Positions 1 through 64,000 of a DNA stretch of 64,000 bases are shown here, piece by piece (the stretch's first letter is position 1; every line of letters begins with the position of its first letter). The notes beneath the pieces were generated by a model. That model had not been told where the DNA came from. It saw only the letters and a program-made list of their open reading frames with translations, and ran no database searches. The stretch lies in the IMG/VR virus record IMGVR_UViG_3300043777_000086, positions 42,153 to 106,152 of that record; one strand, given 5' to 3'. Made by a program: the position numbers and the translations under genes. This DNA comes from a virus.

Positions 1-76
1 CAGGCGGGTTCCCAGCCTTTTTTTGCGACAGATAGCGATCAAACGCAGACCCGAAGTCACCCTGCTGGTCCGCCAC
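1..76 (-). CDS. N-terminus of a probable internal virion/ejection protein (truncated by window edge)
   Basis: GTG at 76-74 directly after the stop of the preceding gene; reads MADQQGDFGSAFDRYLSQKKAGNPP, open to the edge; position after other ejection-like genes. Confidence 0.55.
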   Translation of the reverse strand, partial: MADQQGDFGSAFDRYLSQKKAGNPP

Positions 77-77
77 T

Positions 78-1754
78 TCACGGCCTCTTCTTCAGCCACG
101 GTAGCGTTGAGTCGATCTCGTCTTCTGGAATAGGGGCGTCTGCGTGATCGGCATCGTCCTTAATTGAGTCAGACTCATCCTTATTCAGGAAGGCAAGCCC
201 AGCGGTACCGAACGCCGCCCCAATCGCATTGATCCTTCCCCTGGCATCCTGCTTAATGAGATTCGCGCGCTCCTCGATCTCGCGCTGGATCTGATTCTGC
301 CGGTTATTGAATTCTTCCGAGGTGAGTTGGCGCTTAACTGGGGGATTCTTCGTGGTGTCAAGGATCGTTGGATCTTTTCGCAGTGCATCGATTTTGGACT
401 CGCGCTCCTTGTATAGCGCTTCAAGCCGACGCGAGGTGTCCGCTTGCTCAGCTATCGCGGCCTTGCGTGCGTAGTTGAAGTTTGCCTGGAAAGTGTTGGT
501 CTGATCCTTCCACTGACGGAGTGGCTTGCCATTATCGTCTTTGGCTACCCGCCACTTACCCTCAGGACTTCGTTCCTCGATAACGTTCTTTCCGGGGCTA
601 TCCGGGTCCTGAACCACGCGCGTGGCATAGGGGGCCTTGTCTGGTTTGCGGTAAACCGAAGGCTGCTCGCTCGGCGGTAGGAACTGCCCGGTCTGCGCGT
701 CTACAAACCCCGCCGGGATCCCCGGTCCTCCCATTGAGTACTGAAGCTGCCTGGGCTTACCATCGACCATCATCTCCTTGGGCTCAGTGACTAAGTTATT
801 GGTGTTTAGCCAGTCGCGCTCCTCATCAGCCAGCCGCTGTGTACGGACCGCTGGCAGCGCAGGCTCCTTAGTCGGCGGCGGCGCCGCAGAGCCGGCCTCC
901 ACGGGAAGCGGAGGGGCGCCCTGCGCAGCCGTAGGGGCGGATTGATCTGAACGCACAGGAGGAGGAGCGCCTCCCGCAGTACGGTTATGAAATTCCGCAA
1001 GCCTCTTATCCGCGTCGATCTTCTTCTGCTCGGCCTCGGTTGGCTGCCGCGGCTTGGGCTTCGTGTCATACGGAGATAGGATCTGAGAGATCGATTCCTT
1101 ACCGCCGCCGAAGCGATCGAAGGCGGGGATGAACGGCTGCACCGCCTTGGCGGCATCCTCCTTTGTGAATGGCTGCCCAGCCTGCTTGGCTGCGTCCTCG
1201 GCATCCGCCACGGCCTTCTGGGCCTGTCCTACCAGTTGCGTGCGCTGACCTTGAATTGTATTCTGCGGAAGCGATAGCTTCGCACCCCAGTCCGCCATGA
1301 CTTTCTGCATTGCCCCGATGTCGGACTTGGATTTAGAGACCTCACCGCCAGCTAGGCCGCTGAATACCTTATTGAGCGTTCCGAGGATCGGATTCTGTTT
1401 GGCTCCGTCCTTAGTGGCGTCCTGAGCCTCAGAGATCATCGCTTTGGCGGCATCGCGCTCAAGCTGCGACTTGAGTTCCGGAGGCACCTCTGGGTTCGAC
1501 ATCTGCGCGTTCACCCAGTTAGAGAAACCCTGAGTGAATTGGTACTTCTGCATCTCAGTCGCCATGGCCTTTTGTGCGCGGCCCTTGCCGACGCCTTCTA
1601 GGAATTTAGATAGGATGCCGAGCGTTGCACCCCCCTTACCTTGATAGCCACTGAATGGTGTGGTGCTCTCATGGGGCGACTGAACGATTTGGGGTTGGAT
1701 CGCCTGAGCGAATGGTCCGGTAAATTGCTGAGGTCCGTAGGGATTATCAGGCAT
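78..1754 (-). CDS. putative internal virion / DNA ejection protein
   Basis: A/Q/P/K-rich helical protein; GGAGGT RBS before ATG 1754 (MPDNPYG); podovirus synteny downstream of nozzle and GNAT. Confidence 0.6.
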   Translation of the reverse strand: MPDNPYGPQQFTGPFAQAIQPQIVQSPHESTTPFSGYQGKGGATLGILSKFLEGVGKGRAQKAMATEMQKYQFTQGFSNWVNAQMSNPEVPPELKSQLERDAAKAMISEAQDATKDGAKQNPILGTLNKVFSGLAGGEVSKSKSDIGAMQKVMADWGAKLSLPQNTIQGQRTQLVGQAQKAVADAEDAAKQAGQPFTKEDAAKAVQPFIPAFDRFGGGKESISQILSPYDTKPKPRQPTEAEQKKIDADKRLAEFHNRTAGGAPPPVRSDQSAPTAAQGAPPLPVEAGSAAPPPTKEPALPAVRTQRLADEERDWLNTNNLVTEPKEMMVDGKPRQLQYSMGGPGIPAGFVDAQTGQFLPPSEQPSVYRKPDKAPYATRVVQDPDSPGKNVIEERSPEGKWRVAKDDNGKPLRQWKDQTNTFQANFNYARKAAIAEQADTSRRLEALYKERESKIDALRKDPTILDTTKNPPVKRQLTSEEFNNRQNQIQREIEERANLIKQDARGRINAIGAAFGTAGLAFLNKDESDSIKDDADHADAPIPEDEIDSTLPWLKKRP

Positions 1755-1848
1755 ACGCCACCTCCGCGGTGGTAATCTTAGTATCGAGCTGCCGTAGCGG
1801 GCTAACGCCACGGCAACTCTCACCAGAGCGATCTACAGGGAGACCGTC

Positions 1849-2436
1849 GTGGCTAAACGTAAGTTTATACCGATGCCGACCATAAGCCCCGAAGAGGAAA
1901 GACTCTTCTGGAGTTTGGTCAGGAAATACGAAGATCCAAGGAAGTGTTGGGAGTGGCTGGGGAACCTGCATAGCGACGACAGAGGCAGGATCTGCCTCAG
2001 GAGTCAACACTATATAGCTCCGCGCATGTCCTTCCACCTCACCTACGGAGGTGATCCGGAGTGGCTCTTTGTGTGTCATACATGCGACAACCCGATCTGC
2101 GTAAATCCCGATCACTTCTTCCTCGGTACGCACGGGGACAATAACAGAGACTCTATCGCCAAGGGTCGCAGGTGCGGCGTGTATGAAAAATGGAGGAATG
2201 ATAATCCACAGGCAGCGCACGCCGCCGCCCAGCGCGTAGTTCAATGGAGACAGCAGCACCCAGAAAGTAATCGCGGTGAAAACGCAAACGGAGTAAAGCT
2301 TACAACGGAGTATGTTCTCGCTATACGGGCGAGAGCAACTAAAGGAGAAACTCATACTTCTCTCGCTAGGGAATATGGAGTTGCACCGCAAACCGTGGAT
2401 GGCATAGTCAGCAGAAAACACTGGAAGCATATTTGA
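1849..2436 (+). CDS. HNH homing endonuclease with C-terminal HTH
   Basis: CWEW, VCHTCDNPICVNPDHFFLG..N motif, RGE...KLT...IR...LAREYGV...I...W tail. Confidence 0.9.
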   Translation: MAKRKFIPMPTISPEEERLFWSLVRKYEDPRKCWEWLGNLHSDDRGRICLRSQHYIAPRMSFHLTYGGDPEWLFVCHTCDNPICVNPDHFFLGTHGDNNRDSIAKGRRCGVYEKWRNDNPQAAHAAAQRVVQWRQQHPESNRGENANGVKLTTEYVLAIRARATKGETHTSLAREYGVAPQTVDGIVSRKHWKHI

Positions 2437-2440
2437 AATT

Positions 2441-3259
2441 TCAGCATTTTGCATGCAGCGCTGTGTTCTCCGTTACCTGAGTGGAAATCGCGGTTCGTAA
2501 GGCGAAATCAAACACTGGCCTAAGCGCCCAACGCATGACTACGCTGTGCTTTGCCTTAGCGGCAACCGACTTACCAACCCGGCAGTACAGCCACATAACT
2601 ATTCCACCAAACACCGTCCGCCTGAACGGGCCGTTAAGGAATTCGCGCACGATAAATGTACGCGGATCATGGGTTCCATAAATCACTTCCGCAATCCAAC
2701 ATCCGACACCCGGAGCAAATACGCTACCAAGAGCACCACCGGCGCTTCCTGCCAACTCTCCGAGGAAAGATAGAGTTGACGCCTTACCTTGACTCTGCGC
2801 CTGCATCGTAGCTGCATTGGAACTCGACGCCCCTCCGGCCGCTGAGATCGCAGCGCCCACGTCGCTTAGGCCGAAGGACTCAATACCCTGCCCCAGTTGC
2901 GCAAGCTGCGCCGGAGCGCCTTGAGTTAAAGCATTCCTAGTCTGCGCGATCTGCGTCTGCGTTCCGGTGTCCACGTTCGCCAGAGCCACCTGCTGTGCGG
3001 CCCCTGGTCCAATATCCTCCATAATCTGACCCTTAGCTTGCGAGGCCCCCTGCGTAATGTTTGTGAGGTACGGAGCGAGGGCTGTAGAGATCGCAGTGGG
3101 GTTATTTGAAGAGAGGGCCGTAAGTTGACTAATAAGCGGCTGCATCAACTGGGAACCCTGCGCCTGGTTGTCCTGAGCCAACTGATTTTGCTGGCTTTCA
3201 ATTGCCAACTGCTGGGCTGTGATTTGCTGCTGGGTTCCTGTGCTACTTGGTGACGACAC
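2441..3259 (-). CDS. putative DNA pilot/ejection protein with C-terminal CFI-box-like domain
   Basis: Q/A/G/S-rich body, Gly-rich linker, then GCWIAEVIYG...VREF...G.IVMWLY. Confidence 0.6.
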   Translation of the reverse strand: MSSPSSTGTQQQITAQQLAIESQQNQLAQDNQAQGSQLMQPLISQLTALSSNNPTAISTALAPYLTNITQGASQAKGQIMEDIGPGAAQQVALANVDTGTQTQIAQTRNALTQGAPAQLAQLGQGIESFGLSDVGAAISAAGGASSSNAATMQAQSQGKASTLSFLGELAGSAGGALGSVFAPGVGCWIAEVIYGTHDPRTFIVREFLNGPFRRTVFGGIVMWLYCRVGKSVAAKAKHSVVMRWALRPVFDFALRTAISTQVTENTALHAKC

Positions 3260-4175
3260 GTCGCATCACCTCCTCTGCTTTTGCCTGATCCTCTGGATGA
3301 TGCTCTAGCCAATGTCTTAGGCGGTGACAGACAACGCACAGCATGTCACATTTAACGACTTCTGCCTGGTAATCTTCACGTGTCAAACACTGAGATAAAC
3401 ACCTAACCTTGTCTTGCGGATCCCGATGGTCAAAGTCGAACACCGCCGGAATCGTTGAATGTAGGCCACAGGACTGGCAACGGTCATGCCTGGACTCCAT
3501 AGCCGCTCGCTTCCACTGCTCTCTTTGTATTTGATTGGCGGTCTTCTTGCGTGGGGCTATATTCCGTTTACGTTGCTCGCGTAACTCATTTCTAACCTGC
3601 TGTTTAGATCTGAGGCGACATTTCATACATACTGAATTGCAAGTCTTCACTCGATCACACCGAGAGCACAAATGACATTTACGCTGTCTCAGCTTGTCGA
3701 ATTCACCTCTACACGATTCGCATAAGCGAGCGCGGTATTCCTCAGGGGTGGTGTATACCACAACGCGGCAGAGTGAGCACAATGGCGGAAGTCTGTATTT
3801 AAATTTATGGAGATCAGCGAAGCAATCGGAGCAAAACCTTCTTCGGTACTGTACGCCCTTGAATGTAGCTACCGGAAATTGATCGATGGGTTTTACTGTA
3901 GCGCACTTTATGCATTGCCCTTCTGTAGCTCCGGTATCCCAGCGCCTTCGGCGTGGAGCGGCAGGTTTTTCTCCTACGCTAATTCTGTACCTCTCATGCT
4001 TATATTTACTTTCGCAGGAGCGACACATTCTTCTACGATTGCCAGATCTACTGGCCAATGCAAAGTTTTCAATTGGTTGGCGTTGGCCGCATTTTAAGCA
4101 GGAAAACTCCAGCAATCCGGTATCCCAACGACTTCCACGGCGCTTAGAGTAATCGTGTTGGGCGGTAGCTTGCAT
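3243..4175 (-). CDS. multi-zinc-finger HNH-like endonuclease
   Basis: many CxxC pairs; C-terminal CQSCG...FDFDHRDP...KCDMLCVVCH motif. Confidence 0.8.
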   Translation of the reverse strand: MQATAQHDYSKRRGSRWDTGLLEFSCLKCGQRQPIENFALASRSGNRRRMCRSCESKYKHERYRISVGEKPAAPRRRRWDTGATEGQCIKCATVKPIDQFPVATFKGVQYRRRFCSDCFADLHKFKYRLPPLCSLCRVVVYTTPEEYRARLCESCRGEFDKLRQRKCHLCSRCDRVKTCNSVCMKCRLRSKQQVRNELREQRKRNIAPRKKTANQIQREQWKRAAMESRHDRCQSCGLHSTIPAVFDFDHRDPQDKVRCLSQCLTREDYQAEVVKCDMLCVVCHRLRHWLEHHPEDQAKAEEVMRRVVTK

Positions 4176-4886
4176 CTAAACCTCCACGAGATCCTCTGCG
4201 TGAATCATGTTCTTTGCGAGCCCCCACTGCTCCCTTGTCATCACGGCAGATTGGTAGTCGCAGGGCTCGATAGTGCCGTCCTCCTTCATCCAGGGTCCGT
4301 ACACCGGCAACACTCCGACCACCTGGAATCCCACGCGCTCCGCAAACCGGCAGGCCATTTTATTGGGCTTCGGTGTGGTGCCGTACAGGACTTGTAGGTT
4401 CAGGGTCCTGAATCCCCAGTCGATCATCATCTCGGCGAACTGGTACGGCAGCATCGTGCGATGAGCGAAAGGTAGGAACGCAAATCCAACTTCAGCTTTG
4501 AATCGCGGCTGCTCCTTGATGTTCCCGAGGAATGTGATCGTGGCGATCGTCCCGAACCCAGCGATATCCAACTTCTCTCCGTTCTGGATCAGGCACCCGA
4601 TTACCACATTCCTTGGGCTGCCGTCAGCGTTCGCATCCGTGGCCCAGTCAAGTAGCCAGCGCAACGTCGGGACGTGGCCGGGCCACACGATATGCAAGAG
4701 CTTGGCGGTGCTCAGGGCGATCCAGATCCGCGCCATCATGATCTCGGAAACGGCGCTCTTATCCATTCTCAGGATGTGCAGGATCGTCCCGTCTTCGAGC
4801 TTCTTAGAATCCGTCCAGTTCCAACCGTTTGCGTCAGCCATTGGCATTATGATACCCCTTGACGATGACGGTATACTCGTCCACAA
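4176..4886 (-). CDS. GNAT (RimJ/RimL-like) acetyltransferase, virion-assembly position
   Basis: EVGF...WGFRTLNLQVLYGTTPKPNKMACRFAERVGF; lies between tail and ejection genes; true start probably at MPMAD. Confidence 0.75.
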   Translation of the reverse strand: MWTSIPSSSRGIIMPMADANGWNWTDSKKLEDGTILHILRMDKSAVSEIMMARIWIALSTAKLLHIVWPGHVPTLRWLLDWATDANADGSPRNVVIGCLIQNGEKLDIAGFGTIATITFLGNIKEQPRFKAEVGFAFLPFAHRTMLPYQFAEMMIDWGFRTLNLQVLYGTTPKPNKMACRFAERVGFQVVGVLPVYGPWMKEDGTIEPCDYQSAVMTREQWGLAKNMIHAEDLVEV

Positions 4887-4887
4887 T
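4859..4887 (+). promoter_or_regulatory. candidate sigma70-type promoter
   Basis: TTGACG-17 nt-CACAAT, 8 nt before ATG 4896. Confidence 0.5.
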
Positions 4888-4895
4888 TATTAGAT

Positions 4896-5555
4896 ATGAC
4901 CCCCATCCGTCGCGCCCTCGCTGCTATCTCCCGCTTTGTCCGAGTTCGGATCTTTAGGCGTCCGGAACCTCCGATCGTAGAGCGGCCACCTGACGGCGCG
5001 ATCGTATTCCCAGAGCTTCCCTCAAGTAGAGCGCTTGAAGAGTATGGATCCGGAACTCAGGCGGTGGCTATCAGCACACTTCCTCGGCCGCCGATATCTG
5101 ACCTCATTCCGCTTAGGCCGGCGTCCTGTCTCTATGAGGTCACCTTCCAGCCACGGCCGTACTGGCTATTCGACTCGATCCACCTAACGGCTATCTGCGG
5201 GTCCGCGCTGCGGGTGATCGCGTTCCATGAGGACGTTTCGCACTGCATCTTCCAGGTGACCGTCACTCCGATCCCGATGCAGCTCGACCACGCGATGCTA
5301 TTGGGGTTGCATCGCGCGCGGGCAGAGGCGCCAGTCACGCTACGGATTGAGAGCCGGGTTACGTTTGAGGTCTACGAACTCCGCGCCACCTACCTGCGAC
5401 CGGACTTCCGGCGCGAGCAGGCTTCGGACGGGACGATGATGCTGGTGTTCAACGACCCGTTCTACAAACCGATAGCCGAATCCGAATTCGGATTACTTCC
5501 CTCAGCGCCGCACCACCGCAAGATCTACGGACCCGGCGCGGACGTGGGGTACTAG
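4896..5555 (+). CDS. hypothetical protein (opposite-strand insert)
   Basis: 219-aa ORF with own promoter candidate, convergent with late genes. Confidence 0.65.
   Translation: MTPIRRALAAISRFVRVRIFRRPEPPIVERPPDGAIVFPELPSSRALEEYGSGTQAVAISTLPRPPISDLIPLRPASCLYEVTFQPRPYWLFDSIHLTAICGSALRVIAFHEDVSHCIFQVTVTPIPMQLDHAMLLGLHRARAEAPVTLRIESRVTFEVYELRATYLRPDFRREQASDGTMMLVFNDPFYKPIAESEFGLLPSAPHHRKIYGPGADVGY
4938..4951. repeat. 14-bp dispersed palindrome copy GTCCGAGTTCGGAT
   Basis: exact match to RTCCGANNTCGGAY. Confidence 0.9.
5480..5493. repeat. 14-bp dispersed palindrome copy ATCCGAATTCGGAT
   Basis: exact match to RTCCGANNTCGGAY. Confidence 0.85.
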
Positions 5556-5869
5556 GGCTTAGTGACAGCCGGCGGGACTGTAGGGCAATTCCAGGTCTTG
5601 TCTTTGTTGACATGACATCCGGGACCGGCCCCATATTCCTTTATGAGCGTATTCTCGTAATCGACCCAGATCTTTTCTTCTTTTTGAGCCTCTTCGCGAG
5701 CCGCCACAAGGCGCAACTGGGCCTGCTGAAGCTCTAACTCCGCGCTCTGTACCGCCAGCATCTTCCTGGAGATTTCCTCATAGCGCTTCTCTGGGATAGG
5801 CGTAGGGGTGGTCGTAGGGGCAGCCTTATCATCCAGAAACATACAGATCGCCGCAACGAATAAAATCAC
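5552..5869 (-). CDS. small coiled-coil protein with hydrophobic N-terminus (possible fibre chaperone or spanin-like)
   Basis: hydrophobic N-terminus, heptad-rich middle, C-terminal Cys pair. Confidence 0.55.
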   Translation of the reverse strand: MILFVAAICMFLDDKAAPTTTPTPIPEKRYEEISRKMLAVQSAELELQQAQLRLVAAREEAQKEEKIWVDYENTLIKEYGAGPGCHVNKDKTWNCPTVPPAVTKP

Positions 5870-5879
5870 TAGGTCACCT

Positions 5880-7265
5880 CTAGCAATGCGTTATGATTCC
5901 GTCAGAGCTTGCGAACAAGGAGGTCGGGGTTCCTGTACAGGTAACTCCCGCTACTCCGCCGATTGTCATCCCCGTGGGCGTGAAGTTCCAGATTAGGGAC
6001 CCAAACCCAGAGGTGTAAACCTGTAAGGCAATTGTGGATTGCGTACCATTAGGCCCCATGTCCGCGATAGCAGCGCCGGAACCATTGAATATTTCCACCG
6101 CCCCTCCCGACCCTGAGAAACTTATCTCTACCTGGTTGGTGCCCGCATTCTGCATGAAAATTCCGGTGGAGTTCGCAACCACCATATTCTGACCGGATGA
6201 GTTATTCAGGATCAACTGTCCCGCGCCCGCTCCACTAGGGGTAATAGAAGCTAGTTCGATACTAAATCCTGAATTCCACAACTCTAGGTCGGTGCTGGAT
6301 TGAACTCCGGTAGAGGCACCCATAGATGACTTAGCCGCCCCAGTGTTGTCGAAAACTATTAATCGACCTCCCACGCCGGCTGTGAATGTGCCTTCGATCT
6401 GATTTACGCTGGTGTTTTGAACAAAGAATCCAGAGGAGTTAGCTATAAACGTATTACTTGCTACGTCTAAATCCACAGCTACATCGAGCTGATGAGCCGG
6501 GTTAGTGGTTCCAATTCCCACGAGACCTCCGGAGGTGATCCTCATCTTCTCGATGTTATTACCACCACTCAGGGCAGTAGCGAAGATAAGAGTTCCAGAA
6601 TAGTCTCCCGCTATAGAGTTCTCCTTATACCCCCAAATTTCGGCGGAATCCGCAAACGACCCGGTGCCTACGTAATCAAACCCGAGAGAGATATGCCCAC
6701 CAATTCCAGTCGCATGAGTTGAGGAACTATCCCGGATGACTGCCTGGCCGATGTTGGCAGAGCTTATACCCTGTACAGTTAGAACACCTATGGGGGCTAC
6801 TCCGATTCCCACCTTACCGCCGAAGAAGTCGAAATTAAAGGCATTGGTATTGAATGTCATATCGCCGGCGTTTGAATCATCTATAGACCACACAGTACCG
6901 CCAGTGGGATTCTCTAGGCGAATTCCATTCGACGCATTCAGAACATTATCCTGTAAGACCAACCCAGGTTCCGTGGGACCCGGAGAAAGAACAATGACCG
7001 AAGACAGGTGAGCGCCGCTTACATTTCCAGGACTCAGTACGATCGATCCATTACTGGACGAACGACCGGTGATTACTGAGGCGTTATTGCCGGATATCCC
7101 AAGGTCCATATAGGTTGCGCAGGAAGGGGTCTCATCACAGATCCGCAATTCTCCAGGGGCTGGCCCAGTCGGAACGGCTAGGATTTTTACCGGAGAGGAT
7201 AGGCTTATCTGTGCGTGAGCGCACGAAGCCAGCGCTAGAATGGAAAGAACTAATGCGTATATCAT
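5880..7265 (-). CDS. tail fibre-like protein with predicted signal peptide
   Basis: EKMRITSGGLVGIGTTNPAHQLDV and GKVGIGVAP fibre motifs; N-terminus MIYALVLSILALASCAHA-Q. Confidence 0.7.
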   Translation of the reverse strand: MIYALVLSILALASCAHAQISLSSPVKILAVPTGPAPGELRICDETPSCATYMDLGISGNNASVITGRSSSNGSIVLSPGNVSGAHLSSVIVLSPGPTEPGLVLQDNVLNASNGIRLENPTGGTVWSIDDSNAGDMTFNTNAFNFDFFGGKVGIGVAPIGVLTVQGISSANIGQAVIRDSSSTHATGIGGHISLGFDYVGTGSFADSAEIWGYKENSIAGDYSGTLIFATALSGGNNIEKMRITSGGLVGIGTTNPAHQLDVAVDLDVASNTFIANSSGFFVQNTSVNQIEGTFTAGVGGRLIVFDNTGAAKSSMGASTGVQSSTDLELWNSGFSIELASITPSGAGAGQLILNNSSGQNMVVANSTGIFMQNAGTNQVEISFSGSGGAVEIFNGSGAAIADMGPNGTQSTIALQVYTSGFGSLIWNFTPTGMTIGGVAGVTCTGTPTSLFASSDGIITHC

Positions 7266-7272
7266 AAAACCC

Positions 7273-7881
7273 CTACACTCCTAATTGAGTTGCAAACTTC
7301 CACCAGTTTCCATCTGACCGTCCGACGAACAAGTAAAAGTTCTTTTGGTTTGCGGCATTCCCTATGTCATTAACTGACGTGTTTTTTAGATGTGAATCCC
7401 AGGTAATCTGATCCCCGTCAGTTCCGTCACAGGTTAGCACAATGAGAAGTAGGGCGGCGACCGTTGGGGAGATAGACGCTACGATGTTCGTGGTCGAGCT
7501 ATGAGATAGTGCAATCTCCTGGAGGGTAAGACTGCCGCTACCGCCACCTCCTCCGCCGCCACTGCCGCCACTGGGAAAAGGCACTGGATTCTGGCTGAGC
7601 GCTGTATTTACCAACTGATTACTCGATCCGAACAGCTTCTGTGCGGCGATAAGCGTCAGTAGCGCAAGCGGGTTGGTCGGGACCGAATCGTCCTCGGAGA
7701 AGAAATCCGGAGCCGTCACGGTATTCCCAAGGGTGATCGGGCCTGTACCGCCCTGTACCGATGCGATCTGCTGCGCCAGGAAGTTCAGAACGTAGTTTAA
7801 CTGGAATAGTTCAGGATCTTGAAGGTCTTGCGGCGTGATCCGTATATTGACGCCCTGCTGCTCTACGGTGGGCATCTTCAA
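7273..7881 (-). CDS. putative tail protein
   Basis: two domains joined by poly-Gly linker; coupled to nozzle gene. Confidence 0.55.
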   Translation of the reverse strand: MKMPTVEQQGVNIRITPQDLQDPELFQLNYVLNFLAQQIASVQGGTGPITLGNTVTAPDFFSEDDSVPTNPLALLTLIAAQKLFGSSNQLVNTALSQNPVPFPSGGSGGGGGGGSGSLTLQEIALSHSSTTNIVASISPTVAALLLIVLTCDGTDGDQITWDSHLKNTSVNDIGNAANQKNFYLFVGRSDGNWWKFATQLGV

Positions 7882-10800
7882 TTCACCTGCGGCTGCGTCA
7901 ACTCAGACCACTTGAATTCCGCATACGATGCACGCTGCTGCCCTGAGAGCGGCAAGGACTCGACTCGGCTACTATCGGCGTAGATCTTAAACGGCGTGAC
8001 CCCGTCGATCGAGGTCACCACGATCCGGTATACCTTGCTCTTGTTGTACTGACCGTTCGCTTGATCCGGAAGGAAGAACCGTTCAATGTCCCGGTCGGCG
8101 TGCGCCGGTAGCTCCACCTGATAGAAAAGCGCATCGCCAGCCACGTACACAGAAACCACGATTGCCGCCGCGCATAGATACTCCACCCACATCTGCCGGA
8201 TCACCTTGAAGCCGACGTAGCCAAGGGTGTTCTCGTAAAGGTCTAGGATCGTGCGGTAGCACGGCTCATTCCAGACGTCGTAGGTGACCTTGAAGATCTG
8301 AGCTTTCCCTCCGGAGCCTGGAGTTGGTATCATCCGTGCGAGGCGCCCGATCAGGTTTGAGTTGCAGGTCAGAATCCTAACTCGATCCACGTCGGTGGTT
8401 GTGATTGTCCAGGTCTGGACAATTGACCCATCCAGTTCTAGTTGGAGCTGGCAGGCTACCCCGCCCGTATCGATATCCACTTCGATCCCGCGCCAAACCT
8501 TCTCGCACTTCCATCCATTATCGGACCACTCGGTTGCCGGTACGATGTCGGGCGGATAGTCGATCTTGGTAAAGGTGTACTTCCATACGCGCAGTGAAAC
8601 GGTGGTCGATTGCGGGTAGATCCGAACCATCTTTACGATCGTGTCGATTGTGATCGAGAACGACTGCTTGCAGCGCCCGGTTCCAGATAACACGAAGGAT
8701 TGTACGGCCGTATTCAATGTGCTGCCCTGCACTCCGGTGACGGTATCCATTAGCATAGTGGTCGTGGTGCCCCCGGTATCGTACTCAAACGAGACTGTTA
8801 TGAGGCGCTTGTCGAACGGACTCCCGAGATCGTCGTAATCAAACGAGTGGTCGACCGCGGCCTTATCGGCAGGCATCGTCACGAAACTCGCCCCCCACAA
8901 CTGGAACATGCCGTTCGTGGGGACCGTGCCCAGTAGAATCCGCGCCTTGCGCCCCATGATATCCGGATTGAGGGTGATCGTCACGTCGCGGGTATTTAGG
9001 GTTGCGGTGACGGTAACGGTTTGTACGATTGTGCCGTCGACCTCGATCTTGACGGGAATTGCGATGCCATTGGTATTCACATCCAAAACGAGCTGTTGGA
9101 AGTATTTCTCGAACGGAGATTTGCTATCGTCGTACTCCGTGAAGTTTACGATGTCCGGTGGGTAGTTCTCGGCCTTGATCTGATAACCGAAGATCTCGAA
9201 GTTTGTGGTGGTTGTCTGGGCGCGCAAGCGCAACTTCTTGGCGATGATCCCGTCTATGATCGCAAACTCTTGCTGTGACCGATCCGCGCCGGAGATCTGG
9301 AGCGTTTGGACTGCGAGTGTCTGTGTGTTCCCTCCAACGCCTCCGATTATGTCCAAGAACAAGTCGATCGCCTGCCCGTACGTATTGTAGTCTAGGGTGA
9401 TCGCGTAGATTCTCTTATCCCAAGGGTGTCCGTTGTCCTGCCAATCCGTGATCCGGCCTCGCTGAAGTTCAGCGAGGGGGATGTAGGTCATCTGAACAGA
9501 AAAGATCTGGACTATTCCGATTGAGCTGCCAGTGAACTGAATAGCAAAAACTCGGGCCTCTTTACCAAATACAGTTCCGCCCGACACGCCAAGCTGCAAC
9601 GGTACGAAGCGTCGGTTAGTAGTCGCAGTCAGGGTGAATTGATCTACCGGATCGAGAGTCCCGGAGTAATCGTAAAATAAGCCAACCGTGACCGTGTCAT
9701 GGGGGTTGCTTAATTCAACCAGCAGCTCCACGTATTGCTTATTGAGGGCTCGTCCCTCCGGGGCCATAATCCCAGTTGTGCCGCTCCATACGATCGGATT
9801 TCCGCTATTCGGGGCACCCGTGTAATGATCCGAGGTTCCCATCTCAAGCAGATGAAGCTCGGAGGTTCCGGGACCGTTTAGGAAGATTGCTCCAACGAGG
9901 CGCCCGGTGTCCTTCTCAACCATCATGGATGTTAACGCACCCTGCGCGGCCACGCTTGTGTAGACCACCGGCTCCCAGCGTTTGTAGATCAGGCTGTAGC
10001 GGAGTTGATTGATCAGATTCGACGTGTCCCGGTAGCTTAGGTACACGTAGTTATCGAATGATTGAATGAATATCTGATCCAGTTGAGTGAAGTCGATCGG
10101 ATTGAGCCCCTCCGCCCCTATGCCTACGAAAATAAGGTCAAGATCCTCAGTGACCTTAACGCACCCGCCGCCGGCCCAGGCGTAGATGCCGTCGTAGGAA
10201 ACGAACCAGATCTGATTGTTGACCTTGCACCACAGGTGCTTTCCGATCATCCCGCGGTCTGCTGGCGTCTCGGTGATGTTCAGGAACTGACCGAGCCAGA
10301 TCTGGAAGATGAAGATTGATTTCAGATTGAGCGAGACGTATCCGCCGCCGTAGTCCAACAGACCCATGATCGGGTTGTCGGGGCTACCGATGATCTGCTG
10401 GTGGGAATTCCCGGTCTCCAGATTTATGATCGGCCACTCTCCGGGATATCCGGCCTTGGACCGGTAGCAGATATGCGGGTTGTTGACGTCACCGGCGAGT
10501 AGTAGGCTGTTTCCTGCCTGGCACACAATATCGCAAGGCTGCCCGATTCTTACGCCGCAGGTGAGGGTCTCGCCCACGAAGTGTTGATTCTGGAGCCACA
10601 CCTGCACGAACCCAAGTCCGACCGAGAATACATTGGCGATCTCCTGATTGGATCCGGATCCGATCGTAAGCTGGGATCCGACCGTGAAATATAGGTGTGC
10701 GGATCCACCGATGTCTACCGAGTAAAGATTCGGATACGGATTGGATCCTCCGACAGGAGTCGGGGCTATCCCTAGCGTGGTGTTTAATGGCGTCGGCAGA

Positions 10801-12548
10801 GAACTCGCTACGGGTGGGTAATTGTCCACCTCAAGCTCGTCGTTACCGGCAATTAGCAGATCCGGGAAATTATCCACAAAGGTGGCGGTGAGCGGGAACC
10901 CATTGGAGTCCACACCCGGATTAGTGGAATACCCCAGGAACCTGAAGAGTCCGTCTGCGAACGTGCCTCCAGCGCGATACACAGCGATCGACCCGAATCC
11001 CGTTAGCGCAGGATTCCCGGTGGCACTATTATCGAAACCGTAGACTGTTACCTGTACAGCCCTGAGCTGCACGGTCACCATGTTCTGGGTGGCCATGTAT
11101 GGGCAGGGGTTACCCATCTCGCCGGTCACTGGATTGCGGAGGATGTACACGTATTGATACGGCAATGCCGCCGCATCGGTGACATTGTCAGGCCCCTGCG
11201 CGCCATGTGCGTAGATCGCTCCGACTTCTACTGAGAACGCCGGCGAACCCGTCACGGTCGCCGAGAGCGCCCACACCTGCACCCCGGTAACCTGCTTCCA
11301 GGAAAACGGACCATTCCCGGCGTTGCCCACCGGCAGGAAGTCGCTCTTGGCGATGTCGAACTCCATCCATACCGGGGCGGCCTGCGGGGCGATCTGGATA
11401 GGCTCCAACTGAGATCCGAACTCGGACGGGAAGATAACGTTTCCGATTGATCCGGCGGTGATCGCCGCCGCCACGGCCGCCTGGATCTGGGCTGCCAGGG
11501 TGGCGTTGTTGACGTAGGTCTGCACCGAGGAGGGCGCCACAGCCTTCAGGTAGTAGTCTGTATGCGAGCCGTTCACCAAAACCTGGATGTTGAGCTGCGT
11601 GATGTATGCCGGGTTTGAAACCCAAAGTCCGATATGCACCAGGTCGTCGCTCGAGTAACCGTCGTCGGGGCTCCCGGTAAACGACCAATCGACGCTGTTG
11701 TCCCACTCTCCGTAGTAGTTACTTCCGTTGGCGGTGAGCGTCGGAGCGGATCCGCCGGTCGAGGTCAGGTTTACAAGTTGGTAATACGAAACGATGGATC
11801 CGGTTGGAATGACTGTAGAGTACACATTAAAGGTGGTGGCGGTGATCGTGTCAACGAGCCCAAGCACCCCGTTCATGTACAGGTACATGCCGCTCAGGAT
11901 TCCGTTCATGGACGACGGCGTAACCTGAAAGTAGTCCTGGCTGATCTGTGTCGCGCTTGTGACGGTCGGAGATCCGCTGAGCCGGTTAGACCCTCCGATC
12001 TGCGTCGTGAGGATCACGTATCCGGGATTCCCTGGCAGGGCTGGGTTTGTTGGCGTAGCCGTCGCCGGGAATAGCGCGGCCGTGATTCCCCATGGATAGA
12101 GTTGGGTGAATGTTCCGTTATCCCACCGCATAGCAGTGGCCTGAGCAAAGAAGATGTACGGGGTGCCTGATGTCCCTGAGTTAAACGTAGCCGACTCCCA
12201 ACGCGAGGTCGGTAGTGATGAAGGAGCTAGGAAGGTGGTGGCGTATGTGTTCACGGTTGTGAACGTCGTGTACGGCCCCGTGCAGCGCCTCATCAAGGAG
12301 CCATCCCCGCAGTAGCGTGGATCAGTGGCGTCGTTGCCAAGGGAGAGCTTGGCAAGCGAGTGGATCACACCCAGAGGCGTATTGGCCGTGAACATCTGGG
12401 ATCCCCGGCGCGGCCCGATAGCCCCCTCTTGTAAGCTAGTCAGGTTTATGGTCGAGGAAAAAGCGCCCTCGGGCAGCAGGGCCGGCTCTTGCTTGAGGTT
12501 GACCCCTTTGAAGATTAAGGGGAAAGCCTTGTTTTTGGTCTCGGCCAT
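7878..12548 (-). CDS. tail nozzle / tubular protein B / stabilization-type protein with amplified C-terminal domains
   Basis: FKGVNL...NL...GAIGPRRG N-terminus, propeller-like RG.IG...IWFVSYDGIY, repeated D.G.P..K domains. Confidence 0.75.
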   Translation of the reverse strand: MAETKNKAFPLIFKGVNLKQEPALLPEGAFSSTINLTSLQEGAIGPRRGSQMFTANTPLGVIHSLAKLSLGNDATDPRYCGDGSLMRRCTGPYTTFTTVNTYATTFLAPSSLPTSRWESATFNSGTSGTPYIFFAQATAMRWDNGTFTQLYPWGITAALFPATATPTNPALPGNPGYVILTTQIGGSNRLSGSPTVTSATQISQDYFQVTPSSMNGILSGMYLYMNGVLGLVDTITATTFNVYSTVIPTGSIVSYYQLVNLTSTGGSAPTLTANGSNYYGEWDNSVDWSFTGSPDDGYSSDDLVHIGLWVSNPAYITQLNIQVLVNGSHTDYYLKAVAPSSVQTYVNNATLAAQIQAAVAAAITAGSIGNVIFPSEFGSQLEPIQIAPQAAPVWMEFDIAKSDFLPVGNAGNGPFSWKQVTGVQVWALSATVTGSPAFSVEVGAIYAHGAQGPDNVTDAAALPYQYVYILRNPVTGEMGNPCPYMATQNMVTVQLRAVQVTVYGFDNSATGNPALTGFGSIAVYRAGGTFADGLFRFLGYSTNPGVDSNGFPLTATFVDNFPDLLIAGNDELEVDNYPPVASSLPTPLNTTLGIAPTPVGGSNPYPNLYSVDIGGSAHLYFTVGSQLTIGSGSNQEIANVFSVGLGFVQVWLQNQHFVGETLTCGVRIGQPCDIVCQAGNSLLLAGDVNNPHICYRSKAGYPGEWPIINLETGNSHQQIIGSPDNPIMGLLDYGGGYVSLNLKSIFIFQIWLGQFLNITETPADRGMIGKHLWCKVNNQIWFVSYDGIYAWAGGGCVKVTEDLDLIFVGIGAEGLNPIDFTQLDQIFIQSFDNYVYLSYRDTSNLINQLRYSLIYKRWEPVVYTSVAAQGALTSMMVEKDTGRLVGAIFLNGPGTSELHLLEMGTSDHYTGAPNSGNPIVWSGTTGIMAPEGRALNKQYVELLVELSNPHDTVTVGLFYDYSGTLDPVDQFTLTATTNRRFVPLQLGVSGGTVFGKEARVFAIQFTGSSIGIVQIFSVQMTYIPLAELQRGRITDWQDNGHPWDKRIYAITLDYNTYGQAIDLFLDIIGGVGGNTQTLAVQTLQISGADRSQQEFAIIDGIIAKKLRLRAQTTTTNFEIFGYQIKAENYPPDIVNFTEYDDSKSPFEKYFQQLVLDVNTNGIAIPVKIEVDGTIVQTVTVTATLNTRDVTITLNPDIMGRKARILLGTVPTNGMFQLWGASFVTMPADKAAVDHSFDYDDLGSPFDKRLITVSFEYDTGGTTTTMLMDTVTGVQGSTLNTAVQSFVLSGTGRCKQSFSITIDTIVKMVRIYPQSTTVSLRVWKYTFTKIDYPPDIVPATEWSDNGWKCEKVWRGIEVDIDTGGVACQLQLELDGSIVQTWTITTTDVDRVRILTCNSNLIGRLARMIPTPGSGGKAQIFKVTYDVWNEPCYRTILDLYENTLGYVGFKVIRQMWVEYLCAAAIVVSVYVAGDALFYQVELPAHADRDIERFFLPDQANGQYNKSKVYRIVVTSIDGVTPFKIYADSSRVESLPLSGQQRASYAEFKWSELTQPQVN
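11414..11427. repeat. 14-bp dispersed palindrome copy ATCCGAACTCGGAC
   Basis: exact match, intragenic. Confidence 0.9.
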
Positions 12549-12589
12549 TCCTTATAGTGTACCCCTCGGAATAAGGGACAATAATCCTA

Positions 12590-13294
12590 ATGTTTCCAGC
12601 CGCGCTAGCCTTTCTTGACGTCCACCACCCTACCCCCATAAAATACACGTGGCTGGCGCTAATCGTAGCTGCGGCTGTATTGAAACTCCTGATTATAGGC
12701 ATGCTCACGCTTCGCTCCACGAGATTCCCTGCCTTCAGGATTTTTCTGCTCATATCAGCCTGGGGCGGGCTAATACAGACGAGCAGACTGTGGAATCTTG
12801 AATGGGAGATCGCCCTGGCTGGAGCACTAGGACTCTTCGTACTCGAGATTCTGTTCGTATCGGGATGGAGTGTGCGCGGACAATTCGTGCGCCGCTACGA
12901 CAGGAACGTGTCGGCGTTCGCCGGTCTGATCCTATTCGCCGTGATGCTCATCGCGGCGCCGGCTCCGTATCCGGGGTATCCCCCGCCTCTATATTACACG
13001 CGACTCTATACCGCGATCATTGCGGAGGGGATGGTGATTGCGGCGGCGATCTACTATTGGTTCGATCGGATCGGAAGGGAGGCGTGGGTCAAATGGCATA
13101 ATGCCTGCGCCATTTTCTACATCGCCATCCCGCTGGCGGCAGCCGGATACCGCGGGTCGCATCGCTGGGAGGCGCGAATTGTCATCACCTCCCTGAATCT
13201 CGCCTGCCTTTCGGTGTGGCTGTGGCTCAGTCTTGCCCGCGAAGATCGCGTATGTCCCGATGTAGGTCCTGTATGTTCTGCCTCCATTCAATAA
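12590..13294 (+). CDS. polytopic membrane protein
   Basis: about 7 hydrophobic segments; opposite strand to flanking genes. Confidence 0.75.
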   Translation: MFPAALAFLDVHHPTPIKYTWLALIVAAAVLKLLIIGMLTLRSTRFPAFRIFLLISAWGGLIQTSRLWNLEWEIALAGALGLFVLEILFVSGWSVRGQFVRRYDRNVSAFAGLILFAVMLIAAPAPYPGYPPPLYYTRLYTAIIAEGMVIAAAIYYWFDRIGREAWVKWHNACAIFYIAIPLAAAGYRGSHRWEARIVITSLNLACLSVWLWLSLAREDRVCPDVGPVCSASIQ

Positions 13295-13559
13295 CCAGGA
13301 GGGCATCCTTGGACTCTTTGTCGCGTCTCTCGCGATCCATATCATCCAGTCTTTGCAACACCGGCCTAAGTTCGCTGGCGATAGTCGCCCTGATCACAGC
13401 GTCCACTGTAACAGGCTTACCGTTACCGTTAGACTTGGCAAGTTTGGACTTCATGCGTGCCAATAAACCACCCAGCACGCTGATGACCAATAGCAATGCG
13501 CCGATGACCCGCTCAAGTAAATTATTGGTATCGGCGCTGTTCTGGTTGGAGTCAAGCAT
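13227..13559 (-). CDS. single-TM coiled-coil protein (holin/antiholin-like)
   Basis: one TM plus coiled coil, in membrane-gene cluster. Confidence 0.55.
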   Translation of the reverse strand: MLDSNQNSADTNNLLERVIGALLLVISVLGGLLARMKSKLAKSNGNGKPVTVDAVIRATIASELRPVLQRLDDMDRERRDKESKDALLVIEWRQNIQDLHRDIRDLRGQD

Positions 13560-13560
13560 C

Positions 13561-13824
13561 TCAAGGCCATGGGGGTCCGGGCGGGTCGTACAGCACGTGC
13601 GCGGTGGCGACCTCGTACACCCATTCTCCCACGAGCACGTCCCCTTCTATAACTTTTACTGCCTTGACGTTAAAAAATTTCCTGTCAGGGCTGTGCTCGA
13701 GCACGGCAATGATGATGGCCGTCCAAAGATTACCCTGATCGTCTTGATAGGGCGCGAACTGATCCGGTTTAGGCGGTTCGCCCGTAACAGCAAGAGGTGG
13801 ATTGGCAATGTAGTTTTGTGACAT
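13561..13824 (-). CDS. hypothetical protein
   Basis: tightly packed ORF in operon. Confidence 0.6.
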   Translation of the reverse strand: MSQNYIANPPLAVTGEPPKPDQFAPYQDDQGNLWTAIIIAVLEHSPDRKFFNVKAVKVIEGDVLVGEWVYEVATAHVLYDPPGPPWP

Positions 13825-13826
13825 TT

Positions 13827-14168
13827 CTATTGTCCCTTTCTCAAGAAATACAAAATTAACGCGCCTATCAGCATCTGAATAATAACCCCAGCCCCCAGTC
13901 CGATGTAGATGAACTTCCAGACGTTTTCCATTTGCTCGACAACGCGTTGATGTCGGCTATTGTATTCGTCCTTCGAGACCATTTCTTTCTGCATCTCGCG
14001 GTTCTCCGAACGCAGATTGTTCATGTCCCGAAGGCGTTCGTCCATGAGCTTTTGCAGCAGCGCCGTTTGTCCGTCGCGTAATTCAAAGACCTCCCTTAGG
14101 TGTTCAAAACGAAGCCTGATGATCTCGGTTAATTGCTCAACGTCATGACTCCTTGTTCCCGAAGGCAT
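13827..14168 (-). CDS. coiled coil plus C-terminal TM protein (XhlA/holin-like)
   Basis: coiled coil then IYIGLGAGVIIQMLIGALILYF. Confidence 0.6.
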   Translation of the reverse strand: MPSGTRSHDVEQLTEIIRLRFEHLREVFELRDGQTALLQKLMDERLRDMNNLRSENREMQKEMVSKDEYNSRHQRVVEQMENVWKFIYIGLGAGVIIQMLIGALILYFLRKGQ

Positions 14169-14174
14169 TGCTCT

Positions 14175-14618
14175 TCAGTGCTCAACGGAAACCACCAGAT
14201 GCTCATCGATCGGCTTGCCAGCGGCATCGTCCTTTTCGGCTGGCACGAGCGTTACTTCTTTCGGTTTCTTTACGACATTTTGAAACATCCACTCCTGGCC
14301 AGCCCGCTGCGCAGCGAAACGAATGAAGCCGTCGTAAAGCGCATGCAGGGATGGGGTCGATCCCGTGAAGTGCCATCCGGTTGACGCGTCTCCGCTGGTT
14401 ATGCTAATCGTGCCTTGTACGAACAGCGCCGTCCCGAGTGCGGCTCCGGTGGACACCCAACGCGTCACGCGATCGGAGTTCGCACTAAGCCACGGGAACC
14501 AGCGCGCACGCTTCAACCACTGAATCACGTAAACTGTGATCACTACCAAACCGGCTTGGTGCGCCATCGCGTCTAGCGCGCGCATCAGATCCGGGTTGGA
14601 GATATCTTCGGATTGCAT
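14175..14618 (-). CDS. putative holin
   Basis: VYVIQWLK..W.PW motif, 2-3 TM segments. Confidence 0.6.
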   Translation of the reverse strand: MQSEDISNPDLMRALDAMAHQAGLVVITVYVIQWLKRARWFPWLSANSDRVTRWVSTGAALGTALFVQGTISITSGDASTGWHFTGSTPSLHALYDGFIRFAAQRAGQEWMFQNVVKKPKEVTLVPAEKDDAAGKPIDEHLVVSVEH

Positions 14619-14899
14619 TACTTTACTGGCGGGATGGGGTCTACCTGTTCAACTTTTATGACCGGCTGCTGGGTGTTCGCTGCAATCACCTCCGGGCTCG
14701 ATGGTTGAGGGATCTTTCCGCCCGACACCTGCGAATCCTTGGCATTCACCCCGAAGCTCGCTAACCCACCCGCCATCGCGAACATAGCGATCGCCATAAT
14801 CCAATTCGGAAACGTGATGAAGTGGAGCTGCTGAGCGAATAGAACAAAAGACGCGGCAGCCGATATGGATGCCGCTACTGTGGTTCTCCAGCTCTTCAT
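14618..14899 (-). CDS. putative holin (2 TM)
   Basis: MKSWRTT...G..AKD pattern typical of small phage holin-like proteins; AAGGAGG RBS. Confidence 0.65.
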   Translation of the reverse strand: MKSWRTTVAASISAAASFVLFAQQLHFITFPNWIMAIAMFAMAGGLASFGVNAKDSQVSGGKIPQPSSPEVIAANTQQPVIKVEQVDPIPPVK

Positions 14900-15025
14900 A
14901 GAACCCTCCTTGATCCTTACCAGGATCTGCATTTGGCTAACGATAACATAGCCCTACCGGGCTCGAATTAATGTGGACAAAAATATCCGAGGCGTGATAT
15001 CCTAGCCCCCAGAAACCGCACAGAC

Positions 15026-16615
15026 ATGCCGATAAATCCCACCATAATCTTCTGCACAACCTGCAAGGGACGCACGCAGCATTTAGCGCAGACGCTCCCT
15101 ATGAATCTTCGCGACAACGCCAACTACCCGAACTGTAAATTCGTTGTGCTGGATTACGGAGACCCTGGTGAGTTGAAGGAATACCTGAGGGCGGTTCATC
15201 CTCCTGACATTGCCAGCGGCCGCCTTAGCGTTTATCGTTTTGAGACAGAGGAGCCCTTTCATGTCTCGCACGCCAAGAACATCGCGGCCCGTTGCGGTAT
15301 TTTAGAGGGCGCTGACATCCTCGTCACGCTCGATGCCGACAACTTCACCGGGCCAGGCTTCGCGCAATACATTGCGGATCACTTTCAAGTTTTAGACTAC
15401 GCACCACCGGGGCAGTTTTTGGTCCCCAACCACCTCTACATCCAGAGCCTTCCGCACGGCCCCGGACGACCCTGCCGGGGTTTCGCCGGCCGCTTGGCGA
15501 TCCGCGCACAGGACTTCATCAAGATGGGCGGGTACGACGAGACTTACAACACCTGGCGCGGAGAGGACATCGACCTGATGTTTCGAATGATGCGTTCCGG
15601 CTACGCACTGCGGCATATCGACAACCGATTTCTGAATACGATCCCGCACAACGCCGCGGTCCGATTCAAGGAGTACCCCGAGGCTCGGCAGTACGAGAAT
15701 CCGGATGAGGTCAAGGTGATCCGCGCCCGTACGGAAACCGTCGTCAACTATGGCAAGTTTGGTATGGGAACGGTTTACCGCAACTTCAGCTCCAGACCCA
15801 TTGAACTTACTGCCGTTCCCACTAGGATCTTCGGAATCGGAATGCATAAAACCGGTACCACTAGCCTGAACGCGGCGTTTCAGATCCTCGGTTTAGATAG
15901 CCTCCATTGGGGAGCCGGTGAAGCGCCTCGGATCTGGCAGGAGATGAACTCTGGAGAATTTTCTAAGACGCTCGAGCAATGGTACGCGCTTTCCGACCTT
16001 CCAATCCCTCTGCTTTACAAGAAGCTCGATCGCGCTTACCCTGGATCGAAGTTCATCCTCACGGTGCGCAACGAGGAGAAGTGGCTCCGGAGTGTCGAAC
16101 GGCTATGGAGCCCGAGGTTCAACCCGACCAGGCACCTCTGGAACATCTGGCCGTTTAGCAACACCATCCATCGCGTGCTGTACGGACAGGATACGTTCGA
16201 CGCAGATATATTTCTTGAAAGATACCGGCGGCACAATCGAGAGGTGATAGAGTATTTCCGCCAGCGCCCGCAGGATCTACTCGTGCTAGATATGGACGCC
16301 GAGGCGAAGTGGGCGCCTCTTTGCATGTTCCTCGGATTGCGCTATCCGGCAGTCGAATTCCCTACGCAAAATCAGACTCAGGCGTTTGAGTCGCTAAAGG
16401 TATACTCTGCCCCCGAACCGTGCGATGACGTCGACAGCGATGAAGAGCTTCTCGCAAGAAGCCTTCGTGAGTACTGGAGGACCGCACCCCCAAGTGGACA
16501 GCCGACACCAACTCAGCCGATGACCACGCATCATAAAAGAAGAATGCGCCGGATCCGGCGTAGGAGAGAGGTGGAGGCTAATACCCCGATCAAGGGACCG
16601 GAGGAAATAGCGTGA
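15026..16615 (+). CDS. GT2/GT7-like glycosyltransferase fused to sulfotransferase domain
   Basis: VVLDY, AKNIAAR, LDAD, GGYDE..W.GEDID; then GIGMHKTGTTSL PAPS loop, YPGSKFILTVR..W..S, W.PLC.FLG. Confidence 0.9.
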   Translation: MPINPTIIFCTTCKGRTQHLAQTLPMNLRDNANYPNCKFVVLDYGDPGELKEYLRAVHPPDIASGRLSVYRFETEEPFHVSHAKNIAARCGILEGADILVTLDADNFTGPGFAQYIADHFQVLDYAPPGQFLVPNHLYIQSLPHGPGRPCRGFAGRLAIRAQDFIKMGGYDETYNTWRGEDIDLMFRMMRSGYALRHIDNRFLNTIPHNAAVRFKEYPEARQYENPDEVKVIRARTETVVNYGKFGMGTVYRNFSSRPIELTAVPTRIFGIGMHKTGTTSLNAAFQILGLDSLHWGAGEAPRIWQEMNSGEFSKTLEQWYALSDLPIPLLYKKLDRAYPGSKFILTVRNEEKWLRSVERLWSPRFNPTRHLWNIWPFSNTIHRVLYGQDTFDADIFLERYRRHNREVIEYFRQRPQDLLVLDMDAEAKWAPLCMFLGLRYPAVEFPTQNQTQAFESLKVYSAPEPCDDVDSDEELLARSLREYWRTAPPSGQPTPTQPMTTHHKRRMRRIRRRREVEANTPIKGPEEIA

Positions 16616-17127
16616 CGGTTTTGATGACAGGTCTACCGTGCTCTGGAAAGACGACGCTCTCCTTAGCGCTCTGTAATCTTCTACGCAACTCCGGACGCCG
16701 CGCCGAGATCCTCGACGGTGACGTGGTGCGCTTCGAGCTATGGAAGGAGCTTGGGTTCAGCCAGTCTGATCGCGAGGAAAACGTTCGCCGCCTTGGTTAT
16801 CTTGCGCGTATGCTCTCCCGGAACGGCGCTATTGCCATCATAGCGGCGGTGTCCCCCTACCGCGCCTCCCGCGACCATATCCGCAAAATATCCGACAACG
16901 GATTTATGGAGGTATACGTTAAGGCGCCTCTTTCTGTTTGCGAGACCCGCGACGTAAAGGGAATGTATGCCCAGGCGCGCGCCGGTAAGCGACCACACTT
17001 CACCGGCATCGACGACCCCTATGAGGCGCCGGTCAATCCCGAGGTAGAATGCCTAACAGATGAAGAGAGCGTCGCGGAGATCGTCGCCAAGATCGTGATC
17101 GAGCTTAAAAAGCAAGGAGCCCTCTAA
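16612..17127 (+). CDS. cysC: adenylyl-sulfate (APS) kinase
   Basis: TGLPCSGKTT, LDGD.VR, LGFS..DR.EN.RR, SPY, RDVKG.Y, FTGIDDPYE.P. Confidence 0.97.
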   Translation: MTVLMTGLPCSGKTTLSLALCNLLRNSGRRAEILDGDVVRFELWKELGFSQSDREENVRRLGYLARMLSRNGAIAIIAAVSPYRASRDHIRKISDNGFMEVYVKAPLSVCETRDVKGMYAQARAGKRPHFTGIDDPYEAPVNPEVECLTDEESVAEIVAKIVIELKKQGAL

Positions 17128-17954
17128 TGAACTACCGCCTCGGAAAGCGCCCGCCGGTTGTCGACGCGCGCACACTTAAATTCAGGAAGTACACTACTAC
17201 TTTACCGCCAGTTCCGCTATTAGTTGATTTCATGTCCAAGGTCCCGAGTTTCCCGATGTATCTCAATGATGTTGAGGGCGACTGTGTATGCGCCGCCGCG
17301 GGCCACATGATTCAGAACTGGACGCAGTATTCCGGCAAGTACTTCCAGCCAACCGACGCTGACATTCAGACGTTCTACGAGTTCAGCGGATTCGATCCCG
17401 GCAATCCGTCGACCGATCAGGGATGGGAACTCCTGCCTGCATTGAAGGTGTGGCGCAACAAAGGCATCGGCGGTCATAAGATCGTCGCCTTTGCGCAACT
17501 CACCACCGGAGACTTCGGGGAACTCCTGGATGCGATCCGGATCTTTGGAAATGCCTACCTGGGGTTCAGCCTTCCGGATTACGTAGTGCCCAACTCCGGA
17601 CCGGACTGGACAACCATCCGGTGGCTGTACGAAGAAGGCAACCCTCCCGATCCAAATAACGGCCACTGTGTGCCGGCTATGAAATTTTCCCTTAAAACCG
17701 CATACGGTCATCGCGTGTGGTTCGTTTCCTGGGCGGCAAGGATGGTGATGAACCCCCCGTTCTACCAAGCCTATAGCGATGAAGCCTGGGTGGCGATCAC
17801 GCAGGACTGGATAGATGCGGATGCTAAGTCTCCGAGCGGGTTCAATATGGCAGCGCTTACCGCCGACCTGGCATTAATTACCGGGAAACCGCAGGCGGCG
17901 ACCGCGATCCAACCCAAGAGTGCTGATAGAAAGAAATGGTGGAGCCGGCTATGA
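17127..17954 (+). CDS. papain-like (C1-type) cysteine peptidase
   Basis: ND..GDCVCAA.GH, GHCV, SW motifs. Confidence 0.75.
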   Translation: MNYRLGKRPPVVDARTLKFRKYTTTLPPVPLLVDFMSKVPSFPMYLNDVEGDCVCAAAGHMIQNWTQYSGKYFQPTDADIQTFYEFSGFDPGNPSTDQGWELLPALKVWRNKGIGGHKIVAFAQLTTGDFGELLDAIRIFGNAYLGFSLPDYVVPNSGPDWTTIRWLYEEGNPPDPNNGHCVPAMKFSLKTAYGHRVWFVSWAARMVMNPPFYQAYSDEAWVAITQDWIDADAKSPSGFNMAALTADLALITGKPQAATAIQPKSADRKKWWSRL

Positions 17955-18319
17955 CACCCTCTCAATTCAGAACCGATCGCAACAATAACCCCACGGCCAT
18001 GATCGTGCAGTTGGCCCAGGAAGGCGGGCTCGTTGAAGGTACCGACTACACCCAGGGGGACGCTTTCGAATCCGGAGGTAGGACCTACTACACCGCCAAG
18101 CTCCTTGGGGATCCGGTAGCCCTCACAATCAAAGTGATCGACGAAGTGGGATTCTACTCTGAACCGCCGCATGCCCGCTGGAACTACATCGCTATACCGC
18201 ACGCCCTGTGGATGAGCCTGAATACAATCCAGAAGTCTTACGTGATCGGCTGGATGTATTCACAGGAGGGTGGAGTGGCGATGAGGAATCTATTTCCGGT
18301 TGCGCCTTATAGCGCGTAA
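17951..18319 (+). CDS. RNNNP-motif protein (lysozyme-like/virion hydrolase candidate)
   Basis: DRNNNPTAM start, ends in M.S.EG; ATGA overlap with upstream gene. Confidence 0.5.
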   Translation: MTPSQFRTDRNNNPTAMIVQLAQEGGLVEGTDYTQGDAFESGGRTYYTAKLLGDPVALTIKVIDEVGFYSEPPHARWNYIAIPHALWMSLNTIQKSYVIGWMYSQEGGVAMRNLFPVAPYSA

Positions 18320-18340
18320 CGCGGATACGGCGGATTTGGA

Positions 18341-19015
18341 TCACGGAGCCACCGCGTTAATCGCCTGAGCGTACAGCGCAGAAGAATGCCAGGCGATCGG
18401 GTCGATGTCCTTCAGGTCCAAGAATCCGTCCGGTGCCTTAGTCACGTGCGTGAGCGGGATGTTCTTGTACGCGAATGCAGGCGGCAAAGGTAGGGGCAGC
18501 ATAGGGACTGGGTCGCCATAGAAGCCTGCCGCGTTCCTGTAATTGCGCCATTCCACTTTGGACAGGAAGTCGAGGAATGCTTGGAATCCCGGAGCTGGGC
18601 CTGCCATTCCGATTATGCGAAGCATCGAAGGATCGGGTTGGTACTGATCTAGGAAGATCGCGCCGGCTTCCGCCGCGCGTTGGCTTCCTAGGCTGTGTCC
18701 CGTTAAGGTGGTCTTCAATCCCAAGTTCAAGAGGGGGACGATCCGCGCCATCGTCTCGGGCATCCCACAGAATGATCCAGAGTGGACAGGTCCGAATCTG
18801 GCGTGCTGGTAAGGCTGTGGGTAGGCCATAAGATCCTGCAACCAATTCTGAAGCTCAGAGGGAAGCGTGCCGCGAAATACTACTACGTTCTCATCTGGGG
18901 TCAACAATACCGCACAGCATATGGAGAAGCCCTCCTCTGGGTAGTATTTGGTGAACCCCGCCGCGCCAGAGTAGATTGCGTGGCTAAGTTGCGCGGCCTG
19001 TGCGTCTGATATCAT
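18341..19015 (-). CDS. class 3 lipase
   Basis: VVFRGT, VHSG, TGHSLG, DPVP, WH...Y. Confidence 0.9.
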   Translation of the reverse strand: MISDAQAAQLSHAIYSGAAGFTKYYPEEGFSICCAVLLTPDENVVVFRGTLPSELQNWLQDLMAYPQPYQHARFGPVHSGSFCGMPETMARIVPLLNLGLKTTLTGHSLGSQRAAEAGAIFLDQYQPDPSMLRIIGMAGPAPGFQAFLDFLSKVEWRNYRNAAGFYGDPVPMLPLPLPPAFAYKNIPLTHVTKAPDGFLDLKDIDPIAWHSSALYAQAINAVAP

Positions 19016-19136
19016 GATCGCCACTGAATCGCCAGCCAACCAGCCGCCCCAAGAAGTGCCAGCAATGCAAATACAATCCAGCATGCCAGCCAGAAGCGCT
19101 GTACGTCGTTAGGGGTGTGCGGGGATTGGTGGGTCA

Positions 19137-19541
19137 TTAGGCCACGCTTTCGTTCAATAGGTTATCGGACGCCCATTCACGCATCCGCAACCAACGGTGC
19201 TCTGGTGTCTCAGGGCCGCCCTCATCATTCTGATAAGCGATCTCCATCGCGAGCTGTCGCGCGATATCGAATACCGCAGCAACCTGCTCGGGTTCCTCTG
19301 GGTCGATCTCCTGCATTTTTATGCCACGCATCCGACCGACAGCACCGAGAGCGCAAACTTGACCGTCTGGGGTTTCCAATTCCGAAGATACGAGAGCCTT
19401 TTCGGGCATTAGATCGAGCGCAGCAACCATATCAGCGAGTAGTTTTTGGCCGCGCTTGCCACGAATAGCGCTCGCAACTTGGCCGCGCCATTTAATAAGA
19501 TCCCATTGGTCAAGATCTTCAGAATATCCCGATCTGCTCAT
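19137..19541 (-). CDS. phage hypothetical protein
   Basis: MSRSGY...WRG.V.SAIRGKRGQ...VCALG...NDE...RW. Confidence 0.75.
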   Translation of the reverse strand: MSRSGYSEDLDQWDLIKWRGQVASAIRGKRGQKLLADMVAALDLMPEKALVSSELETPDGQVCALGAVGRMRGIKMQEIDPEEPEQVAAVFDIARQLAMEIAYQNDEGGPETPEHRWLRMREWASDNLLNESVA

Positions 19542-19636
19542 GGACACACTCCTATTTCATAGCAGAACCATCTCACGGGCACGTCCCAGTCTTCTGCCAC
19601 GTCACGGTAAGTGCAGGCAGAGCAATCGTCATTGAA

Positions 19637-20374
19637 TCAGTCATTGCAGACCACCTGCTGATCGCACAGCAGAGCGCTAGTCGATTCTAATACAGATCGT
19701 ACGGCCTTCATGTCCAGCGCTCGGTCGTCTTCGGTACGCACCCGTCGCTCCATGTCGATCCAGTATGGTCGCGAGAACCCCTCCTCGAATAGCGCCTCAA
19801 TTTTCTGCACCTGATTTACTACATTCTGTGGACCTAACCCACCAGCATAGCCGCACCAGAAGGGCACGTTCCGTGAAGAAGGCCACTTATCAGGAAGAAT
19901 CCCCGCGCCTCCCGACGTGTCGAATAGTGCCGCCACATCAAGGCCGTGTGCGTGGACGCCGAGCGATAGGTGGTTGTTGACGCCGTCCCACTGAAAAATA
20001 AACTGCTTGCCTGAAAGCGAGCGCAGGCAATCGATCAATCCCATCGTCGAAACGTGCTCCTCGGCGTGCGTGTTGATTTGAATGCGTTGCGAAATATGCA
20101 CGCACTCGGGCAAATCCGGCCAGTTCAATTTCCCGACGAACATGTCCCGAACCCAACGCCCGCACACATGCGTCGAAACTTTGAGTTTTTTCGCAAACGC
20201 AACGGTAGAAAATCGATCGATCCAGTCACGGCCCGGAAAGCGCGGAGAACCCTCCAGTCGCTGCGACACCAGAATGCCCCACTCCACAAATGGAAACTGA
20301 TGAGCCAAATCAACCAGCTCGATTATGCTCGTGCTGTCATCGGCTCCAGTAATCGTAACCGCCTTCAGGTTCAT
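19637..20374 (-). CDS. TrpF/PRAI-like TIM-barrel protein
   Basis: TITGAD, EWGIL, LFDTSGGAG, GYAGGLGP.NV, WIDME..VR. Confidence 0.75.
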   Translation of the reverse strand: MNLKAVTITGADDSTSIIELVDLAHQFPFVEWGILVSQRLEGSPRFPGRDWIDRFSTVAFAKKLKVSTHVCGRWVRDMFVGKLNWPDLPECVHISQRIQINTHAEEHVSTMGLIDCLRSLSGKQFIFQWDGVNNHLSLGVHAHGLDVAALFDTSGGAGILPDKWPSSRNVPFWCGYAGGLGPQNVVNQVQKIEALFEEGFSRPYWIDMERRVRTEDDRALDMKAVRSVLESTSALLCDQQVVCND

Positions 20375-20392
20375 GTTATTCTACCTTTCTCG

Positions 20393-22543
20393 TTATGGGC
20401 ACTTCACCGCTTGCCACGATGGCGTGGTCACAATCGTAAGCACCAGTGGTTTCCCGTTCGGACCAGCAGGGAAGGTCTGCGTCGTAGTCACGGCCTTGCC
20501 GGGGCAGGTCTGGTAGGTGGTTGTTGCCGGCGTAAGCGTAACCGTCGCGCTCGCGGAGACACCCGACACCGTGGCCGTAATCAAGGCCGAAGATGCTGTC
20601 GGGATGCTCGCAGGGGCCGTGTACAGCCCCGAGCTTGAGATTGCGCCGATGTTGGCGCTCCACGTCGCGCCCGATGGCGTCGCCGTGAACTGCTGCGTTT
20701 GACTGGCGCTCAAGGTTGCCGTGGAGGGCGAGATCGTCACGGTAACGGGCGTAGGCGGCGTCAGGCTGATCGTGGCCGTCGCGCTCACACCAGACGCTAT
20801 CGCCGTGATCGTCGCGGTGCTGGCGCTGGTGATCGACGCGGGCGCGGTATACAGTCCGGTCGCGGAGATTGTCCCTGTAGACGCGCTCCAAGTCACGGCG
20901 GTGCCACTCGGCGTCACTGTGGCCGTGAACTGCTGAGTCCCACCCTGCCCAAGCGTGGCGCTCGTCGGCGAGATTGTAATGCTCACAGTCGGCGGCGGGG
21001 TTGCTCCTCCGAGGTTCGCGCCGATGCCCGCAAGCGCGGTATTGCCCACAGGAAATGTCGTCAGGTTGCCGAACGTCGGGTTCAGGTTTGTGCTGCCCGT
21101 CAGGTTCTTGACTGCGGTCGGAACTCCCGCGCCGAAGAAATTGTTCGCGGCCCCGCTTACTGTACTACTGGTGGTCGTGATATCCGAGCCCGATCCGCTG
21201 CTCAAGATCTGCATGTACGGCGTCGTGCCATCCAGAATGTTCGATCCGAAATTGACCGTCCCTACGCCGCTTTCCGGGTAGTAAAGGAACTCGGGCGCTC
21301 CCCCCAAGGCTCCGTTATTGTAGAGCGTGTTGTTTTTGAATGTCGCCGCCCCGTTGCCGGTCACGGACCACGTCTGCAAATACACGCCCGCGAATGCCCC
21401 GCCATCAGGAGGTTGAGGACCTTGGCCGGTGTTATAGACCACGTTATTGTATATCTGCACTCCGGTCCCCCTGGACGCGTCCATATTCACGTAGACAATG
21501 CCGTCGCAGGCCGTGTCGTGGATGATGTTGTTCGCGATGATGACCGAATACGAGGTATCCCCGCTTACCGATGAATTTTGCTGAAAACCTCGACATCCGT
21601 TAACGTACGCAATTGTGTTCCACTCGAAGTCAAACGAAAAACTTTCGTCACCCAGGTAAAAGCCTTGCTGAAGAGCCGTAACGCTGCCTGCCGCGAGGTT
21701 CGTGCTGACGTTGTGGAGATTATTGCCATACCAGGTCGTGTTTGTCGCATTGAAGTTGCTTGCTCCTCCCTGCTCTCCGTTGGCGTAGGTCGCGGAGATG
21801 TTATTGCCAATGATCCGAATCCGCTGCGCTCCGTTCGGCCCCCAGCCCTGAATCCCTATGGCTTCGCTGCCACCACCAAGTAGCGTCAGACCGCCAATGA
21901 CCCAGTCTGTAACCGGCGTCGAAGCGCTGCCGGAAATATTCATCAGGCTAAGCGCCCCATGCCCGCACGCTGGATTGGCAACGTCTGTTCCGATAGTCAC
22001 TGTCGCATTGGGATAAGCCAAGAGTGCTTTCGGCGCAGCCTGCGTGCCCGACAGGTTCTGATTTATCTGGACGCAGTTATCGTATCCTCCGATGGCGTTA
22101 GGGTCTGGCGTCGTCGCGGTGACGTTGTTCTCGGCATAGATAATGTCACCAGGCGAGATCGAGTTAGTGGCGTGAGGGATCGTCGCCCACGGCGCAGCTA
22201 GCGTCCCAGCATTTGCATCACTTCCGCTTGTCGCTACAAAACGAAGGTTCCCAGCGCGTACCGTGAATGGAATGACATTCTGCGTCCCGGCCTGAAGTCC
22301 AATCTGGATTGACGCTACGCCCATAGGTATACTCGCCGGAACCTGAAAGGTGACCTTCGTCGGCGTCCACGTCTGACTCGCGGCTGTGATGCCCGCGATG
22401 CTGACCGCGCCTGTCGTTGATCCGAATCCTGTTCCGTAGACGCTCACGTAGGCGAGCGCGGGTCCACTGGTTATGTCGGTAAATTGAATGGTTTGGGCGA
22501 GCGCGGCGGTCGCGAACAATCCGATAAGTAAAAACCGTCTCAT
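20393..22543 (-). CDS. exported protein: IPT/TIG, right-handed beta-helix and two Ig-like domains
   Basis: signal peptide ..AALA-Q; G.GFG, GSDANAGT...PW.TI, N-rich helix repeats, 2x TISP..ATL...TQQFTAT. Confidence 0.8.
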   Translation of the reverse strand: MRRFLLIGLFATAALAQTIQFTDITSGPALAYVSVYGTGFGSTTGAVSIAGITAASQTWTPTKVTFQVPASIPMGVASIQIGLQAGTQNVIPFTVRAGNLRFVATSGSDANAGTLAAPWATIPHATNSISPGDIIYAENNVTATTPDPNAIGGYDNCVQINQNLSGTQAAPKALLAYPNATVTIGTDVANPACGHGALSLMNISGSASTPVTDWVIGGLTLLGGGSEAIGIQGWGPNGAQRIRIIGNNISATYANGEQGGASNFNATNTTWYGNNLHNVSTNLAAGSVTALQQGFYLGDESFSFDFEWNTIAYVNGCRGFQQNSSVSGDTSYSVIIANNIIHDTACDGIVYVNMDASRGTGVQIYNNVVYNTGQGPQPPDGGAFAGVYLQTWSVTGNGAATFKNNTLYNNGALGGAPEFLYYPESGVGTVNFGSNILDGTTPYMQILSSGSGSDITTTSSTVSGAANNFFGAGVPTAVKNLTGSTNLNPTFGNLTTFPVGNTALAGIGANLGGATPPPTVSITISPTSATLGQGGTQQFTATVTPSGTAVTWSASTGTISATGLYTAPASITSASTATITAIASGVSATATISLTPPTPVTVTISPSTATLSASQTQQFTATPSGATWSANIGAISSSGLYTAPASIPTASSALITATVSGVSASATVTLTPATTTYQTCPGKAVTTTQTFPAGPNGKPLVLTIVTTPSWQAVKCP

Positions 22544-23103
22544 GCAAGCACCTCCAGGCGCAGTTTCCGCTTAATCTCCTGCTGAATTTCCCAGTCTCTC
22601 CGCAGGCAGCCGAATAGCAGTTCGTCTATTACTTCTCCGTCAATGACAAATCTAGACTTGAGCGTCCCCTCAAGGGTCATCTCGTCCTGCATATGGACTG
22701 ATGCCGGGTTACTCGACAGCGCCGATGATTCGACCCGTCTAGCATCAAGTTCCTCGAAGCATTTACGCGTGAGCATCCGCGCGGCTACGGAGCCTAATCT
22801 CTGCCCTCGATACAATTCCAGAAGGGCAAGCTCAATGAAGCATACGTTATTCGCTAGATCCTCTTCTATAACAGCCACGCCGATTGACGCCGTCTGACCT
22901 AGGCGTATCACGAATTTATGCAGTCGGAACCCTGGCTGGTGACATAGATGGTCTCCGAACATTCGGAATCTGGTAATAGAGGATTCGATGTTACCGAAGC
23001 GCTTCTCATATCCAGGTTCGGATGTGAGTACCTTCCAAATGTCATTGTACCGACGACGGTATTCAAGCGCTGGAGCGAGCGTGACTAATTGAGTCCCGAT
23101 CAT
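22540..23103 (-). CDS. GNAT RimJ/RimL-family acetyltransferase
   Basis: YRGQRLGS, CFEELDARRV, N.AS, EG.LK. Confidence 0.8.
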   Translation of the reverse strand: MIGTQLVTLAPALEYRRRYNDIWKVLTSEPGYEKRFGNIESSITRFRMFGDHLCHQPGFRLHKFVIRLGQTASIGVAVIEEDLANNVCFIELALLELYRGQRLGSVAARMLTRKCFEELDARRVESSALSSNPASVHMQDEMTLEGTLKSRFVIDGEVIDELLFGCLRRDWEIQQEIKRKLRLEVLA

Positions 23104-23230
23104 CGTGGTGATGGCGTGATGACAAATAAAATCACAGCTAGCGCGGCGATGATTAGTAAGACCGGGACCACTAGAAATGGCCACACGCTGCCATCTCCGC
23201 CCCCGCCACCTCCCCTATGTCGGTGAGCCA

Positions 23231-23656
23231 CTATTTGATCCTCACACACGCCCCCAACTGCCCCGCAAGAGCAGCCGGTGGTTTGAAACCTTTTTCGTGA
23301 TGCGCCAGCAAAGCCTTTGCGGACGCGGGAGTCAGATTAGGCGCTGACGTAAACTCCGCAACACATCCCGCGCCTTTGTAGCCTGTTTTGGGATCTGCTC
23401 CGTGAAGGACAAGCCAATACCACTTGCTCCCCGTGTAGGCGTAACCCTCGACGCGAGTAGGTGGGATGGAGATCTGAGTAGACAGCGTATTGATCTCCAC
23501 GGGATCGCGGCCCAACGTGAACAGCACGACATTGTAACCGACGTTCGGAACTGTCGTTGTGACTCGGAGTGTGAACCCAGCAGGATTCGCGTTTGAGATC
23601 GTCAGGCTCTGCGCCGAAGCGAGCGCCGCGAAAAGAATGAATGCAAGCGTTTTCAT
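23231..23656 (-). CDS. exported hypothetical protein
   Basis: signal peptide MKTLAFILFAALASA-Q; Cys pair. Confidence 0.7.
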   Translation of the reverse strand: MKTLAFILFAALASAQSLTISNANPAGFTLRVTTTVPNVGYNVVLFTLGRDPVEINTLSTQISIPPTRVEGYAYTGSKWYWLVLHGADPKTGYKGAGCVAEFTSAPNLTPASAKALLAHHEKGFKPPAALAGQLGACVRIK

Positions 23657-23946
23657 GCTGCCTCCCGATGCCTACGTAGTTTATTGTCGGTCAGTCTGCG
23701 CTGCAAGTCCGCGATTAGCACTCGCGCCGAATGTAGTTCGATATCGACCTCGCCGAGTACCCGCCTCAACATAGCCTGATTTGCCAACAGGTCGTTCACG
23801 CGCAGGGCGGTGGCATCCATTTGCCCCTGGAGCATCTCCCTTGTTCGTGCGTACGCCTCACGGACAGTAAGGCTCTCTTCAATTTTTTTTCGCTTGGTCG
23901 TCTTCATCGTCGTCCTCCCCAAATCCTCCGCGATCCCCAATACCAC
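23653..23946 (-). CDS. small coiled-coil hypothetical protein
   Basis: coupled ORF; likely start MKTTK. Confidence 0.55.
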   Translation of the reverse strand: MVLGIAEDLGRTTMKTTKRKKIEESLTVREAYARTREMLQGQMDATALRVNDLLANQAMLRRVLGEVDIELHSARVLIADLQRRLTDNKLRRHREAA

Positions 23947-24107
23947 TCAACGATGGGCGGATCAAACTCCACCCCATCTTCAGCACACAATTCGCTTCTG
24001 TGTGGAAGGTAGCGCTCCACGATGAGTAAGTGGAAGGTTTCGCGCCAGCCGAGTTGTTGAACTGCTATGAGAAAGGTTTTCATTTGAACATATCCTCTAT
24101 ATCCCAC
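23904..24107 (-). CDS. hypothetical protein
   Basis: coupled ORF; likely start MKTFL. Confidence 0.5.
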   Translation of the reverse strand: MGYRGYVQMKTFLIAVQQLGWRETFHLLIVERYLPHRSELCAEDGVEFDPPIVEWYWGSRRIWGGRR

Positions 24108-24433
24108 GCTGCCGCGACCGCTTCATCCTGCACTAGCGACAGACTATGCACGGCACCATTTCCATCCACCCGCTCAATCTTTGCGAACTGCCTACCATCA
24201 GGGCCGGAACCTTCTGGATAGGTGAACTGGCTGACATACACTCCCTCGGGGCGCGGGTCGGCTTTAGCAGGAGGTAGGTGCCGGAATTGATCCGCGACGA
24301 AGGCCACCTGCTCCGGGTCGAGCTTGATCTCTGCCGGCGCCGGTCCGTGCTTGATGACGAACACCATCGGCACGCCGTTTTCAACCTCGACGCCGACATC
24401 TATATCCGCGCCATTGATCTTTGCGTTAGGCAT
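24080..24433 (-). CDS. hypothetical protein
   Basis: coupled ORF. Confidence 0.6.
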   Translation of the reverse strand: MPNAKINGADIDVGVEVENGVPMVFVIKHGPAPAEIKLDPEQVAFVADQFRHLPPAKADPRPEGVYVSQFTYPEGSGPDGRQFAKIERVDGNGAVHSLSLVQDEAVAAAWDIEDMFK

Positions 24434-24698
24434 TGGCCCTCACCCACAATTCCACTTCCTGCTTAGCCTCTTCCTGCGTCTGATGCAGTCCAAGCGTGGA
24501 ATCCTCCCAGTCCTCAAGCATCCCATACGCCCACCAGCCGCGACCGAAGGAGTCCTGGGCCACACTGCCGACGATGGCCCCGTCAAGCACCAGTAGATCA
24601 TGTCGCCAGTGGAGTTTGAATTGTGCTTCAGCTTTCGGCATCCCCGCACTCCCTCCTTCGCCAGTCCCAGTACTGCTCTTCGGTAAGGTCTTCGTCAT
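24426..24698 (-). CDS. hypothetical protein
   Basis: coupled ORF. Confidence 0.6.
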   Translation of the reverse strand: MTKTLPKSSTGTGEGGSAGMPKAEAQFKLHWRHDLLVLDGAIVGSVAQDSFGRGWWAYGMLEDWEDSTLGLHQTQEEAKQEVELWVRANA

Positions 24699-24704
24699 CG
24701 GTGG

Positions 24705-25406
24705 TCATAGGCTGCATACTCGGCATATCTCCCCCTGTTTACCATCTCCGCGAATCGGCCTGCCGCGCTCAAACTCTGCCGCGAGTTCCGCAAGCGACGA
24801 CGGCCATGTATCGCGACCGGGCGAGCGAAAGGTATGCCCCATCCTAGCTTCTTGCGCCACTGCGTCGGCGTAAATTTCTGGATAATCGCGCCACAGATCA
24901 CGCCATTCGCTTAGGCGCTGGTGGTAGCAACGCGCACAGTCCGTCCGCTTCGGGATTGTAATGCCGCGCTCCGCAAGATAAGACCTAACTTCCGTGATGC
25001 CCCATCCCCATTCGCGGAACGGGAATCGCGACTGAACCAATTCTCCATAAATACCTTCGCGCTCCTCTTCATCCGCCCGTAATCCGACGTGGTTTATAAC
25101 CGGGGCATTGCGAACACACCACGCGATAGTAGGCTCGATTTTAAGTTGCCGCGTACACCACCGTTGCCTGAAGTTTGGTAGGGCGCTGTGAATCTGAATC
25201 AGACCATTGAGAGTTTGAGCCGATACGCGTATAAACGACTTCCCGAGCAAGCGCTCCAGATTGGACCAGTGCTCCAGCATCGGCGGCAATTCATCCCCAG
25301 TCGGCGTGATGAGATATTCCCAGTCAGTTTCCGGCTCAACCTCGCGAAGTCGCAGTGCGAGCGCCACAGAATCTTTCCCGCCGCTGACGCCGACGATATG
25401 TCTCAC
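24705..25406 (-). CDS. PAPS reductase-family (CysH/DndC-like PP-loop) protein
   Basis: SGGKDS, RWCT..LKI.P, GLRADE, FP..W, C..C; GTGA overlap at 25403-25406. Confidence 0.9.
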   Translation of the reverse strand: MRHIVGVSGGKDSVALALRLREVEPETDWEYLITPTGDELPPMLEHWSNLERLLGKSFIRVSAQTLNGLIQIHSALPNFRQRWCTRQLKIEPTIAWCVRNAPVINHVGLRADEEEREGIYGELVQSRFPFREWGWGITEVRSYLAERGITIPKRTDCARCYHQRLSEWRDLWRDYPEIYADAVAQEARMGHTFRSPGRDTWPSSLAELAAEFERGRPIRGDGKQGEICRVCSL

Positions 25407-26056
25407 GGCCTCACCTCCCACTGATTTGCCGGTGGAGTAATCCACGCTTCCCAGTCCTGCTTAGGCACAACAGGTAACGTTGCAGGCTGATTCACAAGCG
25501 GATCTATCCGTCGCATTGGAATTGACGCAGGCGCTTTCCCGAACGCCGCGAGTGCCGTGTAGTCCGCGCACTGTCCAGCCCCGAGAGCAATGATGGCCGG
25601 TGGGGGATTGTCGATCGCGTACTTGGGAATGTTTTTTGAGAACAGCGCTTGCGCGGCAGGGATCAGCAAGCCGCCTGCCGTGATGATCGGCCCCAGTTCG
25701 CTGGGGCTCTTGTGTAGCGTGTTTTCGATCGTCACACCTAGGCCGATCGCCGCGCCGCCGTATCCGAGTACCTGAGTCGCGCGATACGCAAAGGAATGAT
25801 CGACTCGCGCGTTTAAGATTGCCGTTGACTGCGAGAATGTGTAGAAATTCACCTCAGGAAAGTTCGATTCCACCAAGGCCCACGGGATCGGTATGGGAGT
25901 TGGGCCGATGGCGCAGACCCTCAGATTCCAAGCGTAGGCTGACAGGCCCTTGCCGAGCAGCGGAGCGGTACCCGCTGAACTCATGAGGTTCATGCTTACG
26001 GTGATCTGCGCCGTGAGCGGCAGGCAGAGGATTCCAAGATGGAGCGCTAGTTTCAT
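25403..26056 (-). CDS. exported/membrane hypothetical protein
   Basis: signal peptide ..LPLTA-Q; glycine-rich hydrophobic hairpin. Confidence 0.65.
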   Translation of the reverse strand: MKLALHLGILCLPLTAQITVSMNLMSSAGTAPLLGKGLSAYAWNLRVCAIGPTPIPIPWALVESNFPEVNFYTFSQSTAILNARVDHSFAYRATQVLGYGGAAIGLGVTIENTLHKSPSELGPIITAGGLLIPAAQALFSKNIPKYAIDNPPPAIIALGAGQCADYTALAAFGKAPASIPMRRIDPLVNQPATLPVVPKQDWEAWITPPANQWEVRP

Positions 26057-26568
26057 TTGGGCTTAGGCAGGCATCGCGCTAGTTCCAAGCGCCGCGCGTC
26101 CGCTTGTCTCCGTTCCTCTTCGCGGCGTGCCGCCTCCGTCTCCGCTTGATTGTGCCCCGCTGCTTTCTCTCTTGAGACCCGCTCTATGTCGTCGTACTCG
26201 CGGCGATACGTGTCCAGCCAGTGATTGTAAGCAGCCTGAACCTTGGCGTCCTTTATTGCTGCCGTGAAGTCCTCCATTTTATGCAGACGCTCACGGGCGT
26301 AACCGAGCTGCGCAGCATTTGGTGTGTAGCTCCCATCAAAGTAAGTCAGGTGAGGGAACAGCACGTCCAGCGCGGCGTTGCTGAGATCCTCATCCGAGAA
26401 CGGCTTATTGTCGCAGAGGATCGGCTCATCAGGCTTGGGTGTCATCGTCGCGACAACCTTGCTAGCAACCGAAGTCGTACCGCTAGACAAAGCGTGTGGG
26501 CCTTCCTGGTGCGTGGGCTTGCATCCGCAGAGCACCAGCGAGAGCGCGAGGATCAGAAGGCGGGTCAC
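26053..26568 (-). CDS. putative lipoprotein
   Basis: VTRLLILALSLVLCG-C lipobox-like. Confidence 0.6.
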   Translation of the reverse strand: MTRLLILALSLVLCGCKPTHQEGPHALSSGTTSVASKVVATMTPKPDEPILCDNKPFSDEDLSNAALDVLFPHLTYFDGSYTPNAAQLGYARERLHKMEDFTAAIKDAKVQAAYNHWLDTYRREYDDIERVSREKAAGHNQAETEAARREEERRQADARRLELARCLPKPK

Positions 26569-27272
26569 TTTCCCTCCGGTAGAGGTCCTAACCAAAAATA
26601 CGACGGCGCTCCGAACAGCCCGGTCCCGTAATCAAGGAACGTGTAGGCTGGATTTCCAGGGCACGGCGTTCCATTCGGCAGCACCACGCCCTTCTCTACC
26701 GCGTACACACCCTGCACAGGTCCAGCGATCCCCATCTCGGTGGTGGTCGCTTCAAAGGCCCCGATGAGCTGCGGGGTCACTGGGGTCGGGGGAGCAACGG
26801 GCGCGAATGGCTTATAGCTCGAGTCCGCTACGCTCGATATGAAGGCGCCTACCGGAGGGTTCAAGGGAGGATAGGTGAGCATCCCTGGAACCGCGTCGCC
26901 TGGGGGCGCGTACGGATTTGGAGTCCCCGCGGGGAGTGTCCATTCGTATCCGTCCTGAATGCGAAAGAATTCTACCGCGGTCGGCGTCTGATCTCCGATC
27001 CCCACAATTTGTAGATCAACCGAGAACCCTTTAGCGGCTAGCGAAAGGGCGGCCTCCTCGCGTAACGTACCGGCAGGCATATCGAAGACCGCCCGAACTT
27101 TTGGCGATAGCCACTCCCTGTATGCCTTGTCGATATTCTGAACCGGATACGAAACTCCGAGGTTGTTCCCGTTCGAGTCTCGGCCGGCCCATTGCCCTTG
27201 AGCGTTCCAGGGCGATATGACGACGTTCGGCAGCGTGAGGGTGCCGGTGGTGATGGTACCTGTGGGTGACAT
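26565..27272 (-). CDS. Pro-rich hypothetical protein
   Basis: AGGAG RBS before ATG 27272. Confidence 0.7.
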   Translation of the reverse strand: MSPTGTITTGTLTLPNVVISPWNAQGQWAGRDSNGNNLGVSYPVQNIDKAYREWLSPKVRAVFDMPAGTLREEAALSLAAKGFSVDLQIVGIGDQTPTAVEFFRIQDGYEWTLPAGTPNPYAPPGDAVPGMLTYPPLNPPVGAFISSVADSSYKPFAPVAPPTPVTPQLIGAFEATTTEMGIAGPVQGVYAVEKGVVLPNGTPCPGNPAYTFLDYGTGLFGAPSYFWLGPLPEGK

Positions 27273-27288
27273 TGGATCTCCTGGGTGC

Positions 27289-27317
27289 AGTATAGCCTTG
27301 TCCGAGTTCGGACGCAA
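27289..27317 (-). promoter_or_regulatory. sigma70-type promoter with the 14-bp palindrome (27300-27313) across its spacer
   Basis: TTGCGT-17 nt-TATACT containing GTCCGAACTCGGAC. Confidence 0.7.
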
Positions 27318-27373
27318 GATATTTTGTGCAGATAAATCTTGCGCGCTCGCGGAACCTGTGCGACTATTTCAAT

Positions 27374-27487
27374 GTGAAGACTAAACCACGCGGCAGGCCG
27401 GTACGCGTATCCTATTGTGTCCGCTGCGGAAAGAAGTGCCCGTCTGCTCGTGAAGCGCGGGAGCATTGCAGGAGAACACGGAAATGA
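27374..27487 (+). CDS. 37-aa AT-hook plus zinc-finger microprotein (not in ORF track)
   Basis: MKTKPRGRPVRVSYCVRCGKKCPSAREAREHCRRTRK; ATGA overlap with next gene. Confidence 0.65.
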   Translation: MKTKPRGRPVRVSYCVRCGKKCPSAREAREHCRRTRK

Positions 27488-27801
27488 TGCCCGCTCCCAA
27501 GCTGAGCCGCTCTCAGCGTGCTGCCGACGTGGTGACGGAGTTCTGTGGGTCGTGGACGTTCATCATTGCGTTCTCGCTAATCACTTTCGGATGGATGGCG
27601 CTCAACACCGTAGTGGTGCTATTCCGCATCTTTGATCCCTATCCGTTTCTGCTGATGAATCTGTTTCTTACCGTCATCAGCACATTCCAAAGCCCGCTCA
27701 TCATGATGAGTCAGAATAGGCAAATGGAGAGGGATCGGGACGCCGTGCAGGGACTACACGAAAAGCTGGATGAGTTGAAGAAACAATTGGAGCGCGGATG
27801 A
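27484..27801 (+). CDS. DUF1003-family membrane protein
   Basis: GSW.FI, FDPYPF.L.NL, Q.P.IMMSQNRQ..RD. Confidence 0.9.
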   Translation: MMPAPKLSRSQRAADVVTEFCGSWTFIIAFSLITFGWMALNTVVVLFRIFDPYPFLLMNLFLTVISTFQSPLIMMSQNRQMERDRDAVQGLHEKLDELKKQLERG

Positions 27802-27816
27802 TTCCAAGCCCTAGGC

Positions 27817-30800
27817 TTAGTAGATCGAGCGAATCGGCTGTGAGATTACGGTCGACCCGTTCTTCAAATCCTCGATGATCCACGCGATGAATCCGGGGAT
27901 CTTTGGCACGGAGATCGTACATCCGCTTGAGCACGTCACGTAGGATGTGGTGTTGTAAGTGGATTCCGTGGTCGGTCCGAACAAATACGGCGTCGCGCCC
28001 GTCCCGTCCGTAGCGCAGTTGTCCGTACGGTTCGTGCAGTAGAAATTAGATGGACTACTTCCGGTCCACGTTGTCCCGGCCGGCGCGAACTCAGAGTAGG
28101 CGAATCGGATCCTGCGCGTATCCCCCGATGCCCCGGCGCCGTACTTAATCTGGATCTGCTGGAAGTCCGGAGAGGTTGGGTAGTTCATTTGCGGAGTCGG
28201 TGGGAGCTTATAGGCCCAGATGTCGATCCGGCCGCCACCGCTGCACCAGTCGCACACGAACATCGCCCATTGTCCGGTTGGTTCGGGAATAAACGTCGAG
28301 AATGAATACTGACGCCCCGGCCCCATCAAACCCATGCCGATCGATCGAAGTGTCGAACCGGTATAGTCCGAAAAATCGATGCGCTGCTGGATCATCATGG
28401 CCCCAAATGGAACGAAGCTATATACGCACGGGTAGTTATCGTCGTACCAGTTGGAGACGCACGCAGTAGAGAGCCTAGCCGAAGGGACCGTCATATAGGA
28501 GTCGCCTGGGCTGGATCCGGCGACACACTCCCCAGAAAGGTAGGCTCGACAACCCTGCCAAGGGACGCTGCTGCTCAACACTGAAGATGGCCCGCTCACA
28601 TCCTTCAGTAAGTTCGGACCTGCCCAGAACACCGGAGGGCTCACTTTGTAATTCGCCGCGGTCGAAGACCCGCACGCGCTTCCGTTTGCGACCTTATAGA
28701 TTATTCCACTCACTAACGTCACTGTTATTGGGCACGTTCCGGTTGCTGTCTCGTTAGATAGCCCATCGGATGGATTCCAGTGATTGAAGTCAGTCATCCA
28801 GGTTCTGTCGTAAATCGGAGCCGTATACTGATGCACAGACGGATAACCCTGAAGAGACCCACCTATAGACACCCCAGAACCAACCCCATGAAACACTGGC
28901 TTGCCAATCGTCGTTGAGTACGGCTGACCAACCTGAGTTGTGAATGGAATATTATACCGCGCCTGTAGGCTTTGAACGTAATTCGTTGCTCCCGGCGTGG
29001 GTCCAGGGCTAAGATCGAAGTGCCCACTAAAGGCCATCGGATCGTTAAGAAATGTGAGTGTTGATTTTGTTACGTCAAACCAATTACCTACACCCGGAAG
29101 ACAGCACACAGCGCCGGGCGGAGTTGCATAACCCGTCCATCCGGTACTCGAATTCTTAGTCGAAGCATTGAATGAACCCCAGATCGGAAACTGCGCGCGC
29201 GCCCATGTCACCACGAGACACTGCACTCCGCAACCTACATCCGTTACCGGAGCTACCGTGAGTGCCTGTAGGGTCTCGTTAACAGCGTGCAGAGATAAGG
29301 CGTCACCAGGTGCCAAACCCTGAATCTGCGACCACGCTGAATTCTGCGGCGTCGGCCACTTCGCCAATTCCGCAGTGCTCGGACTATGGGACGCCACATC
29401 CGGCATGTGGACCGTCACACACAGATTCCCTGTAATGCCGAATGAATTAGTCGGGCACGTATCTAGTGGGGACGTCGTGGTCATCGACGTGTCCGTCGTG
29501 AACACACCGCCTTTGAGCATGCTGTAGGGCGTTGACTGCCACGGCCCGACACCGGTTACGCTTGGGGTCGCCACGAAGGAGTATGCTCCGCCGAGAAGAT
29601 TACAGATAACGGAATAATATCCCCCAGAGGCATCGGCGGAATGATTAGCGCACCAACGCTGCGGAAAATGAGAATAGATGTTATCCGTTGCTGTAATAAG
29701 GCCTGTGGAGACATTGAACACATTGATTAGCGTGATTGTCTCGCCACCGGTAGGCGGACCGTTGCTGACCACCGCGAAGCCATTCGTGAACCGGTCAACG
29801 ATAGCTGGGTGCGAGGACGTCCCCACATCTGCAAATACCGAGCTATCCCAGTATGGGTTGGTCGCGTGGATCTGGTTATTTATGTCCAATCCAGCGCTTG
29901 CCGGGGTCAGGTCGGTCCACGTGAGGTTTTGATCGGACCATTGTGGCCCCTGAAACCAATTCTGCGTTGTGTCCTGCCCAGGAGAACAGCCGCCACCACC
30001 CGTACAATTATCGGATGATGGGTAAAGGCTGTGGCCGTACGCTTTGAACTTACCGGCGGTGGGGTTGTACACAACCTTGAAAATAGAGGGCGTTAGAGCG
30101 CTCCCTGTCTTGGCCGGAAAATCGAATGTGTTCGGATCGAACTGATCCCATGAGTCGATGAGCGGGACGAACCCACTTACCTGATTTGCGGGCGGATCCG
30201 AGCCATTAAAGAAATATAGCGGTGTAAGGTGTCGGACCTCACCAGTGCCCGGAATGAACAGTGCTAGGTTTTGAGCCCCTCCGCCAGACCTATCAAAGGT
30301 ACATAGCTCGCCGGTTTGCGGTGGAACAAGCGACGTAGATCCGTCCGCCATCGTGGAAATTGTCTGAGAATTTACCGTGCAGTAGGCCGTATTTCCCTCG
30401 GCCGGCGCGATGAACACGTCGCTAAAGGCCCAATCGAAACTCACGCTGATGTTCGCGGTCCCGGCTGCGGATCCGCTCGCCACCCAGAGCAAAAGTCCGG
30501 GCATACTGGTACCCGTCGCACTCGAGACACCGGGCGTCTCTACGACGGTCATGCTTTGACTTGTTGCTGGCGCCGCAGCGAGAGTGCAGAGGTGGTTTGT
30601 GCAAGAGCTTGACGGAATCTGATACTTCATTCCCGCGGGCCACTGGACGTTGAAGTTTAACCCCGTGGTTGTAGAGCCATTCGTGACAGCGCTACCCGAA
30701 ATCGTTATGGTAGAAGCTGTGGGTGTTAGCTGCCACGCCGTTGGAAACGTCGTCAGGTTCCAATCGCAGAAATAACAGGCTTGGCCGATAACCGTTCCGG

Positions 30801-31686
30801 GCCAGTTCGCGTTCGAGGGGAAGCTACCTGCCGGATTTCCAAGGGTGGTCGGAAGCGTTACCAAAGCGCTTGCCGGGAAGGTGCAGCTTCCGATCGCCGG
30901 GACCTCCGTGAGGCATCCCTCGATCACCATGCCGGAAACCGAACCGTTGCCGAAGATATGGACGCGTATGTCGTCGAGCGTCGGACCCACCGCCCACCCG
31001 CCGATCTGACTTCCGGTGAAGCTGATGATCTGCGGAAAGGGGATGAAAATCGGCGCTCCGTTACCCGTGCCGCTGTAGGTGTAAGAAGCAAGGGTCGATG
31101 CCGATCCACTAATAACGTTTGCTGGGTTCGTCCAGGCACTCGCCACGTCGAGCCAGTTCGTAGCGAGTTTATTGTGCTGGCTTTGTCCCCACCAGCCGGG
31201 CTGGGTAATCGGTATCAACGGAGCGCCCGTCATCGGATCGGCAACCGGAACGCGCGCCGACGGATTGACGATCGGCCAGTCGTAGTTGAAGGTCTTAGCC
31301 GAATTAAACGGCGGACTCTGTGTGTAGGCGCTTGGCTCGAGCGTCTTTGTCGTGAACGTGATGCTTCCGGTGTCAGCGCCGCTATTACATGTGACCGTCG
31401 CCGTGGTGCGGGAGTTGTAGAACAGAGTCGCCTGGGAGGAACCGGTGCCGAAGATCGCGTGCGTTGTTCCGTCGCCGGGAAGGACGGTCGTCAAATTCGA
31501 CGCATCGATCGTAACTGGTCCATAGAAACTAGCACCGAACACATTTGCGCTTATAGAATATGTGCATGGTCCGACCGTGGGTGTATAAATGACTTCCGCC
31601 TGGCGCGCGGAAACGGAGCCCAACTTGAGTGGGATTGTGGCGGAAAATACCGGGAGCGCCAACAAAGGAATGAGAAGACACCGCAT
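27817..31686 (-). CDS. large exported Cys/Ser/Thr-rich beta protein (possible spike/receptor-binding protein)
   Basis: signal peptide, many spaced Cys pairs, at end of fibre operon. Confidence 0.7.
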   Translation of the reverse strand: MRCLLIPLLALPVFSATIPLKLGSVSARQAEVIYTPTVGPCTYSISANVFGASFYGPVTIDASNLTTVLPGDGTTHAIFGTGSSQATLFYNSRTTATVTCNSGADTGSITFTTKTLEPSAYTQSPPFNSAKTFNYDWPIVNPSARVPVADPMTGAPLIPITQPGWWGQSQHNKLATNWLDVASAWTNPANVISGSASTLASYTYSGTGNGAPIFIPFPQIISFTGSQIGGWAVGPTLDDIRVHIFGNGSVSGMVIEGCLTEVPAIGSCTFPASALVTLPTTLGNPAGSFPSNANWPGTVIGQACYFCDWNLTTFPTAWQLTPTASTITISGSAVTNGSTTTGLNFNVQWPAGMKYQIPSSSCTNHLCTLAAAPATSQSMTVVETPGVSSATGTSMPGLLLWVASGSAAGTANISVSFDWAFSDVFIAPAEGNTAYCTVNSQTISTMADGSTSLVPPQTGELCTFDRSGGGAQNLALFIPGTGEVRHLTPLYFFNGSDPPANQVSGFVPLIDSWDQFDPNTFDFPAKTGSALTPSIFKVVYNPTAGKFKAYGHSLYPSSDNCTGGGGCSPGQDTTQNWFQGPQWSDQNLTWTDLTPASAGLDINNQIHATNPYWDSSVFADVGTSSHPAIVDRFTNGFAVVSNGPPTGGETITLINVFNVSTGLITATDNIYSHFPQRWCANHSADASGGYYSVICNLLGGAYSFVATPSVTGVGPWQSTPYSMLKGGVFTTDTSMTTTSPLDTCPTNSFGITGNLCVTVHMPDVASHSPSTAELAKWPTPQNSAWSQIQGLAPGDALSLHAVNETLQALTVAPVTDVGCGVQCLVVTWARAQFPIWGSFNASTKNSSTGWTGYATPPGAVCCLPGVGNWFDVTKSTLTFLNDPMAFSGHFDLSPGPTPGATNYVQSLQARYNIPFTTQVGQPYSTTIGKPVFHGVGSGVSIGGSLQGYPSVHQYTAPIYDRTWMTDFNHWNPSDGLSNETATGTCPITVTLVSGIIYKVANGSACGSSTAANYKVSPPVFWAGPNLLKDVSGPSSVLSSSVPWQGCRAYLSGECVAGSSPGDSYMTVPSARLSTACVSNWYDDNYPCVYSFVPFGAMMIQQRIDFSDYTGSTLRSIGMGLMGPGRQYSFSTFIPEPTGQWAMFVCDWCSGGGRIDIWAYKLPPTPQMNYPTSPDFQQIQIKYGAGASGDTRRIRFAYSEFAPAGTTWTGSSPSNFYCTNRTDNCATDGTGATPYLFGPTTESTYNTTSYVTCSSGCTISVPKIPGFIAWIIEDLKNGSTVISQPIRSIY

Positions 31687-32559
31687 CTACTGGACCCCGG
31701 AAATTACCTGATAAAGCATCGTGACTACGATAGATGCTCCCGCTCCGCCGGTGCAGTTGGCGGTTGAACTGCCAATATACAATCCCTTATTGACGACCGT
31801 GGCTGTAGCGGCTGTGCCATTGGTAGCAAGAGGGAAGGCGCTCTGCGAGGCGGTAAATTCAATCACGGTATTCTCAGAATAAGAAGTTGCAAAGACCGGA
31901 GACATGTTATACGCACTATCAGCCATTGAGGAACTATAACCGAGTCCGAAATTATGCCCGCAAGTAAACAACGCTCCGGCGTACACGAAGTTAATAAATA
32001 TATCAACTGGCTCGATAACCGTACCGGTGCCTAACGCGGCGAGTATCGGCTGGGGGGTTGTGAAAAGATTGGTGACTTGGCTAGCGCTTAGAGTTATGGT
32101 CACCGACTGGACTGCCGAGGCCCCGGAGCTCGCTGCCACACCAAGGTTCAGCACCGTCCCTGTCGCGTTCGCTGCCGCTGTGGTCTGTGCTTGCCCGTAC
32201 CATCCGCTTGTCGGCAGAGTTGTTCCGACATCCGTACAGCGTCCTGTGGTCACTGTCAATTGAACATAGTGGCCCTTGGTATACCCTGTCGCATCAGCCT
32301 GACATGGGCCTTCACTTCCAGGTCCAGCCATAGCGACGCTACCCGAGGTTCCCGCGCCGCTGACTGGGAGATAAAGCTGCGCGGCTGTCGCGGCAGTTGT
32401 GGCCGTGATCGCATTCCCGGAGGAATTGATTAGCGCCAGATTCCCCGTCGCGGTTCCCGTTGAAGTATCGTTCGTGGCGGTGATCTGGCGCATCACCCCT
32501 GGGGTCTGGGCATGCACCAACGCCGCGATTAGACAGATGGGAATGATAAGCCTTTTCAT
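31687..32559 (-). CDS. exported fibre/decoration-like protein
   Basis: signal peptide ..ALVHA-Q; C-terminal domain resembles that of 40112-40726. Confidence 0.65.
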   Translation of the reverse strand: MKRLIIPICLIAALVHAQTPGVMRQITATNDTSTGTATGNLALINSSGNAITATTAATAAQLYLPVSGAGTSGSVAMAGPGSEGPCQADATGYTKGHYVQLTVTTGRCTDVGTTLPTSGWYGQAQTTAAANATGTVLNLGVAASSGASAVQSVTITLSASQVTNLFTTPQPILAALGTGTVIEPVDIFINFVYAGALFTCGHNFGLGYSSSMADSAYNMSPVFATSYSENTVIEFTASQSAFPLATNGTAATATVVNKGLYIGSSTANCTGGAGASIVVTMLYQVISGVQ

Positions 32560-32568
32560 GTTTTCCTT

Positions 32569-33321
32569 TTAGTTGACGATCGCACCATAGGTCAATGCAC
32601 TTATAGTTGCAGTCGCTCCGGTGTAATTGCACGCACTAACGGTCACTGTATTCGCGGCCGATACGAACATCGCTGGCACCCAACTGGCCGGGAAGGCCGA
32701 GGGTATTTCTGGGCTGATCGCATTTCCGGTCTGCGCGCCAGTTAAGGTGAATGTCCCCGTCCCGCATCCGCCGTCATTAATTGAAGTGAATGTAATTGAT
32801 CCACTACCCTGGAACGTCCCCACCTGGATCAGTGCTCCGTATGTAGCCACCGCCGGAGTAAGTGGACCGCCGGAAGAATTAAAGATTCGTACGTCTATAG
32901 TATTGGCCGCAGAAACGAATACCGTTGGCGTCAATCCGCTCGCTAGCACCGGAAGAATGGGGCTCACCGCCGAACCGGTCGCCGTTCCAGTCAGAGTGAA
33001 GGTCTGATCAGCGCTCGTCCCATCGGGTATCGACGGGAATGTAAGCGAGGCCGTCCCGATCAAGCCGCCACCTCCGCCACTAGCCTGCGCCGTCCACGTA
33101 TTCGTAGCTGTGCATTTATAGAGAATCTGGCTCGTTGAATTGTAGTACCAGTCGAGGTTCGCCGTACACGTGGCTGGTGCTGTCGCCTGAACGGTGAATG
33201 GGCGCGTAGTGCCAGCCGTCGACCAGTCCATCACTGCGGAGGGGGCCGCGGTTTGACTGCCAGTGGGGGTCTGCGCCACCAATGAGAACGCGAGCAATGA
33301 TAACGTAATAATAATTTTCAT
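32569..33321 (-). CDS. exported fibre-like protein with duplicated C-terminal domain
   Basis: signal peptide; two copies of TF.SI.DG....TFTLTG..TG.A.SP...FVSAANT. Confidence 0.7.
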   Translation of the reverse strand: MKIIITLSLLAFSLVAQTPTGSQTAAPSAVMDWSTAGTTRPFTVQATAPATCTANLDWYYNSTSQILYKCTATNTWTAQASGGGGGLIGTASLTFPSIPDGTSADQTFTLTGTATGSAVSPILPVLASGLTPTVFVSAANTIDVRIFNSSGGPLTPAVATYGALIQVGTFQGSGSITFTSINDGGCGTGTFTLTGAQTGNAISPEIPSAFPASWVPAMFVSAANTVTVSACNYTGATATISALTYGAIVN

Positions 33322-33322
33322 A

Positions 33323-35851
33323 TCAGTTCGTCACGTTATAGCTCAGGCAGGCGGGGTTCGATGAAGGCGAGCTTGCCACTGTGATAGTGAAGGATGTCCC
33401 CGGAGTCCTCGCTGAGATCCAAGAGTTGACGTAAGTTGTGTTGCACGTCACGCTGAGTTTAGTGCCTAGCGAAGAATCAAACGTTAGTTGGATCTGGCTA
33501 TTCGCGGTCACGGCGGTAGTTGCCACAACGACAGTGGTGGCTGATACCGCTACAGTAACCGACCCCGCCGCTGCCGAACCGCATGTCCCGCCAGCGCTAG
33601 AGCAATTCGTACTTGTCGATATTGTCGGGAAGATCCCAGTGCTTGAGATGGTGTTCACGCCCTTGGAATCTGGGGTTATGGAGATCCCCGCCCCTGGTAG
33701 TAGCGCGTCGGTAGAGAATGCCGCGAGATTATTATTTGTCGTGCTCCACTGACTCGCCGTGCCCCCGGCCGTGCCGCTCGCGAATGGCTTGTATCCTATC
33801 CCTGGCCATGCCGTGGCTGTGGTGGATCCGAGCGTGAGGTTTGTTAGAGTCAGACCCCCCGATACGATCACGTTTGAGACATCCAAACGGAAGCGCTGGT
33901 TCTCGAGATCGTAGGTAATCCACCAGTTTGCGGCGGATGGAACCCAGGAACCGGAACCAACAGCTTTGAGCGTCAGCGCTCCGAGATTAGACGGGATACC
34001 CCCCGTCTCGAAGTTGGTCCCACCGGACGGCGATGTACAGATGAGCGTGTCGTTCGTTGTCGAGGTCGTCGAGATCAAACAACTATAATCCGTCAACTGA
34101 TTTGCGGCCGCCGCTCCAGACCCACCTGCTCCGCAATTACCGTTTAGTAAAGGAGCGTTCGTCGTGGTGCTACATCCTGTGCCGGTCCAGAGGGCTGCGA
34201 TGTCGCTGAAGGTTGCTATCGTAAATGGTCCGGTGCCGTTGCCTTTGAGGGGTCCTGTGAGCGTCCCCGCTCCGGATCCTCCGCCAGGAACGGCCAGAAT
34301 CCCGGTGACTTGAAACTTTTCAATTTGCCCGCTCGAATTAGAGGGGACGACGGTCTGCCCGTTATTTGCCACGCCGGTCTCGAAGTTGATGCCGGTCTGG
34401 TCTGAATTGGAAACGCTATTGGTTTGTACGGCGGATACGATTCCAGGCGTTCCGGCAGTGCCAGGCGCACCGCCTCCAGCCGCGTAACATTTTCCCGTGA
34501 AGGCCGCATCGAACAGACATGTCGGGCTGGTCGTATTCTGCCCGGTGACGCGCTTAGGGTTTACGGAGTTGCCAGAGGAATCCTGAGCCGTGACAGCGGC
34601 TCCGATCACGGCGCCTGTTATCGTGCAGGACGTCGTCGCCACCAACGTACATGACGCTGGAGTTCCGGATCCTCCGCCTGTCCCGCTGCCACACTGGGTC
34701 TGCCAATTAGTTGCGTCCGAGGTAATATCACAGCCCTGTCCGGTCGTCAGCGTCAAAGATGAGGACCCACCGATCGTACCTGAGGCTGGAGTCAGTGTCG
34801 CCGTTCCCGCCCCGATATCCTTAGCTGAAAACTTGAATCCAGCCGGGAAGGATCCGCCGGCCGCCGGGACGGTTACCGCAACAGCCGAGGCGTTATTGAA
34901 CGTGACGAGCTTCTGGCAATCCGAAGCCAGGATCGTATAGGATGTACCGGTTTGCGGATTTACTAATTCCTGACCGGATATGGTCCCCGTTACAGTAATG
35001 GTTCCGCCGCTTAACCCGCAAGCAGCTACGATCGACGTGACTGTTCCTCCGGGAGCCCCATTCAGATTGGCGTACGGGTATCCGGTCGGGATATCCCCGA
35101 TCAAAAGCGGCCCTACCGTTGGTGCGGCGGCAGCGGATCCCGACCCCTGCTCGATTACAAATTCACGTGTGGCGGTAGTGTTCCCGGCCAAGCGAGTCGG
35201 CGTCCCGCTCGCTCCTCCGTAGAGGAGATCACCTAGCGTTGTTAGCGGATTATTTAGAATCGAGAACGTTCCCAGCCCAAGATTGGTCCTTGCTGTGGCG
35301 GTGCTAGTCAGATCGCTCAGGTTATTTGCCGTCTGAAGGAAAGATGCAGCGGGCTGCACCGCTGCGCTGCCGAGTCCAAGGTTGGTGCGCGCCGTCGCCG
35401 CGCTTGTAAGATCCGAAAGGTTATTAGCCCTTATGAGAAAGATTCCACCGCCGCCACCTCCACCCCCGCCGATCCATAGGTAGCGCGTGCCGGCGTAGGA
35501 AATAGAAACTGATCCTGTGATTGCGAAGCTTATAAAGTCGTGGTATCCGGTTCCGACGCCGGCGCACGATGCGGAGGTGTTGGTAACTAAAGATCCGGTA
35601 TCCGAAAATGACGTCCACGGGCCTGTATCCACACCGTCCTGGTATTGGATTTGGGCAGACCACGTACCGGTTCCTGTTGCACAGAATGTGTGGGTTGTTG
35701 AGGCGTAAAGCGCCTGCGATCTATTATCTATGATTGTGGCAGAGCTAGTGATTCCTGCGACCACATTCGATCGGATGACCTCCGGTGCCTGTTGAGCGGA
35801 AATCCGAACTCGGACAAATAGGAGCGCTAGGATCAATAGAATTTTTTTCAT
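33323..35851 (-). CDS. tail fibre protein with predicted signal peptide
   Basis: 2x ANNLSDLTS.ATARTNLGLG, TT.GDLLYG, QTGTSYT..ASD fibre motifs. Confidence 0.8.
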   Translation of the reverse strand: MKKILLILALLFVRVRISAQQAPEVIRSNVVAGITSSATIIDNRSQALYASTTHTFCATGTGTWSAQIQYQDGVDTGPWTSFSDTGSLVTNTSASCAGVGTGYHDFISFAITGSVSISYAGTRYLWIGGGGGGGGGIFLIRANNLSDLTSAATARTNLGLGSAAVQPAASFLQTANNLSDLTSTATARTNLGLGTFSILNNPLTTLGDLLYGGASGTPTRLAGNTTATREFVIEQGSGSAAAAPTVGPLLIGDIPTGYPYANLNGAPGGTVTSIVAACGLSGGTITVTGTISGQELVNPQTGTSYTILASDCQKLVTFNNASAVAVTVPAAGGSFPAGFKFSAKDIGAGTATLTPASGTIGGSSSLTLTTGQGCDITSDATNWQTQCGSGTGGGSGTPASCTLVATTSCTITGAVIGAAVTAQDSSGNSVNPKRVTGQNTTSPTCLFDAAFTGKCYAAGGGAPGTAGTPGIVSAVQTNSVSNSDQTGINFETGVANNGQTVVPSNSSGQIEKFQVTGILAVPGGGSGAGTLTGPLKGNGTGPFTIATFSDIAALWTGTGCSTTTNAPLLNGNCGAGGSGAAAANQLTDYSCLISTTSTTNDTLICTSPSGGTNFETGGIPSNLGALTLKAVGSGSWVPSAANWWITYDLENQRFRLDVSNVIVSGGLTLTNLTLGSTTATAWPGIGYKPFASGTAGGTASQWSTTNNNLAAFSTDALLPGAGISITPDSKGVNTISSTGIFPTISTSTNCSSAGGTCGSAAAGSVTVAVSATTVVVATTAVTANSQIQLTFDSSLGTKLSVTCNTTYVNSWISARTPGTSFTITVASSPSSNPACLSYNVTN
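35802..35815. repeat. 14-bp dispersed palindrome copy ATCCGAACTCGGAC
   Basis: exact match, inside signal-peptide coding region. Confidence 0.9.
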
Positions 35852-36654
35852 TCTTGGTCGATCTCCTCGCCCATGACGGCCGCCGCTAGCATTATGCCCT
35901 CTTCATACCGGGCGTGAGCGTAACGCGCTCGCTGCACGTCCTTGAGTTCGCTGTCGGAGAGCCAGATCTTCTCGAGTACTCCGTACTTCAAGAAGTACGT
36001 CCAGTCGTCTGTCAGGGCCTCGATCGGGGAGTTGAGTGAGATATTCTCGCTCAATAACCCCACTGGTCCGATGGCGCATACGTTTCCGCGGCTGAACTGA
36101 TTGATTGGGGTGCTCCCAAAGAACACCCCCGGAGAAGTAAACGCGGCCGTACCATTGGTCTGGATCATCGTGCCGATGAACGCCTGAATGGCGGTAAGGC
36201 TCTGCTCTGGAGCCCACGCGATTACCGCGCCATATTGACCCGGAGGGGGACTATTCGGAGATAGCGGGCTCACTACGGCTGGCGCTGGGAATAGGCTTAC
36301 CTGATTTGGATACTGCTTGTCCTGCCGCCATGATCTTGGGGGTCCGATCTTGCTCTGCCAGTTACGGTCGATCGAGGAGATGTCTCCCTCAAAATCCCTT
36401 CGTATGGCGACACCATCACTGAAAGCCGCGTCAGGTTGGCTGATCCAGTCGGGAAGCGTGACCTGAGGTTGCCCGTATTCCTGCGGCATCACGGCGATCG
36501 CCTTGACTAACCCCGTCCTGCCAAGGAAGTCGTCTAGTGTTCCCCGCAGATATTGTAGGAATTGGGGCTCCGTCAAGAGACCGAGCGACAAACCTGAGGG
36601 CTCGAGAAGGATATCGCAGACGTCGATATAAATATCATTCACGAGCGTACTCAT
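35848..36654 (-). CDS. head-tail adaptor / ring-like protein
   Basis: W....G.P..W, LFPAP, C-terminal helical L.YGVL...D.E..D..RA. Confidence 0.65.
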   Translation of the reverse strand: MSTLVNDIYIDVCDILLEPSGLSLGLLTEPQFLQYLRGTLDDFLGRTGLVKAIAVMPQEYGQPQVTLPDWISQPDAAFSDGVAIRRDFEGDISSIDRNWQSKIGPPRSWRQDKQYPNQVSLFPAPAVVSPLSPNSPPPGQYGAVIAWAPEQSLTAIQAFIGTMIQTNGTAAFTSPGVFFGSTPINQFSRGNVCAIGPVGLLSENISLNSPIEALTDDWTYFLKYGVLEKIWLSDSELKDVQRARYAHARYEEGIMLAAAVMGEEIDQE

Positions 36655-37301
36655 GCGGCAGGCACCTCGGTAGCGCTCTCGATCTCAACCATCCAGCTCG
36701 GATTGATTTTTTTCTCCCAACGCTGGAGAGCCCGCACACGCTTGAGCCAACCCTTGTAATTAGAGGAGGCATCGGCGAACGGCTTGCCACCTTCTTTGAG
36801 GACTAGATTGACGAAGGCATAATCCACGATAAGGTCGGCATACTCGTCGTCCAAATTTAAAGTGTCAGTTTCATTCACCAGTAGCGCCGGCGTCGTGACA
36901 CCCATCACACTCAGGGCCTTCCCCCCAGTCGGATCCACGTCCACAATCGCGAACATTGTAGTGCCCACCGGGATCCAGCTTCGGATCTGCTGGTTTGTGC
37001 TTCCTCTAAGCCAGCGTGGACTAACGTCGCTAGTGCTGGAAACCGAGGATTTATTGAGTTCCCGGTTTTCGCAATACACCTTCATAGGGAATACGATCGG
37101 AGCTGGCACGCGATACCACTGCCAGTTCGCGATTGTGAGGCCAGCTAAGACCGTAGCTTGAGAGAATCCGGTGAATAGATTCAGGCAGCGCGCACCTTCA
37201 TTAATCCGGCTATTGACGCTCGTCAGGGAATAGAGCTGCGTATTCCCGTCGAGGCGGGCGTAGACGCGGGCTTGTAGATCCTGCAACTCAACCTGCGGCA
37301 C
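36651..37301 (-). CDS. head-tail adaptor / ring-like protein
   Basis: L.DL...V..RLD...INEG, P..LVNETD, IVDYA...KEGG. Confidence 0.7.
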   Translation of the reverse strand: MPQVELQDLQARVYARLDGNTQLYSLTSVNSRINEGARCLNLFTGFSQATVLAGLTIANWQWYRVPAPIVFPMKVYCENRELNKSSVSSTSDVSPRWLRGSTNQQIRSWIPVGTTMFAIVDVDPTGGKALSVMGVTTPALLVNETDTLNLDDEYADLIVDYAFVNLVLKEGGKPFADASSNYKGWLKRVRALQRWEKKINPSWMVEIESATEVPAA

Positions 37302-37485
37302 CCTTGCTCCCTCCCGCCCTCATTGCGATCTCTAGCACCGGCATCCGTAGCAGATCCTTCACGGTCAGGCTCAGCGGAATCCGATCAATGTCGACCCCCG
37401 CCGCCTTGCACTCGTTAAGCTTGTCGAGGATCGCGCGCATGGACACCCTTCGTGGCTCGTGGATCTTGGACGCCCAGTGTCTCAT
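37288..37485 (-). CDS. small hypothetical protein
   Basis: coupled ORF. Confidence 0.5.
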   Translation of the reverse strand: MRHWASKIHEPRRVSMRAILDKLNECKAAGVDIDRIPLSLTVKDLLRMPVLEIAMRAGGSKGAAG

Positions 37486-37763
37486 TCTCGTCCGGGTTCG
37501 GATTTCCCCTTGCCGTGGCCGGCCGCGAAGACCGTTCCGCGCTCGTATGTCGACTTACCCTGGAGGGCGCCGTATTGCCGGTCGAACTCTTCGCGGTCGT
37601 GATAGTGCTGATACCAGTTCTCGTCGCCGATCATCGAGGGTACGTCACCACCTCCAATCCGATCGCCGCGGTGTTCGGCTTCGCATCGCTCCTGCTGCCG
37701 GAAGTGTTCGGTGACTCCGGCTGCGATCACTGTCTCGGGAACTTGCTCGGGTTTATTTGCCAT
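37482..37763 (-). CDS. small hypothetical protein
   Basis: AAGGAG RBS. Confidence 0.65.
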   Translation of the reverse strand: MANKPEQVPETVIAAGVTEHFRQQERCEAEHRGDRIGGGDVPSMIGDENWYQHYHDREEFDRQYGALQGKSTYERGTVFAAGHGKGKSEPGRE

Positions 37764-37773
37764 GGTATCTCCT

Positions 37774-37953
37774 TCAGTTAACGCTAGGCCTCTCGACTAG
37801 AATACTAGGGTAGTTCGGTAGAGCGACGAATACTTTACCGTTGACGACTTGAGCTGCCGGTAGCCCTTGGAACACCGGACAGAGGCTAAGGTGCGACGGC
37901 TCAGTTTCGGGCGTCAGGTCGTATTGCAAGTGGCACCAAGGACATTCTTTCAC
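37774..37953 (-). CDS. 59-aa zinc-finger microprotein (not in ORF track)
   Basis: GTGA overlap; MKECPWCHLQYDLTPETEPSHLSLCPVFQ... Confidence 0.55.
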   Translation of the reverse strand: MKECPWCHLQYDLTPETEPSHLSLCPVFQGLPAAQVVNGKVFVALPNYPSILVERPSVN

Positions 37954-38816
37954 TGGACCACCTCCGGCACTAGTGCCACCTTCGCCTTCGCCGCGGCCTT
38001 GGCCGCCTCAAGTGACATCGGCGGCGTGTTGACATCAGGAAAATTCAGCCGGTGCGCCGGGCAGCCGTGGAAGCGCATGACGGCGTCAAAGAAGATCGCG
38101 GCTTCGGTTTCGGTGTCGAAGCGACCAATGTATTGGGATTCCTGATTCAGGTAGGTCATGGCCATCCATTTGTCGCCGGAGGGGTAGACGCCCTTATACT
38201 TAGAAGCGCGCGTCGCTCTGCGGGTCATCCCGCTTTCGCGCTGGAGCTGTTCGGGGGATGCTGGTATGGAATGCAATTCTGGATGATTTAGCCGAGCCTC
38301 TGGGCCGACCAAGTAGAGCATGGCCCGATCATGGGCTATAGCTGCTTCTAGCTCTGTGTCATAACTACCCAGAAAGTACTGCTTGTAGTCTTTGTGGGCG
38401 ACTGCGCGATAACGCTCCATCTTGGGTTTCTTTACGACTCCCATGAGCGGATCTCTGCCTTGATAGTGGACCTCACCCACGGCAATTGAGGCGACCCTCG
38501 GGGGGTGAGACTTACGCATGTTCTGCATATTCTGTTGATGAGTGACGACGCGCAGATTAGCTCTGCGATTATCGAGGCCGCCCCCATTCCAGTGGTCGAC
38601 CTCTTTACCTGACGGCGGATTCATTATCAGTGTGTGCATAAACAGTAAGCTCGAGTGGCCCTTATTCCCTTCCCTTGCGGGGATGAACGTTACCGCATAC
38701 ACATTGTTGCGATTGCGCTTGGCGCTCCAGTGATAGCTGAGTATCAAGTCTCGATCCTGGTGATCGAACAACACGGCCTCTCCGGTCTTTAGGATAAGCA
38801 TTTCCGTTGGTTTCAT
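37950..38816 (-). CDS. HNH-AP2 homing endonuclease (two AP2 domains)
   Basis: VDH.NG.GLDNRR.NLR, LGSYDTELEAA.AHD, IGRFDTETEAA. Confidence 0.92.
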   Translation of the reverse strand: MKPTEMLILKTGEAVLFDHQDRDLILSYHWSAKRNRNNVYAVTFIPAREGNKGHSSLLFMHTLIMNPPSGKEVDHWNGGGLDNRRANLRVVTHQQNMQNMRKSHPPRVASIAVGEVHYQGRDPLMGVVKKPKMERYRAVAHKDYKQYFLGSYDTELEAAIAHDRAMLYLVGPEARLNHPELHSIPASPEQLQRESGMTRRATRASKYKGVYPSGDKWMAMTYLNQESQYIGRFDTETEAAIFFDAVMRFHGCPAHRLNFPDVNTPPMSLEAAKAAAKAKVALVPEVVQ

Positions 38817-38869
38817 GTGTTCGATAATACATCAACTTAATCCTTAATGCAATAACTAAGTTACTGAAA

Positions 38870-40045
38870 CTAAAAGCTCCAATCCAACTGCGACGGCTCG
38901 TGCCTCAGCCAGAAGGCGCTATTCTCTCCCGGCCCGCCGAGGAGCGACGCGTACTGATTCTTGTAATCCTGGATCGCCAGGGTCTCATCTGCGTTAATCG
39001 CCGCGATCAGATCCTCCTTAGCCCAGCGCTCATAATCCTTGGCTAGTCTCGGATCAAAGAACGGATCATCCTTAGAGGTCCTGGTGGACAGCGCCTTCGA
39101 TGCGGCCATATTCGTGAAGATCGTGGGCTCTAGGAACGGCGGCGGCAGGGAATCGTCGGTGATCATCTCAGGCCACTGTAATGAAGCCAGGAATGCGATC
39201 TGGCGCTGGCTGGTTGGGCCTGGGTAGATCTCCCACTGCATGAATCCAGCGGCACTGGGGCCGCGGGAGGCGAAGGCAATCGGATCTGAGTTGTCACTCC
39301 GCTGCGGATCCCGGATATCCAATTCCTCCTGGGTCATGTCGGTGTCGAGAGGGATCCCCTGTTGCTGATCTACGGCTGCGACGATCTTCCGGATGTTGGC
39401 ATTATTAGAGCTGGCTAGGATCGAATAATACATCCCCATGATGTAGTAGTTAACGCCTACCAGGGGGAGCCCTCCCCATGGGGAGTCGATCAGAAGCGTC
39501 GTCGGCGTGGGCACCGCCAGAATAGTGAACACAGGGTACTGGTAGCCGGTCCGGAGTTGCTGACCAACGAGTGAAGACTGAACGGCTGTCGCGCCAGCGT
39601 TGTGTGCGAATTGGAACAACCCAACAACCGAATTCCCTTTAATTAGGTTGATTGGGACTGCCTCGGCGCTTGGGGTGCCTCCGTCTATATACAGTACGCC
39701 GTCAGGCTGTAACCCCAGCACGCTCGTGAGTTGGACCTCAGAGAACCCTCCAGGCGCCGTGACCGGCTCAGCGAGTGTGGTATTCACGATGTCGTTAGTT
39801 GGCCACCCCGTGCCGACGCCGACCACCTGTTTTGACCCTGTGGCGATCGAGATCGTACCCGTGATGGTCTGGTTCGGTACCGATACAATCCCTGATTTCC
39901 TCAGGTCAACCCAATACGGCCGCTTATTGATCACCCAGCGAATCGCATCGTTGATGTACTGACGATAGCGCTCTCGTCCGAGGCTCGGCCTCACAGCCTG
40001 AACTCTTCCGATCATTGAGTAAAGATTTTCAGAAGTGAACGCCAT
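38870..40045 (-). CDS. head-tail adaptor / tubular protein A-like with inserted beta domains
   Basis: YINDAIR, WEIYP.P, DD..PP; follows decoration genes. Confidence 0.65.
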   Translation of the reverse strand: MAFTSENLYSMIGRVQAVRPSLGRERYRQYINDAIRWVINKRPYWVDLRKSGIVSVPNQTITGTISIATGSKQVVGVGTGWPTNDIVNTTLAEPVTAPGGFSEVQLTSVLGLQPDGVLYIDGGTPSAEAVPINLIKGNSVVGLFQFAHNAGATAVQSSLVGQQLRTGYQYPVFTILAVPTPTTLLIDSPWGGLPLVGVNYYIMGMYYSILASSNNANIRKIVAAVDQQQGIPLDTDMTQEELDIRDPQRSDNSDPIAFASRGPSAAGFMQWEIYPGPTSQRQIAFLASLQWPEMITDDSLPPPFLEPTIFTNMAASKALSTRTSKDDPFFDPRLAKDYERWAKEDLIAAINADETLAIQDYKNQYASLLGGPGENSAFWLRHEPSQLDWSF

Positions 40046-40050
40046 AAGTC

Positions 40051-40082
40051 AAAAACCCCGCCCCGGTCTCCCGAGGCGGGGC
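40051..40082 (-). terminator. rho-independent terminator after capsid/decoration genes
   Basis: CCCCGCCTCGG-GAGA-CCGGGGCGGGG stem followed by TTTTT on minus strand. Confidence 0.85.
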
Positions 40083-40111
40083 AGATCAATCGTAAGACGC
40101 GGACCTAACTT

Positions 40112-40726
40112 CTATGCTAACCCGGAATGCAGTCGATACTTCAACCGCACATTCAAGGTGCTTCCGGTGCCGGCCGTGAAGGGCGCCGTGGCGTTCGACA
40201 GGACCAGCGGTTCATTTTCCACGGTGGATGCAGCAGCCGAAGCCAGCGCATCCGTCATCAATGCCACCTGATTAACGGTTGGCGTTGTCAGGAATGTGGC
40301 AGCTACCGTTGTCGAAGCCAGAGGCCCTGTATTCGCGCTATAGTACAGTCCGATGGCCCCGCCTCCGGCAAATACCGCGCTCCCATAAACCAGCTCCAGC
40401 AAACAGGAGACCACCTCGATCACCGTACCGGCGCCTTGCGCTGGCACCAGGACAAGAGGTGTAACGCTCATCGCGTCTACCTGAACCGCCGTGAAGGTGA
40501 ACGCCACCCCCGCATTACCCTCGACCTCAATCCAGGTTCCCGGTGATCCAGCGGTTATACAGAACCACCCAAGTACACCACCCAATGAGGGATTGGTGTT
40601 CCAGATGAAATCCCCAACATTCAACTGAAGGCCGGCGGTATCGGAAGCCGAAGCAGGAGGCGCGGTGCCGTAAAACCTCCGATGGCCTTCACCGACCAGA
40701 TCGTACTGCGATTCCCATACGCTCAT
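40112..40726 (-). CDS. capsid decoration / head fibre-like protein
   Basis: GD.IWN.NP..GG..GW.C..AG.PGTW motif; position after MCP. Confidence 0.65.
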   Translation of the reverse strand: MSVWESQYDLVGEGHRRFYGTAPPASASDTAGLQLNVGDFIWNTNPSLGGVLGWFCITAGSPGTWIEVEGNAGVAFTFTAVQVDAMSVTPLVLVPAQGAGTVIEVVSCLLELVYGSAVFAGGGAIGLYYSANTGPLASTTVAATFLTTPTVNQVALMTDALASAAASTVENEPLVLSNATAPFTAGTGSTLNVRLKYRLHSGLA

Positions 40727-40735
40727 GCGATCTCC

Positions 40736-41251
40736 TTATCCCACCAGCGTTGGTGTCGAAACGTTTAGGTACGCGATCGTGATCGTCACCGACCCGGCTG
40801 TTGCTGTGCTCAGAGTGGAACTGCCGGGAGTGAAGGTCGCGAGCGGCGTGAACTGTGCCCGGCCGCCGGCCTTGAATAGCGCGGTCTCCTGGATGTTGGT
40901 GTCGCTCACTGTCTGCATGAGAGAAAACGCCGAAGTGAATAGCGTCAGGCTACCCAATCGACCGAGCGAAACGGTTAGCGAAGAGAACGTACCGGCGAAG
41001 GTGACCTGCTCCTTAACCTCGACGCCGATGATCTTCCCGCCCGCAGGGCTACTCACCACACTGGAAACTCCGGCCGCGCTCGGGATCATGAAGATCGTCG
41101 GTGCCCCGGCGCTACCGGTATTATCGGCATCGGTGAGGTTGATGCTCTGCGCCCCGGACCCCGAGATCGCCTGGAGATCCTTGTAGCTGATGATGAACTG
41201 GGTGTAGGAGAGCTTCCCGCCGGCCTGTAGAGCAATGTCTGATCGGTACAT
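40736..41251 (-). CDS. capsid cement/decoration protein
   Basis: small beta-rich protein immediately after MCP. Confidence 0.6.
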   Translation of the reverse strand: MYRSDIALQAGGKLSYTQFIISYKDLQAISGSGAQSINLTDADNTGSAGAPTIFMIPSAAGVSSVVSSPAGGKIIGVEVKEQVTFAGTFSSLTVSLGRLGSLTLFTSAFSLMQTVSDTNIQETALFKAGGRAQFTPLATFTPGSSTLSTATAGSVTITIAYLNVSTPTLVG

Positions 41252-41260
41252 AAATTCTCC

Positions 41261-42244
41261 TTAGAACAGGGTTCCCGCCGTGCAGGTGAGCTTTGCGCAA
41301 GAGCGCGGATTGGGAAGCAAGAACTGGGTACCGACCAGGTACTGGCCGGCATAGTCGATCGAGTTAGCAGCTTCCTTGAAGCCTGTGAATCCCCACTGGA
41401 ATAACGGCACCGTCGAGAAATACCACTCGACGTACTCGGTATTCAGAAGCCACATAGCGCCCGTCGTTCCGGTGGGCGCGTACCGGTCCATCACAACCTC
41501 AGCCGCGTTGAACCGGAATGCCTGGAAGCCCATCTTCCCGACGTCAGTGTTGGTCATGTCCGGATACCGCTGCAATGGTTGCAGTGAGTTCCAGAACAGG
41601 TTCCATCCGTTCGGGGTGGCAGTGATCAGATCCACGTGATCAGCACCCCAGGCGCTCTGCGTGTATCCATTCTGCACGGCCGCCAAATTGAAGCTGGTGA
41701 GATTCGCCACATACGAGTTGAGGCCGCCGACAGAGCCAACCGCCATCACATCCGAACGCGTGATCCCGCCGATGGTCGGGTACAGATTGCCGTCATCGAC
41801 CCAGGCGTTTAACCCTTCGAGGTTAAGGCTCCTGCCTGGATCCTGTGAGGAGAGAAATAGCGCCGTTCCCAGCAACTCAGCCATGCGCATTCCGGCGTTC
41901 TTGAACTTCAGCTCGATCTGGCTGAAGATTGCCGGGTCGCCGTTATTCAGCATGGCGTCGAAGCCGTAAAGGGTCATATTGACCGCGTAGAGCTTCATGT
42001 TGAGCTGGAGCGCAGTCTCGGTCACGACGTAGTCGATGTCGAAAGCCTGGCCGCGGCCGACCGCATCACCCCACAGCTTCCCAACGGTCAGGACGCGCTG
42101 GATCTGGTTGCCGCCCTCAAAACGCTCCATCCGGCGCGTGTGTAGGCGCGTGAAGGTGGGGCTGTTCTTGTAGACAACCTCGGTCGCCTTCGGCGCGATA
42201 TAGACCGTCGTGAAAGCGTTTACGTCGACGATTGGAAATGCCAT
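41261..42244 (-). CDS. major capsid protein
   Basis: 327 aa after scaffold; GGNQI, EGL...DDG..Y..IGGITRS, NPR motifs. Confidence 0.85.
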   Translation of the reverse strand: MAFPIVDVNAFTTVYIAPKATEVVYKNSPTFTRLHTRRMERFEGGNQIQRVLTVGKLWGDAVGRGQAFDIDYVVTETALQLNMKLYAVNMTLYGFDAMLNNGDPAIFSQIELKFKNAGMRMAELLGTALFLSSQDPGRSLNLEGLNAWVDDGNLYPTIGGITRSDVMAVGSVGGLNSYVANLTSFNLAAVQNGYTQSAWGADHVDLITATPNGWNLFWNSLQPLQRYPDMTNTDVGKMGFQAFRFNAAEVVMDRYAPTGTTGAMWLLNTEYVEWYFSTVPLFQWGFTGFKEAANSIDYAGQYLVGTQFLLPNPRSCAKLTCTAGTLF

Positions 42245-42258
42245 TTCTCAGATCTCCC

Positions 42259-43182
42259 TTAGTTGGCCTTGCCCGGAATTTTCAGCTCGCCGCGCCGATA
42301 CATCTCCATCATCCTGGCGCCTAGTACGCCGCTGCCTAGTGGCGCATCGCCGGCCAGATCCGGCGGCGCGTCTGTCGCGTCAAGGCCCTGGATTTTGCGC
42401 TGGAACGGAGGTACCGAAGCACCCCTGCCGTCATCGGTGGGGGACGCCGCGGAGGTCGTCTTCGCATTGACCGCCTCTTCGCGTGTCTTCAGCTCTGCTT
42501 CCTTGGCCGCCAATTCAGCAGCCTTTACCTCGGAACGCTTAGGGGCGACGAAGTCGTTATAAGCAGCAGTGAAATTTTTAACCGGAGTCTTGCCGGTCGG
42601 ATCGCTCGGATCAACCAAGTAGCGTACCCCGTTCGAGACAACGAACTTCATGAACCCATCCATGTCGAAGTCGTCCGATCCGAACTCCTTCATGTACTTG
42701 AGTGGGATCGACGCGGCGCGCGTGAAGAAGAATTCCTGATTGAGGCTCTGCTGATTCAACTTACCGTCGACCGTCGACACTACCTCATCCTTGGCGCTCT
42801 TGACCAGCCCGGTCACGTCGTCCTTTTTGAGGTAGCCCTTGGCGATCAGTTCTTTTTCAAGCTCTGCAAAATCCATAGGGTCTCCAGTTGGCACGTACGT
42901 GCCGGCTTCCATCGAAGCTACCTTACCACGCAGCGTGGCGACTTCCTGCTCCGCCTGCCACTGCTGCTTGGTCATGCCGTGCTCTTCGTCCCAGTCGCGC
43001 GTTCTGAAATCTTCCCACTTCTTAACGAAACTGTCGGCGTTTTCGAATGCCGCCTGCGCTCTGTCGAAGTCGGACTTGAGAGTGACCACATTCCCCAGTG
43101 GGTATTTGGCGGTCACAGCCAGGAACGTAGACCGGTCCTCTTCGGCCATGTTGAGTTGTTTTGCCAGAGCCTCAAAATCCAT
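42259..43182 (-). CDS. scaffolding protein
   Basis: charged helical protein directly upstream of MCP. Confidence 0.7.
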   Translation of the reverse strand: MDFEALAKQLNMAEEDRSTFLAVTAKYPLGNVVTLKSDFDRAQAAFENADSFVKKWEDFRTRDWDEEHGMTKQQWQAEQEVATLRGKVASMEAGTYVPTGDPMDFAELEKELIAKGYLKKDDVTGLVKSAKDEVVSTVDGKLNQQSLNQEFFFTRAASIPLKYMKEFGSDDFDMDGFMKFVVSNGVRYLVDPSDPTGKTPVKNFTAAYNDFVAPKRSEVKAAELAAKEAELKTREEAVNAKTTSAASPTDDGRGASVPPFQRKIQGLDATDAPPDLAGDAPLGSGVLGARMMEMYRRGELKIPGKAN

Positions 43183-43190
43183 GGTTCACC

Positions 43191-43553
43191 TCACGCCGCC
43201 GCCGGTGCTGGAGCATCAGTCGGCGAGGTTGCGGGCGGCTGCTCAGGGGCGGCCGACGAGCCTTGCTGCATCTGTTGCATCGACTGCATCACGGTTTGCT
43301 GCATCGACTTGCCGACCTCGATCATTTTCGCCACATCGCCCATCATTGATGGCAGGGTCTTGTCCGCCATCTGCGCTATTTTACTCGTTGACTCGGCGAT
43401 CTTTTTGACCTCGGCCATGATCTCCTGAGTGGCGCGAATGGTGGCGGATTGAGACTCGGTCTGCATTTGTCCGACTCTGGACATCAGCGACTGAGGCGGG
43501 GCGTCTGATTGTTGACTGCGTATTTCGGGGGGATTAGGGAGCGACGGGGTCAT
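43191..43553 (-). CDS. Q/M/P-rich head-module protein
   Basis: position between portal and scaffold. Confidence 0.65.
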   Translation of the reverse strand: MTPSLPNPPEIRSQQSDAPPQSLMSRVGQMQTESQSATIRATQEIMAEVKKIAESTSKIAQMADKTLPSMMGDVAKMIEVGKSMQQTVMQSMQQMQQGSSAAPEQPPATSPTDAPAPAAA

Positions 43554-43558
43554 TGCTA

Positions 43559-43846
43559 CTAGTCGGCTCCGCTTTTGCTGACTACGCCCTTAGCTTGGTT
43601 GGCGAACGGCCAGGTGGCTCCGCCGCGCCGTAGTTCGACTTCATCCGCGCCGCCCATTTGGACCGGTCCTTTGTTGCCGGGGTCCGAATACGGAGGCTTG
43701 ATTTCCGATTCGTTGGTGTCGATGTAATCGGCGCCAGCGTATTGGAGTGGGCCACCAGACCGCTTCTGTGAATCCTCCGGTCGCAGGGGGCTGCTACCCA
43801 GATCGATTTCATCACTCGAGCTTTGAATGGTGCCTTTGTATGCCAT
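43559..43846 (-). CDS. small disordered head-module protein
   Basis: likely start MAYKGT. Confidence 0.6.
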   Translation of the reverse strand: MAYKGTIQSSSDEIDLGSSPLRPEDSQKRSGGPLQYAGADYIDTNESEIKPPYSDPGNKGPVQMGGADEVELRRGGATWPFANQAKGVVSKSGAD

Positions 43847-43880
43847 GAGGGTTACAACCTGGAATGCGGCGGGGTTGGAT

Positions 43881-43919
43881 ACGCGCAGGGCTCGTCCGTC
43901 GCTGTCCGAGCCCTGGCGT
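43881..43919 (-). other. GC-rich stem-loop in capsid-operon leader
   Basis: CAGGGCTCG (43886-43894) ... CGAGCCCTG (43907-43915), extendable by ACGC/GCGT. Confidence 0.6.
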
Positions 43920-43942
43920 GGTTGCGGGATCACCGCATCAGA

Positions 43943-43993
43943 CTACTTGCGGTGCTTTTTGCGCCGGTTGGCGATGGGGCCGAAACTGTTCAT
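43943..43993 (-). CDS. 16-aa basic micropeptide MNSFGPIANRRKKHRK
   Basis: AAGGAAGGGTGA RBS; paralogue of 44064-44123. Confidence 0.65.
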   Translation of the reverse strand: MNSFGPIANRRKKHRK

Positions 43994-44063
43994 TGCGTAT
44001 CACCCTTCCTTTCTCGCGACCGACAACGCCAGGCCGCGTAATTTCAACAAGATCGATGTGGCG

Positions 44064-44123
44064 CTACCGCATCTTCTTTTCGCGCTTTTTGCGCCGGTCG
44101 GCCGTTGGTCCGAAGGAAAACAT
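44064..44123 (-). CDS. 19-aa basic micropeptide MFSFGPTADRRKKREKKMR (23 aa if start 44135)
   Basis: GGAAAGGATGG RBS; paralogue of 43943-43993. Confidence 0.65.
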   Translation of the reverse strand: MFSFGPTADRRKKREKKMR

Positions 44124-44176
44124 CTGCGTATCCATCCTTTCCTGGCCCGACTACGCCAGGGCCTTTATTTCACATA

Positions 44177-44206
44177 AGAGTAATACGGAATTTGACGTAG
44201 CGTCAA
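44177..44206 (-). promoter_or_regulatory. candidate capsid-operon promoter with palindromic -35 overlap
   Basis: TTGACG-18 nt-TACTCT; TTGACG-N3-CGTCAA palindrome at 44192-44206. Confidence 0.5.
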
Positions 44207-44242
44207 GAAAATAAAATACTTGTGGACGATTAATGAGGAGGA

Positions 44243-46108
44243 TCAGGCGATTTGAGCGTTGCGTTGACCGCGGCTCATGCGCGGAGTACGGCCGGATTGA
44301 CCGCCCCCGATGATACCCGCCTGGCGTTCTTTAGTGATGCGCTGGATCTCCGCAGCCACGTCTCCGATGTCACACTTTTTGAGCAGAGTCTCCAGGCTTA
44401 AAGCCCCGGATCTGAATAAGTTAATCGCCTTGATCTGCTCTCGGTCCTTGTTTGCTCCGTGTAGTGATCCAGGGGATATCGTTACCGTGAAATTCTTCCA
44501 GAAGCTATCGCGCGCCTGGTCGGCGGGAACCATGTTAGCGGGATCCCAAACGTAGTCGTCCCAGGTAACTCCGTCGTTGCCAAGGATATAGTAGCGCTGC
44601 TTGCGCGGAAAGTACTGAAGGATATGACTGACGGCAATCTCCCCGGCATTGCGAAGCGAGACTTCTATATACCTTCCCTCTAATCGGATCGGGCCGCCTT
44701 GAGCGTCCCGGATCTGCTCCATCGTATCCCCGCCGGGAACCTGCTTCTTTCTAGAAATCGCCTGGACATCCATCGAGCCCGCGTGGCGGTCGAAAATAGA
44801 GAGTAGGTATTTGGCGTACTCAAACACGTAAGCCGGGAGGTTCGGCGGGTCTAGCGGCTTGACGTCTCCGATTTGAGCCGTCGCGTTCATGAGGAGTTTC
44901 TGGCCGGGGATCTCCGGGAAGAAGCGGTTCCAGTCGGCTTCATTTACCGATCCGCGCTTAGCGAGATAAGCCTGATTGATCGCTTTCTTGATCGTGTCGA
45001 ACACACCGGCTGAGATCTCGTTCATGCCCTGATTGAGAGGCATCAGGGTGCGGTACTTTGAGAGCCCACCCGGACCCCATACGATCGGATCGAGTACGAA
45101 CTTTACGAATGGGTAGGCGGTCGACCAATACGGAGAGGTGGTGTCGTAGAGATCCTCTCGGCCACCGAATACCAATAGGCGTTTACGGGGATAGAGCCGC
45201 TCGCCTCGCTTGACGGTGTACCAGTAATTATGCTGGTTGACGTCGTATCTCGGATCCTTAACGAGGACATCGTGCAGGGATTCATTGGTCTGCCCGTCCT
45301 CGAACCAGATCTCCTCGAGTTCCGCTACCGGGAAGGTGTCGGTGTCCCGGCTCATCCCGTATTGTGGCGCCCGGTCTTTCATCATGTGGCGCATTGATGG
45401 AGAAAGGCGGGACCATGAGTACTCCGACATCATCATGTTCGGGTGGTAATTCGATTCGTTTGGCTTGTATTGCTCCGACCCGCTACGCATCACCTTTTCA
45501 GCGACTGCGCGCCCCCACTTCTCGATAAAGTACTGAATGGGCTTGAATACCGTATAGCGAATCGCGCTCGATTCCTGGAGGTCCGAGGCGCAGTTGATTG
45601 GCATCACCGCGTCCATCCCGAGTGCGATTGCATTGAGACGGCCCAGCGACGCGTTGATCTTCCAGTACCCTACCGAGAGCATCGCGTGGTCGAGCACTTC
45701 CGCCAGCCGTAGATCGAGATCCGACTTGATCCACTCGTGGATAATCATCTTCGAGAGGATCTCGGCTGTCGTCGGCCAGGGTTCGGCCTTAACGGAAACA
45801 CTCGGGCGAACGTCGGTGTACTGCGCTAAGGTCTCTCGCCGCGCGCGGTTAAGGTGGTTGTCTACGAACTTGGATCTAAACTGGGGTCGCTTCGCCGGCC
45901 ACATCTCCCCCATCAGGGCTCGAATGTATTCGTTTAATTTAGCCCACTCCTTGTTTTGCTTCAGCTCCCTCGTGGCCTGTTCTCTAGTCCCCTCCCGGAA
46001 GGAGCGGAGCTTCGCTGAGTAACGATCCGTGAAGTCGGGAGATCCGCTCTTAGGTCGGTAGATAGGTCCGCGCGGAGCGTTATCAATGAGGGTGGAGCTG
46101 GGGGTCAT
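44243..46108 (-). CDS. portal protein
   Basis: 621 aa downstream of terminase; YPFV......WG.G....L..L...N pattern of podoviral portals. Confidence 0.85.
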   Translation of the reverse strand: MTPSSTLIDNAPRGPIYRPKSGSPDFTDRYSAKLRSFREGTREQATRELKQNKEWAKLNEYIRALMGEMWPAKRPQFRSKFVDNHLNRARRETLAQYTDVRPSVSVKAEPWPTTAEILSKMIIHEWIKSDLDLRLAEVLDHAMLSVGYWKINASLGRLNAIALGMDAVMPINCASDLQESSAIRYTVFKPIQYFIEKWGRAVAEKVMRSGSEQYKPNESNYHPNMMMSEYSWSRLSPSMRHMMKDRAPQYGMSRDTDTFPVAELEEIWFEDGQTNESLHDVLVKDPRYDVNQHNYWYTVKRGERLYPRKRLLVFGGREDLYDTTSPYWSTAYPFVKFVLDPIVWGPGGLSKYRTLMPLNQGMNEISAGVFDTIKKAINQAYLAKRGSVNEADWNRFFPEIPGQKLLMNATAQIGDVKPLDPPNLPAYVFEYAKYLLSIFDRHAGSMDVQAISRKKQVPGGDTMEQIRDAQGGPIRLEGRYIEVSLRNAGEIAVSHILQYFPRKQRYYILGNDGVTWDDYVWDPANMVPADQARDSFWKNFTVTISPGSLHGANKDREQIKAINLFRSGALSLETLLKKCDIGDVAAEIQRITKERQAGIIGGGQSGRTPRMSRGQRNAQIA

Positions 46109-46566
46109 ACGCTCTCCGCCGCCACTTTTTGAGCCTCGTGATTGGAGTGCTGCACGAACTCCTTAGCCTCTGAGTGAGATCCTGGCTTGAAAGTTTTTCC
46201 GTCCGATGAGATGAATCCGGACGACGTGTCACTCGGGAGCGCTAGTCCCTCGTTGTGGCAATAATCCCGCTGGGCCTGCCAGGTGTCTATGTAAACTGGT
46301 TCTGGTTTCCCGCTCACGGTATTGTTCTTCTTCCAGGCCCAGTGACCGCCGTCCTTCGCGTGGCCGCCCTCGAGGTTTTTGTCGAGATATCGGGATGTAA
46401 TGGCACCCGAGAATGGCGTAGAGAACCGGCTTACTTGACGCTCAGTAGGGGATCCGCATTTCGGGCATGGGGGATCCGCGGACTTATATGTACTCGCGAG
46501 CCACTCGAATGTGCGCCCCCACCAAGGGCAATCCAACGAGAGGCACGTATTTTCAAAGATGGGCGT
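46105..46566 (-). CDS. FmdB-like zinc-ribbon protein, probable ACG start
   Basis: in-frame ACG-CCC-ATC-TTT-GAA (xPIFE..C...C) 7 nt after AGGAG; CPKCG....R..S. Confidence 0.7.
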   Translation of the reverse strand, partial: TPIFENTCLSLDCPWWGRTFEWLASTYKSADPPCPKCGSPTERQVSRFSTPFSGAITSRYLDKNLEGGHAKDGGHWAWKKNNTVSGKPEPVYIDTWQAQRDYCHNEGLALPSDTSSGFISSDGKTFKPGSHSEAKEFVQHSNHEAQKVAAESV

Positions 46567-46568
46567 AC

Positions 46569-47237
46569 TCAGTCTCCTATGAACGCGAGGTCGTCTTCCT
46601 CTTCGGTAGCCGAGGGATTATCCGAACTCGGATTTATCGTGATGACTTCCGAATCCTTCGGGAAGAATGAATCGGCCGTGATCGGATGGGGTTCCAGTGT
46701 ACTCATCACCGGACCAGGTACTTCTATCTTTGGTCCAAGCCACCGCATCAGAACATCCGTACTGAACGGCTCCCCAGCCACCTCTGATAGTTGCGCGTAC
46801 TGTTCGCGGTTCAGGAAGAAGGTACTACACCGGGACTCGAGATCCCAAAACCAACCGAGCGCCATCGCCTGGTCCATCATCTCCTGGATCATCTGGTCGA
46901 CGGTCATCCCCTGTACGTCCGCGCGCTGGCGCATTTCCTCGTGTAGTGATGGATCGATCTTCCACCGACCAACCATCGCGCCTTCGCTCACCCCAAGTCC
47001 ACGCTCGACCGCTTCGATCAAGGCATCACTATCGGCCATCCTCTCGTCTATGTCGCACAGCCGCTCAGCGGTCGCGGGAGACAATAGCATCGCGCCCCTA
47101 GAGATTCCATCAAAGACTTCGTTAGCGAACATTGAGATCTTCTGGGCGTCTTCGCCTTCACCCTCTACCTGTTCGAGGATCCTTTTGTAGGCCGCTTCGC
47201 TCAGTTCGATCGTGAGCGGGATCTTAACCTGATTCAT
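46569..47237 (-). CDS. hypothetical protein with RHH-like segments
   Basis: AAGGAGAGG RBS; KIDPSLHEEMRQRADVQGMTV. Confidence 0.7.
   Translation of the reverse strand: MNQVKIPLTIELSEAAYKRILEQVEGEGEDAQKISMFANEVFDGISRGAMLLSPATAERLCDIDERMADSDALIEAVERGLGVSEGAMVGRWKIDPSLHEEMRQRADVQGMTVDQMIQEMMDQAMALGWFWDLESRCSTFFLNREQYAQLSEVAGEPFSTDVLMRWLGPKIEVPGPVMSTLEPHPITADSFFPKDSEVITINPSSDNPSATEEEDDLAFIGD
46620..46633. repeat. 14-bp dispersed palindrome copy ATCCGAACTCGGAT
   Basis: exact match. Confidence 0.9.
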
Positions 47238-47253
47238 CGCCTCTCCTTATTTG

Positions 47254-49491
47254 CTACAGCATATCGTACTCTGGCGTCTGCGCGGAAACTTCACTCTTCT
47301 TTTCCAGTCCAGGCAGGTCCACTTTGGTAATGATCCCCTCCTTGACGCCGTTACGTTTAGCCTTTAGGAGGATTGAGCTGCACTGCTCGCACCGGATATT
47401 CGTCCCTCGCGGCAATTCATCATCGTCGAACTCGTAGCCGCAGCGAAGGCACGTGATATGGTATTCCTTCTGGGCGTCTTCGTTGGATGTACCGCGGATC
47501 TTGCTGTATCCTAGATTCTCGTCGTGGTCGGTTTCACGAGCGCAATAGAGAGCTATAAGCGTTGCAATCAGCTCATCGTCATGGCTGCCCTTAGCTGCCT
47601 CAGCCTTCTTGTCGCTTTCATCATCGTCCTTCTGGAAGCGCTTCATCTCCTCGACGAGGTTGTCGGATTTTGGAATAAATAGCCCGGCCCTTAGCCTTCG
47701 AACTCCATTGCCCCATAGTTTGGGCTTCGAGTTACCCTGGGTGATCCAGTGCCACTTAGAACTCATAATATTGCTAGAGTCGAGGTGCTTCCAGCGATGA
47801 AGACTGGGGTAGTTGTACCGAATACGAACTTCGTCTCCGCAGGTCTGATAGGTGTTGTACTCGATATTCGCCTGAGCTGTGTTGTACCAGTACCCCAAGT
47901 GGACGACCGGCAGCGCCAGGTCGTAGTGATTGATCGTATTCGATCTCCACGTTGCTACCTGAACATCGGAGTTTGCGCCCCTGCCGACGCGGATTACGAC
48001 GATCACGGAGTAGTCGTGCTTGCCCCCTAGGCCCTCGGCAACATCAACACCCAAGTGATACACGTGACCATCCTGAGGAAATTCCCATAGCCTCAATTGA
48101 TGATCGTCAAATCGATGATCGGCGTCACACCACTCCTGCCAGCATTGGGATTTATAAACCTGCCCACTTTCATTACGAACGAACTTTTTTACGCCGTGAA
48201 ATTTTCCGTTCTTATCGAGATGCCCAATGGCGATAGGATCTCTAACCTGCTTAACTGCGAAGTCTATAACATCCTCCGGGAAAACCGGATCTCCGGATAT
48301 CTGAAATGCCTCCAGATCCGTCATGCAGACTTCTTGGCGCAATTCCTTTACGGACTCAATCCCCTTGCGTTCTGCTGTCTCCCTGCGCCACTCCATAAAC
48401 CTTAACTGCTGGTCGTCAAGAACGTAAGGGCGTAGAGTTCCGGTCTTGCATTGCAGACATTTTTCATCTACAACCCGAACCCCTAGATGCACCGACTCGA
48501 ACCACCTCTGACAGTCTGGGTTTGAGCACCGAGTCCACTTGTCCTGTACTAACTCCCGTAGATTAGCCTCTGGCTTCTTTGGCTTCCATCCCAGAGATAC
48601 CGTCCTCCTTCGACCATGCTCCATGAATCCCGGAATGAAAATTGTCCGGTACTCGGCATCATCGCCGGCCTCCTTATTAGTGCGCCATAGGTCCTCGTAA
48701 TATGTACCCGCCCCCTTGGCGGTAGACTCGATAATCGCGAACGTCATCGGGGACTGGTCTGCTAGTGCGTTACCAAGATCTCCGTCGATCGCCTGACGCG
48801 CGGTCTTTTCCATAAAATCACTTAACTCAGATACGTGCGCACACGTGACACGGATACCCTGCCCGATACCGCTATACTGCTGCGCCATCTGAATTTCAAT
48901 TCGGGACTTAAGACCGGGATTGGTGCGGCGAAAATCCGGGTTAGGATTTTCAAAGAGCAGTCCGCCGTCGTACTTTCGATTGGCGCACATGGGCTTTAAC
49001 CACCACGGCATCTGGTCGTAGATGTGCAGCATGATCGAGAACAGGTATTCGGATCGATTTAGATCGGGACCAACCACGAGCGCGTTAACGTTCGGGAAGA
49101 ACATCGTACGCCAGGCCACAAGAGCCTCGCACAGCGTTGAGATTCCTTGCTGGCGAGCCTTCAATATCAGTAATTTCTGCGCCATGCCCTGATCCCTAAT
49201 CGACCACATGATTTCGAGGATCAACTCCTGCGATTCCCAGAGCGTGAAGAACTGGTCGCCGGTTTCCTTGTTGGTGATCTTGAAGTAATTCTTGCAGGCG
49301 TAAACGAAATCGTCCTGGCAGTGATCCAGCTCTTTATAGATCAGATCCCAGTCAGATCTTGATAGCGCGTCCGGATCTCCTTGCGGCCCACGGGGGGTGC
49401 TTATGACGAACTTAGGCTGGTCGAGGTACTCTACTAGTTCGTCTATTCCGACGTCGCGCTTCCAGCGGGAAGCTGTGGATTTGATGAGCAC
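47254..49491 (-). CDS. terL: terminase large subunit
   Basis: ILKARQQGIST Walker A, HVSE Walker B, ESTAKG, GVDVAEG..DYS, HDD. Confidence 0.95.
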   Translation of the reverse strand: MLIKSTASRWKRDVGIDELVEYLDQPKFVISTPRGPQGDPDALSRSDWDLIYKELDHCQDDFVYACKNYFKITNKETGDQFFTLWESQELILEIMWSIRDQGMAQKLLILKARQQGISTLCEALVAWRTMFFPNVNALVVGPDLNRSEYLFSIMLHIYDQMPWWLKPMCANRKYDGGLLFENPNPDFRRTNPGLKSRIEIQMAQQYSGIGQGIRVTCAHVSELSDFMEKTARQAIDGDLGNALADQSPMTFAIIESTAKGAGTYYEDLWRTNKEAGDDAEYRTIFIPGFMEHGRRRTVSLGWKPKKPEANLRELVQDKWTRCSNPDCQRWFESVHLGVRVVDEKCLQCKTGTLRPYVLDDQQLRFMEWRRETAERKGIESVKELRQEVCMTDLEAFQISGDPVFPEDVIDFAVKQVRDPIAIGHLDKNGKFHGVKKFVRNESGQVYKSQCWQEWCDADHRFDDHQLRLWEFPQDGHVYHLGVDVAEGLGGKHDYSVIVVIRVGRGANSDVQVATWRSNTINHYDLALPVVHLGYWYNTAQANIEYNTYQTCGDEVRIRYNYPSLHRWKHLDSSNIMSSKWHWITQGNSKPKLWGNGVRRLRAGLFIPKSDNLVEEMKRFQKDDDESDKKAEAAKGSHDDELIATLIALYCARETDHDENLGYSKIRGTSNEDAQKEYHITCLRCGYEFDDDELPRGTNIRCEQCSSILLKAKRNGVKEGIITKVDLPGLEKKSEVSAQTPEYDML

Positions 49492-49895
49492 TCTTCCGCC
49501 TCCTCTACGGCCGCCGCGATATCCACCACCATGCGCTTTTCGACCGCGCGGTCGCGGATATAGGCGTCGAAGGTCTTGTGGCCTCCCACGGCCTCAGCGG
49601 CCGCGGTATTCGAATTGTTCTGCGTAACGCTGATCCCGCTAACCGGCAGGATCTTGAAGCTCTTTAGTAGAATCTCGGCAGCCCTTGTATCTCCGATCGC
49701 TATGTTTTTCCGCAGAGAATCCAGGGTTTCCGGAAGCATGACCGGAGCGACGGCCGCAAGTAGCGATTCCACGTACTTCGGGAGTCGTTTGAATGTCACC
49801 CGCTTACGTGTGAGTGCTGGGTGTTCGATCGGTTCCAATTGCGGACGCGGCTTGGCTCTCTTCTTGAGGCGAGCCGGGTTACGAGCCGCGGCCAT
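49443..49895 (-). CDS. putative terminase small subunit
   Basis: directly upstream of terL; GD..AA..LL helical motif. Confidence 0.55.
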   Translation of the reverse strand: MAAARNPARLKKRAKPRPQLEPIEHPALTRKRVTFKRLPKYVESLLAAVAPVMLPETLDSLRKNIAIGDTRAAEILLKSFKILPVSGISVTQNNSNTAAAEAVGGHKTFDAYIRDRAVEKRMVVDIAAAVEEAEECSSNPQLPAGSATSE

Positions 49896-50749
49896 TATCC
49901 CGGCCTCGACAAACTCATGTCGTCGTCGTCAATGAAGGTTATTGATGCCCCGCCGCCCTTAGGTTTGTTCTGGGTGTTGCTTCGAATCAGACGGTGCTGG
50001 TCCATTAATCCCGGACCCGCCGGCGCGCGACCCTCGATATACTTCGGCCTCTGCCGGTAAAGCTCTACCGCTTGGGCCTTGATCCGGCCGAGTAGTTCGG
50101 GAACATCCGGGAATCCATCCTGGAAATCGGCCACTCTAATCGGCACTCCCGCCTCCAGATCCGACCCCACACTAGGGTGTTTATACACGACCTTGATCGT
50201 GGACTCCTTTTCGTAATTGCGCCCATCCCCGGTCATCGGGAAGATCTTCACCTGAAGCTCTAGTTCGATCTCGTGATCCACGTCACGCGGTACGATACGG
50301 ATCGTGCGTGGAAAGGAATGGTTGGCCCACTTCGCAAGATCCTCCATCCCGACGCGCAGCTTACCTCCTACGTAGAGGCTTTTCACTCGTAGGCCGTTAG
50401 GTTGTTTCTTGGGTGCGTTGATCTCCCTGACTAGCGCCGCTTCGTCGGCGATCACTACGGACTTGGGGTCTGGAGAAAGGTCCGGGTCCCTTGCTGGAGG
50501 AGACAAAGTCGGATCCATTTGCGTAGACAGGGTATCGAGCACAGCTCTTGGGTTGGGTGGAAGCACCACCTCCTCGGGCTCCATCTCTACGACTTGCGTG
50601 GATTTTCCATTTACCTGCGGGGTGAGTGACCGCTCCAGTTCCATGGCCATTTCGATCGCATCCGCGATGCACGGAGCTGGAGGAAGGCTTCTAGCCTGCG
50701 CCCTCTTCAGCCCCATCGTGATGGCGCTCTCAAGCGTTGTGCGGTTCAT
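49895..50749 (-). CDS. hypothetical protein
   Basis: coupled ORF. Confidence 0.7.
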   Translation of the reverse strand: MNRTTLESAITMGLKRAQARSLPPAPCIADAIEMAMELERSLTPQVNGKSTQVVEMEPEEVVLPPNPRAVLDTLSTQMDPTLSPPARDPDLSPDPKSVVIADEAALVREINAPKKQPNGLRVKSLYVGGKLRVGMEDLAKWANHSFPRTIRIVPRDVDHEIELELQVKIFPMTGDGRNYEKESTIKVVYKHPSVGSDLEAGVPIRVADFQDGFPDVPELLGRIKAQAVELYRQRPKYIEGRAPAGPGLMDQHRLIRSNTQNKPKGGGASITFIDDDDMSLSRPG

Positions 50750-51372
50750 TAGTTGGCCTCGATGTTGAACCCGTCGTAGTTGTCGTGTGCCTTATCGGCC
50801 CTGCTCATCCGAATCTGGATCTCGGCGTCGCGCCGCGAGGACCCCTCGGACATCAGATGCCTGATCTCGGTTTCCTCCTCGATCGTAAGGTCGGAACCCG
50901 GCGGTCGTCCGTTGGCTCCGAAGGCATTCTGCGTGTAGGACCGAACGGTAGTTTCGAGTTCGATCAACGCAGAAGTCTGGGCCTTAGCGGCCTTGATTAG
51001 CCCCGACCCCATTGCCTTTAGGAACTCCCCGTGGGCCGACAACGCCTCAATAGATTTACCCTGTGCCGCGTGGCGGGCGCCATCGGAATCGAACTGTGCG
51101 GATAGCGCCCTGGATTGAGAATCCAGGCTTTGTTTGAGTGTCTCGATATGCGAGGAGAGGACTTTCGTGCAGTCGGATATGCTATCCAGACATTTGATCT
51201 GTTCGGAGTTAGAAGTCCGAACTCGGACAAAATCGCGATGAAGTTTAGATAACTGCCCGTAGAGGAGCAATCCTATAACAAGGACCGCCGCGATGAGCAG
51301 AAACAGGAGGACGCCTATGATGGTTGCTTCGATCAACGATCTATTGTTGTTGACATTTAATCCCAAAGTCAA
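50749..51372 (-). CDS. N-terminal TM coiled-coil protein
   Basis: long TM then coiled coil; start uncertain. Confidence 0.7.
   Translation of the reverse strand: MTLGLNVNNNRSLIEATIIGVLLFLLIAAVLVIGLLLYGQLSKLHRDFVRVRTSNSEQIKCLDSISDCTKVLSSHIETLKQSLDSQSRALSAQFDSDGARHAAQGKSIEALSAHGEFLKAMGSGLIKAAKAQTSALIELETTVRSYTQNAFGANGRPPGSDLTIEEETEIRHLMSEGSSRRDAEIQIRMSRADKAHDNYDGFNIEAN
51215..51228. repeat. 14-bp dispersed palindrome copy GTCCGAACTCGGAC
   Basis: exact match. Confidence 0.9.
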
Positions 51373-51386
51373 GTAGCCTGAACGAC

Positions 51387-51602
51387 ATGGATCAGATAGT
51401 CTCCGTGCCTGAAGTGCGGAAGCGTGGCCAGCCGAGGATCCCTGAAGAGAAAAAGAGGGTCCCTCTTCATGTGCGGGTCATGCCCTCAACGCGTGAGTTC
51501 CTTAAACGCGCGGGGGCTAAGAACAACGGGCGGGCGGTTGATATGGTGGTGTCGGCTTACCGGAGACTAGCGGCTAAGATGAAGGCGCTGGAGAAGAACT
51601 GA
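51387..51602 (+). CDS. small RHH-like DNA-binding protein
   Basis: KRGQP...KRVPLHVRV...T.E.L......GRA.D; TTGACA-18-TAGCCT upstream (51350-51379). Confidence 0.65.
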   Translation: MDQIVSVPEVRKRGQPRIPEEKKRVPLHVRVMPSTREFLKRAGAKNNGRAVDMVVSAYRRLAAKMKALEKN

Positions 51603-51605
51603 ATA

Positions 51606-51707
51606 GTGCATACCCCAAGCGATGTACGGAAATTCAGAATCATAATATGGGTATTCCTCGGTGGAGTAGCTCTACTGCTGATATGGATATTCGGAAAGAC
51701 CTCCTAA
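51606..51707 (+). CDS. 33-aa single-TM peptide (not in ORF track)
   Basis: MHTPSDVRKFRIIIWVFLGGVALLLIWIFGKTS. Confidence 0.45.
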   Translation: MHTPSDVRKFRIIIWVFLGGVALLLIWIFGKTS

Positions 51708-51710
51708 TTT

Positions 51711-52283
51711 TCACACCTTACTTAGCTCCCCCTCCGCCCCAATCTCCGCTCTTAACTTCTGCTCCGCGATCTTCTGCCGGCCGCGTTCGGTGAGCACAAA
51801 CCGTCCGTACTCCGCGAGTGTCTTGAACCCCTTCGATAACCTGAAGAATATCGCCGCCCGGTCCAACTCCATCGCGGTCCCGAATTCCCCCTGCTGCAAG
51901 TCCGAGTTCAGAAACCTGTCAGCGAGCTTCAGGTTTGCCATCCTCTGGTTCTCTCTCCCGGCCGTCAACTTCACCATGTTAGTGGGTATACCTAGATAGC
52001 GGTAGAGTCTGGCATCGACCAGCAGCTTCATCACGGACGGAGTGAAACGCTTCTCGTTGATGAGGTCCGGTATCTTGTGGCGCTTAACCTCCGGGCTCAC
52101 GTTGACCTTGGCGGTCGGATCTAGGCTCCTTGCGCAGTGCGGGCACTTCTTGGAATTCTTGTGCTTGCGCCATTCGTGACCGCAGTGCGGGCATATCGAG
52201 GGCTTCTTCAGTTTGCTGGCTGGGTTGCGTGTCTGCTTCAGGCGTCCCAATACAACAACTCCGGTATTTTTATGTTTGGCCAA
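51711..52283 (-). CDS. zinc-ribbon protein with possible AP2-like segment
   Basis: CPHCGH.W...CPHC; F.TA...DRAA. Confidence 0.6.
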   Translation of the reverse strand: MAKHKNTGVVVLGRLKQTRNPASKLKKPSICPHCGHEWRKHKNSKKCPHCARSLDPTAKVNVSPEVKRHKIPDLINEKRFTPSVMKLLVDARLYRYLGIPTNMVKLTAGRENQRMANLKLADRFLNSDLQQGEFGTAMELDRAAIFFRLSKGFKTLAEYGRFVLTERGRQKIAEQKLRAEIGAEGELSKV

Positions 52284-52284
52284 G

Positions 52285-53055
52285 TTACTCCTCCTTGGCC
52301 TTGATCCGGATCTCTAGAATCCGTTCCTTGTCGGACTCGACCATATCGATCGAGATGTACTCGAAATCCTTGCCGACCTTCTTGCCGATCACGCGCACCT
52401 TGGCGTTCTTTCGCGGAAGCAGCATCGCCACATGCCTAGCGTTAGAGAATATCGCTGCGATCTCCGGCCAACTGATCTTCCCTGACTGAACCCATTCCTT
52501 GAGTGTGCGGACTCGCTCCCCGACCGGATCGCTATCCTCGACGACTTCCTCGTCCACTGACGGTGGGGACGGGGGTTTCCGTTTGTGCTTCTTGACCTCG
52601 ACATCTTTCTCCTCGCCCTTGCGGACCTCGGCCACAAGACCAGGGCTGACACCGCACAGCGTTGCCAGCGCGCGATCGCTGCGGCGCCGGAGGGTCTTGT
52701 CGGCTAGCGCTCTCTCTACTGCGTTGCGCTTATCGGCCGGGGTGAGCCTGAGTCCATGCTGGCAGTTTCGTTCTAGGCTCATCTCAAGAGCCTTCGTCAG
52801 GGCCTCTTCTGGCTCACACTCGTGGATCTCTCCCTCGATCGATTTAATGCTGCGCTGCTGCGCGGCGAGGAACCGGTGCGCCCCATCCGCCAAAATCAGC
52901 CGGTCGTCGCCATCACGGAAGAGGTCGATCGCAGAGAACTTGACGCCCTCCTTCATGGCCGCGGCGTATTCATCAATCACTTTCGATGAGATCTTCAGGC
53001 GAATCTGGATCTCCGGCAACATCACGATGTCTTTCAATGCGATCTGTTCGGGCAC
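52285..53055 (-). CDS. ParB/Srx-like (StrR-type) DNA-binding protein
   Basis: QIR, LADGAHR ParB box, N..HGL.L...DKR.AV, HTH SDRALATLCGVS..LV..VR. Confidence 0.85.
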   Translation of the reverse strand: MPEQIALKDIVMLPEIQIRLKISSKVIDEYAAAMKEGVKFSAIDLFRDGDDRLILADGAHRFLAAQQRSIKSIEGEIHECEPEEALTKALEMSLERNCQHGLRLTPADKRNAVERALADKTLRRRSDRALATLCGVSPGLVAEVRKGEEKDVEVKKHKRKPPSPPSVDEEVVEDSDPVGERVRTLKEWVQSGKISWPEIAAIFSNARHVAMLLPRKNAKVRVIGKKVGKDFEYISIDMVESDKERILEIRIKAKEE

Positions 53056-53065
53056 TTAGTCTCCT

Positions 53066-54832
53066 TTACTTTTTAAGGAACAACAGCGCGGAAGCTCTAG
53101 CGGTAGAGGTATCGGGGTACTCTACAAACCCAAGCGTACGCAGACGGCCTATAGCGTTCTTGAACCCCTTGCTGAGCACGTTAGAATATCCCGCGAGTTC
53201 ACCCAGGCGCACGCGGTTGATCGAGTGCGGGTAGGCTGAGATCAATTCCCTGATGATCTTCTCGTGCGCCCCTCCGAGCATGCTCATGATCCGTTCTTGG
53301 TGTTCTCGTTCGGATCCGGGAACATCGGGATAGTGAGCCGCGGAGCGTCCGGACTCGGTTAGTGTGACCGTGTCCGAGTCCGGATAATCAATCAAACCAG
53401 CCGAGCGAAGGGATCCAGACGCATTCTTAAATCCCTTACTTAGTAGGTTTGTGTACCCGGCTCTGAACCCCACCTGCACACGAGGAGCGCGATCCACTCC
53501 CAGTACTTCGAGTTCAGCGATAGCGTCTAGGATGGACTGCTCCGTGGAGGATATTTTTTCGTTTCCGTTCCCGCTCGACAATGGGGTGCTTATCTTTTGG
53601 AATCCCCCTCCTCTGGATTCATACACGCCCTCTCTGGCGATATGGATCGCAGCGGGAGCGGAAGAAACCTCACGGACAATCTTATCTAGGTCGGGTATCG
53701 TAGGTAGCTCTATCTCGCAAAGCTCACGATGAAGAGACCCGCTCTTGGAGGACATCTCCCCTACGGTGACAATCACACGCTCCAGGATCTTGCGATAATC
53801 CACATGGAGCTTACCAACACTCTTTGCGAGTTCTTTCCTGATAGCTATGGCGCCGGCTTCGCGCGCCTTTTCGATTGCGGCCGGATCGGATTGTGGCTGG
53901 GCTTTATGGGCCTGCCTCAATTCCTGCTCCAGTCGCTGCACTTCCTTTTTTAGATCGGCTTCGGTTTGCGCCTTCTGCTCTACTTCCTGTGGTAGATCGG
54001 CCAGCTTGGCTAATATCGCCTTGACCTTTTCACGGGGTGGTGTCGGCGGAGCGCTTCGCTCTCCGGACTTGGGATGAGTCGTCTGAACTTCACCGACTTT
54101 GATCTTGATAACCGCATCGGAAATCGCTGGACCAAACGCGAAGAACTGTCCGTCCTTTAGTGTGCGTAGCTCGAACTCCCGCTCACGCGACCTGAACCCC
54201 AGCTCCCGGCAGGCTCTAGCATTGTCGATATCGAGCGCCGTCCTGCCGATCAATTTGTTATTGCAGTCGCATGCGCTCTTGTGGAGATGTGAGATTCTCT
54301 GGGCGGCAAGGACTCCGCAGAATCCCCGCTTACGTCCGCGCGTCATAATGTCGACCACAGCCGAAAGGCTCTCGGCTTCTCCGTACCCCTTCTCGGGTGC
54401 GAACATAGCGGCCTCATCGATCACCACTAGTACGGGATGCCAAAGGGACCGCGGAGCCGACATCATAGATTCAAGGAATAGCTTCACGAATCTAATCCGG
54501 TCATGAGCTTTTAATTCGTAGATTCCCACGATCGCGGAAGTTCCAAGCTCTAGGATCCTGCGGGCGAGCAATTCAGAACTACGAACATCCGCCGGGCAGT
54601 CTCCGCCCTGGCGTCCGGCAAGTACATAATCAAATTTTTCACGAAGGGTATAGAATTCATCTTCAGGGTCGATCACGATCTGTTGGACGTGCCCGTAAGT
54701 CTGTTCGAGGATCCTGCGGAGTGTGTAGCTCTTTCCGGCCCCGGAGTTGGCTTGCACCAGCAGACGGGTGGTTACTAGACGCTTCACGTCCATATTCACG
54801 TCGCGACCATGCTCGTCTAATCCAAGAATCAT
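53066..54832 (-). CDS. HerA/FtsK-family (DUF87) ATPase with two C-terminal winged-helix-like repeats
   Basis: ANSGAGKS, IDPEDEF, IDEA, GRKRG, QR; 2x R......AGY.N.LSKGFKNA.G.LR..G...YPD. Confidence 0.88.
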   Translation of the reverse strand: MILGLDEHGRDVNMDVKRLVTTRLLVQANSGAGKSYTLRRILEQTYGHVQQIVIDPEDEFYTLREKFDYVLAGRQGGDCPADVRSSELLARRILELGTSAIVGIYELKAHDRIRFVKLFLESMMSAPRSLWHPVLVVIDEAAMFAPEKGYGEAESLSAVVDIMTRGRKRGFCGVLAAQRISHLHKSACDCNNKLIGRTALDIDNARACRELGFRSREREFELRTLKDGQFFAFGPAISDAVIKIKVGEVQTTHPKSGERSAPPTPPREKVKAILAKLADLPQEVEQKAQTEADLKKEVQRLEQELRQAHKAQPQSDPAAIEKAREAGAIAIRKELAKSVGKLHVDYRKILERVIVTVGEMSSKSGSLHRELCEIELPTIPDLDKIVREVSSAPAAIHIAREGVYESRGGGFQKISTPLSSGNGNEKISSTEQSILDAIAELEVLGVDRAPRVQVGFRAGYTNLLSKGFKNASGSLRSAGLIDYPDSDTVTLTESGRSAAHYPDVPGSEREHQERIMSMLGGAHEKIIRELISAYPHSINRVRLGELAGYSNVLSKGFKNAIGRLRTLGFVEYPDTSTARASALLFLKK

Positions 54833-55317
54833 TCCGCAATCGCCTTACGCACCAACGCATCCGAACCGGCAAGAGACCCGTGCGGTTTCGACAGGTAAAG
54901 CCTCAGGAGCTTCCCGCGCCGGTGCGATGTCCTCGGTCCGCACTTATCTTCGGTGGTGTGCTCCCACGGGAACTTGCCGCACGGGCACCGATTCGCTAGA
55001 GTTCCGTTTTCGAGCTTACGCCTGATCGAATCTAACTCCACTAAGATAGCCGCGTTCCTGTCTCCGACCCTGGCGGACGATCTAAGCGCCGCCTTGCGTG
55101 TCCGGTTGGCCTCTACAAACTGATCCCCGGTTTCGGGTTTTCCGAATACCAGCTTGACCTCCGCAACCGAATCCGGGTCGATCAGGGTCTTGTCGGCTTT
55201 GATGCAGACTAAGCAGGTAGCCTCCGACTCTACCTGCTCAGCCTCATCGCTGATCAGCCGTCCGCACGCGGTGATCAGTCCAGCTTCAATGTGGACCCTC
55301 GATCCAATCTTCAACAT
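54829..55317 (-). CDS. Cys-rich hypothetical protein
   Basis: H...ACG...TC..C; CPCGK...H...C. Confidence 0.65.
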   Translation of the reverse strand: MLKIGSRVHIEAGLITACGRLISDEAEQVESEATCLVCIKADKTLIDPDSVAEVKLVFGKPETGDQFVEANRTRKAALRSSARVGDRNAAILVELDSIRRKLENGTLANRCPCGKFPWEHTTEDKCGPRTSHRRGKLLRLYLSKPHGSLAGSDALVRKAIAE

Positions 55318-55331
55318 TTCTTGTCCACATC

Positions 55332-55360
55332 ATTATCGAGGGTGCGGGGAGGATTGTCAA
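55332..55360 (-). promoter_or_regulatory. sigma70-type promoter for HerA-ParB operon
   Basis: TTGACA-17 nt-GATAAT. Confidence 0.75.
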
Positions 55361-55366
55361 GTGATT

Positions 55367-57885
55367 TTAGAGGTACTCGAGCGCCTCTCTTCGCAGAGCC
55401 TCGATTCTCGGCTTCAGGAACTGCGCATCGGCCTTCGAGGTGATGTGCCCCCACTCCGGCCAATCGCACGCTTCACGAAAGAAGTGCTCAGCCACCGCCT
55501 GGGTTTGATTACTGAATAGAGCGAGCCCGGTGCGCTCGTGGCTTACCGTGAATTCTCCGGTTACCGGCCTGCCGTTCATGATCGCAGGATGCAGCATGAT
55601 CCCACCGTGGGCCTTTAGCGGTTCGATATGGACCCATTGGAATCCCTTGACGTGTACACGCGCCAAGCCTAGACCCTCGCCGGCAGGATGAACTCTTCGA
55701 GGACGACTGGCCCGATCTCCACGCGCTTAGTGTGCTGGGGGCACCCCTCGGTTCGGCACCAATATATCGGCCGGTAGACGGACTCCGCGGTGATCTTAGT
55801 GCGCAGTTTTTGGTTACCGTCCGTGTCTTCTCCCAAGACGTGTCCGCAGCACCCGCATCGGGGTGTGTTTGCCAGGTGAATCAGGAACTTAGGGGTGGTT
55901 TCGATCATCTTTTGTTTGTTCATTGCTTATCCTTATTAATACGATCCGGATCCGGAAGGGTATTGAATGTCCGGACCGCGGCGTGCCATCGCGCCCAGGC
56001 GGACTTGCGGATCATTCTTGCAGAGAACGAATCCGCCCCGCGGATCCTAGCTACGCTATCGGTAGCCGTTATAGATTCCCGCGCGGATCTGACCGCTAGG
56101 AGCGCCTCCTCGCGCGTCATTGTACCCACCCTTTTTCTAGCGCCGGATTCACGGTCACCTGTAAGTACGCTGAATCGGGATCGATCTTTCGCAATGTGAG
56201 AGTCACCAGCGGCACCCCGGACGCATGACGGATCGCCACGCAGGGCTTATTCAGATTGAGCACATCCACCAGCTTTCTTCCTTGAAGTTCCATCTCAAAC
56301 CGGGCTCCCTTCTCGAGGATCTCAATGAGCGTCAGGCTCGCGATCTGATCCCAGACTACCCGGCGCTCGGAGACTTTGAATCCCCAGAAGGTCTTGGGGT
56401 TAGGCGGAGGAACGTGGGCGATATCGATCGAGTTCATCGCTTCACTGGGAGGTATCCCAACCTGGTCAGCATCACGATCTGGAGCGCTTTCGCAACCGCG
56501 TTGGCACCAGTCGCGTGAATCGGCTCGCGCGGATCTTCGAGCTTTGACTCGGCGAGCGCAGCCCACTCCCGGCTCATTTGCTCGCGGAGGCGCGACTCAA
56601 CACGTTCGATGGTCATCGGGGAATTCTCCCGTGGCTGGGAATTCTCCCGTGGCTCATCTCCCAGTATTTGATCGCGGCCGCTACCGTTGCTAGCCATCGG
56701 TCCTGATCTTGAGAACTAAGCTCGGACCATTTGCATGGAATTTGCACTCCGACCGAATCATGGTACGCCTTGTAGGCTTCCACGCAGGAGTCGTAGGGGA
56801 TCATTAGATTCGTGCGGGTGTCCTTCGGGAGGGAGGGGCTCGAGTGGTCGCAACTAAAGAACGATCGCGGCGCGGTCTTCCCTGTGTAATCTAATCCTGC
56901 GTGCATAGTGGTCGGTGTATAGATCGGAGCCCCGCAGGGACAGTAACCCACCACAGCCCAGCCTCCGATTTGGGTGTGTTTCACGCCGGCCTCCATGCGA
57001 TCGCAAGCAGAGCGAAGATAGCGGCGAGCCACAACACCCGATCGGCGCGTTCGGATGACACGCCGTCCTGGCTAGCCCAGAATGTGAGTACGATCGCCAA
57101 GGCTGAACACGCCACGCAGATCACAATCTTCGCGTCGTTCATCGGGACCTCCTCGCCATGCGGAGCATCAGGTGGGCGACCAGTAAGATCGCCAGGATTT
57201 TGGGGGTCATCTGGGTGCCTCGGTTTTAGACGCAAGCAACTCAAGGTTGTGTGCCTTGTGATTTCGCGCCCGCCGCGCGCATTCCCACTTCACTCGTATC
57301 CGATTATTTAAGATCGAGATTACCTCACCTACGCCCATATTTTCCCGGTAGCGCTTGTTGGCTTCGGATCCGATGTGCATAACGCGGTCACCGATTTTAA
57401 GTTGTGGGGTTAGTTGGTTGGGGGTCATAAGATTTCCCTCGTTGCGCGCTGCCTCAATTTCCGCCTGCACGTCGGGCACGTCACCTTTGTATTGATCAGG
57501 GTCATGGTCTTCGCTCGCGAATCGCACGCCGGCTTCAGCCCGCCATCAACCTCGGCCCGGCCTTGATCGTCAACCACCCGCCATACGGCAAAGTGAACCT
57601 TACGCCGCCTCCGCGGAAGAAGGCTACCGATTCTCCTCATCGTGACTCCTCCGTCACCAACTCAAAGTTCGTTCGGTGCGCCGAAGAAGCAGTCTTGTTT
57701 CCGTCCCACAGAACAAAGAGGCATGACCGCGCCCGGACACCCTCCACTGCATTACCACCCCAGCCGTAGCCGGTAACCGTGCCGCGCTTGGCGGCCGACT
57801 TCACGCTCGCCGGTTCCTTGATCTTGACGCGCGATCCTATAGGAAACTGCGCCTTGGTTTCGAGTTCTATTTCAACAGGGGTCAT
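55367..57885 (-). CDS. run of short coupled hypothetical genes (55367-55666, 55669-55923, 55920-56129, 56117-56437, 56434-56616, 56613-~56985, 56981-~57140, 57207-57428, 57425-57640, 57637-57885)
   Basis: overlapping start/stop codons; 57207 and 57637 look SH3/KOW-like (IGDRV / IGSRV...V.W). Confidence 0.55.
56619..56654. repeat. 18-bp tandem duplication GGGAATTCTCCCGTGGCT x2
   Basis: direct reading; encodes SHGRIP x2. Confidence 0.9.
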
Positions 57886-58397
57886 CTGGACTCCAGGGGT
57901 TTGTTCTCATCGAGCCAGCGGGCGCGCTTTTCAGTCGACCATAGAGCCCACCCTTTCGGCGGCTTGAATCCCCTACCGCCGATCAGATCATCAAACTCCT
58001 GCGCTGAACTTCCTGGGTCGACCTCGCCCATCCTACTCAGCCGCACCAACTCCGGTAGCCACGGCCGTGAGGACGTAGCCGGTATCGACAGATTCTCCAT
58101 TTTTGCTGGTTGCCCCGAGGCCGGGTGGCCACCAACCCCTGCCTGTAGGCCCGGTATTTTAGCCGCAAGTTCCGCCGCTCTACTGGTACGCTGCGCCAAC
58201 CCTTCCATTTCTCTCACTGTATGCGGCGCGTTCTCCATCCCGGTTCCGGGGTCGAGCTTTCTCCGCATTGCCTCCACGATCCAATCGTTCAGACTGAACT
58301 TTCGTTCCTCGCCCCGGCGCCGTTTCACATCCCTGTCTACCTTCCCGGCTAAAACTATCGGCACGCGTAGCGTGATTCTTTTTTCTTCCGTTTTCAT
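57882..58397 (-). CDS. Arc/Mnt-like RHH regulator with long C-terminal region
   Basis: KRITLRVP...SLNDWIVEAM. Confidence 0.75.
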   Translation of the reverse strand: MKTEEKRITLRVPIVLAGKVDRDVKRRRGEERKFSLNDWIVEAMRRKLDPGTGMENAPHTVREMEGLAQRTSRAAELAAKIPGLQAGVGGHPASGQPAKMENLSIPATSSRPWLPELVRLSRMGEVDPGSSAQEFDDLIGGRGFKPPKGWALWSTEKRARWLDENKPLESR

Positions 58398-58445
58398 GGT
58401 GTCTATCGCGACACCAGTGTGACACCATTGTGGTGGTGGTGTCAA
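58397..58445 (-). promoter_or_regulatory. promoter/operator of Arc-like gene
   Basis: TTGACA at 58445-58440; four GACACCA heptamers. Confidence 0.65.
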
Positions 58446-58786
58446 GACTTTTTTTGTTGTTTGTTTTCAGCGGGGCGGAGGGGCTCGTCACCCACCCGCA
58501 CCCCGCTCCGCGGACCCCCCCCACCCTTCGTGCCTCGCGCGCGCTCGCCTGGAGTCCCGCGGCCGGCGCGCGCGTCAAGCGTTCGCTCCTAACCCGTTGA
58601 TACACATGCGCTGCGCACGCGCACATAGCGCGCACGCGCGCGGTTGTTGCGCACAATCGGACGCAGCGGTGGAGCGCAACTAAATTCGGCCTGGAATCAA
58701 CGCGATAGGAAAAATCGCTTGACAGAATCGGGGAATCTGGCGCAAAATCGGAGTCGCCCGCAAACCGGGCCAAAGAAAGGGCAGCT

Positions 58787-59170
58787 ATGGTAATAAACAC
58801 TACAGTGGTAAACGCTACAGCGCGTAAGTTACAGAGGGGAATGGGGGCGAGTGCGGAGATGCACTCCCGTCTTTCCCGCTTCACGTCGAACCGGATAACC
58901 CTCCGTCAAGGCCTAGAGGAACGCTGGTACGCCGCAACATGGGCAGACGAATGCGGCTTAATGGCTGTAGGGTTCTACAGTTACGCGCAAGGGTTCGTGA
59001 CTGCGGATCTCGACGCGCTGCTCGCGGTCGTGTCGGATAAGGGCTATTGGCTTGAGACTATCGGTGCTCCTGATGGGGGTAAGACAAAGCCCCTTTCGGA
59101 ATCCGCTGGAATTTGCGACCACGCGACGCATGCGAACGGGCGCTGTTTGGAGTGCGATTCAGACTGCTGA
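58787..59170 (+). CDS. hypothetical early protein
   Basis: first ORF after TTGACA at 58719; C-terminal C.H...C..C. Confidence 0.5.
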   Translation: MVINTTVVNATARKLQRGMGASAEMHSRLSRFTSNRITLRQGLEERWYAATWADECGLMAVGFYSYAQGFVTADLDALLAVVSDKGYWLETIGAPDGGKTKPLSESAGICDHATHANGRCLECDSDC

Positions 59171-59199
59171 AAGTAAAGCCTTTCGGCGTCCGGTCGCGT

Positions 59200-59213
59200 A
59201 TCCGACATCGGAC
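59200..59213. repeat. 14-bp dispersed palindrome copy ATCCGACATCGGAC, intergenic
   Basis: exact match, followed by an extra half-site TCGGAC. Confidence 0.9.
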
Positions 59214-59274
59214 AAATCGGACGCCGTGGGGCTTAGACTCTAAGCCTACATTCAACACTCAGGAGACAAAGACA

Positions 59275-59823
59275 ATGGCAACACCTACGATGCGACTCAC
59301 GGAATCCGGCAGCGATCAAGCGAAAGCCGGAGTATCTATGGCGGATCAGCTTAAGGCTATGATGGCGGACATGTTAGCCGCGTCTATGGCCGAAATGAAA
59401 GCGAGTCTGATCCAGACTGGCACGGCCGCGATACCGGTATCCGCTCCGGCGGCCGTCCAAACGCGGGCAGCCAAGCTAACCAGCAAAGCCAAGAAACAGA
59501 ACGGAAAACACACCGCCGCGACCGCTCCGGAATCGACGGGAAAGTGGTACCTGGATGCGCTGAACCGGATCGACAAGAGCACCGGTAAGCCCTACTATTC
59601 CGTGGACTTCGAGTCCGTCATGGTCCACGGCGACATCGCCATCATGCGAAGCCACAAATGGGCGCCCGTGCTCATGCTCATCCGTGGACGCCGTAAACCC
59701 GTGTATCTGAAGGCGATCGCCCTCGGAGCGTTGCTCGAAGCCAACGGCACGCTGAACGCATTCGTCAAGACGAATAGCGAGTACCTCGCTGATTCGATTG
59801 GCGATGGATCGGAGGAGGAGTAA
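59275..59823 (+). CDS. hypothetical early protein
   Basis: AGGAG RBS, MATPT start. Confidence 0.75.
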   Translation: MATPTMRLTESGSDQAKAGVSMADQLKAMMADMLAASMAEMKASLIQTGTAAIPVSAPAAVQTRAAKLTSKAKKQNGKHTAATAPESTGKWYLDALNRIDKSTGKPYYSVDFESVMVHGDIAIMRSHKWAPVLMLIRGRRKPVYLKAIALGALLEANGTLNAFVKTNSEYLADSIGDGSEEE

Positions 59824-59824
59824 C

Positions 59825-59959
59825 ATGGAGCGTACCCTGCTAGTCGGCGCGATTCTAGCGCCCTGGATCCCGATGGTCATGCTGGCCATATGGCTCACGC
59901 GTAAGGCGCTAAAGGCGTTCCGCGCACGTCGCGCCATACGGAGAGTACTCGACGCGTAA
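59825..59959 (+). CDS. 44-aa membrane peptide (not in ORF track)
   Basis: GGAGGAG RBS; MERTLLVGAILAPWIPMVMLAIWLTRKALK... Confidence 0.6.
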   Translation: MERTLLVGAILAPWIPMVMLAIWLTRKALKAFRARRAIRRVLDA

Positions 59960-59985
59960 ACACTCCCAACATCCCGATCCGCCTG

Positions 59986-60020
59986 GAACCTCCGGAGTAA
60001 TCCGGAGGTTCTTTGCGTTT
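59986..60020 (+). terminator. rho-independent terminator
   Basis: GAACCTCCGGA-GTAA-TCCGGAGGTTC then TTTGCGTTT. Confidence 0.85.
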
Positions 60021-60556
60021 GGCCGTCCGAGTTTGGACAGACAGCCTAGGAAAGCTCGCGCCAGATCGGACCAGCTACCATGCGTCTACCCTGCCAAAAC
60101 ACCCTACGCAACGCGCATACGCTAGCGCGATACCGCCTACACTCCACGCACGCGCGTAACAATTCCCTGCCGTTGAACGTCAGCATAGCTGACGATACGA
60201 ATCCTCTGCCCTGCCGATCCTAAGACCTTCCTTCCAGCCGAATCCCCTACACCCGCACACCTAACGCGTACGCTACAGCCACGTGTACGCGCGTCTAAAT
60301 CCTATACCATCATAGCCATACGCGCATCGCGCGCAAGCGCTAAATGCCCGCGATTCCACGTGAATCCAAGGCTCCGTGTGCGCTTGCGAGTCCGCCACGT
60401 GGGCGCGAGCCGCGCGGGCCTTATGCGTTAGGCGCGCTTCCGCAAAATACACACTCGCATACACTTGAGCGCACAACGAACCATAAAAAACGCCGAACGT
60501 CGCGGCCAAACAAAGCCAAAATAACTCCAATCGGCACAGCGGTTTGAAGAAATAAC

Positions 60557-60585
60557 TTGACAGATCGGCAAGGCTGCCGTAAACT
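60557..60585 (+). promoter_or_regulatory. sigma70-type early promoter
   Basis: TTGACA-17 nt-TAAACT with A-rich upstream. Confidence 0.8.
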
Positions 60586-60631
60586 TCGAACCGCATCGAT
60601 CCGATGCTACTTTCACTCCAGGAGACTTCCC

Positions 60632-60799
60632 ATGCACCAGACACTCACTGCTTTCGGACTTGCGTTCGCACGCCTAGGAATCCGCGCGTCGCGTCCGCGG
60701 CCTAAGAGCTGGCCGCGCAACAAAGGCCCGGTCGGCACGCGTATTGACACTCGAACCGGCTTCGCCGTAGACTTCGTGCGGAGGCCCGACCATGCCTAA
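60632..60799 (+). CDS. small hypothetical protein
   Basis: AGGAG RBS. Confidence 0.55.
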   Translation: MHQTLTAFGLAFARLGIRASRPRPKSWPRNKGPVGTRIDTRTGFAVDFVRRPDHA

Positions 60800-61097
60800 T
60801 GCACCCACGCTTAAACGAGCCGCTCAGTTGGCCCTGGAATGCCAGGACGCCTGTAATCTCTCGGGCGTGCTCGCGACGTTCAAAGAGATCGTTCACGAAA
60901 CATTGTGGCCGGAAGCGCGGCGCCTGGGTAAGGGAACCGATTGGATCAATCAACACCCTATCTGCGCGTTGTTTCTCGACAAACTGACGGACCTAAATCG
61001 GCGGCAGGATTTCTCTACCGCCTACGATGCCGTCTCGGAGATCGCCGGCGCGCGTGAAGAAAATCCGACTTCGGATACGGAGGAATCACATGCCTAA
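60792..61097 (+). CDS. hypothetical phage protein
   Basis: QDACNLSGV...N.HPI..LF.DKL; GGAGG RBS. Confidence 0.7.
   Translation: MPNAPTLKRAAQLALECQDACNLSGVLATFKEIVHETLWPEARRLGKGTDWINQHPICALFLDKLTDLNRRQDFSTAYDAVSEIAGAREENPTSDTEESHA
61063..61076. repeat. 14-bp dispersed palindrome copy ATCCGACTTCGGAT
   Basis: exact match, just before RBS of next gene. Confidence 0.88.
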
Positions 61098-61425
61098 GCG
61101 CGATAAATTCACTGAGGCCGTGACTGCCGTGGAAGGCTATCTACTTCGCCACGCGCCGAAGGGGATGACGCCGAAAATATACACCTATCGCGAGCTTGAC
61201 GCACGCCAGCGACCATTCGCTGGTTGCATTGTGGCGGAAGTTGCTTTCGATAACGATCGCGGCGGGTGTTCGTTCATGCAGGTTGATGTTCCGTGGGGCA
61301 TCGCCGTTTGCGGTCAGACGGAGCGCTGTATACTCGCGTTTGTCGAGGATTGGCCGAAGGATGAACTCGACGAGGAGCTACAGCGCCTAAGTTATTGCTT
61401 CACGAGCGCGGAGGTAAAATCATGA
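61090..61425 (+). CDS. hypothetical protein
   Basis: GGAGG RBS. Confidence 0.65.
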   Translation: MPKRDKFTEAVTAVEGYLLRHAPKGMTPKIYTYRELDARQRPFAGCIVAEVAFDNDRGGCSFMQVDVPWGIAVCGQTERCILAFVEDWPKDELDEELQRLSYCFTSAEVKS

Positions 61426-62792
61426 ACCGCACCCAAGTCAGAATCAGGACGTACGATAAATGCGAGCTAGTGGACGCGATCGCGTCCTACCGTGTCGCCG
61501 GATTCACGTTCTTGATCCATCCGCAAGAAAACGGATTCACCGCCACTTACGCGCCGGTAGGGCAAGGTGTTGGAGTTTACGGTACTATCCAGGCGGTTTT
61601 TGCGAAGCTCAAACGCGAAGCGGGAGAGATGCGCAGGGTGATTCAGCACGCGCTCGACCGTATGGCTGAAGATCACATGCCGCTGCTATCGGGAGAGGAA
61701 GGCATTCAGACGTATGACTGGCAGTGGCGCGAAGAAACCAGGCTGAAAAGCGGGGAATACCGGGCCGTCCCGAACATCGCCGGTATCGAGTATCCGCGAG
61801 AGCACTGGGTTCACATGTCCACGGTAAAGACCGAAACCGATTGGGTCAGCTACACCCCTTCAGAGGCGTATGGACTCGCCGACCGGCAGGTCAGGATCAA
61901 GTACGGCAAGTACCTCCGGAAAACGTTCGAGAACATGACGGACGCCGAAGTTCAGGCGGCCGTAAGGAATTTTCGAGCGAAACTCGCGCTAGAGGATTCT
62001 CCCGCTACGCTGCTGTTCACCACGGACCGCGCAACGATCAACGACATTTTCGAGACGGCCATGTATCCGGCTGATTCCGACTCGACAAGCTGCATGCACG
62101 GTAAGTTCGACGGTGATGGAATTCGGCCGTATCACGTCTATGCGGACTCGCCTGACGTGGCGGTCGCCTACGTGATGGAGGCCGGGAAGATTATTTCCCG
62201 GTCGGTGGTCAGCACGAAAAACAAGCGCTGGGTCAGGTGCTATTCGATTGAGGCGAATGAATCAACGCAATGCGAGGTTCTTAAAGATCTCCTGCGTGCC
62301 GCCGGCTACACGTCGGGAGATTTGACCGGGAACCGGCTTACTAAACTCAGGACGCATCGCGTCATGCTCCCGTATATCGACCACGGCGGCATGGATGTCG
62401 ACGACGACGGCAACGGGTTCTGGCGCGTTGTCGATAGCGGGCAGTATACGGCGGACCAGACGGACGGCACGGCGACAGAAAACAGGCCGAAATGCAGCCG
62501 TTGCCATCACGACGAAGATGAGTGCGTGTGCGTGTATTGCGAGTGTTGCGAGGAATCTTTCTACGACGGTTGCGACAACTGTTCGATGTGCCCTGAGTGC
62601 GACAAGCGCCGGGAGCACCACGCCTGCGAATGCGACCGGCGCACTGATTGCGGCGAGCTGGTCGATCCATCCAGCCGGTATGTCACGCGCTGCGACTGCG
62701 ATCGCTGCGGGGAGTGCGGCAACCTGACCGATGATTGCTCGTGCGAGCCGGAAGAGACGGAAACGGAAGACACCACGGAGGTGACAGCTTGA
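61422..62792 (+). CDS. early protein with SCM / PY.D core and Cys-rich C-terminus
   Basis: K.GKYL, SCM, SR.VV, RCY, PYID; many CxxC/CxC. Confidence 0.75.
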   Translation: MNRTQVRIRTYDKCELVDAIASYRVAGFTFLIHPQENGFTATYAPVGQGVGVYGTIQAVFAKLKREAGEMRRVIQHALDRMAEDHMPLLSGEEGIQTYDWQWREETRLKSGEYRAVPNIAGIEYPREHWVHMSTVKTETDWVSYTPSEAYGLADRQVRIKYGKYLRKTFENMTDAEVQAAVRNFRAKLALEDSPATLLFTTDRATINDIFETAMYPADSDSTSCMHGKFDGDGIRPYHVYADSPDVAVAYVMEAGKIISRSVVSTKNKRWVRCYSIEANESTQCEVLKDLLRAAGYTSGDLTGNRLTKLRTHRVMLPYIDHGGMDVDDDGNGFWRVVDSGQYTADQTDGTATENRPKCSRCHHDEDECVCVYCECCEESFYDGCDNCSMCPECDKRREHHACECDRRTDCGELVDPSSRYVTRCDCDRCGECGNLTDDCSCEPEETETEDTTEVTA

Positions 62793-63610
62793 ATCAGGCG
62801 GATTTGTTGGCGATGTTGTCCTACCGGCGCCCGGCGTGGTCGAGGTCGGAAGAGGAGTTTATCCGGCGCTATATTGATCCATTGCCGGGGATCTATTCGG
62901 ATGAGTTCGGAAACCGGATCTTGCCTCGCGAAGGCGCGCGTGTGATGATTGCCTGCCACACCGACACGGTGCATAGAGTGGGCGGTAAGCAGCGCGTTAC
63001 GGTGCAGGGCGGAGTCGCGCAACTGGCGGCCTTGAGTACTTCAAATTGCCTAGGCGCGGATGACACCGCGGGGGTTTATGCGGCGCTTCGGATGATCGAA
63101 GCCGACGTCAAGGCAACGTTTGTTTTCCATCGCGCCGAAGAGATAGGCGGGCATGGAAGCGAATGGCTCGCGAGGTGGTATCCGCAATGGATCGAGAAAT
63201 TCGATATCTGCCTCTCGCTCGACAGACGCGGTACGGAGGATATCATCACAAGCCAATTCGGGGGATTCACGGCGTCTGATGAGTTCGCCTGGTCCCTCTC
63301 GGACGCGCTCGATATGGGGCATCGGCCTACTGCCGGTGTCTTCACGGATTCGGCGAGCTACGCGAATCTGATACCGGAGTGCTCGAATTTGAGCATCGGA
63401 TACGCGGGAGAGCACACGGCGAAGGAAGCGCTCGATCTCGGGTATCTGGAGCGGGTGATCGAGCGCCTGATAGAGGTCGATTGGGAAAGTCTGGAGGTGG
63501 CGCGCGATCCAGATGAAGACCAATACGGAGATCCGTTTGACTGGTTTACGAAATACGAGATGGAGTTGCTACAGCAGGCGCGTAACTCTCAGGGCCTAGA
63601 AACGCAGTGA
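62789..63610 (+). CDS. M28/M20-like metallopeptidase
   Basis: CHTDTVH, LGADD.AG, EEIG, DRRG, FTD, NLSIGY..EH. Confidence 0.88.
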   Translation: MNQADLLAMLSYRRPAWSRSEEEFIRRYIDPLPGIYSDEFGNRILPREGARVMIACHTDTVHRVGGKQRVTVQGGVAQLAALSTSNCLGADDTAGVYAALRMIEADVKATFVFHRAEEIGGHGSEWLARWYPQWIEKFDICLSLDRRGTEDIITSQFGGFTASDEFAWSLSDALDMGHRPTAGVFTDSASYANLIPECSNLSIGYAGEHTAKEALDLGYLERVIERLIEVDWESLEVARDPDEDQYGDPFDWFTKYEMELLQQARNSQGLETQ

Positions 63611-63689
63611 TGCGCTTCCATTCCCGCAAACAGGCGCAGCGGTACACGCTGCTGCGTCGCAACCGCTCGCGCCGGGCGCGCTCTATGGC

Positions 63690-63739
63690 TTGACCGATGG
63701 CCGCACTTAGTTTACAATTCAACCCGTCCGAAATCGGAC
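63690..63739 (+). promoter_or_regulatory. sigma70 promoter followed by 14-bp palindrome (63726-63739)
   Basis: TTGACC-17 nt-TACAAT then GTCCGAAATCGGAC at the expected transcription start. Confidence 0.8.
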
Positions 63740-63754
63740 AAACAAGGGAGATCG

Positions 63755-64000
63755 ATGAAGACTATCGTTGTGAAATCGCAAGCTGAATTCGACGCGCTAC
63801 CCGCGTCTTTTGATGAATACACAGTGATCGAGATTCGCTCGCCAGAATTTGACTGGATCACGGTGAGATCCATTCCATCATCTAGCAGCGTCGTGGCGCG
63901 GGAATCTAGCAGCGTCGTGGCGCGGGAATCTAGCAGCGTCGAGGCGCGGGAATCTAGCAGCGTCGTGGCGCGGGAATCTAGCCGCGTCGTGGCGCGGGAA
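63755..64000 (+). CDS. octapeptide-repeat (beta-solenoid-like) protein, truncated
   Basis: AGGGAG RBS; MKTIVVKSQAEFD... then SSSVVARE repeats. Confidence 0.75.
   Translation, partial: MKTIVVKSQAEFDALPASFDEYTVIEIRSPEFDWITVRSIPSSSSVVARESSSVVARESSSVEARESSSVVARESSRVVARE
63881..64000 (+). repeat. 24-bp tandem repeat, 5 copies up to window edge
   Basis: TCTAGCAGCGTCGTGGCGCGGGAA with single-base variants in copies 3 and 5. Confidence 0.95.

Follow-up and report, generated by a model that had tools for sequence, protein, structure and literature searches.

Several systems are built on dispersed palindromes of 13–16 bp, each read by one dedicated protein, such as MatP-matS of enterobacteria, KorB-OB of plasmid RK2 and Noc-NBS, and they organise or silence chromosomes or plasmids. 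KorB and Noc are CTP-dependent ParB clamps, and MatP, which reads dispersed 13-bp palindromic matS sites, contacts DNA partly through a domain of the ribbon-helix-helix (RHH) type. Arc and Mnt of phage P22 and CopG, all of them small RHH proteins, form dimers of dimers on inverted 4-bp boxes that are approximately one helical turn apart (the Arc operator is TAGA-N7-TCTA), and each controls one or two operators, at its own promoters.

In the Cluster A mycobacteriophages, sites and repressor reportedly co-evolve between lineages. These phages (L5 gp71, TipsytheTRex) carry a repressor-stoperator network, in which more than 20 short sites are found genome-wide in promoters and short gaps, with a striking alignment to the direction of transcription (PMC9283540). 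The stoperators are asymmetric, 13 bp long, and read by a monomeric two-domain helix-turn-helix immunity repressor of temperate phages. Cluster O mycobacteriophages (Corndog) contain 17-bp dyad repeats, TGTTCGG-NNN-CCGAACA, for which the authors suspected a dimeric regulator and assigned no function (PMC4351075). Dispersed palindromes have thus been described before in phages (Cluster O), and it is only for the Cluster A stoperators that both reader and mechanism are known.

The uncultured soil phage analysed here (G000) has a genome of 106,152 bp, of which the window is a stretch of 64,000 nucleotides. A first-pass annotation of the window had reported ten exact copies of the palindrome RTCCGA-NN-TCGGAY, six of them with an AC/GT centre, as well as eight near copies fitting RTCCRR-NN-YYGGAY and a copy with one mismatch. 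All of these were recovered, together with a near copy at 10448 that had been overlooked. The flanking TTT/AAA that it described is real at several sites, but is not general. The sites in the window are the following.

4938..4951: exact site GTCCGAGTTCGGAT, in the intergenic region that separates a minus-strand gene from a divergent plus-strand gene
5480..5493: exact site ATCCGAATTCGGAT, within a plus-strand ORF, close to its 3' end
11414..11427: exact site ATCCGAACTCGGAC, far inside a conserved 1556-aa gene
27300..27313: exact site GTCCGAGTTCGGAC, 27 nt upstream of the start of a minus-strand gene
35802..35815: exact site ATCCGAACTCGGAC, in the signal-peptide-like stretch of the first 20 codons of an 842-aa tail-fibre-like gene
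46620..46633: exact site ATCCGAACTCGGAT, 51 nt ahead of the stop of a 222-aa gene adjoining the terminase gene
51215..51228: exact site GTCCGAACTCGGAC, within a minus-strand gene (5' part) and 159 bp upstream of the RHH-like gene
59200..59213: exact site ATCCGACATCGGAC, in the control region from which leftward and rightward gene blocks diverge
61063..61076: exact site ATCCGACTTCGGAT, immediately upstream of a GGAGG ribosome-binding site and ATG
63726..63739: exact site GTCCGAAATCGGAC, 15 nt before the ATG of a spike-like gene
Starts 8407, 10448, 23010, 36973, 37490, 43469, 50807, 53372 and 60025: nine degenerate, family-level sites RTCCRR-NN-YYGGAY
Start 16890: copy with one mismatch

Comparison of the motif count with shuffled sequence, as the annotation had proposed, revealed a strong excess: the ten exact copies in the window compare to a mean of 0.04 (maximum 1) in 100 dinucleotide-preserving shuffles. 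The relaxed pattern has 19 matches, against 0.46 expected. In the full G000 genome the exact motif occurs 19 times and the core TCCGA-N2-TCGGA 21 times (approximately 0.07 expected). No other palindrome is enriched there, the runner-up among those of the form 5+N2+5 occurring four times. The number of sites in G000 falls sharply from 19 without a mismatch to 11 with one, and is 32 with two; chance does not produce this fall-off. The pattern read backwards has no match and, together with the shuffles, this rules out base composition or chance as the origin of the palindromes.

Relatives of G000 were gathered via their terminase and capsid genes. Those that bear the palindrome have 9–21 dispersed copies each, in a 14-bp version of their own with the general form GTCY-N6-RGAC: GTCCGGATTCGGAC in G001 (21 copies), GTCCAGATCTGGAC in G002 (11), GTCCAR in G003, GTCCAGAACTGGAC in G005, GTCTGKATMCAGAC in G007 (12), GTCTGGGGTCAGAC in G016 and GTCTTGACGTAGAC in G019. 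In total, this one site architecture exists in at least eight versions, each specific to a lineage. A different palindrome, the 16-bp ACTCCTATATAGGAGT, is present 13 times in G006, and no enriched palindrome was found in G008, a complete relative. Approximately half of the sites in G003 lie at places orthologous to sites in G000, with both arms changed; these include the counterparts of 46620 and 59200. Similarly, the G001 orthologue of the 842-aa tail-fibre-like gene carries the G001 version at the same place as 35802. In five genomes of the Acidobacteriota, the likely host phylum, we find only 1–5 copies per 5–8 Mb, so that the comparison with the host chromosome proposed in the first-pass annotation identifies the motif as phage-specific. 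The dispersed palindrome is a trait of the whole phage family, and restricted to the phages. A megablast search of G000 against isolated phages gave no match, and the terminase shares at most 26% identity with any record, the nearest being phages of the acidobacterium Tunturiibacter.

The sites are spaced genome-wide every few kb and occur in promoters as well as in gene interiors, as had been noted before. Approximately two thirds are inside genes, but over nine genomes 39 of 105 are intergenic, where 15.9 would be expected (p = 3e-8). Many are located 2–35 nt past a stop codon and 5–30 nt ahead of the following start, where some of them touch the ribosome-binding site, and several coincide precisely with a promoter spacer or a transcription start. 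For instance, on the strand of its minus-strand gene the site at 27300..27313 occupies the spacer of a TTGCGT-17-TATACT promoter-like element, as read directly from the sequence, and the site at 63726 begins 8 nt past a TTGACC-17-TACAAT promoter-like element. Where the centre is asymmetric it points with transcription in 43 cases and against it in 11 (six lineages; combined conservative p 0.011). Among single genomes the ratio is 10:1 in G007 and 8:3 in G000, the latter not significant alone, and for intergenic sites outside G000 it is about 15:1. In G001, G007 and G019 the asymmetric centres are strictly conserved.

Two simple identities for the motif could be discarded. It is not a sigma-70 promoter element, as only about 6 of 83 sites are near a promoter-like match, compared to about 3 by chance. 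Nor does it derive from a repeated peptide motif, since the in-gene sites of G000 are spread over the three reading frames (10, 9 and 9); peptides such as DPNSD, SPELD and SGFG recur because the DNA motif encodes them.

The half-sites themselves behave independently, as is typical of duplex DNA read by a two-fold symmetric protein and not of a hairpin. This follows from three observations: there is no covariation between the outer R/Y positions (A..T 6, G..C 5, A..C 5, G..T 3), all 21 core copies are symmetric at positions 6 and 9 although these are unable to pair across a 2-nt loop, and sites that combine one cognate with one variant half-site are commoner than sites with two variant halves.

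Both mycobacteriophage systems share features with this family. Like Cluster O, it has tens of copies of one short palindrome over a phage genome of 70–100 kb, with invariant arms and a variable centre, divided among short intergenic gaps, 5' ends of genes and gene interiors, mostly away from promoters and absent from the host genomes examined (PMC4351075). It is not related to Cluster O in sequence, phage lineage or host phylum, the arms are 5–6 bp and the centre 2–4 bp, and the site changes between relatives and has a clear orientation bias, whereas the bias in Cluster O is only slight (PMC4351075). As in stoperator networks, there are many copies of one site (19–21 in G000) with a preference for short intergenic gaps, and their orientation correlates with transcription. 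In contrast to Cluster A, the sites are largely palindromic, many are in genes, the candidate reader is a predicted RHH protein, and we found neither an integrase nor another sign of lysogeny.

We consider it most likely that a small DNA-binding protein encoded by the phage docks at the palindromes, and that this is not the ParB-like protein favoured in the first-pass annotation. Only one gene tracks the palindromes across the relatives.

51387..51602, plus strand: 71-aa predicted RHH protein, candidate reader
51350..51379, plus strand: TTGACA-18-TAGCCT promoter-like element, ending 7 nt ahead of the ATG of the RHH-like gene

This gene occurs in each of the 12 contigs with palindromes that could be searched for it and was not found in the complete, palindrome-free G008, even at E <= 50; no other gene of G000 matches the sites in presence and absence, with G008 as the one negative genome. 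A 73-aa KTSC-like protein had the same distribution by BLAST, but was rejected as the reader as an HMM finds its homologue in G008. PHROG and Pfam scans of the conserved small proteins returned nothing useful. In every genome the RHH-like gene is located 2–5 kb from the terminase gene. It lies antisense within the late operon and, given the distance between promoter-like element and ATG, its mRNA is predicted to be leaderless; the own-promoter, leaderless layout is the same in seven relatives.

An RHH fold is predicted for the 71-aa protein, which has no Pfam or PDB sequence match. In the AF2 monomer model (pLDDT 83) residues 24–31 are extended and residues 33–41 and 47–70 form helices, the strand-helix-helix topology of the RHH superfamily (Arc/MetJ/CopG). 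The conserved pattern is KRVxLxVRV-PST..FL...GRAxD (7 to 15 homologues), in which the N-terminal strand alternates polar and hydrophobic residues. The best structural matches of the model are nearly all RHH (ParD, MazE, PrpA, MatP, NikR, TraM and Arc/TraY clusters) and weak (Z 3.0–4.0, Foldseek E ~1), and an Atlas structure search retrieved RHH_1 and Arc/TraY clusters at TM 0.56–0.60. The strand residues predicted to face the DNA vary by lineage, with H, Y, W or F at position 5 where the sites contain TCC and G or T where they contain TCT. This correlation follows the phylogeny, however, and could stem from a single event. Moreover, G000 and G003 have identical predicted contact residues and different preferred sites (GTCCGA and GTCCAR), and G002 and G005 share a half-site and differ in these residues.

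GTCY-N6-RGAC has the same geometry as the Arc and CopG operators, and the 71-aa protein may bind it, like these proteins, as a dimer of dimers. Given that sites are found in promoter spacers and short intergenic gaps, at transcription starts and within genes, and that they are mostly oriented with transcription, the bound protein would act on the host RNA polymerase genome-wide, through operators and polar roadblocks in the manner of stoperators. We infer, then, that a protein binds the sites, that the binder is the RHH protein and that binding affects transcription; as a whole, a stoperator-like operator network read by the candidate RHH protein is our tentative proposal, somewhat short of an even chance. 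Dispersed cognate sites for a phage protein, with stoperators as one option, had already been suggested in the first-pass annotation, and this part of its reading agrees with sites that are phage-specific, vary by lineage, occupy orthologous positions and are co-oriented. Against the RHH proposal, a symmetric dimer alone does not explain the conserved asymmetric centres of G001, G007 and G019, and few sites are close to a sigma-70-like promoter, as counted above. Unlike the operators of Arc, Mnt and CopG, the sites form a genome-wide set and none was found at the RHH-like gene's own promoter in any genome. The lack of such a site is unusual for an RHH repressor.

Neither a tyrosine nor a serine integrase was found, so that a prophage in need of silencing is not evident. 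It is possible, though doubtful, that this apparently lytic family of soil phages of approximately 100 kb has an oriented 14-bp grid (GTCY-N6-RGAC), whose specificity is reset in each lineage together with an antisense, leaderless RHH gene, and which constitutes an independent stoperator-type circuit with another protein fold and without lysogeny. If so, such a grid might for example time or insulate transcription, or tell the phage's own DNA from foreign DNA. The family offers a natural comparative series, with at least eight versions of the site, one relative with a swapped palindrome and one without both sites and candidate gene, and the pairing of reader and site is therefore directly testable with the 71-aa protein and the 14-mers. 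Should the pairing hold, genome-wide operator grids would be a general phage strategy that extends beyond temperate actinophages and HTH repressors.

The orientation of the asymmetric centres with transcription, strongest in the gaps between genes, and the many sites between a stop codon and the next ribosome-binding site or start could also point to an element that acts in the RNA. The transcript would fold into a short hairpin with a 5-bp stem and a 4-nt loop, about as large as boxB or a Cas6 hairpin, and a phage RNA-binding protein or endoribonuclease would recognise this hairpin for processing, stability or control of the ribosome-binding site. At genome position 1487 and at G001 28334, in the latter case followed by a T-run, the palindrome indeed tips a longer hairpin. 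We nevertheless regard this as unlikely. Apart from the symmetry of positions 6 and 9 that cannot pair, the outer R/Y positions lack covariation, and wobble-compatible combinations are as frequent as incompatible ones on the sense strand. Within a genome it is the sequence and not the pairing that is conserved. Predicted stability is low and uneven (-2.2 to -8.9 kcal/mol), with a stem of just 4 bp in G019, and no RNA-binding protein or RNase was identified.

Whatever their reader, the sites might have an architectural role, bridging or compacting the phage chromosome as in matS/MatP, Noc/NBS or parS/ParB systems, for a replication compartment, packaging or segregation. Their spacing across the genome, even deep within genes, is consistent with this, as are the proximity of the RHH gene to the terminase gene and the presence of MatP among the structural matches of the RHH model (3vea; weak, Z 3.5). 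Co-orientation with transcription and a threefold intergenic excess would not be expected of such a role, nor would sites placed exactly at promoter spacers or transcription starts, and no bridging or tetramerisation domain is evident in the 71-aa protein; we judge a purely architectural function distinctly unlikely.

The first-pass annotation had pointed to a ParB-like protein as the one that plausibly loads at the sites, which would make it a clamp like KorB or Noc.

52285..53055, minus strand: protein with a ParB/Srx-like N-domain followed by a helix-turn-helix, which does not track the sites

The domain order fits the proposal, and the 14-bp palindrome falls within the 13–16 bp typical of ParB, KorB and Noc sites. 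In addition, the gene is less than 1 kb from the RHH gene in the four genomes that have both, and the residues of its putative recognition helix are QLVK in both genomes with GTCCAR, GLVA in G000 and SFVG in G001. A six-frame HMM search over whole contigs, however, did not find a homologue in G002 (94% complete, 11 sites), G007 (96%, 12 sites) or G006 (75%, 13 sites), and did find one in the complete G008, which has no sites. Retention of the motif in relatives that lack the gene is what the annotation itself had named as evidence against the link. Likewise, none of 77 other, unrelated phage loci with ParB-like homologues contains a dispersed palindrome. The protein has DGAHR in place of GERRxR, the CTP-binding motif of ParB, KorB and Noc (an alignment of four orthologues gives ILADGAHRFLAA at this place), and lacks a Pfam ParBc match at E <= 1. 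Its only PDB sequence matches are sulfiredoxin and SbnI, both weak (E 0.4–0.7), and its naming as ParB-like derives from PHROG 1033 alone. Pfam scans of approximately 45 proteins did not detect a ParA-type partner ATPase. Thus, in contrast to KorB and Noc, the ParB-like gene does not follow the palindromes in its distribution, and these point with transcription; we consider loading by this protein very unlikely, and with this analysis a ParB/parS annotation that was tempting but lacked support falls away.

A role in some other process tied to one strand, with the sites as hairpin promoters for an RNA polymerase of the phage that went unrecognised, as priming signals on the lagging strand or as hot spots of recombination, is highly improbable. 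In its favour, the sites are aligned with gene direction, which is confounded with replication direction, many sites are just upstream of genes, G000 encodes DnaB, a primosomal protein and a sigma-70 region-2 protein, and indels in Cluster O were attributed by the authors to recombination between repeats (PMC4351075). Against it, about two thirds of the sites are within genes, and the sigma-like gene is not common to the relatives. The large proteins all lack a Pfam match, and the 1556-aa protein also a PDB match, on which grounds a virion or T7-like RNA polymerase was rejected; a PF00940 search matched nothing, its control included. As a separate observation on repeats in G000, its commonest 10–12-mers belong to a 24-bp tandem array at the record ends that is unrelated to the palindrome.

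Within the window, RTCCGANNTCGGAY has 10 exact matches, against a mean of 0.04 and a maximum of 1 in 100 dinucleotide-preserving shuffles. These are the ten copies listed by the first-pass annotation, at the same coordinates; its near copies were likewise all found, and the relaxed pattern RTCCRRNNYYGGAY (19 matches in the window, 0.46 expected) adds a copy at 10448 that it had overlooked. The window corresponds to bases 42153-106152 of the 106,152-bp phage genome (G000; CheckV completeness 100%). In the genome as a whole there are 19 exact copies, and the core TCCGA-N2-TCGGA occurs 21 times. In a census of all palindromes in this genome with arms of 5-7 bp and gaps of 0-8 bp, the TCCGA-N2-TCGGA type was the only one enriched, the next of the same geometry reaching 4 copies, and it is also the commonest dispersed 9-11-mer when the terminal tandem array is set aside. 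Copies with zero, one and two mismatches number 19, 11 and 32, the opposite of the chance expectation.

The outer R/Y positions of the G000 sites do not covary (A..T 6, G..C 5, A..C 5, G..T 3), and positions 6 and 9 are invariably A and T, though pairing between them is impossible across a 2-nt loop. The halves thus appear to act as independent RTCCGA half-sites, which favours a reader of duplex DNA with two-fold symmetry over hairpin pairing. This argues against an RNA-level element, as do the weak predicted RNA hairpins (-2 to -9 kcal/mol family-wide), and we regard such an element as unlikely; the strictly conserved asymmetric centres, which a symmetric reader does not explain, nevertheless keep the RNA-hairpin reading alive.

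The phage has no close isolated relative: no record exceeds 26% identity to its terminase, and the nearest matches are phages of Tunturiibacter, an acidobacterium. Relatives were recruited from IMG/VR contigs by terminase and by capsid-protein alignment, giving a family of phages of 75-100 kb, and the unbiased palindrome count was repeated on each whole record.

Dispersed palindromes in G000 and its relatives
G000, 106 kb, 100% complete: RTCCGA-NN-TCGGAY, 19-21 copies
G001, 83 kb: (AT)GTCCGGATTCGGAC(AT), 21 copies
G002, 95 kb, 94% complete: GTCCAGATCTGGAC, 11 copies
G003, 35 kb, partial: GTCCAR-NN-YTGGAC, 10 copies
G005, 33 kb, partial: (A)GTCCAGAACTGGAC(T), 9 copies
G006, 75 kb, 75% complete: ACTCCTATATAGGAGT, a different, 16-bp perfect palindrome, 13 copies, 10 intergenic
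G007, 96 kb, 96% complete: GTCTGKATMCAGAC, 12 copies
G008, 99.9 kb, complete, terminal repeats: no dispersed palindrome, 0 copies
G009, 18 kb, partial: GTCCAGATCTGGAC type, 3 copies
G016, 34 kb, partial: GTCTGGGGTCAGAC, 6-8 copies
G019, 35 kb, partial: GTCTTGACGTAGAC, 9 copies

Taken per record, these palindromes define a 14-bp architecture, GTCY-N6-RGAC, common to the family, with inner six bases that are constant within a genome and different between genomes; no record contained a match to the patterns read backwards. In G003, the closest relative, about half of the sites are orthologous in place to G000 sites, with both arms changed, for example at the 3' end of the 222-aa gene adjoining the terminase, at the 5' end of a 120-aa gene and in the signal-peptide codons of a tail-fibre-like gene. 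Some smaller features accompany the palindromes. That of G002 is centred on GATC, and GATC is 2.5-3x above the base-composition prediction in the whole G000 genome (CGATC 628 vs 226 expected). In G001, two local tandem arrays with periods of 51 bp and 27 bp (contig stretches L009:15290-15700 and L012:15508-15940, the latter being G001 75508-75940) give the false appearance of enriched palindromes (ACTCC-N6-GGAGT and GTGGCG-N7-CGCCAC), and G008 has the promoter-like words AAAACTCTTGACT and TAAAATATTAGAC in 7-11 copies.

The phage encodes a TnpB (IS605 OrfB / Cas12f-like; genome 20399-21571, minus strand; L002:2402-3571) with 67% identity to a copy in a Terriglobia MAG and homologues in G005 and G007. 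Together with the terminase matches, this sequence similarity points to a host in the Acidobacteriota. In five acidobacterial genomes of 5-8 Mb, serving as host proxies, the motif occurs 1-5 times per genome, several hundred-fold less densely than in the phage; against these proxies, the enrichment is specific to the phage.

By our rough gene calls, roughly one G000 site in three is intergenic or lies at the 5' end of a gene, and the remainder are within genes, including those for DnaB, a SNF2 helicase and proteins of 1556 and 1057 aa. Sites had been described both in promoters and deep in genes, which agrees with the promoter-like contexts of several and the many in-gene copies, although the majority are away from sigma-70-like promoters. 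The promoter-like contexts are:
Genome 24079: site in the spacer of TTGACG-19-TATAAT
Window 27300, minus strand: site in the spacer of TTGCGT-17-TATACT
Window 63726: site immediately past TTGACC-17-TACAAT

The in-gene sites use the three reading frames evenly (10, 9 and 9), indicating that the motif is imposed at the DNA level; the peptides that it encodes (DPNSD, SEFG, VRVR) are by-products. In orthologous tail-fibre-like proteins of three genomes the palindrome is written into signal-peptide codons (..LSGFGL.., ..MSGFGH..), with each genome using the version of its lineage (genome 36752 and window 35802; G001 31841; G003 4214). Across nine genomes, 39 of the 105 sites fall between genes, versus 15.9 expected (p = 3e-8), with longest-ORF gene calls that understate intergenic space, and these intergenic sites usually lie 2-35 nt past a stop codon and 5-30 nt ahead of the next start. 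The asymmetric centres also have a preferred orientation on the sense strand.

Centre orientation on the sense strand, majority:minority
G000, 8:3
G001, 11:4
G005, 5:0
G007, 10:1
G016, 3:2
G019, 6:1

The pooled ratio is 43:11 in these six genomes; as the majority form was picked post hoc, the fair figure is the Fisher combination of the per-genome two-sided tests (p = 0.011). The bias persists when intergenic sites are considered by themselves and is therefore not accounted for by codon constraints.

The symmetry expected of a double-stranded DNA target, the co-variation with lineage, the restriction to phage and the retained positions argue for a dedicated phage-encoded reader. When every G000 protein was screened against six-frame translations of eight genomes, a single gene turned up in every palindrome-bearing record but not in G008 (even at E <= 50). 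It was found in 12 contigs, and its features in G000 are:
Window 51387-51602, plus strand: 71-aa ribbon-helix-helix (RHH)-like ORF
Window 51350-51602 (with the gene), plus strand: promoter-like TTGACA-18-TAGCCT, ending 7 nt ahead of the ATG

A KTSC-like 73-aa protein with a similar distribution by BLAST was rejected as reader, since an HMM detects a homologue in G008.

The RHH-like protein, with the conserved pattern KRVxLxVRV-PST..FL...GRAxD, has no sequence match in Pfam or PDB, and its family is small, with about 15 members in 5.8 billion proteins. Its AF2 model (pLDDT 83) has an extended segment followed by two helices, and almost all of its top structural matches belong to the ribbon-helix-helix proteins (ParD2, MazE6/9, PrpA, MatP, NikR, TraM, ArtA, AmrZ, CdbA), with scores that are low (Z <= 4.0, Foldseek E about 1), as an alignment of some 45 residues would lead one to expect; an Atlas structure search also returned RHH_1 and Arc/TraY clusters. 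The predicted DNA-facing strand residues vary between lineages: at the fifth, H, Y, W or F goes with TCC sites and G or T with TCT sites, a split that tracks phylogeny, and a simple residue-site code does not hold for G000 and G003, nor for G002 and G005.

The gene is antisense within a leftward late operon of about 70 kb, with the terminase gene 2-5 kb away, and starts 14 bp from the start of a divergent 207-aa membrane-protein gene. A TTGACA-type promoter-like element ending 6-9 nt ahead of the ATG, from which the mRNA would be leaderless, is present in G000 and at least five of six other relatives examined, with a poor -35 box in G001; the spacer TCCCAAAGTCAAG is conserved in G003. No cognate site was found at this promoter in G000 and the relatives examined.

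We tentatively favour an operator- or stoperator-like network read by the candidate RHH protein. The Arc operator, TAGA-N7-TCTA, is bound by a dimer of RHH dimers; by analogy, the GTCY-N6-RGAC geometry would suit such an assembly, and an HTH dimer equally. In Cluster A phages, the repressor acts on more than 20 oriented stoperators, blocking initiation and elongation (PMC9283540), and the sites described here are similarly oriented with transcription and prefer intergenic gaps. This matches the logic of stoperators, one of the options raised in the first-pass annotation; no integrase was found in the phage, which counts against a classical immunity role.

An architectural role of the sites appears improbable. 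The ParB-like protein (window 52285-53055), initially suspected as the reader, is a very doubtful candidate. Motif-bearing relatives without its gene had been named beforehand as evidence against the link, and three were found: a six-frame HMM search with filters off detected orthologues in G001, G003, G005 and G008, the sole relative without sites, and none in the site-bearing G002, G006 and G007, with the caveat that these three records are 94, 75 and 96% complete. The protein has DGAHR in place of the GERRxR of ParB and no Pfam ParBc match, its only matches being sulfiredoxin and SbnI (E 0.4-0.7), and no dispersed palindrome was seen at 77 unrelated IMG/VR loci with homologues. A few such loci, on unrelated phage contigs (L029, L032, L074), have 4 copies of their own short palindromes (TAACA-N-TGTTA, TGTTA-N5-TAACA, GGGAAT-N-ATTCCC). 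Co-variation with the motif, suggested beforehand as a check, was seen for site position 5: the helix-turn-helix changes along with it across four genomes carrying the gene, and we therefore keep the protein as a minor rival for that subclade. Other strand-specific signals are the least probable explanation.

Dispersed phage palindromes are already known as a kind of feature. Descriptively, the nearest parallel is a 17-bp dyad repeat in Cluster O mycobacteriophages, which has 34 copies and unknown function, is divided about equally among gaps between genes, 5' ends of genes and gene interiors, and is absent from the hosts (PMC4351075). The new elements are a 14-bp architecture shared across the family in at least eight lineage-specific versions, the bias in orientation, G008 as a natural negative control and the comparative evidence against the ParB-like attribution.

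Two further features of G000 were observed. The early region encodes a 162-aa protein with sigma-70 region 2 (L001:3714-4199; Pfam E 2e-7); the relatives yielded no homologue of it. Both record ends are spanned by a 24-bp tandem array with at least 23 copies (unit about CTAGATTCCCGCGCCACGACGCTG, minus strand; window 63900-64000 and genome 1-470, L001:1-470), which translates as 8-aa repeats in a gp5-like beta-helix spike gene with a weak Pfam Gp5_trimer_C match; this array may be all that lies behind the record's 'direct terminal repeats' label.

What the first reader, a model, noticed from the sequence alone, without database searches (positions are those of the whole stretch)
5552..35851. 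Tail-fibre/decoration-like proteins carry predicted Sec signal peptides and paired cysteines
Seen: signal-peptide-like N-termini, mostly ending A-Q, on 5880, 20393, 23231, 25403, 27817, 31687, 32569 and 33323, while capsid, portal, adaptors and nozzle lack them. 33323 and 5880 have clear phage fibre motifs and many have spaced Cys pairs (e.g. PATCT...LYKCT). Known: tailed-phage virion proteins normally fold in the cytoplasm. Inference: appendages are exported, disulfide-bonded in the periplasm and added to particles at or after inner-membrane rupture, a two-compartment assembly route.
Basis: partly seen in the sequence, partly recalled or inferred. Interest (0 to 1): 0.85.

Follow-up and report, generated by a model that had tools for sequence, protein, structure and literature searches.

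The report
Phage fibre proteins carrying export signals
A complete 106-kb soil phage, probably infecting Acidobacteriota, puts its host's secretion signal and paired cysteines on 13 fibre-, spike- and sugar-cutting late proteins (a fifth of its coding capacity), so these almost certainly fold outside the cytoplasm, where tailed-phage particles are built; whether they then join the particle is untested.

Summary
All eight named ORFs begin with cleavable Sec-type leaders, seven ending A|Q. Five more lie upstream of the window in the same 106-kb genome. Capsid, portal, adaptors and the 1556-aa tail protein lack leaders. After leader removal, 12 of 13 proteins have an even cysteine count, arranged as near-neighbour pairs.

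The leader is conserved in orthologues in four related phage contigs, in a 169-cluster phage-only family built on the fibre's N-terminal domain, and in the cultured Acidobacteriota podophage Tunturi 1. Among fibre-repeat homologues, leader and cysteine pairs go together.

The host is probably a soil Acidobacteriota. Two of the proteins are copies of host exported beta-helix glycanases encoded in polysaccharide-synthesis gene clusters.

Export and oxidative folding are well supported (about 0.85). Joining the virion after export is not shown (about 0.4).
- For it: the fibre evolves like a receptor-binding protein and is coupled to the adaptor genes. I checked that leader-bearing proteins of two cultured Cellulophaga phages are annotated as MS-detected virion proteins.
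- Against it: the nearest fold of the fibre's N-domain is XepA/YomS, and XepA is exported but absent from particles.

This scan has noted the same pattern on many other phage genomes.

The parts
33323..35851 (-). 842-aa leader-bearing tail-fibre-like protein. Leader is residues 1-19 (A|Q). A conserved jelly-roll N-domain covers residues 20-135 and holds the Cys57-Cys96 pair. Fibre repeats cover residues 138-256. The C-terminal part is variable and has a sub-threshold K1-lyase_C match. The mature part has 18 Cys.
   Evidence: Its start overlaps the stop of 35848-36654.
32569..33321 (-). 250-aa leader protein (A|Q) with 4 Cys in two pairs. It shares a 46-residue segment with the distal part of the fibre of relative G003.
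31687..32559 (-). 290-aa leader protein (A|Q) with 4 mature Cys. Its C-terminal domain is paralogous to the leaderless head-module protein 40112-40726. The pair C200/C269 is present only in the leader copy.
27817..31686 (-). 1289-aa leader protein (S|A) with 32 mature Cys in 16 near-neighbour pairs. It matches no family. A leader-bearing homologue sits two genes after the fibre homologue in contig L099.
26053..26595 (-). 180-aa predicted lipoprotein with a lipobox-like L-C-G-C after a hydrophobic stretch. It is a possible outer-membrane spanin-type or exclusion protein and is not a type-I leader.
   Evidence: no family match
25403..26056 (-). 217-aa leader protein (A|Q) with 2 mature Cys. Its start overlaps the end of the lipoprotein gene.
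23231..23656 (-). 141-aa leader protein (A|Q) with one Cys pair 39 residues apart.
20393..22543 (-). 716-aa leader protein (A|Q): an IPT-like domain, a right-handed beta-helix glycanase or lyase fold, and two C-terminal Big_2 Ig domains. It has 6 Cys. It is a copy of a host family encoded in polysaccharide-synthesis clusters of Acidobacteriota, and is paralogous (41%) to the 655-aa leader protein upstream of the window.
5880..7265 (-). 461-aa leader protein (A|Q) with a tail-fibre-type GIGTTNP motif, one Cys pair near each end, and a position just after the conserved tail genes 7878 and 7273.
   Evidence: no PDB or family hit
5552..5869 (-). 105-aa protein with a hydrophobic N-terminus, a proline-rich linker and a coiled coil. 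It resembles a membrane-anchored, inner-spanin-like or fibre-assembly helper and is not a cleavable leader protein.
   Evidence: inference from sequence only
36651..37301 (-). 216-aa head-to-tail adaptor (SU10_adaptor, sub-threshold), no leader. It is conserved in relatives G002 (65%) and G003 (34%).
35848..36654 (-). 268-aa leaderless protein between the adaptor and the fibre, overlapping both neighbours. It is conserved in G002 (71%) and not found in G003.
7878..12548 (-). 1556-aa leaderless core tail protein (nozzle-like). It is conserved over its full length in G003 (35%) and is distantly similar to Tunturi_1 gp31.
40112..40726 (-). 204-aa leaderless head-module protein whose C-domain is the cysteine-free paralogue of the C-domain of 31687.

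Best explanation
The window is the late half of a complete virulent podophage genome of a soil Acidobacteriota. Thirteen late proteins carry host-style cleavable Sec leaders: fibres, a giant cysteine-rich protein, small lectin-like proteins and two beta-helix glycanases.

Step 1 (strongly inferred). They are exported through SecYEG and cut by signal peptidase I, mostly before a Gln that can cyclise to pyroglutamate.

Step 2 (strongly inferred). They fold in the periplasm, where the host's thiol oxidase closes the local cysteine pairs. This gives protease- and acid-resistant extracellular proteins.

Step 3 (inferred, about 40-45%). The fibre-type members are the phage's receptor-binding gear. 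These are 33323 with its conserved N-domain, the upstream 1358-aa protein, 5880, and probably 27817, 31687 and 32569. Heads with adaptor and nozzle are built and packed in the cytoplasm. When holin lesions merge the two compartments, the mature N-terminal modules dock on the finished particles. Tailspike or fibre addition is likewise the last, spontaneous step in P22 and T4 (own knowledge).

Step 4 (inferred). The two beta-helix proteins are captured host glycanases of the kind encoded in exopolysaccharide clusters. They cut the host's slime either on the particle or as free enzymes released at lysis.
For: Leaders and chance controls.

Cysteines: parity 12 of 13 (p=0.0017) and pair spacing beyond all 2000 permutations.

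Leader and cysteines go together across homologues. Leader-bearing homologues (n=58) have median 1.55% Cys and 55 of 58 even counts. Leaderless ones (n=59) have 0.29% and 31 of 59 even (p=1.5e-12).

Paired gain and loss. C200/C269 occur only in the leader paralogue. Both N-domain cysteines were lost together in G003.

Leader conservation:
- In fibre orthologues of G002, G003, L098 and L099.
- In nearly all listed full-length members of a family of 169 clusters in which the domain always directly follows the leader, with protein lengths of 100-2205 aa.

The family was not found in 185,579 species genomes.

Tail-module context. The fibre gene overlaps 35848-36654, which in turn overlaps the adaptor gene, and relatives keep this position. 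The fibre repeats match a solved tail fibre.

No leaderless fibre candidate exists apart from the full-length-conserved 1556-aa protein.

Cultured precedent, checked here:
- Cellulophaga phi18:3 gp085-087 and phi10:1 gp091-094 start with A|Q-, S|Q- or G|Q-type leaders, and their records say 'experimental MS/MS proteomics' virion proteins.
- Tunturi_1, a plaque-forming Acidobacteriota podophage sharing portal, terminase and nozzle-like protein with this phage, has leaders and 10-32 Cys on gp12-14 and gp17, and a leader on the small gp16.

Host style. [AG]Q at leader ends is enriched in an Acidobacteriaceae genome sample (35% against 8%) and in the cellular homologues.
Against: Nothing shows that any of these proteins is in a particle of this phage lineage; the Tunturi paper has no proteomics.

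The N-domain's best structural matches are YomS and the XepA C-domain (Z 9.1 and 9.0). XepA is reported as exported but absent from mature particles.

20393 begins directly with the same IPT domain as its cellular homologues, with no added anchor.

The Cellulophaga MS annotations do not say whether the leaders were cleaved or whether the proteins passed through the periplasm. Those proteins have few cysteines.

Docking after lysis has to compete with dilution.
Confidence: 0.42

Rival explanations
1. The proteins are exported but never part of the particle. They are a phage-encoded secretome that works on the infected cell's envelope and slime. The glycanases and lectin- or fibre-like binders loosen or strip exopolysaccharide and receptors from the periplasmic side and, after lysis, in the surroundings. 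This would aid release, stop progeny sticking to debris, exclude superinfection or help lysis, as proposed for XepA. Host recognition would then rest on the leaderless 1556-aa tail protein.
For: The N-domain fold is closest to XepA/YomS, and XepA is exported and not in particles.

20393 and its paralogue are host-type exported enzymes. Their cellular homologues lie between Wzz, Wzy, flippase and glycosyltransferase genes, as WceF does.

In this phage (26053, 25403; 5552), in Tunturi_1 and in phi18:3, the leader genes lie next to likely lysis genes.

P. gingivalis phages are already reported to encode Q-rule leader proteins of unknown, presumed host-modifying function.
Against: A free enzyme has no obvious need for a conserved N-terminal module joined to freely swapped distal parts, which is the evolutionary signature of virion-anchored receptor-binding proteins.

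The fibre gene overlaps 35848-36654, which overlaps the adaptor gene, and it keeps its tail-module position across relatives.

The N-domain family was not found in cellular genomes, prophages included.

The phage would be left without any variable receptor-binding protein.

Leader proteins at the equivalent position are MS-annotated virion proteins in two cultured phages.
Confidence: 0.38
2. The proteins are virion components assembled in the cytoplasm in the ordinary way. The leader is inefficient, is swamped late in infection, or serves another purpose such as a membrane-tethered assembly intermediate or a folding delay. The cysteines oxidise only after release into oxic soil.
For: The Cellulophaga MS annotations show leader-bearing proteins in particles without any evidence of periplasmic passage, and those proteins have few cysteines. 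Classical assembly needs no new mechanism.
Against: Leaderless fibre homologues face the same extracellular world yet are cysteine-poor with random parity. Leader-bearing ones are cysteine-rich and 55 of 58 even. This ties the pairs to export and not to life outside the cell.

The leaders are canonical, host-styled and conserved across a 169-cluster family.

No conserved internal start exists that could give a leaderless isoform.
Confidence: 0.1
3. Artefact: wrongly chosen start codons or chance hydrophobic N-termini on ordinary cytoplasmic proteins.
For: Starts were assigned by a simple ORF rule. The public collection's gene call for the 1358-aa protein starts 75 residues downstream and so lacks the leader.
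Against: All 13 start at ATG, mostly behind SD-like sites. The residues of and just after the leader are conserved in orthologues. None of 111 spurious ORFs, and a mean of 0.65 in shuffled proteomes, pass the leader rule, against 8 real genes.
Confidence: 0.03

Closest known systems
MS-annotated distal tail proteins of cultured Cellulophaga phages phi18:3 (gp085-087, NC_021794) and phi10:1 (gp091-094, NC_021802)
   Same: They are consecutive late fibre, pectate-lyase or 'tail protein' genes. Each starts with a host-style cleavable leader ending A|Q, S|Q or G|Q. They lie next to tail or lysis genes of tailed phages. The GenBank notes give 'experimental MS/MS proteomics' as the basis for calling them virion proteins.
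   Different: The host is Bacteroidota. BLAST found no similarity to the phi18:3 stretch searched; phi10:1 was not compared. They have few cysteines (0-3). I found no paper in the searched library that comments on their leaders. The original PNAS paper is not held here.
Tunturiibacter (Acidobacteriota) podophages Tunturi 1 and 2 (PP887698, PP885685; PMC11924767)
   Same: They are the only cultured phages sharing portal, terminase and the nozzle-like protein with this phage. Tunturi_1 gp12, gp13, gp14 ('tail spike') and gp17 ('virion structural protein') carry leaders (A|Q on gp12, gp13, gp17) and 10-32 cysteines, and the small gp16 carries an A|Q leader. All sit between a tail gene and the lysis genes.
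   Different: The relationship is distant (22-25% identity) and the genome is 63 kb. The paper reports no proteomics and never mentions signal peptides.
XepA (PBSX) and YomS (SPbeta) of Bacillus subtilis, PDB 6i56 and 6i5o (PMC6834076)
   Same: They are the best structural matches of the fibre's N-domain (Z 9.0-9.1, rmsd 2.6-2.7 over 95 residues). XepA is a phage-encoded late protein exported beyond the cytoplasmic membrane.
   Different: Sequence identity is 10-13%. These are pentameric lysis-cassette proteins of a monoderm's prophages, not fused to fibres. XepA is reported absent from mature particles.
Pantoea stewartii WceF (PMC7949094)
   Same: It is an exported, tailspike-like right-handed beta-helix glycanase encoded inside the host's exopolysaccharide gene cluster. 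The Acidobacteriota homologues of 20393 are arranged the same way.
   Different: WceF uses a Tat leader and has a P22-like head domain. 20393 has a Sec-type leader, an IPT domain and C-terminal Big_2 domains, and it is phage-encoded.
Leaderless podovirus fibres and tailspikes (T7 gp17, P22 gp9; short tail fibre gp92 of PDB 9zd7)
   Same: They share the plan of a conserved N-terminal module with exchangeable distal parts and a position after the adaptor genes. 33323 shares the fibre repeat with gp92.
   Different: These fold and assemble in the cytoplasm and have no leader (own knowledge). The leaderless relatives found here are cysteine-poor.
Q-rule leader proteins of Porphyromonas gingivalis phages (PMC10367356; Q-rule: PMC5837995)
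   Same: They are phage genes whose predicted signal-peptidase-I cleavage exposes Gln, copying the host's leader style.
   Different: Those are prophage genes of unknown function, not described as fibre-like or as tail-module genes. The rule is described as exclusive to Bacteroidota, whereas the host here looks acidobacterial.

Membership tests
Cleavable Sec/signal-peptidase-I signal peptide | Positively charged n-region, 7-15 residue hydrophobic h-region, and small residues at -3 and -1 | tested here: met
   Rule-based reading of all 13 N-termini. 5880 lacks a K/R.
Cleavable Sec/signal-peptidase-I signal peptide | Call by a trained predictor (SignalP or DeepTMHMM), or experimental cleavage and export | not testable with these tools
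Cleavable Sec/signal-peptidase-I signal peptide | Conservation of the leader in orthologues despite sequence drift | tested here: met
   G002, G003, L098, L099, and nearly all listed full-length members of the 169-cluster N-domain family
Disulfide-bonded extracytoplasmic protein | Even number of cysteines in the mature chain, arranged as local pairs, and linked to the presence of a leader | tested here: met
   12 of 13 even, with a permutation test; leader against no-leader homologues; paired gain and loss. The bonds themselves were not observed.
Bacteroidota Q-rule substrates | Gln at +1 of the signal-peptidase-I site | tested here: met
   9 of 13 genome-wide and 7 of 8 in the window
Bacteroidota Q-rule substrates | Host belongs to Bacteroidota | tested here: not met
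   Portal and terminase relatives are only Tunturiibacter phages. Cellular homologues of 20393 are overwhelmingly Acidobacteriota. The rule therefore seems to extend to this phylum.
Virion tail fibre / receptor-binding protein | Fibre sequence repeats or fold shared with solved tail fibres | tested here: met
   33323 residues 138-196 against 9zd7 gp92, E 1.5e-18; PHROG tail-fibre families. For 5880 the motif was judged by eye only.
Virion tail fibre / receptor-binding protein | Conserved N-terminal module, exchangeable distal part, and a gene in the tail module | tested here: met
Virion tail fibre / receptor-binding protein | Physical presence in purified particles, or binding to adaptor or nozzle | not testable with these tools
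   No proteomics exists for this lineage.
Right-handed beta-helix glycanase/lyase (tailspike-like; 'choice-of-anchor Q' proteins) | Parallel beta-helix fold | tested here: met
   The model of 20393 (pLDDT 70.5) matches pectate, alginate and rhamnogalacturonan lyases, GH87, GH136 and GH28 enzymes, and the Dettilon tailspike.
Right-handed beta-helix glycanase/lyase (tailspike-like; 'choice-of-anchor Q' proteins) | NCBIfam NF041518 domain above its cut-off | tested here: inconclusive
   The upstream paralogue scores 23.1 bits against a cut-off of 25; 20393 has no hit. One homologue is named so by NCBI.
Right-handed beta-helix glycanase/lyase (tailspike-like; 'choice-of-anchor Q' proteins) | Catalytic residues and activity on host polysaccharide | not tested
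   No active-site analysis was made.
XepA/YomS family | Shared jelly-roll fold | tested here: met
   Z 9.1 and 9.0, rmsd 2.6-2.7, 95 residues aligned, standing about 1.5 Z above the next rows
XepA/YomS family | Detectable sequence homology; pentameric assembly | tested here: inconclusive
   No Pfam XepA hit and 10-13% identity in the structural alignment. The oligomer state was not predicted.

The most novel reading that the evidence does not exclude
Tailed phages of Acidobacteriota, and by the Cellulophaga records also of Bacteroidota, build their particles in two compartments. Head, adaptor, nozzle and ejection proteins are made in the cytoplasm. All receptor-binding fibres and depolymerase spikes are exported by Sec, trimmed to a pyroglutamate N-terminus, disulfide-locked in the periplasm, and dock on the particle only when the holin merges the compartments.
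Probability: 0.38. Interest if true: 0.9.

Novelty: new variant of a known kind. Interest (0 to 1): 0.68.

Why it matters
All textbook tailed phages fold and assemble every virion part in the cytoplasm. If the host-recognition gear of a whole group of soil phages matures in the periplasm, several things follow:
- Assembly would have a compartment-crossing last step tied to lysis.
- Phage fibres could carry disulfides, pyroglutamate caps and perhaps periplasmic glycans that make them durable in acid, protease-rich soil.
- Expressing such fibres or depolymerases recombinantly would need periplasmic routing.
- Gene callers that skip leaders would mis-annotate them, as one does here.

Even under the sober reading, a fifth of this phage's coding capacity is an exported secretome, partly captured from host slime-synthesis clusters. 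That is a large, undescribed investment.

The question is now directly testable, because plaque-forming relatives with the same feature (Tunturi 1 and 2) are in culture.

A side result is that the 'Bacteroidetes-only' Q-rule appears to hold in Acidobacteriota too.

Tried and rejected
So neither the contexts of metagenome homologues nor an adaptor/N-domain docking test could be obtained.

Family and similarity searches:
- Pfam, PHROGs and NCBIfam gave nothing for 5880, 23231, 25403, 27817, 31687 and 32569, nor for eight of the nine upstream proteins scanned.
- No T9SS C-terminal sorting domain appeared among the Pfam hits.
- The ESM Atlas gave no usable feature hit for the 33323 N-terminal part or for 27817.
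- PDB sequence searches were empty for 5880, 38870 and 7878.
- The genome-contig scan with the fibre alignment found no relative.
- No endolysin or holin family was recognised in the window.

Two isoforms from an internal start just after the leader: no conserved in-frame start is present, so I dropped the idea.

Leaders as membrane anchors: rejected because the hydrophobic cores are only 10-14 residues long and are followed by small-x-small sites.

Sequencing runs: no RNA holder was listed. The DNA holders are labelled soil metagenome; one may be the source sample.

Literature: full-text searches found no paper describing Sec leaders on tail fibres of tailed phages. The Holmfeldt 2013 PNAS paper could not be read. 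The Tunturi paper has no proteomics and no mention of leaders.

Acidobacteriaceae leader survey: my first reading, by the first polar residue after the hydrophobic core, was too crude. I replaced it with a window test. It remains a rough rule-based estimate.

Full report
**What the window is.** The window is bases 42153-106152 of a 106,152-bp virus record with direct terminal repeats, rated complete. It carries a major capsid protein (41261-42244, PHROG 9953), a portal (44243-46108) and an SU10-type adaptor (36651-37301, sub-threshold). It also carries a long minus-strand late region. In the cultured-phage collection the portal matches only Tunturiibacter phages Tunturi_1 and Tunturi_2. The terminase and the 1556-aa tail protein also match Tunturi_1. 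These are plaque-forming podoviruses of Acidobacteriota. The capsid protein has weak matches to Myxococcus and other phages. The DNA holders are labelled soil metagenome.

**Checking the observation.** All but 5880 also have one to three basic residues near the start. Seven are followed by Gln. SD-like sites precede most of the starts.
- I laid the whole genome in the script box and found five more such proteins upstream of the window. In genome coordinates they are 19521-20309, 29173-31140, 31137-31952, 31949-32728 and 32730-36806.
- I also found one lipoprotein-type N-terminus (26053-26595).
- Capsid, portal, adaptors, the 391-aa and 1556-aa tail proteins and the large presumed ejection proteins have no leader.
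- A strict rule passes 8 of 123 called genes. It passes none of 111 uncalled ORFs and a mean of 0.65 genes in shuffled proteomes.
- The 13 proteins hold 22% of all coded residues.

**Cysteines.** After removal of the predicted leader, 12 of 13 proteins have an even cysteine count (p=0.0017). The remaining proteins are 39 of 88 even. The cysteines come as near neighbours, with within-pair spacing below all 2000 permutations. The large leaderless virion proteins of 557, 1057, 581, 391 and 307 aa have no cysteine at all.

Three natural comparisons tie the pairs to export:
- The C-domain of leader protein 31687 is paralogous to that of the leaderless head-module protein 40112. Only the leader copy has the pair C200/C269.
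- In the fibre N-domain, relative G003 has lost both conserved cysteines together.
- Among 117 homologues of the upstream 1358-aa protein, the 58 with a leader have median 1.55% Cys and 55 even counts. The 59 without have 0.29% and 31 even counts (p=1.5e-12). The same trend holds for homologues of 33323.

Leaderless fibres also end up outside the cell. So this difference argues for oxidative folding during export, not merely for life in an oxic world.

**Conservation.** Three related virus contigs were found and read in full.
- In G002 (capsid 91% identical) the order is adaptor, 268-aa protein, leader-fibre, a conserved 146-aa protein, then a leader-bearing 1139-aa protein.
- In the distant G003 the order is 395-aa protein, adaptor, a leader 646-aa protein, leader-fibre, a leader beta-helix protein, then the 1544-aa homologue of 7878.
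- Two further metagenome contigs carry the leader-fibre followed by more leader proteins.

The fibre has a conserved N-domain (residues 20-135), then widespread tail-fibre repeats, then unrelated distal parts. The repeats match the solved short tail fibre gp92 of 9zd7 (E 1.5e-18).

An exhaustive search with residues 1-140 found 169 clusters. In them the domain always sits at the N-terminus, directly behind a leader that nearly always ends A/G-Q. The proteins range from 100 to 2205 aa. No relative was found in 185,579 species genomes. The family therefore looks phage-specific.

**Host.** 20393 and its upstream paralogue (41% identical) belong to a family whose cellular members are almost all Acidobacteriota: Bryobacterales, Terriglobia, Acidobacteriaceae and Ca. 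Angelobacter. These members also carry leaders, many of which end AQ. In a 400-kb sample of an Acidobacteriaceae chromosome, [AG]Q at the end of leader-like N-termini occurs in 35%, against 8% of interior windows (a crude rule). The phage leaders thus copy the host's style. The Q-rule papers call this style exclusive to Bacteroidetes, but the first paper never names Acidobacteria.

**What the proteins are.**
- The 20393 model (pLDDT 70.5) is a right-handed beta-helix like pectate, alginate and rhamnogalacturonan lyases, several glycoside hydrolases and a phage tailspike. It has two C-terminal Big_2 domains.
- Its cellular homologues lie between Wzz, Wzy, flippase, glycosyltransferase and deacetylase genes. 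This is the arrangement known for the exported tailspike-like enzyme WceF. These two phage genes are therefore captured host slime-modifying glycanases, and they start exactly as the host proteins do.
- The fibre N-domain model (pLDDT 76) is a jelly roll. Its best matches are YomS and the C-domain of XepA (Z 9.1 and 9.0).
- 5880 carries a tail-fibre-type motif, judged by eye.
- 27817, 23231 and 25403 remain without a family.

**Do they join the particle?** This cannot be decided here.

For docking:
- The fibre family shows the evolutionary signature of receptor-binding proteins.
- The fibre gene overlaps 35848-36654, which in turn overlaps the adaptor gene.
- No variable leaderless candidate for host recognition exists.
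- Earlier notes of this scan gave a lead that I checked myself. In the GenBank records of two cultured Cellulophaga phages, gp085-087 of phi18:3 and gp091-094 of phi10:1 begin with Q-type leaders. They are annotated as virion, structural, tail-fibre or pectate-lyase proteins 'based on experimental MS/MS proteomics analysis'.
- The cultured Tunturi_1 shows the same leaders and 10-32 cysteines on gp12-14 and gp17, and a leader on the small gp16.

Against docking:
- XepA, the nearest fold, is exported but reported absent from particles.
- The glycanases look like plain secreted enzymes.
- The MS annotations say nothing about cleavage or route.
- The Tunturi paper has no proteomics.

**Verdict.** Export and oxidative folding: about 0.85. 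Post-export docking of at least the fibre-type members: about 0.4. A free exported secretome is nearly as likely. I found no paper describing leaders on tail fibres of tailed phages. This scan has recorded the same pattern on many other phage genomes, several of them acidobacterial. Those notes served me as leads only.

Noticed in passing
Loci L104-L123 (an Acidobacteriaceae MAG chromosome) and proteins P0125-P0159: Acidobacteriota signal peptides often end [AG]|Q: 35% of crude leader-like N-termini against 8% of interior windows, and many of the cellular homologues of 20393. The 'Bacteroidetes Q-rule' is described as exclusive to that phylum, and the first paper never names Acidobacteria. The rule may extend to Acidobacteriota.
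   Followed up: partly
window 15026-18319 (+), 24705-25445 (-), 22540-23184 (-), 18341-19084 (-): A plus-strand island inside the late region encodes a glycosyltransferase-sulfotransferase fusion and a CysC-like kinase (the kinase is named from earlier notes, not scanned here). Nearby minus-strand genes encode a PAPS-reductase-like protein, a GNAT acetyltransferase and a class-3 lipase. These could modify host or phage glycans.
   Followed up: partly
window 26053-26595, 25403-26056 and 5552-5869 (-): A lipoprotein gene overlaps a leader-protein gene. Separately, there is a small protein with a membrane anchor and a coiled coil. Both look like candidate spanin-type lysis parts. No endolysin or holin family was recognised anywhere in the window.
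   Followed up: partly
window 78-1823; locus L011 1393-3066 and 3056-6229 (-): Three large late proteins (581, 557 and 1057 aa) contain no cysteine at all and have low-complexity N-termini, as expected of internal or ejection proteins. This contrasts sharply with the cysteine-rich leader proteins.
   Followed up: no
Locus L010 14731-18807 (-), protein P0313: The public collection's gene call for the 1358-aa protein starts 75 residues downstream and so omits the leader. The skipped residues are conserved in the G002 orthologue. Automatic calls may hide such leaders systematically.
   Followed up: partly
window 37950-38816 (-); terminase 47254-49491 against G001 10496-14254 and G002 19829-22573: An HNH/AP2 homing-type endonuclease sits between the 391-aa tail gene and the adaptor genes. 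The terminase ORFs of relatives G001 (1252 aa) and G002 (914 aa) are much longer than this one (745 aa), which suggests intein-like or endonuclease insertions.
   Followed up: no
Genome G000:C1:15218-15664 (+), upstream of the window: A 148-aa early-region protein begins with a twin-arginine-type motif (T-R-R-x-F-L) followed by a hydrophobic stretch. It may be a Tat-exported phage protein.
   Followed up: no
Locus L097 1894-3834 (G003) and proteins P0314, P0320, P0330: A second conserved module (Q-N-P-N..P-G..A-T-D..L-L-V-A-T-N-N) directly follows the leader in the protein encoded right after the adaptor of G003. It also occurs in metagenome proteins of 898-2094 aa. This is another N-conserved, distally variable, leader-bearing family.
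   Followed up: no

What the first reader, a model, noticed from the sequence alone, without database searches (positions are those of the whole stretch)
43943..44135. Two tandem paralogous Arg/Lys-rich micropeptides heading the capsid operon
Seen: MFSFGPTADRRKKREKKMR and MNSFGPIANRRKKHRK, each with a strong RBS and a shared GATACGCA before the ATG; core SFGPxAxRRKK conserved despite codon changes (TCC/AGT, GGA/GGC, CCA/CCC). They lie between portal and scaffold, just after a promoter candidate. Inference: highly expressed protamine-like DNA-neutralising virion peptides (compare microvirus J), or regulatory leader peptides.
Basis: partly seen in the sequence, partly recalled or inferred. Interest (0 to 1): 0.75.

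Follow-up and report, generated by a model that had tools for sequence, protein, structure and literature searches.

The report
Conserved polybasic phage head-operon micropeptides
Two tiny (19 and 16 amino-acid), strongly positively charged genes at the start of an uncultured phage's capsid-gene cluster are real, conserved protein-coding genes of an undescribed family. They most likely make nucleic-acid-binding peptides for the virus head, but that function is untested.

Summary
On the minus strand, between the portal gene (fold-verified) and the scaffold-like and capsid genes of a complete 106-kb phage genome, lie two tandem paralogous ORFs. Each has a Shine-Dalgarno site and a net charge of +6. 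They are the only such ORFs in the genome.

A phage found only through portal similarity (76% identity) has both ORFs; the second differs by one residue and several silent changes. The 13-codon core recurs in at least five further uncultured lineages whose portal, terminase and capsid proteins are only 22-54% identical to the window's. Differences sit at third codon positions. None was found in 185,579 bacterial and archaeal genomes, in cultured phages, or in Pfam, PHROGs, NCBIfam or Rfam.

The unit is built the same way across lineages: a sigma-70-like promoter, SD, the short ORF or ORFs, then a very stable hairpin. Capsid relatives lacking this family carry other polybasic short ORFs, or 53-72 aa proteins with polybasic tails, at the same place.

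My best reading is abundant trans-acting polycations for head assembly or packaged DNA (about 0.4). A host or RNA target (about 0.3) and a leader-peptide role (about 0.1) are not excluded. This scan had noted other polybasic microprotein cassettes on unrelated phage DNA; those notes are leads only.

The parts
44243..46108 (-). Portal protein gene (621 aa), immediately upstream of the micropeptide unit
   Evidence: Weak PHROG portal hit. The AlphaFold model from a 12-sequence alignment matches solved podovirus portals (Pa223, SU10, GP4, Pan3, N4, P22, T7) at Foldseek E 1e-16 to 1e-10.
44177..44206 (-). Sigma-70-like promoter candidate: -35 TTGACG (44206-44201), 18-nt spacer, -10 TACTCT (44182-44177). 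The -35 lies inside a perfect 15-bp palindrome (44192-44206).
   Evidence: Read. The same TTGACR / 18 nt / TAnnnT layout lies 71-98 nt upstream of the micropeptide ATG in L019, L003 and L049, with a TTGACA / 18 nt / TTTAAT version in L014. It was not called by the consensus scanner. The palindrome is unique in the window.
44141..44163 (-). 5' hairpin preceding peptide 1 (5-6 bp stem, 8-10 nt loop), near the predicted transcript 5' end
   Evidence: -12.6 kcal/mol, z -1.1, not significant on its own. Same place and loop in copy 2 and in L002, with different stem sequences.
44135..44143 (-). Shine-Dalgarno region of peptide 1
   Evidence: duplex with the 16S tail -7.8 kcal/mol, top 24% of genome ORF starts.
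44064..44123 (-). Micropeptide 1: 19 codons plus stop, net charge +6
   Evidence: Paralogue of peptide 2. Its counterpart in L002 stays open despite a 30-nt in-frame insertion.
44015..44038 (-). 5' hairpin preceding peptide 2 (7-bp stem, 10-nt loop nearly identical to copy 1)
   Evidence: -13.8 kcal/mol. The L002 counterpart keeps the loop with a fully different 6-bp stem.
43999..44014 (-). Extended Shine-Dalgarno region of peptide 2
   Evidence: -13.5 kcal/mol, strongest 2% of ORF starts in the genome.
43943..43993 (-). Micropeptide 2: 16 codons plus stop, net charge +6
   Evidence: The L002 orthologue differs by 1 residue, with silent changes in five other codons (Ser, Phe, Gly, Pro, Ala).
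43881..43937 (-). Small hairpin, then a very stable 13-bp hairpin after the peptide 2 stop. No clear U-tract in the window.
   Evidence: -34.4 kcal/mol, z -4.76, 0 of 200 shuffles as stable. An equivalent stable hairpin follows the last micropeptide in nearly all lineages, several with U-rich tails.
43559..43846 (-). Next gene, 95-aa acidic Gly-rich protein with a repeated short motif. Start taken at ATG 43846 by homology.
   Evidence: No Pfam or PHROG family.
43191..43553 (-). 120-aa acidic Pro/Gln-rich protein conserved in relatives
42259..43182 (-). 307-aa scaffold-like protein (named by inference)
   Evidence: Immediately upstream of the capsid gene and acidic. All-helical, low-confidence model. 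Conserved in relatives. No family hit and no similarity to the Mx8 gene at that position.
41261..42244 (-). Major capsid protein (327 aa)
   Evidence: phrog_9953 at E 2.7e-21. 28% identity to the Mx8 major head protein.

Best explanation
Two duplicated, self-contained mini-genes encode 19- and 16-residue peptides that act in trans as polycations on nucleic acid during head assembly or DNA packaging. Shown: each gene has its own SD; they are protein-coding under strong purifying selection; they belong to a family of 16-29 aa peptides with a conserved N-terminal core (Met-x-Ser/Asn-Phe-Gly-Pro-Ile/Val/Thr-Ala-Asn/Asp/Glu-Arg-Arg-Lys-Lys) followed by a variable Lys/Arg/His tail (net +6 to +9); and they always sit after the portal gene and ahead of the scaffold-like and capsid genes. 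Inferred: the unit (sigma-70-like promoter, 5' hairpin, strong SD, short ORF, very stable 3' hairpin) yields a short, stable, abundant late message, and the tandem duplication raises the dose. Also inferred: the polybasic tail binds phosphate backbones, and the short hydrophobic N-terminal motif docks the peptide to a conserved surface, so the peptides enter or accompany the filled head as genetically encoded counter-ions or internal peptides. This is analogous in function, not homologous, to phiX174 J, adenovirus mu and the T4 internal proteins.
For: Coding and selected: the L002 phage, found through portal similarity alone, keeps both ORFs. The peptide 2 orthologue has 1 amino-acid change and several silent ones, including a Ser codon-family switch. 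Across 8 family members the differences pile up at third codon positions, with dS saturated and dN 0.03-0.25. Specificity of the motif: the pattern gave only chance-like hits (long ORFs, no SD) in 596 Gb of prokaryote genomes. In viral and metagenome contigs its true hits are all 16-20 aa SD-led ORFs ending in a basic tail. Fixed place in the head module: portal, then 0-2 inserted genes, then the micropeptide(s), then small acidic proteins, then the scaffold-like gene, then the capsid gene. Charge is the conserved property of the slot. Of 36 loci retrieved by capsid-protein similarity, about half have an SD-led polybasic short ORF about 1.7-2 kb upstream of the capsid gene. These include diverged family members, an unrelated second family, a 12-aa peptide and Glu/Lys-rich 42-43 aa forms, with up to 4 in tandem. 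Eight representatives of the rest carry 53-72 aa proteins with polybasic C-tails there. Dosage signals: tandem duplication; the peptide 2 SD is in the top 2% of the genome; promoter-like sites in five lineages; stable 3' hairpins with z -2 to -4.8. The neighbouring head proteins are acidic. Precedents: phiX174 J is a DNA-binding protein that coats the DNA and lines the capsid interior (PMC13386984); T4 heads hold about 1,370 internal protein subunits loaded through a roughly 10-aa N-terminal tag (PMC7697877).
Against: There is no direct evidence of translation, virion location or DNA binding. There is no homology to any known virion peptide. The N-terminal motif is not shared by any other ORF of the genome, so it is not a general capsid-targeting tag of the T4 kind, and no prohead protease gene was identified in the head module. 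The core stays 11-12 of 13 residues identical in phages whose portal, terminase and capsid proteins are only 22-26% identical. A peptide docking onto fast-evolving head proteins would be expected to drift with them, so a conserved host or RNA partner is a serious alternative. Cultured distant relatives (Mx8, a Bradyrhizobium phage) manage without such a gene. Meaningful charge neutralisation of 106 kb would need thousands of copies per head.
Confidence: 0.4

Rival explanations
1. The peptides are real and trans-acting, but their target is a conserved host or RNA component such as the ribosome, mRNA or tRNA, RNA polymerase, a nuclease or a defence protein. They would be made at the onset of late expression to boost or protect late gene expression, and would not be virion components.
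For: The N-terminal core is far better conserved than any head protein: 11-12 of 13 residues against 22-26% identity for portal, terminase and capsid proteins. That is what a conserved non-phage partner predicts. The unit has its own promoter-like site and terminator-like hairpin, like an autonomous cassette. Earlier notes of this scan read other phage polybasic microproteins as RNA- or ribosome-binding (leads only).
Against: The place inside the head-morphogenesis module is constant across deep divergence, whereas host-directed accessory genes are usually sporadic and sit in early regions. No host homologue of the motif exists in 185,579 species genomes. There is no match to small ribosomal protein models. 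Replacement by unrelated polybasic proteins at the same slot argues for a charge-based rather than a motif-specific role.
Confidence: 0.3
2. The ORFs are cis-acting leader peptides. Their translation just upstream of a terminator-like hairpin would set how much transcription or translation reads through into the capsid genes, by pyrBI-type translation-coupled attenuation or by ribosome stalling on the polybasic stretch.
For: The ORFs are the first reading frames after a promoter-like site and are followed within 0-28 nt by a very stable hairpin, U-rich in several lineages. A terminating ribosome would overlap the hairpin base in some lineages (L014, L018, L019, L016, L002).
Against: Amino-acid-level selection on the N-terminal part, with a tail of variable length before the stop, does not fit a stall site at a fixed distance. 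No competing anti-terminator pairing appears in the minimum-energy or centroid fold of the 341-nt leader. The window hairpin lacks a U-tract. There are two tandem copies, each with its own SD. Relatives hold 40-72 aa basic proteins in the same slot.
Confidence: 0.12
3. The ORFs are incidental. The conserved thing would be a duplicated non-coding element (RNA hairpin, promoter or operator repeat, or an antisense small RNA with the plus-strand terminator-like hairpins), and the peptides are never made.
For: Each copy carries a hairpin with a near-identical 10-nt loop and differing stems. On the plus strand two terminator-like sites overlap the unit.
Against: Third-position-biased divergence with the reading frame, start, SD and stop preserved in lineages with saturated silent sites. 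An in-frame 30-nt insertion in the L002 copy. The 5' hairpins are not significant individually and their sequence is not conserved outside the closest relatives. The plus-strand T-run is absent in L002. There is no Rfam match.
Confidence: 0.03

Closest known systems
Microvirus (phiX174, G4, alpha3) DNA-binding protein J
   Same: A separately encoded, very small, highly basic peptide made with the capsid genes. [quoted passage not shown] From my own knowledge, J has a basic part plus a short hydrophobic anchoring part, the same two-part logic as here.
   Different: No sequence similarity and no family match. J belongs to T=1 ssDNA phages that package during replication, whereas this is a 106-kb dsDNA genome with terminase and portal. 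The polarity is reversed: here the hydrophobic motif is N-terminal and the basic tail C-terminal. Virion location is not shown here.
Adenovirus core peptide mu (from my own knowledge: about 19 residues, Arg-rich, condenses the dsDNA genome)
   Same: Same size class and charge density, in a dsDNA virus that packages into a preformed capsid.
   Different: Mu is cut out of a longer precursor by the viral protease. Here the peptide is directly encoded, with its own SD and stop. There is no homology, and the host is eukaryotic.
Phage T4 internal proteins IPI, IPII, IPIII with the N-terminal capsid targeting sequence
   Same: Abundant proteins packed inside the head with the DNA, loaded through a roughly 10-residue N-terminal tag (PMC7697877). 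The conserved N-terminal 8-9 residues here could play a comparable docking role.
   Different: T4 internal proteins are about 10-20 kDa (my own knowledge), share the tag with other packaged proteins and lose it to the prohead protease. Here the motif occurs in no other ORF of the genome, no protease gene was identified in the head module, and the peptide is little more than tag plus tail.
Very small basic ribosomal proteins (bL34, bL36, bS22, bTHX)
   Same: Size and Lys/Arg/His-rich make-up. Some phages carry small ribosomal protein genes (my own knowledge).
   Different: No match to NCBIfam or Pfam models. No counterpart in 185,579 prokaryote genomes. The location is in the head module.
Phage 'morons' (autonomous promoter-gene-terminator units inserted between late genes, as in HK97 and lambda; my own knowledge)
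   Same: The same unit anatomy: own promoter-like site, one short gene, a terminator-like hairpin, set between two late genes.
   Different: Morons are sporadic and usually serve lysogens. This unit keeps one fixed place across phages that have diverged to 22% portal identity, with saturated silent sites.

Membership tests
Microvirus protein J family | Detectable sequence or profile similarity to J proteins | tested here: not met
   No PHROG, Pfam or NCBIfam family for members of 20 aa or more. tblastn against 50,697 phage records found nothing.
Microvirus protein J family | Encoded by an ssDNA microvirus next to the F/G capsid genes | tested here: not met
   The genome is 106 kb with terminal repeats, a terminase, a portal and a major capsid protein matching tailed-phage head proteins (phrog_9953, Mx8).
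Microvirus protein J family | Present in virions and bound to packaged DNA | not testable with these tools
   Needs virion proteomics or a structure.
T4-type capsid-targeted internal proteins | N-terminal targeting tag shared by several packaged proteins of the same phage | tested here: not met
   A six-frame motif scan of the whole genome finds the N-terminal motif only in the two micropeptides.
T4-type capsid-targeted internal proteins | Tag removed by a prohead maturation protease | tested here: inconclusive
   No protease family hit among the head-module genes scanned, but several small genes there have no family at all.
Attenuator or arrest leader peptides (pyrBI-, trp-, SecM-type) | Mutually exclusive RNA structures linking the ORF to the downstream terminator | tested here: not met
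   The minimum-energy and centroid folds of the 341-nt region pair the 3' hairpin only with itself.
Attenuator or arrest leader peptides (pyrBI-, trp-, SecM-type) | Fixed spacing between the conserved peptide motif or stop and the regulated structure | tested here: not met
   Tail length after the core varies from 3 to about 16 residues. The stop-to-hairpin distance varies from 0 to 28 nt.
Attenuator or arrest leader peptides (pyrBI-, trp-, SecM-type) | Intrinsic terminator (hairpin plus U-tract) after the ORF | tested here: inconclusive
   The hairpin is present and very stable everywhere. U-rich tails occur in L002, L016, L018, L029 and L031 but not in the window, L003 or L019.
Known RNA families (Rfam 15) | Covariance-model match | tested here: not met
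   No match at E up to 10 in 43000-45000, both strands.
Small basic ribosomal proteins | Match to the curated family models, or a cellular homologue | tested here: not met
   (no hits). (no cellular copy of the motif as a short ORF).
Protein-coding gene (general) | Reading frame, start, SD and stop conserved with excess silent change in independent relatives | tested here: met

The most novel reading that the evidence does not exclude
Tailed dsDNA phages of this uncultured clade encode their own protamine-like counter-ions. Directly translated 16-29-residue peptides, made in bulk from a dedicated mini-gene, would dock through an 8-residue N-terminal motif and enter the head to neutralise and organise the packaged genome. 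It would be the first genetically encoded micropeptide DNA condenser known in tailed phages, invisible to standard gene callers.
Probability: 0.3. Interest if true: 0.8.

Novelty: new variant of a known kind. Interest (0 to 1): 0.62.

Why it matters
Genes this short fall below the length cut-off of standard gene finders, so a whole conserved gene family, the best-conserved element of this phage clade's head module, is absent from protein databases and annotations. If the peptides are packaged polycations, they would show that some tailed phages do not rely only on host cations and polyamines to offset DNA charge during packaging. That bears on packaging energetics, capsid pressure and ejection. 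If instead they target a host or RNA component, they are a new class of phage micro-effectors tied to late gene expression. Either way the unit is compact and well defined (promoter, SD, 16-19 codons, hairpin), and it is easily tested with synthetic peptides.

Tried and rejected
- **Rfam:** a scan of 43000-45000 on both strands found nothing.
- **Cultured phages:** DNA search found no match. tblastn with a 20-aa family member found no match.
- **Distant cultured relatives:** those found by capsid protein (Mx8, Bradyrhizobium phage ppBjS10J-1) have no equivalent short ORF.
- **Large protein database:** A fused or longer form could therefore not be looked for there.
- **Profile libraries:** PHROGs, Pfam and NCBIfam on family members of 20 aa or more gave nothing.
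- **Prokaryote genomes:** the motif scan returned 5 hits, all long or SD-less frames taken as chance. No prophage or host copy was found.
- **Shared capsid-targeting tag:** the idea was rejected because the motif is unique to the two peptides.
- **Programmed frameshift at the Lys codons:** rejected because the slippery-looking run is not kept in L003 or L014.
- **Antisense small RNA ending at the plus-strand terminator-like sites:** rejected because the T-run is not conserved in L002.
- **Specific peptide-binding RNA site (boxB-like) in the 5' hairpin:** not supported, because the loop is conserved only among the closest relatives.
- **Literature:** two full-text searches for such phage peptides gave nothing relevant.
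- **Complex prediction:** not attempted, because the peptides are shorter than the 30 residues that tool asks for.

Full report
**What is there**

The finding lies on the minus strand. The window is part of a complete 106,152-bp virus record with direct terminal repeats. It reads 5' to 3' on the minus strand as follows:
- the stop of a 621-aa gene (44243);
- a promoter-like site (TTGACG at 44206-44201, an 18-nt spacer, TACTCT at 44182-44177);
- a small hairpin (44163-44141) and a purine-rich SD;
- peptide 1 (ATG at 44123, 19 codons, stop at 44066-44064);
- a second hairpin (44038-44015) and an extended SD;
- peptide 2 (ATG at 43993, 16 codons, stop at 43945-43943);
- a very stable hairpin (43919-43881);
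- the next gene (ATG at 43846).

The two hairpin-SD-ORF units align at 77% column identity. Both peptides carry a net charge of +6.

**Is it more than chance?**

A scan for ATG-started ORFs of 10-45 codons with at least one third Lys+Arg and an SD finds only these two in the 64-kb window, plus one Arg-only frame. A looser scan of the whole 106-kb genome adds nothing comparable. Pairing of the upstream region with the conserved 16S rRNA tail ranks peptide 2 in the strongest 2% of all ORF starts of the genome and peptide 1 in the top 24%. The alternative upstream ATG at 44135 ranks poorly.

**Context**

- The gene upstream of the portal region matches terminase large-subunit PHROGs.
- The 621-aa gene is a portal. 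The PHROG hit is weak and there are no Pfam or PDB sequence hits. However, an AlphaFold model built on 12 relatives matches solved podovirus portals at Foldseek E-values from 1e-16 to 1e-10.
- Downstream lie a 95-aa and a 120-aa acidic protein, and then a 307-aa acidic protein. The 307-aa protein is modelled as all-helical with low confidence. I call it scaffold-like from its position and make-up only.
- Next comes the major capsid protein (phrog_9953, E 2.7e-21; 28% identity to the Mx8 head protein).

**Relatives**

- A portal-based search of IMG/VR found one close relative, L002, with 76% portal identity. It carries both short ORFs at the same place. The second differs from peptide 2 by one residue and has silent changes in five other codons. 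The first has diverged and holds a 30-nt in-frame insertion, yet it stays open.
- A degenerate DNA pattern for the core (Met, two free codons, Phe-Gly-Pro-x-Ala-x-Arg-Arg-Lys-Lys) was scanned across three collections.
  - In the viral collection it found 4 stretches on 4 contig records: the L002 contig again, L003, and L004/L005, which are identical over the region read.
  - In the metagenome collection it found three further true records, besides the metagenome copy (L014) of the L004 contig.
  - Every true hit is a 16-20-codon ORF with a good SD that ends in a Lys/Arg/His tail.
  - The three other metagenome hits, and all five hits in 596 Gb of prokaryote genomes, are long or SD-less frames. 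They serve as an empirical null.
- Residues the pattern left free are also conserved (position 3 Ser/Asn, position 7 Ile/Val/Thr, position 9 Asn/Asp/Glu). Nucleotide differences concentrate at third codon positions, with silent sites saturated and dN at 0.03-0.25.
- These carriers are far apart. Identity to the window's proteins is 38% (portal) and 54% (capsid) for L003. For L014 it is only 22%, 26% and 22% for portal, terminase and capsid, and for the lineage of contigs L015 and L018 (identical peptide and SD region) it is 22% (portal) and 26% (capsid). The micropeptide core is thus the best-conserved coding element of the head module.

**The slot**

A capsid-protein alignment retrieved 36 loci.
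- About half have an SD-led polybasic short ORF roughly 1.7-2 kb upstream of the capsid gene. These include diverged members of the same family (L019, L031-33, L047, L049; alignment), a second unrelated basic family (L003, L049), a 12-codon peptide (L030) and Glu/Lys-rich 42-43-codon forms (L022-27). L049 has four in tandem.
- Eight representatives of the remaining loci carry 53-72 aa proteins with polybasic C-terminal tails at that place. One of these is a sub-threshold DUF3008 match.
- Cultured distant relatives (Mx8, a Bradyrhizobium phage) have nothing comparable.

So the property that persists in this slot is a small, strongly basic product. The Phe-Gly-Pro family is one deeply conserved solution.

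**Expression signals**

- The TTGACR / 18 nt / TAnnnT layout lies 71-98 nt upstream of the ATG in the window, L019, L003 and L049, and L014 has a TTGACA / 18 nt / TTTAAT version. These are consensus matches only.
- The hairpin after the last micropeptide is exceptionally stable in the window (-34.4 kcal/mol, z -4.76). An equivalent hairpin is present in nearly every lineage (z about -2 to -3.5), some with U-rich tails.
- The 5' hairpins are individually unremarkable. In the window's two copies and in L002 they share a 10-nt loop with three different stems, but there are too few sequences to call covariation.
- I read the unit as a short, stable, abundant message. This is inference.

**Mechanism**

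I rank a trans-acting polycation working on nucleic acid in head assembly or packaging first, at about 0.4. Four things support it:
- the fixed place in the morphogenesis module;
- the dosage signals;
- the acidic neighbours;
- the repeated non-homologous replacement by other polybasic products.

PhiX174 J (PMC13386984) and the T4 internal proteins with their N-terminal targeting tag (PMC7697877) are functional precedents.

Against it: nothing shows virion location. The N-terminal motif is not a shared tag. Its extreme conservation against a background of highly diverged head proteins fits a conserved host or RNA partner at least as well, and I give that rival about 0.3.

A cis-acting leader role gets about 0.12. 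It is weakened by selection on the amino-acid sequence, by variable tail length and stop-to-hairpin spacing, and by the lack of competing RNA pairing. The two independent copies and the 40-72 aa occupants of the slot elsewhere also count against it.

A purely non-coding element gets about 0.03.

**Known families**

No family membership can be claimed. There is no match in Pfam, PHROGs, NCBIfam or Rfam, no cultured-phage match and no cellular copy. The resemblance to J, adenovirus mu and the T4 internal proteins is one of proposed function only.

Earlier notes of this scan describe other polybasic microprotein cassettes in unrelated phages. I used them as leads for the rival reading, not as evidence.

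**Limits**

- The peptides are too short for the large protein-database search and for the complex-prediction tool.
- The host is unknown.

Noticed in passing
L002 5850-6260; L019 3700-4100; L003 2485-3600 and 5474-6307: The junction between the portal gene and the micropeptide unit is an insertion hot spot. L002 has a small Cys/His-rich ORF and an oppositely oriented helix-turn-helix (excisionase/MerR-like) ORF there. L019 has an opposite-strand ORF. L003 has a 277-aa gene there, and a 371-aa HNH-like gene lies just upstream of its portal. The window has none of these.
   Followed up: no
L003 6583-6663; L049 2947-3915: A second, unrelated family of SD-led polybasic short ORFs (24-36 codons, sharing a short Tyr-Gly-Arg motif) follows the first micropeptide in L003 and occurs several times in tandem in L049.
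   Followed up: partly
L014 6880-7056 (same as L004 2960-3138): In this distant carrier, a textbook terminator-like hairpin with a T-run lies between the promoter-like site and the micropeptide SD. A short leader RNA or an antitermination step may precede the micropeptide there.
   Followed up: no
window 44192-44206: A perfect 15-bp palindrome (6+3+6) overlaps the -35 of the promoter candidate and so places a -35-like hexamer on both strands. It is unique in the window. It may be an operator, or chance.
   Followed up: partly
window 43559-43846 and homologues (L002 6654-6944, L019 4394-4705): The 95-aa acidic protein after the micropeptides contains three copies of a short Lys-Gly-Thr/Ser-Phe-Gln...Gly-Gly-Ala-Asp motif and has no known family. 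Shorter relatives with one motif copy occur in L016 and L021.
   Followed up: no
window 44055-44073 and 44140-44161, plus strand: Two terminator-like hairpins on the plus strand are the reverse complements of parts of the micropeptide unit. No plus-strand gene is nearby, and the T-run is not conserved in L002.
   Followed up: partly
L028 2280-2483; L037 3701-3919; L035 3003-3209: Capsid relatives without the micropeptide carry 67-72 aa proteins with polybasic C-tails in the same slot. The L028 protein is a near-threshold DUF3008 match.
   Followed up: partly
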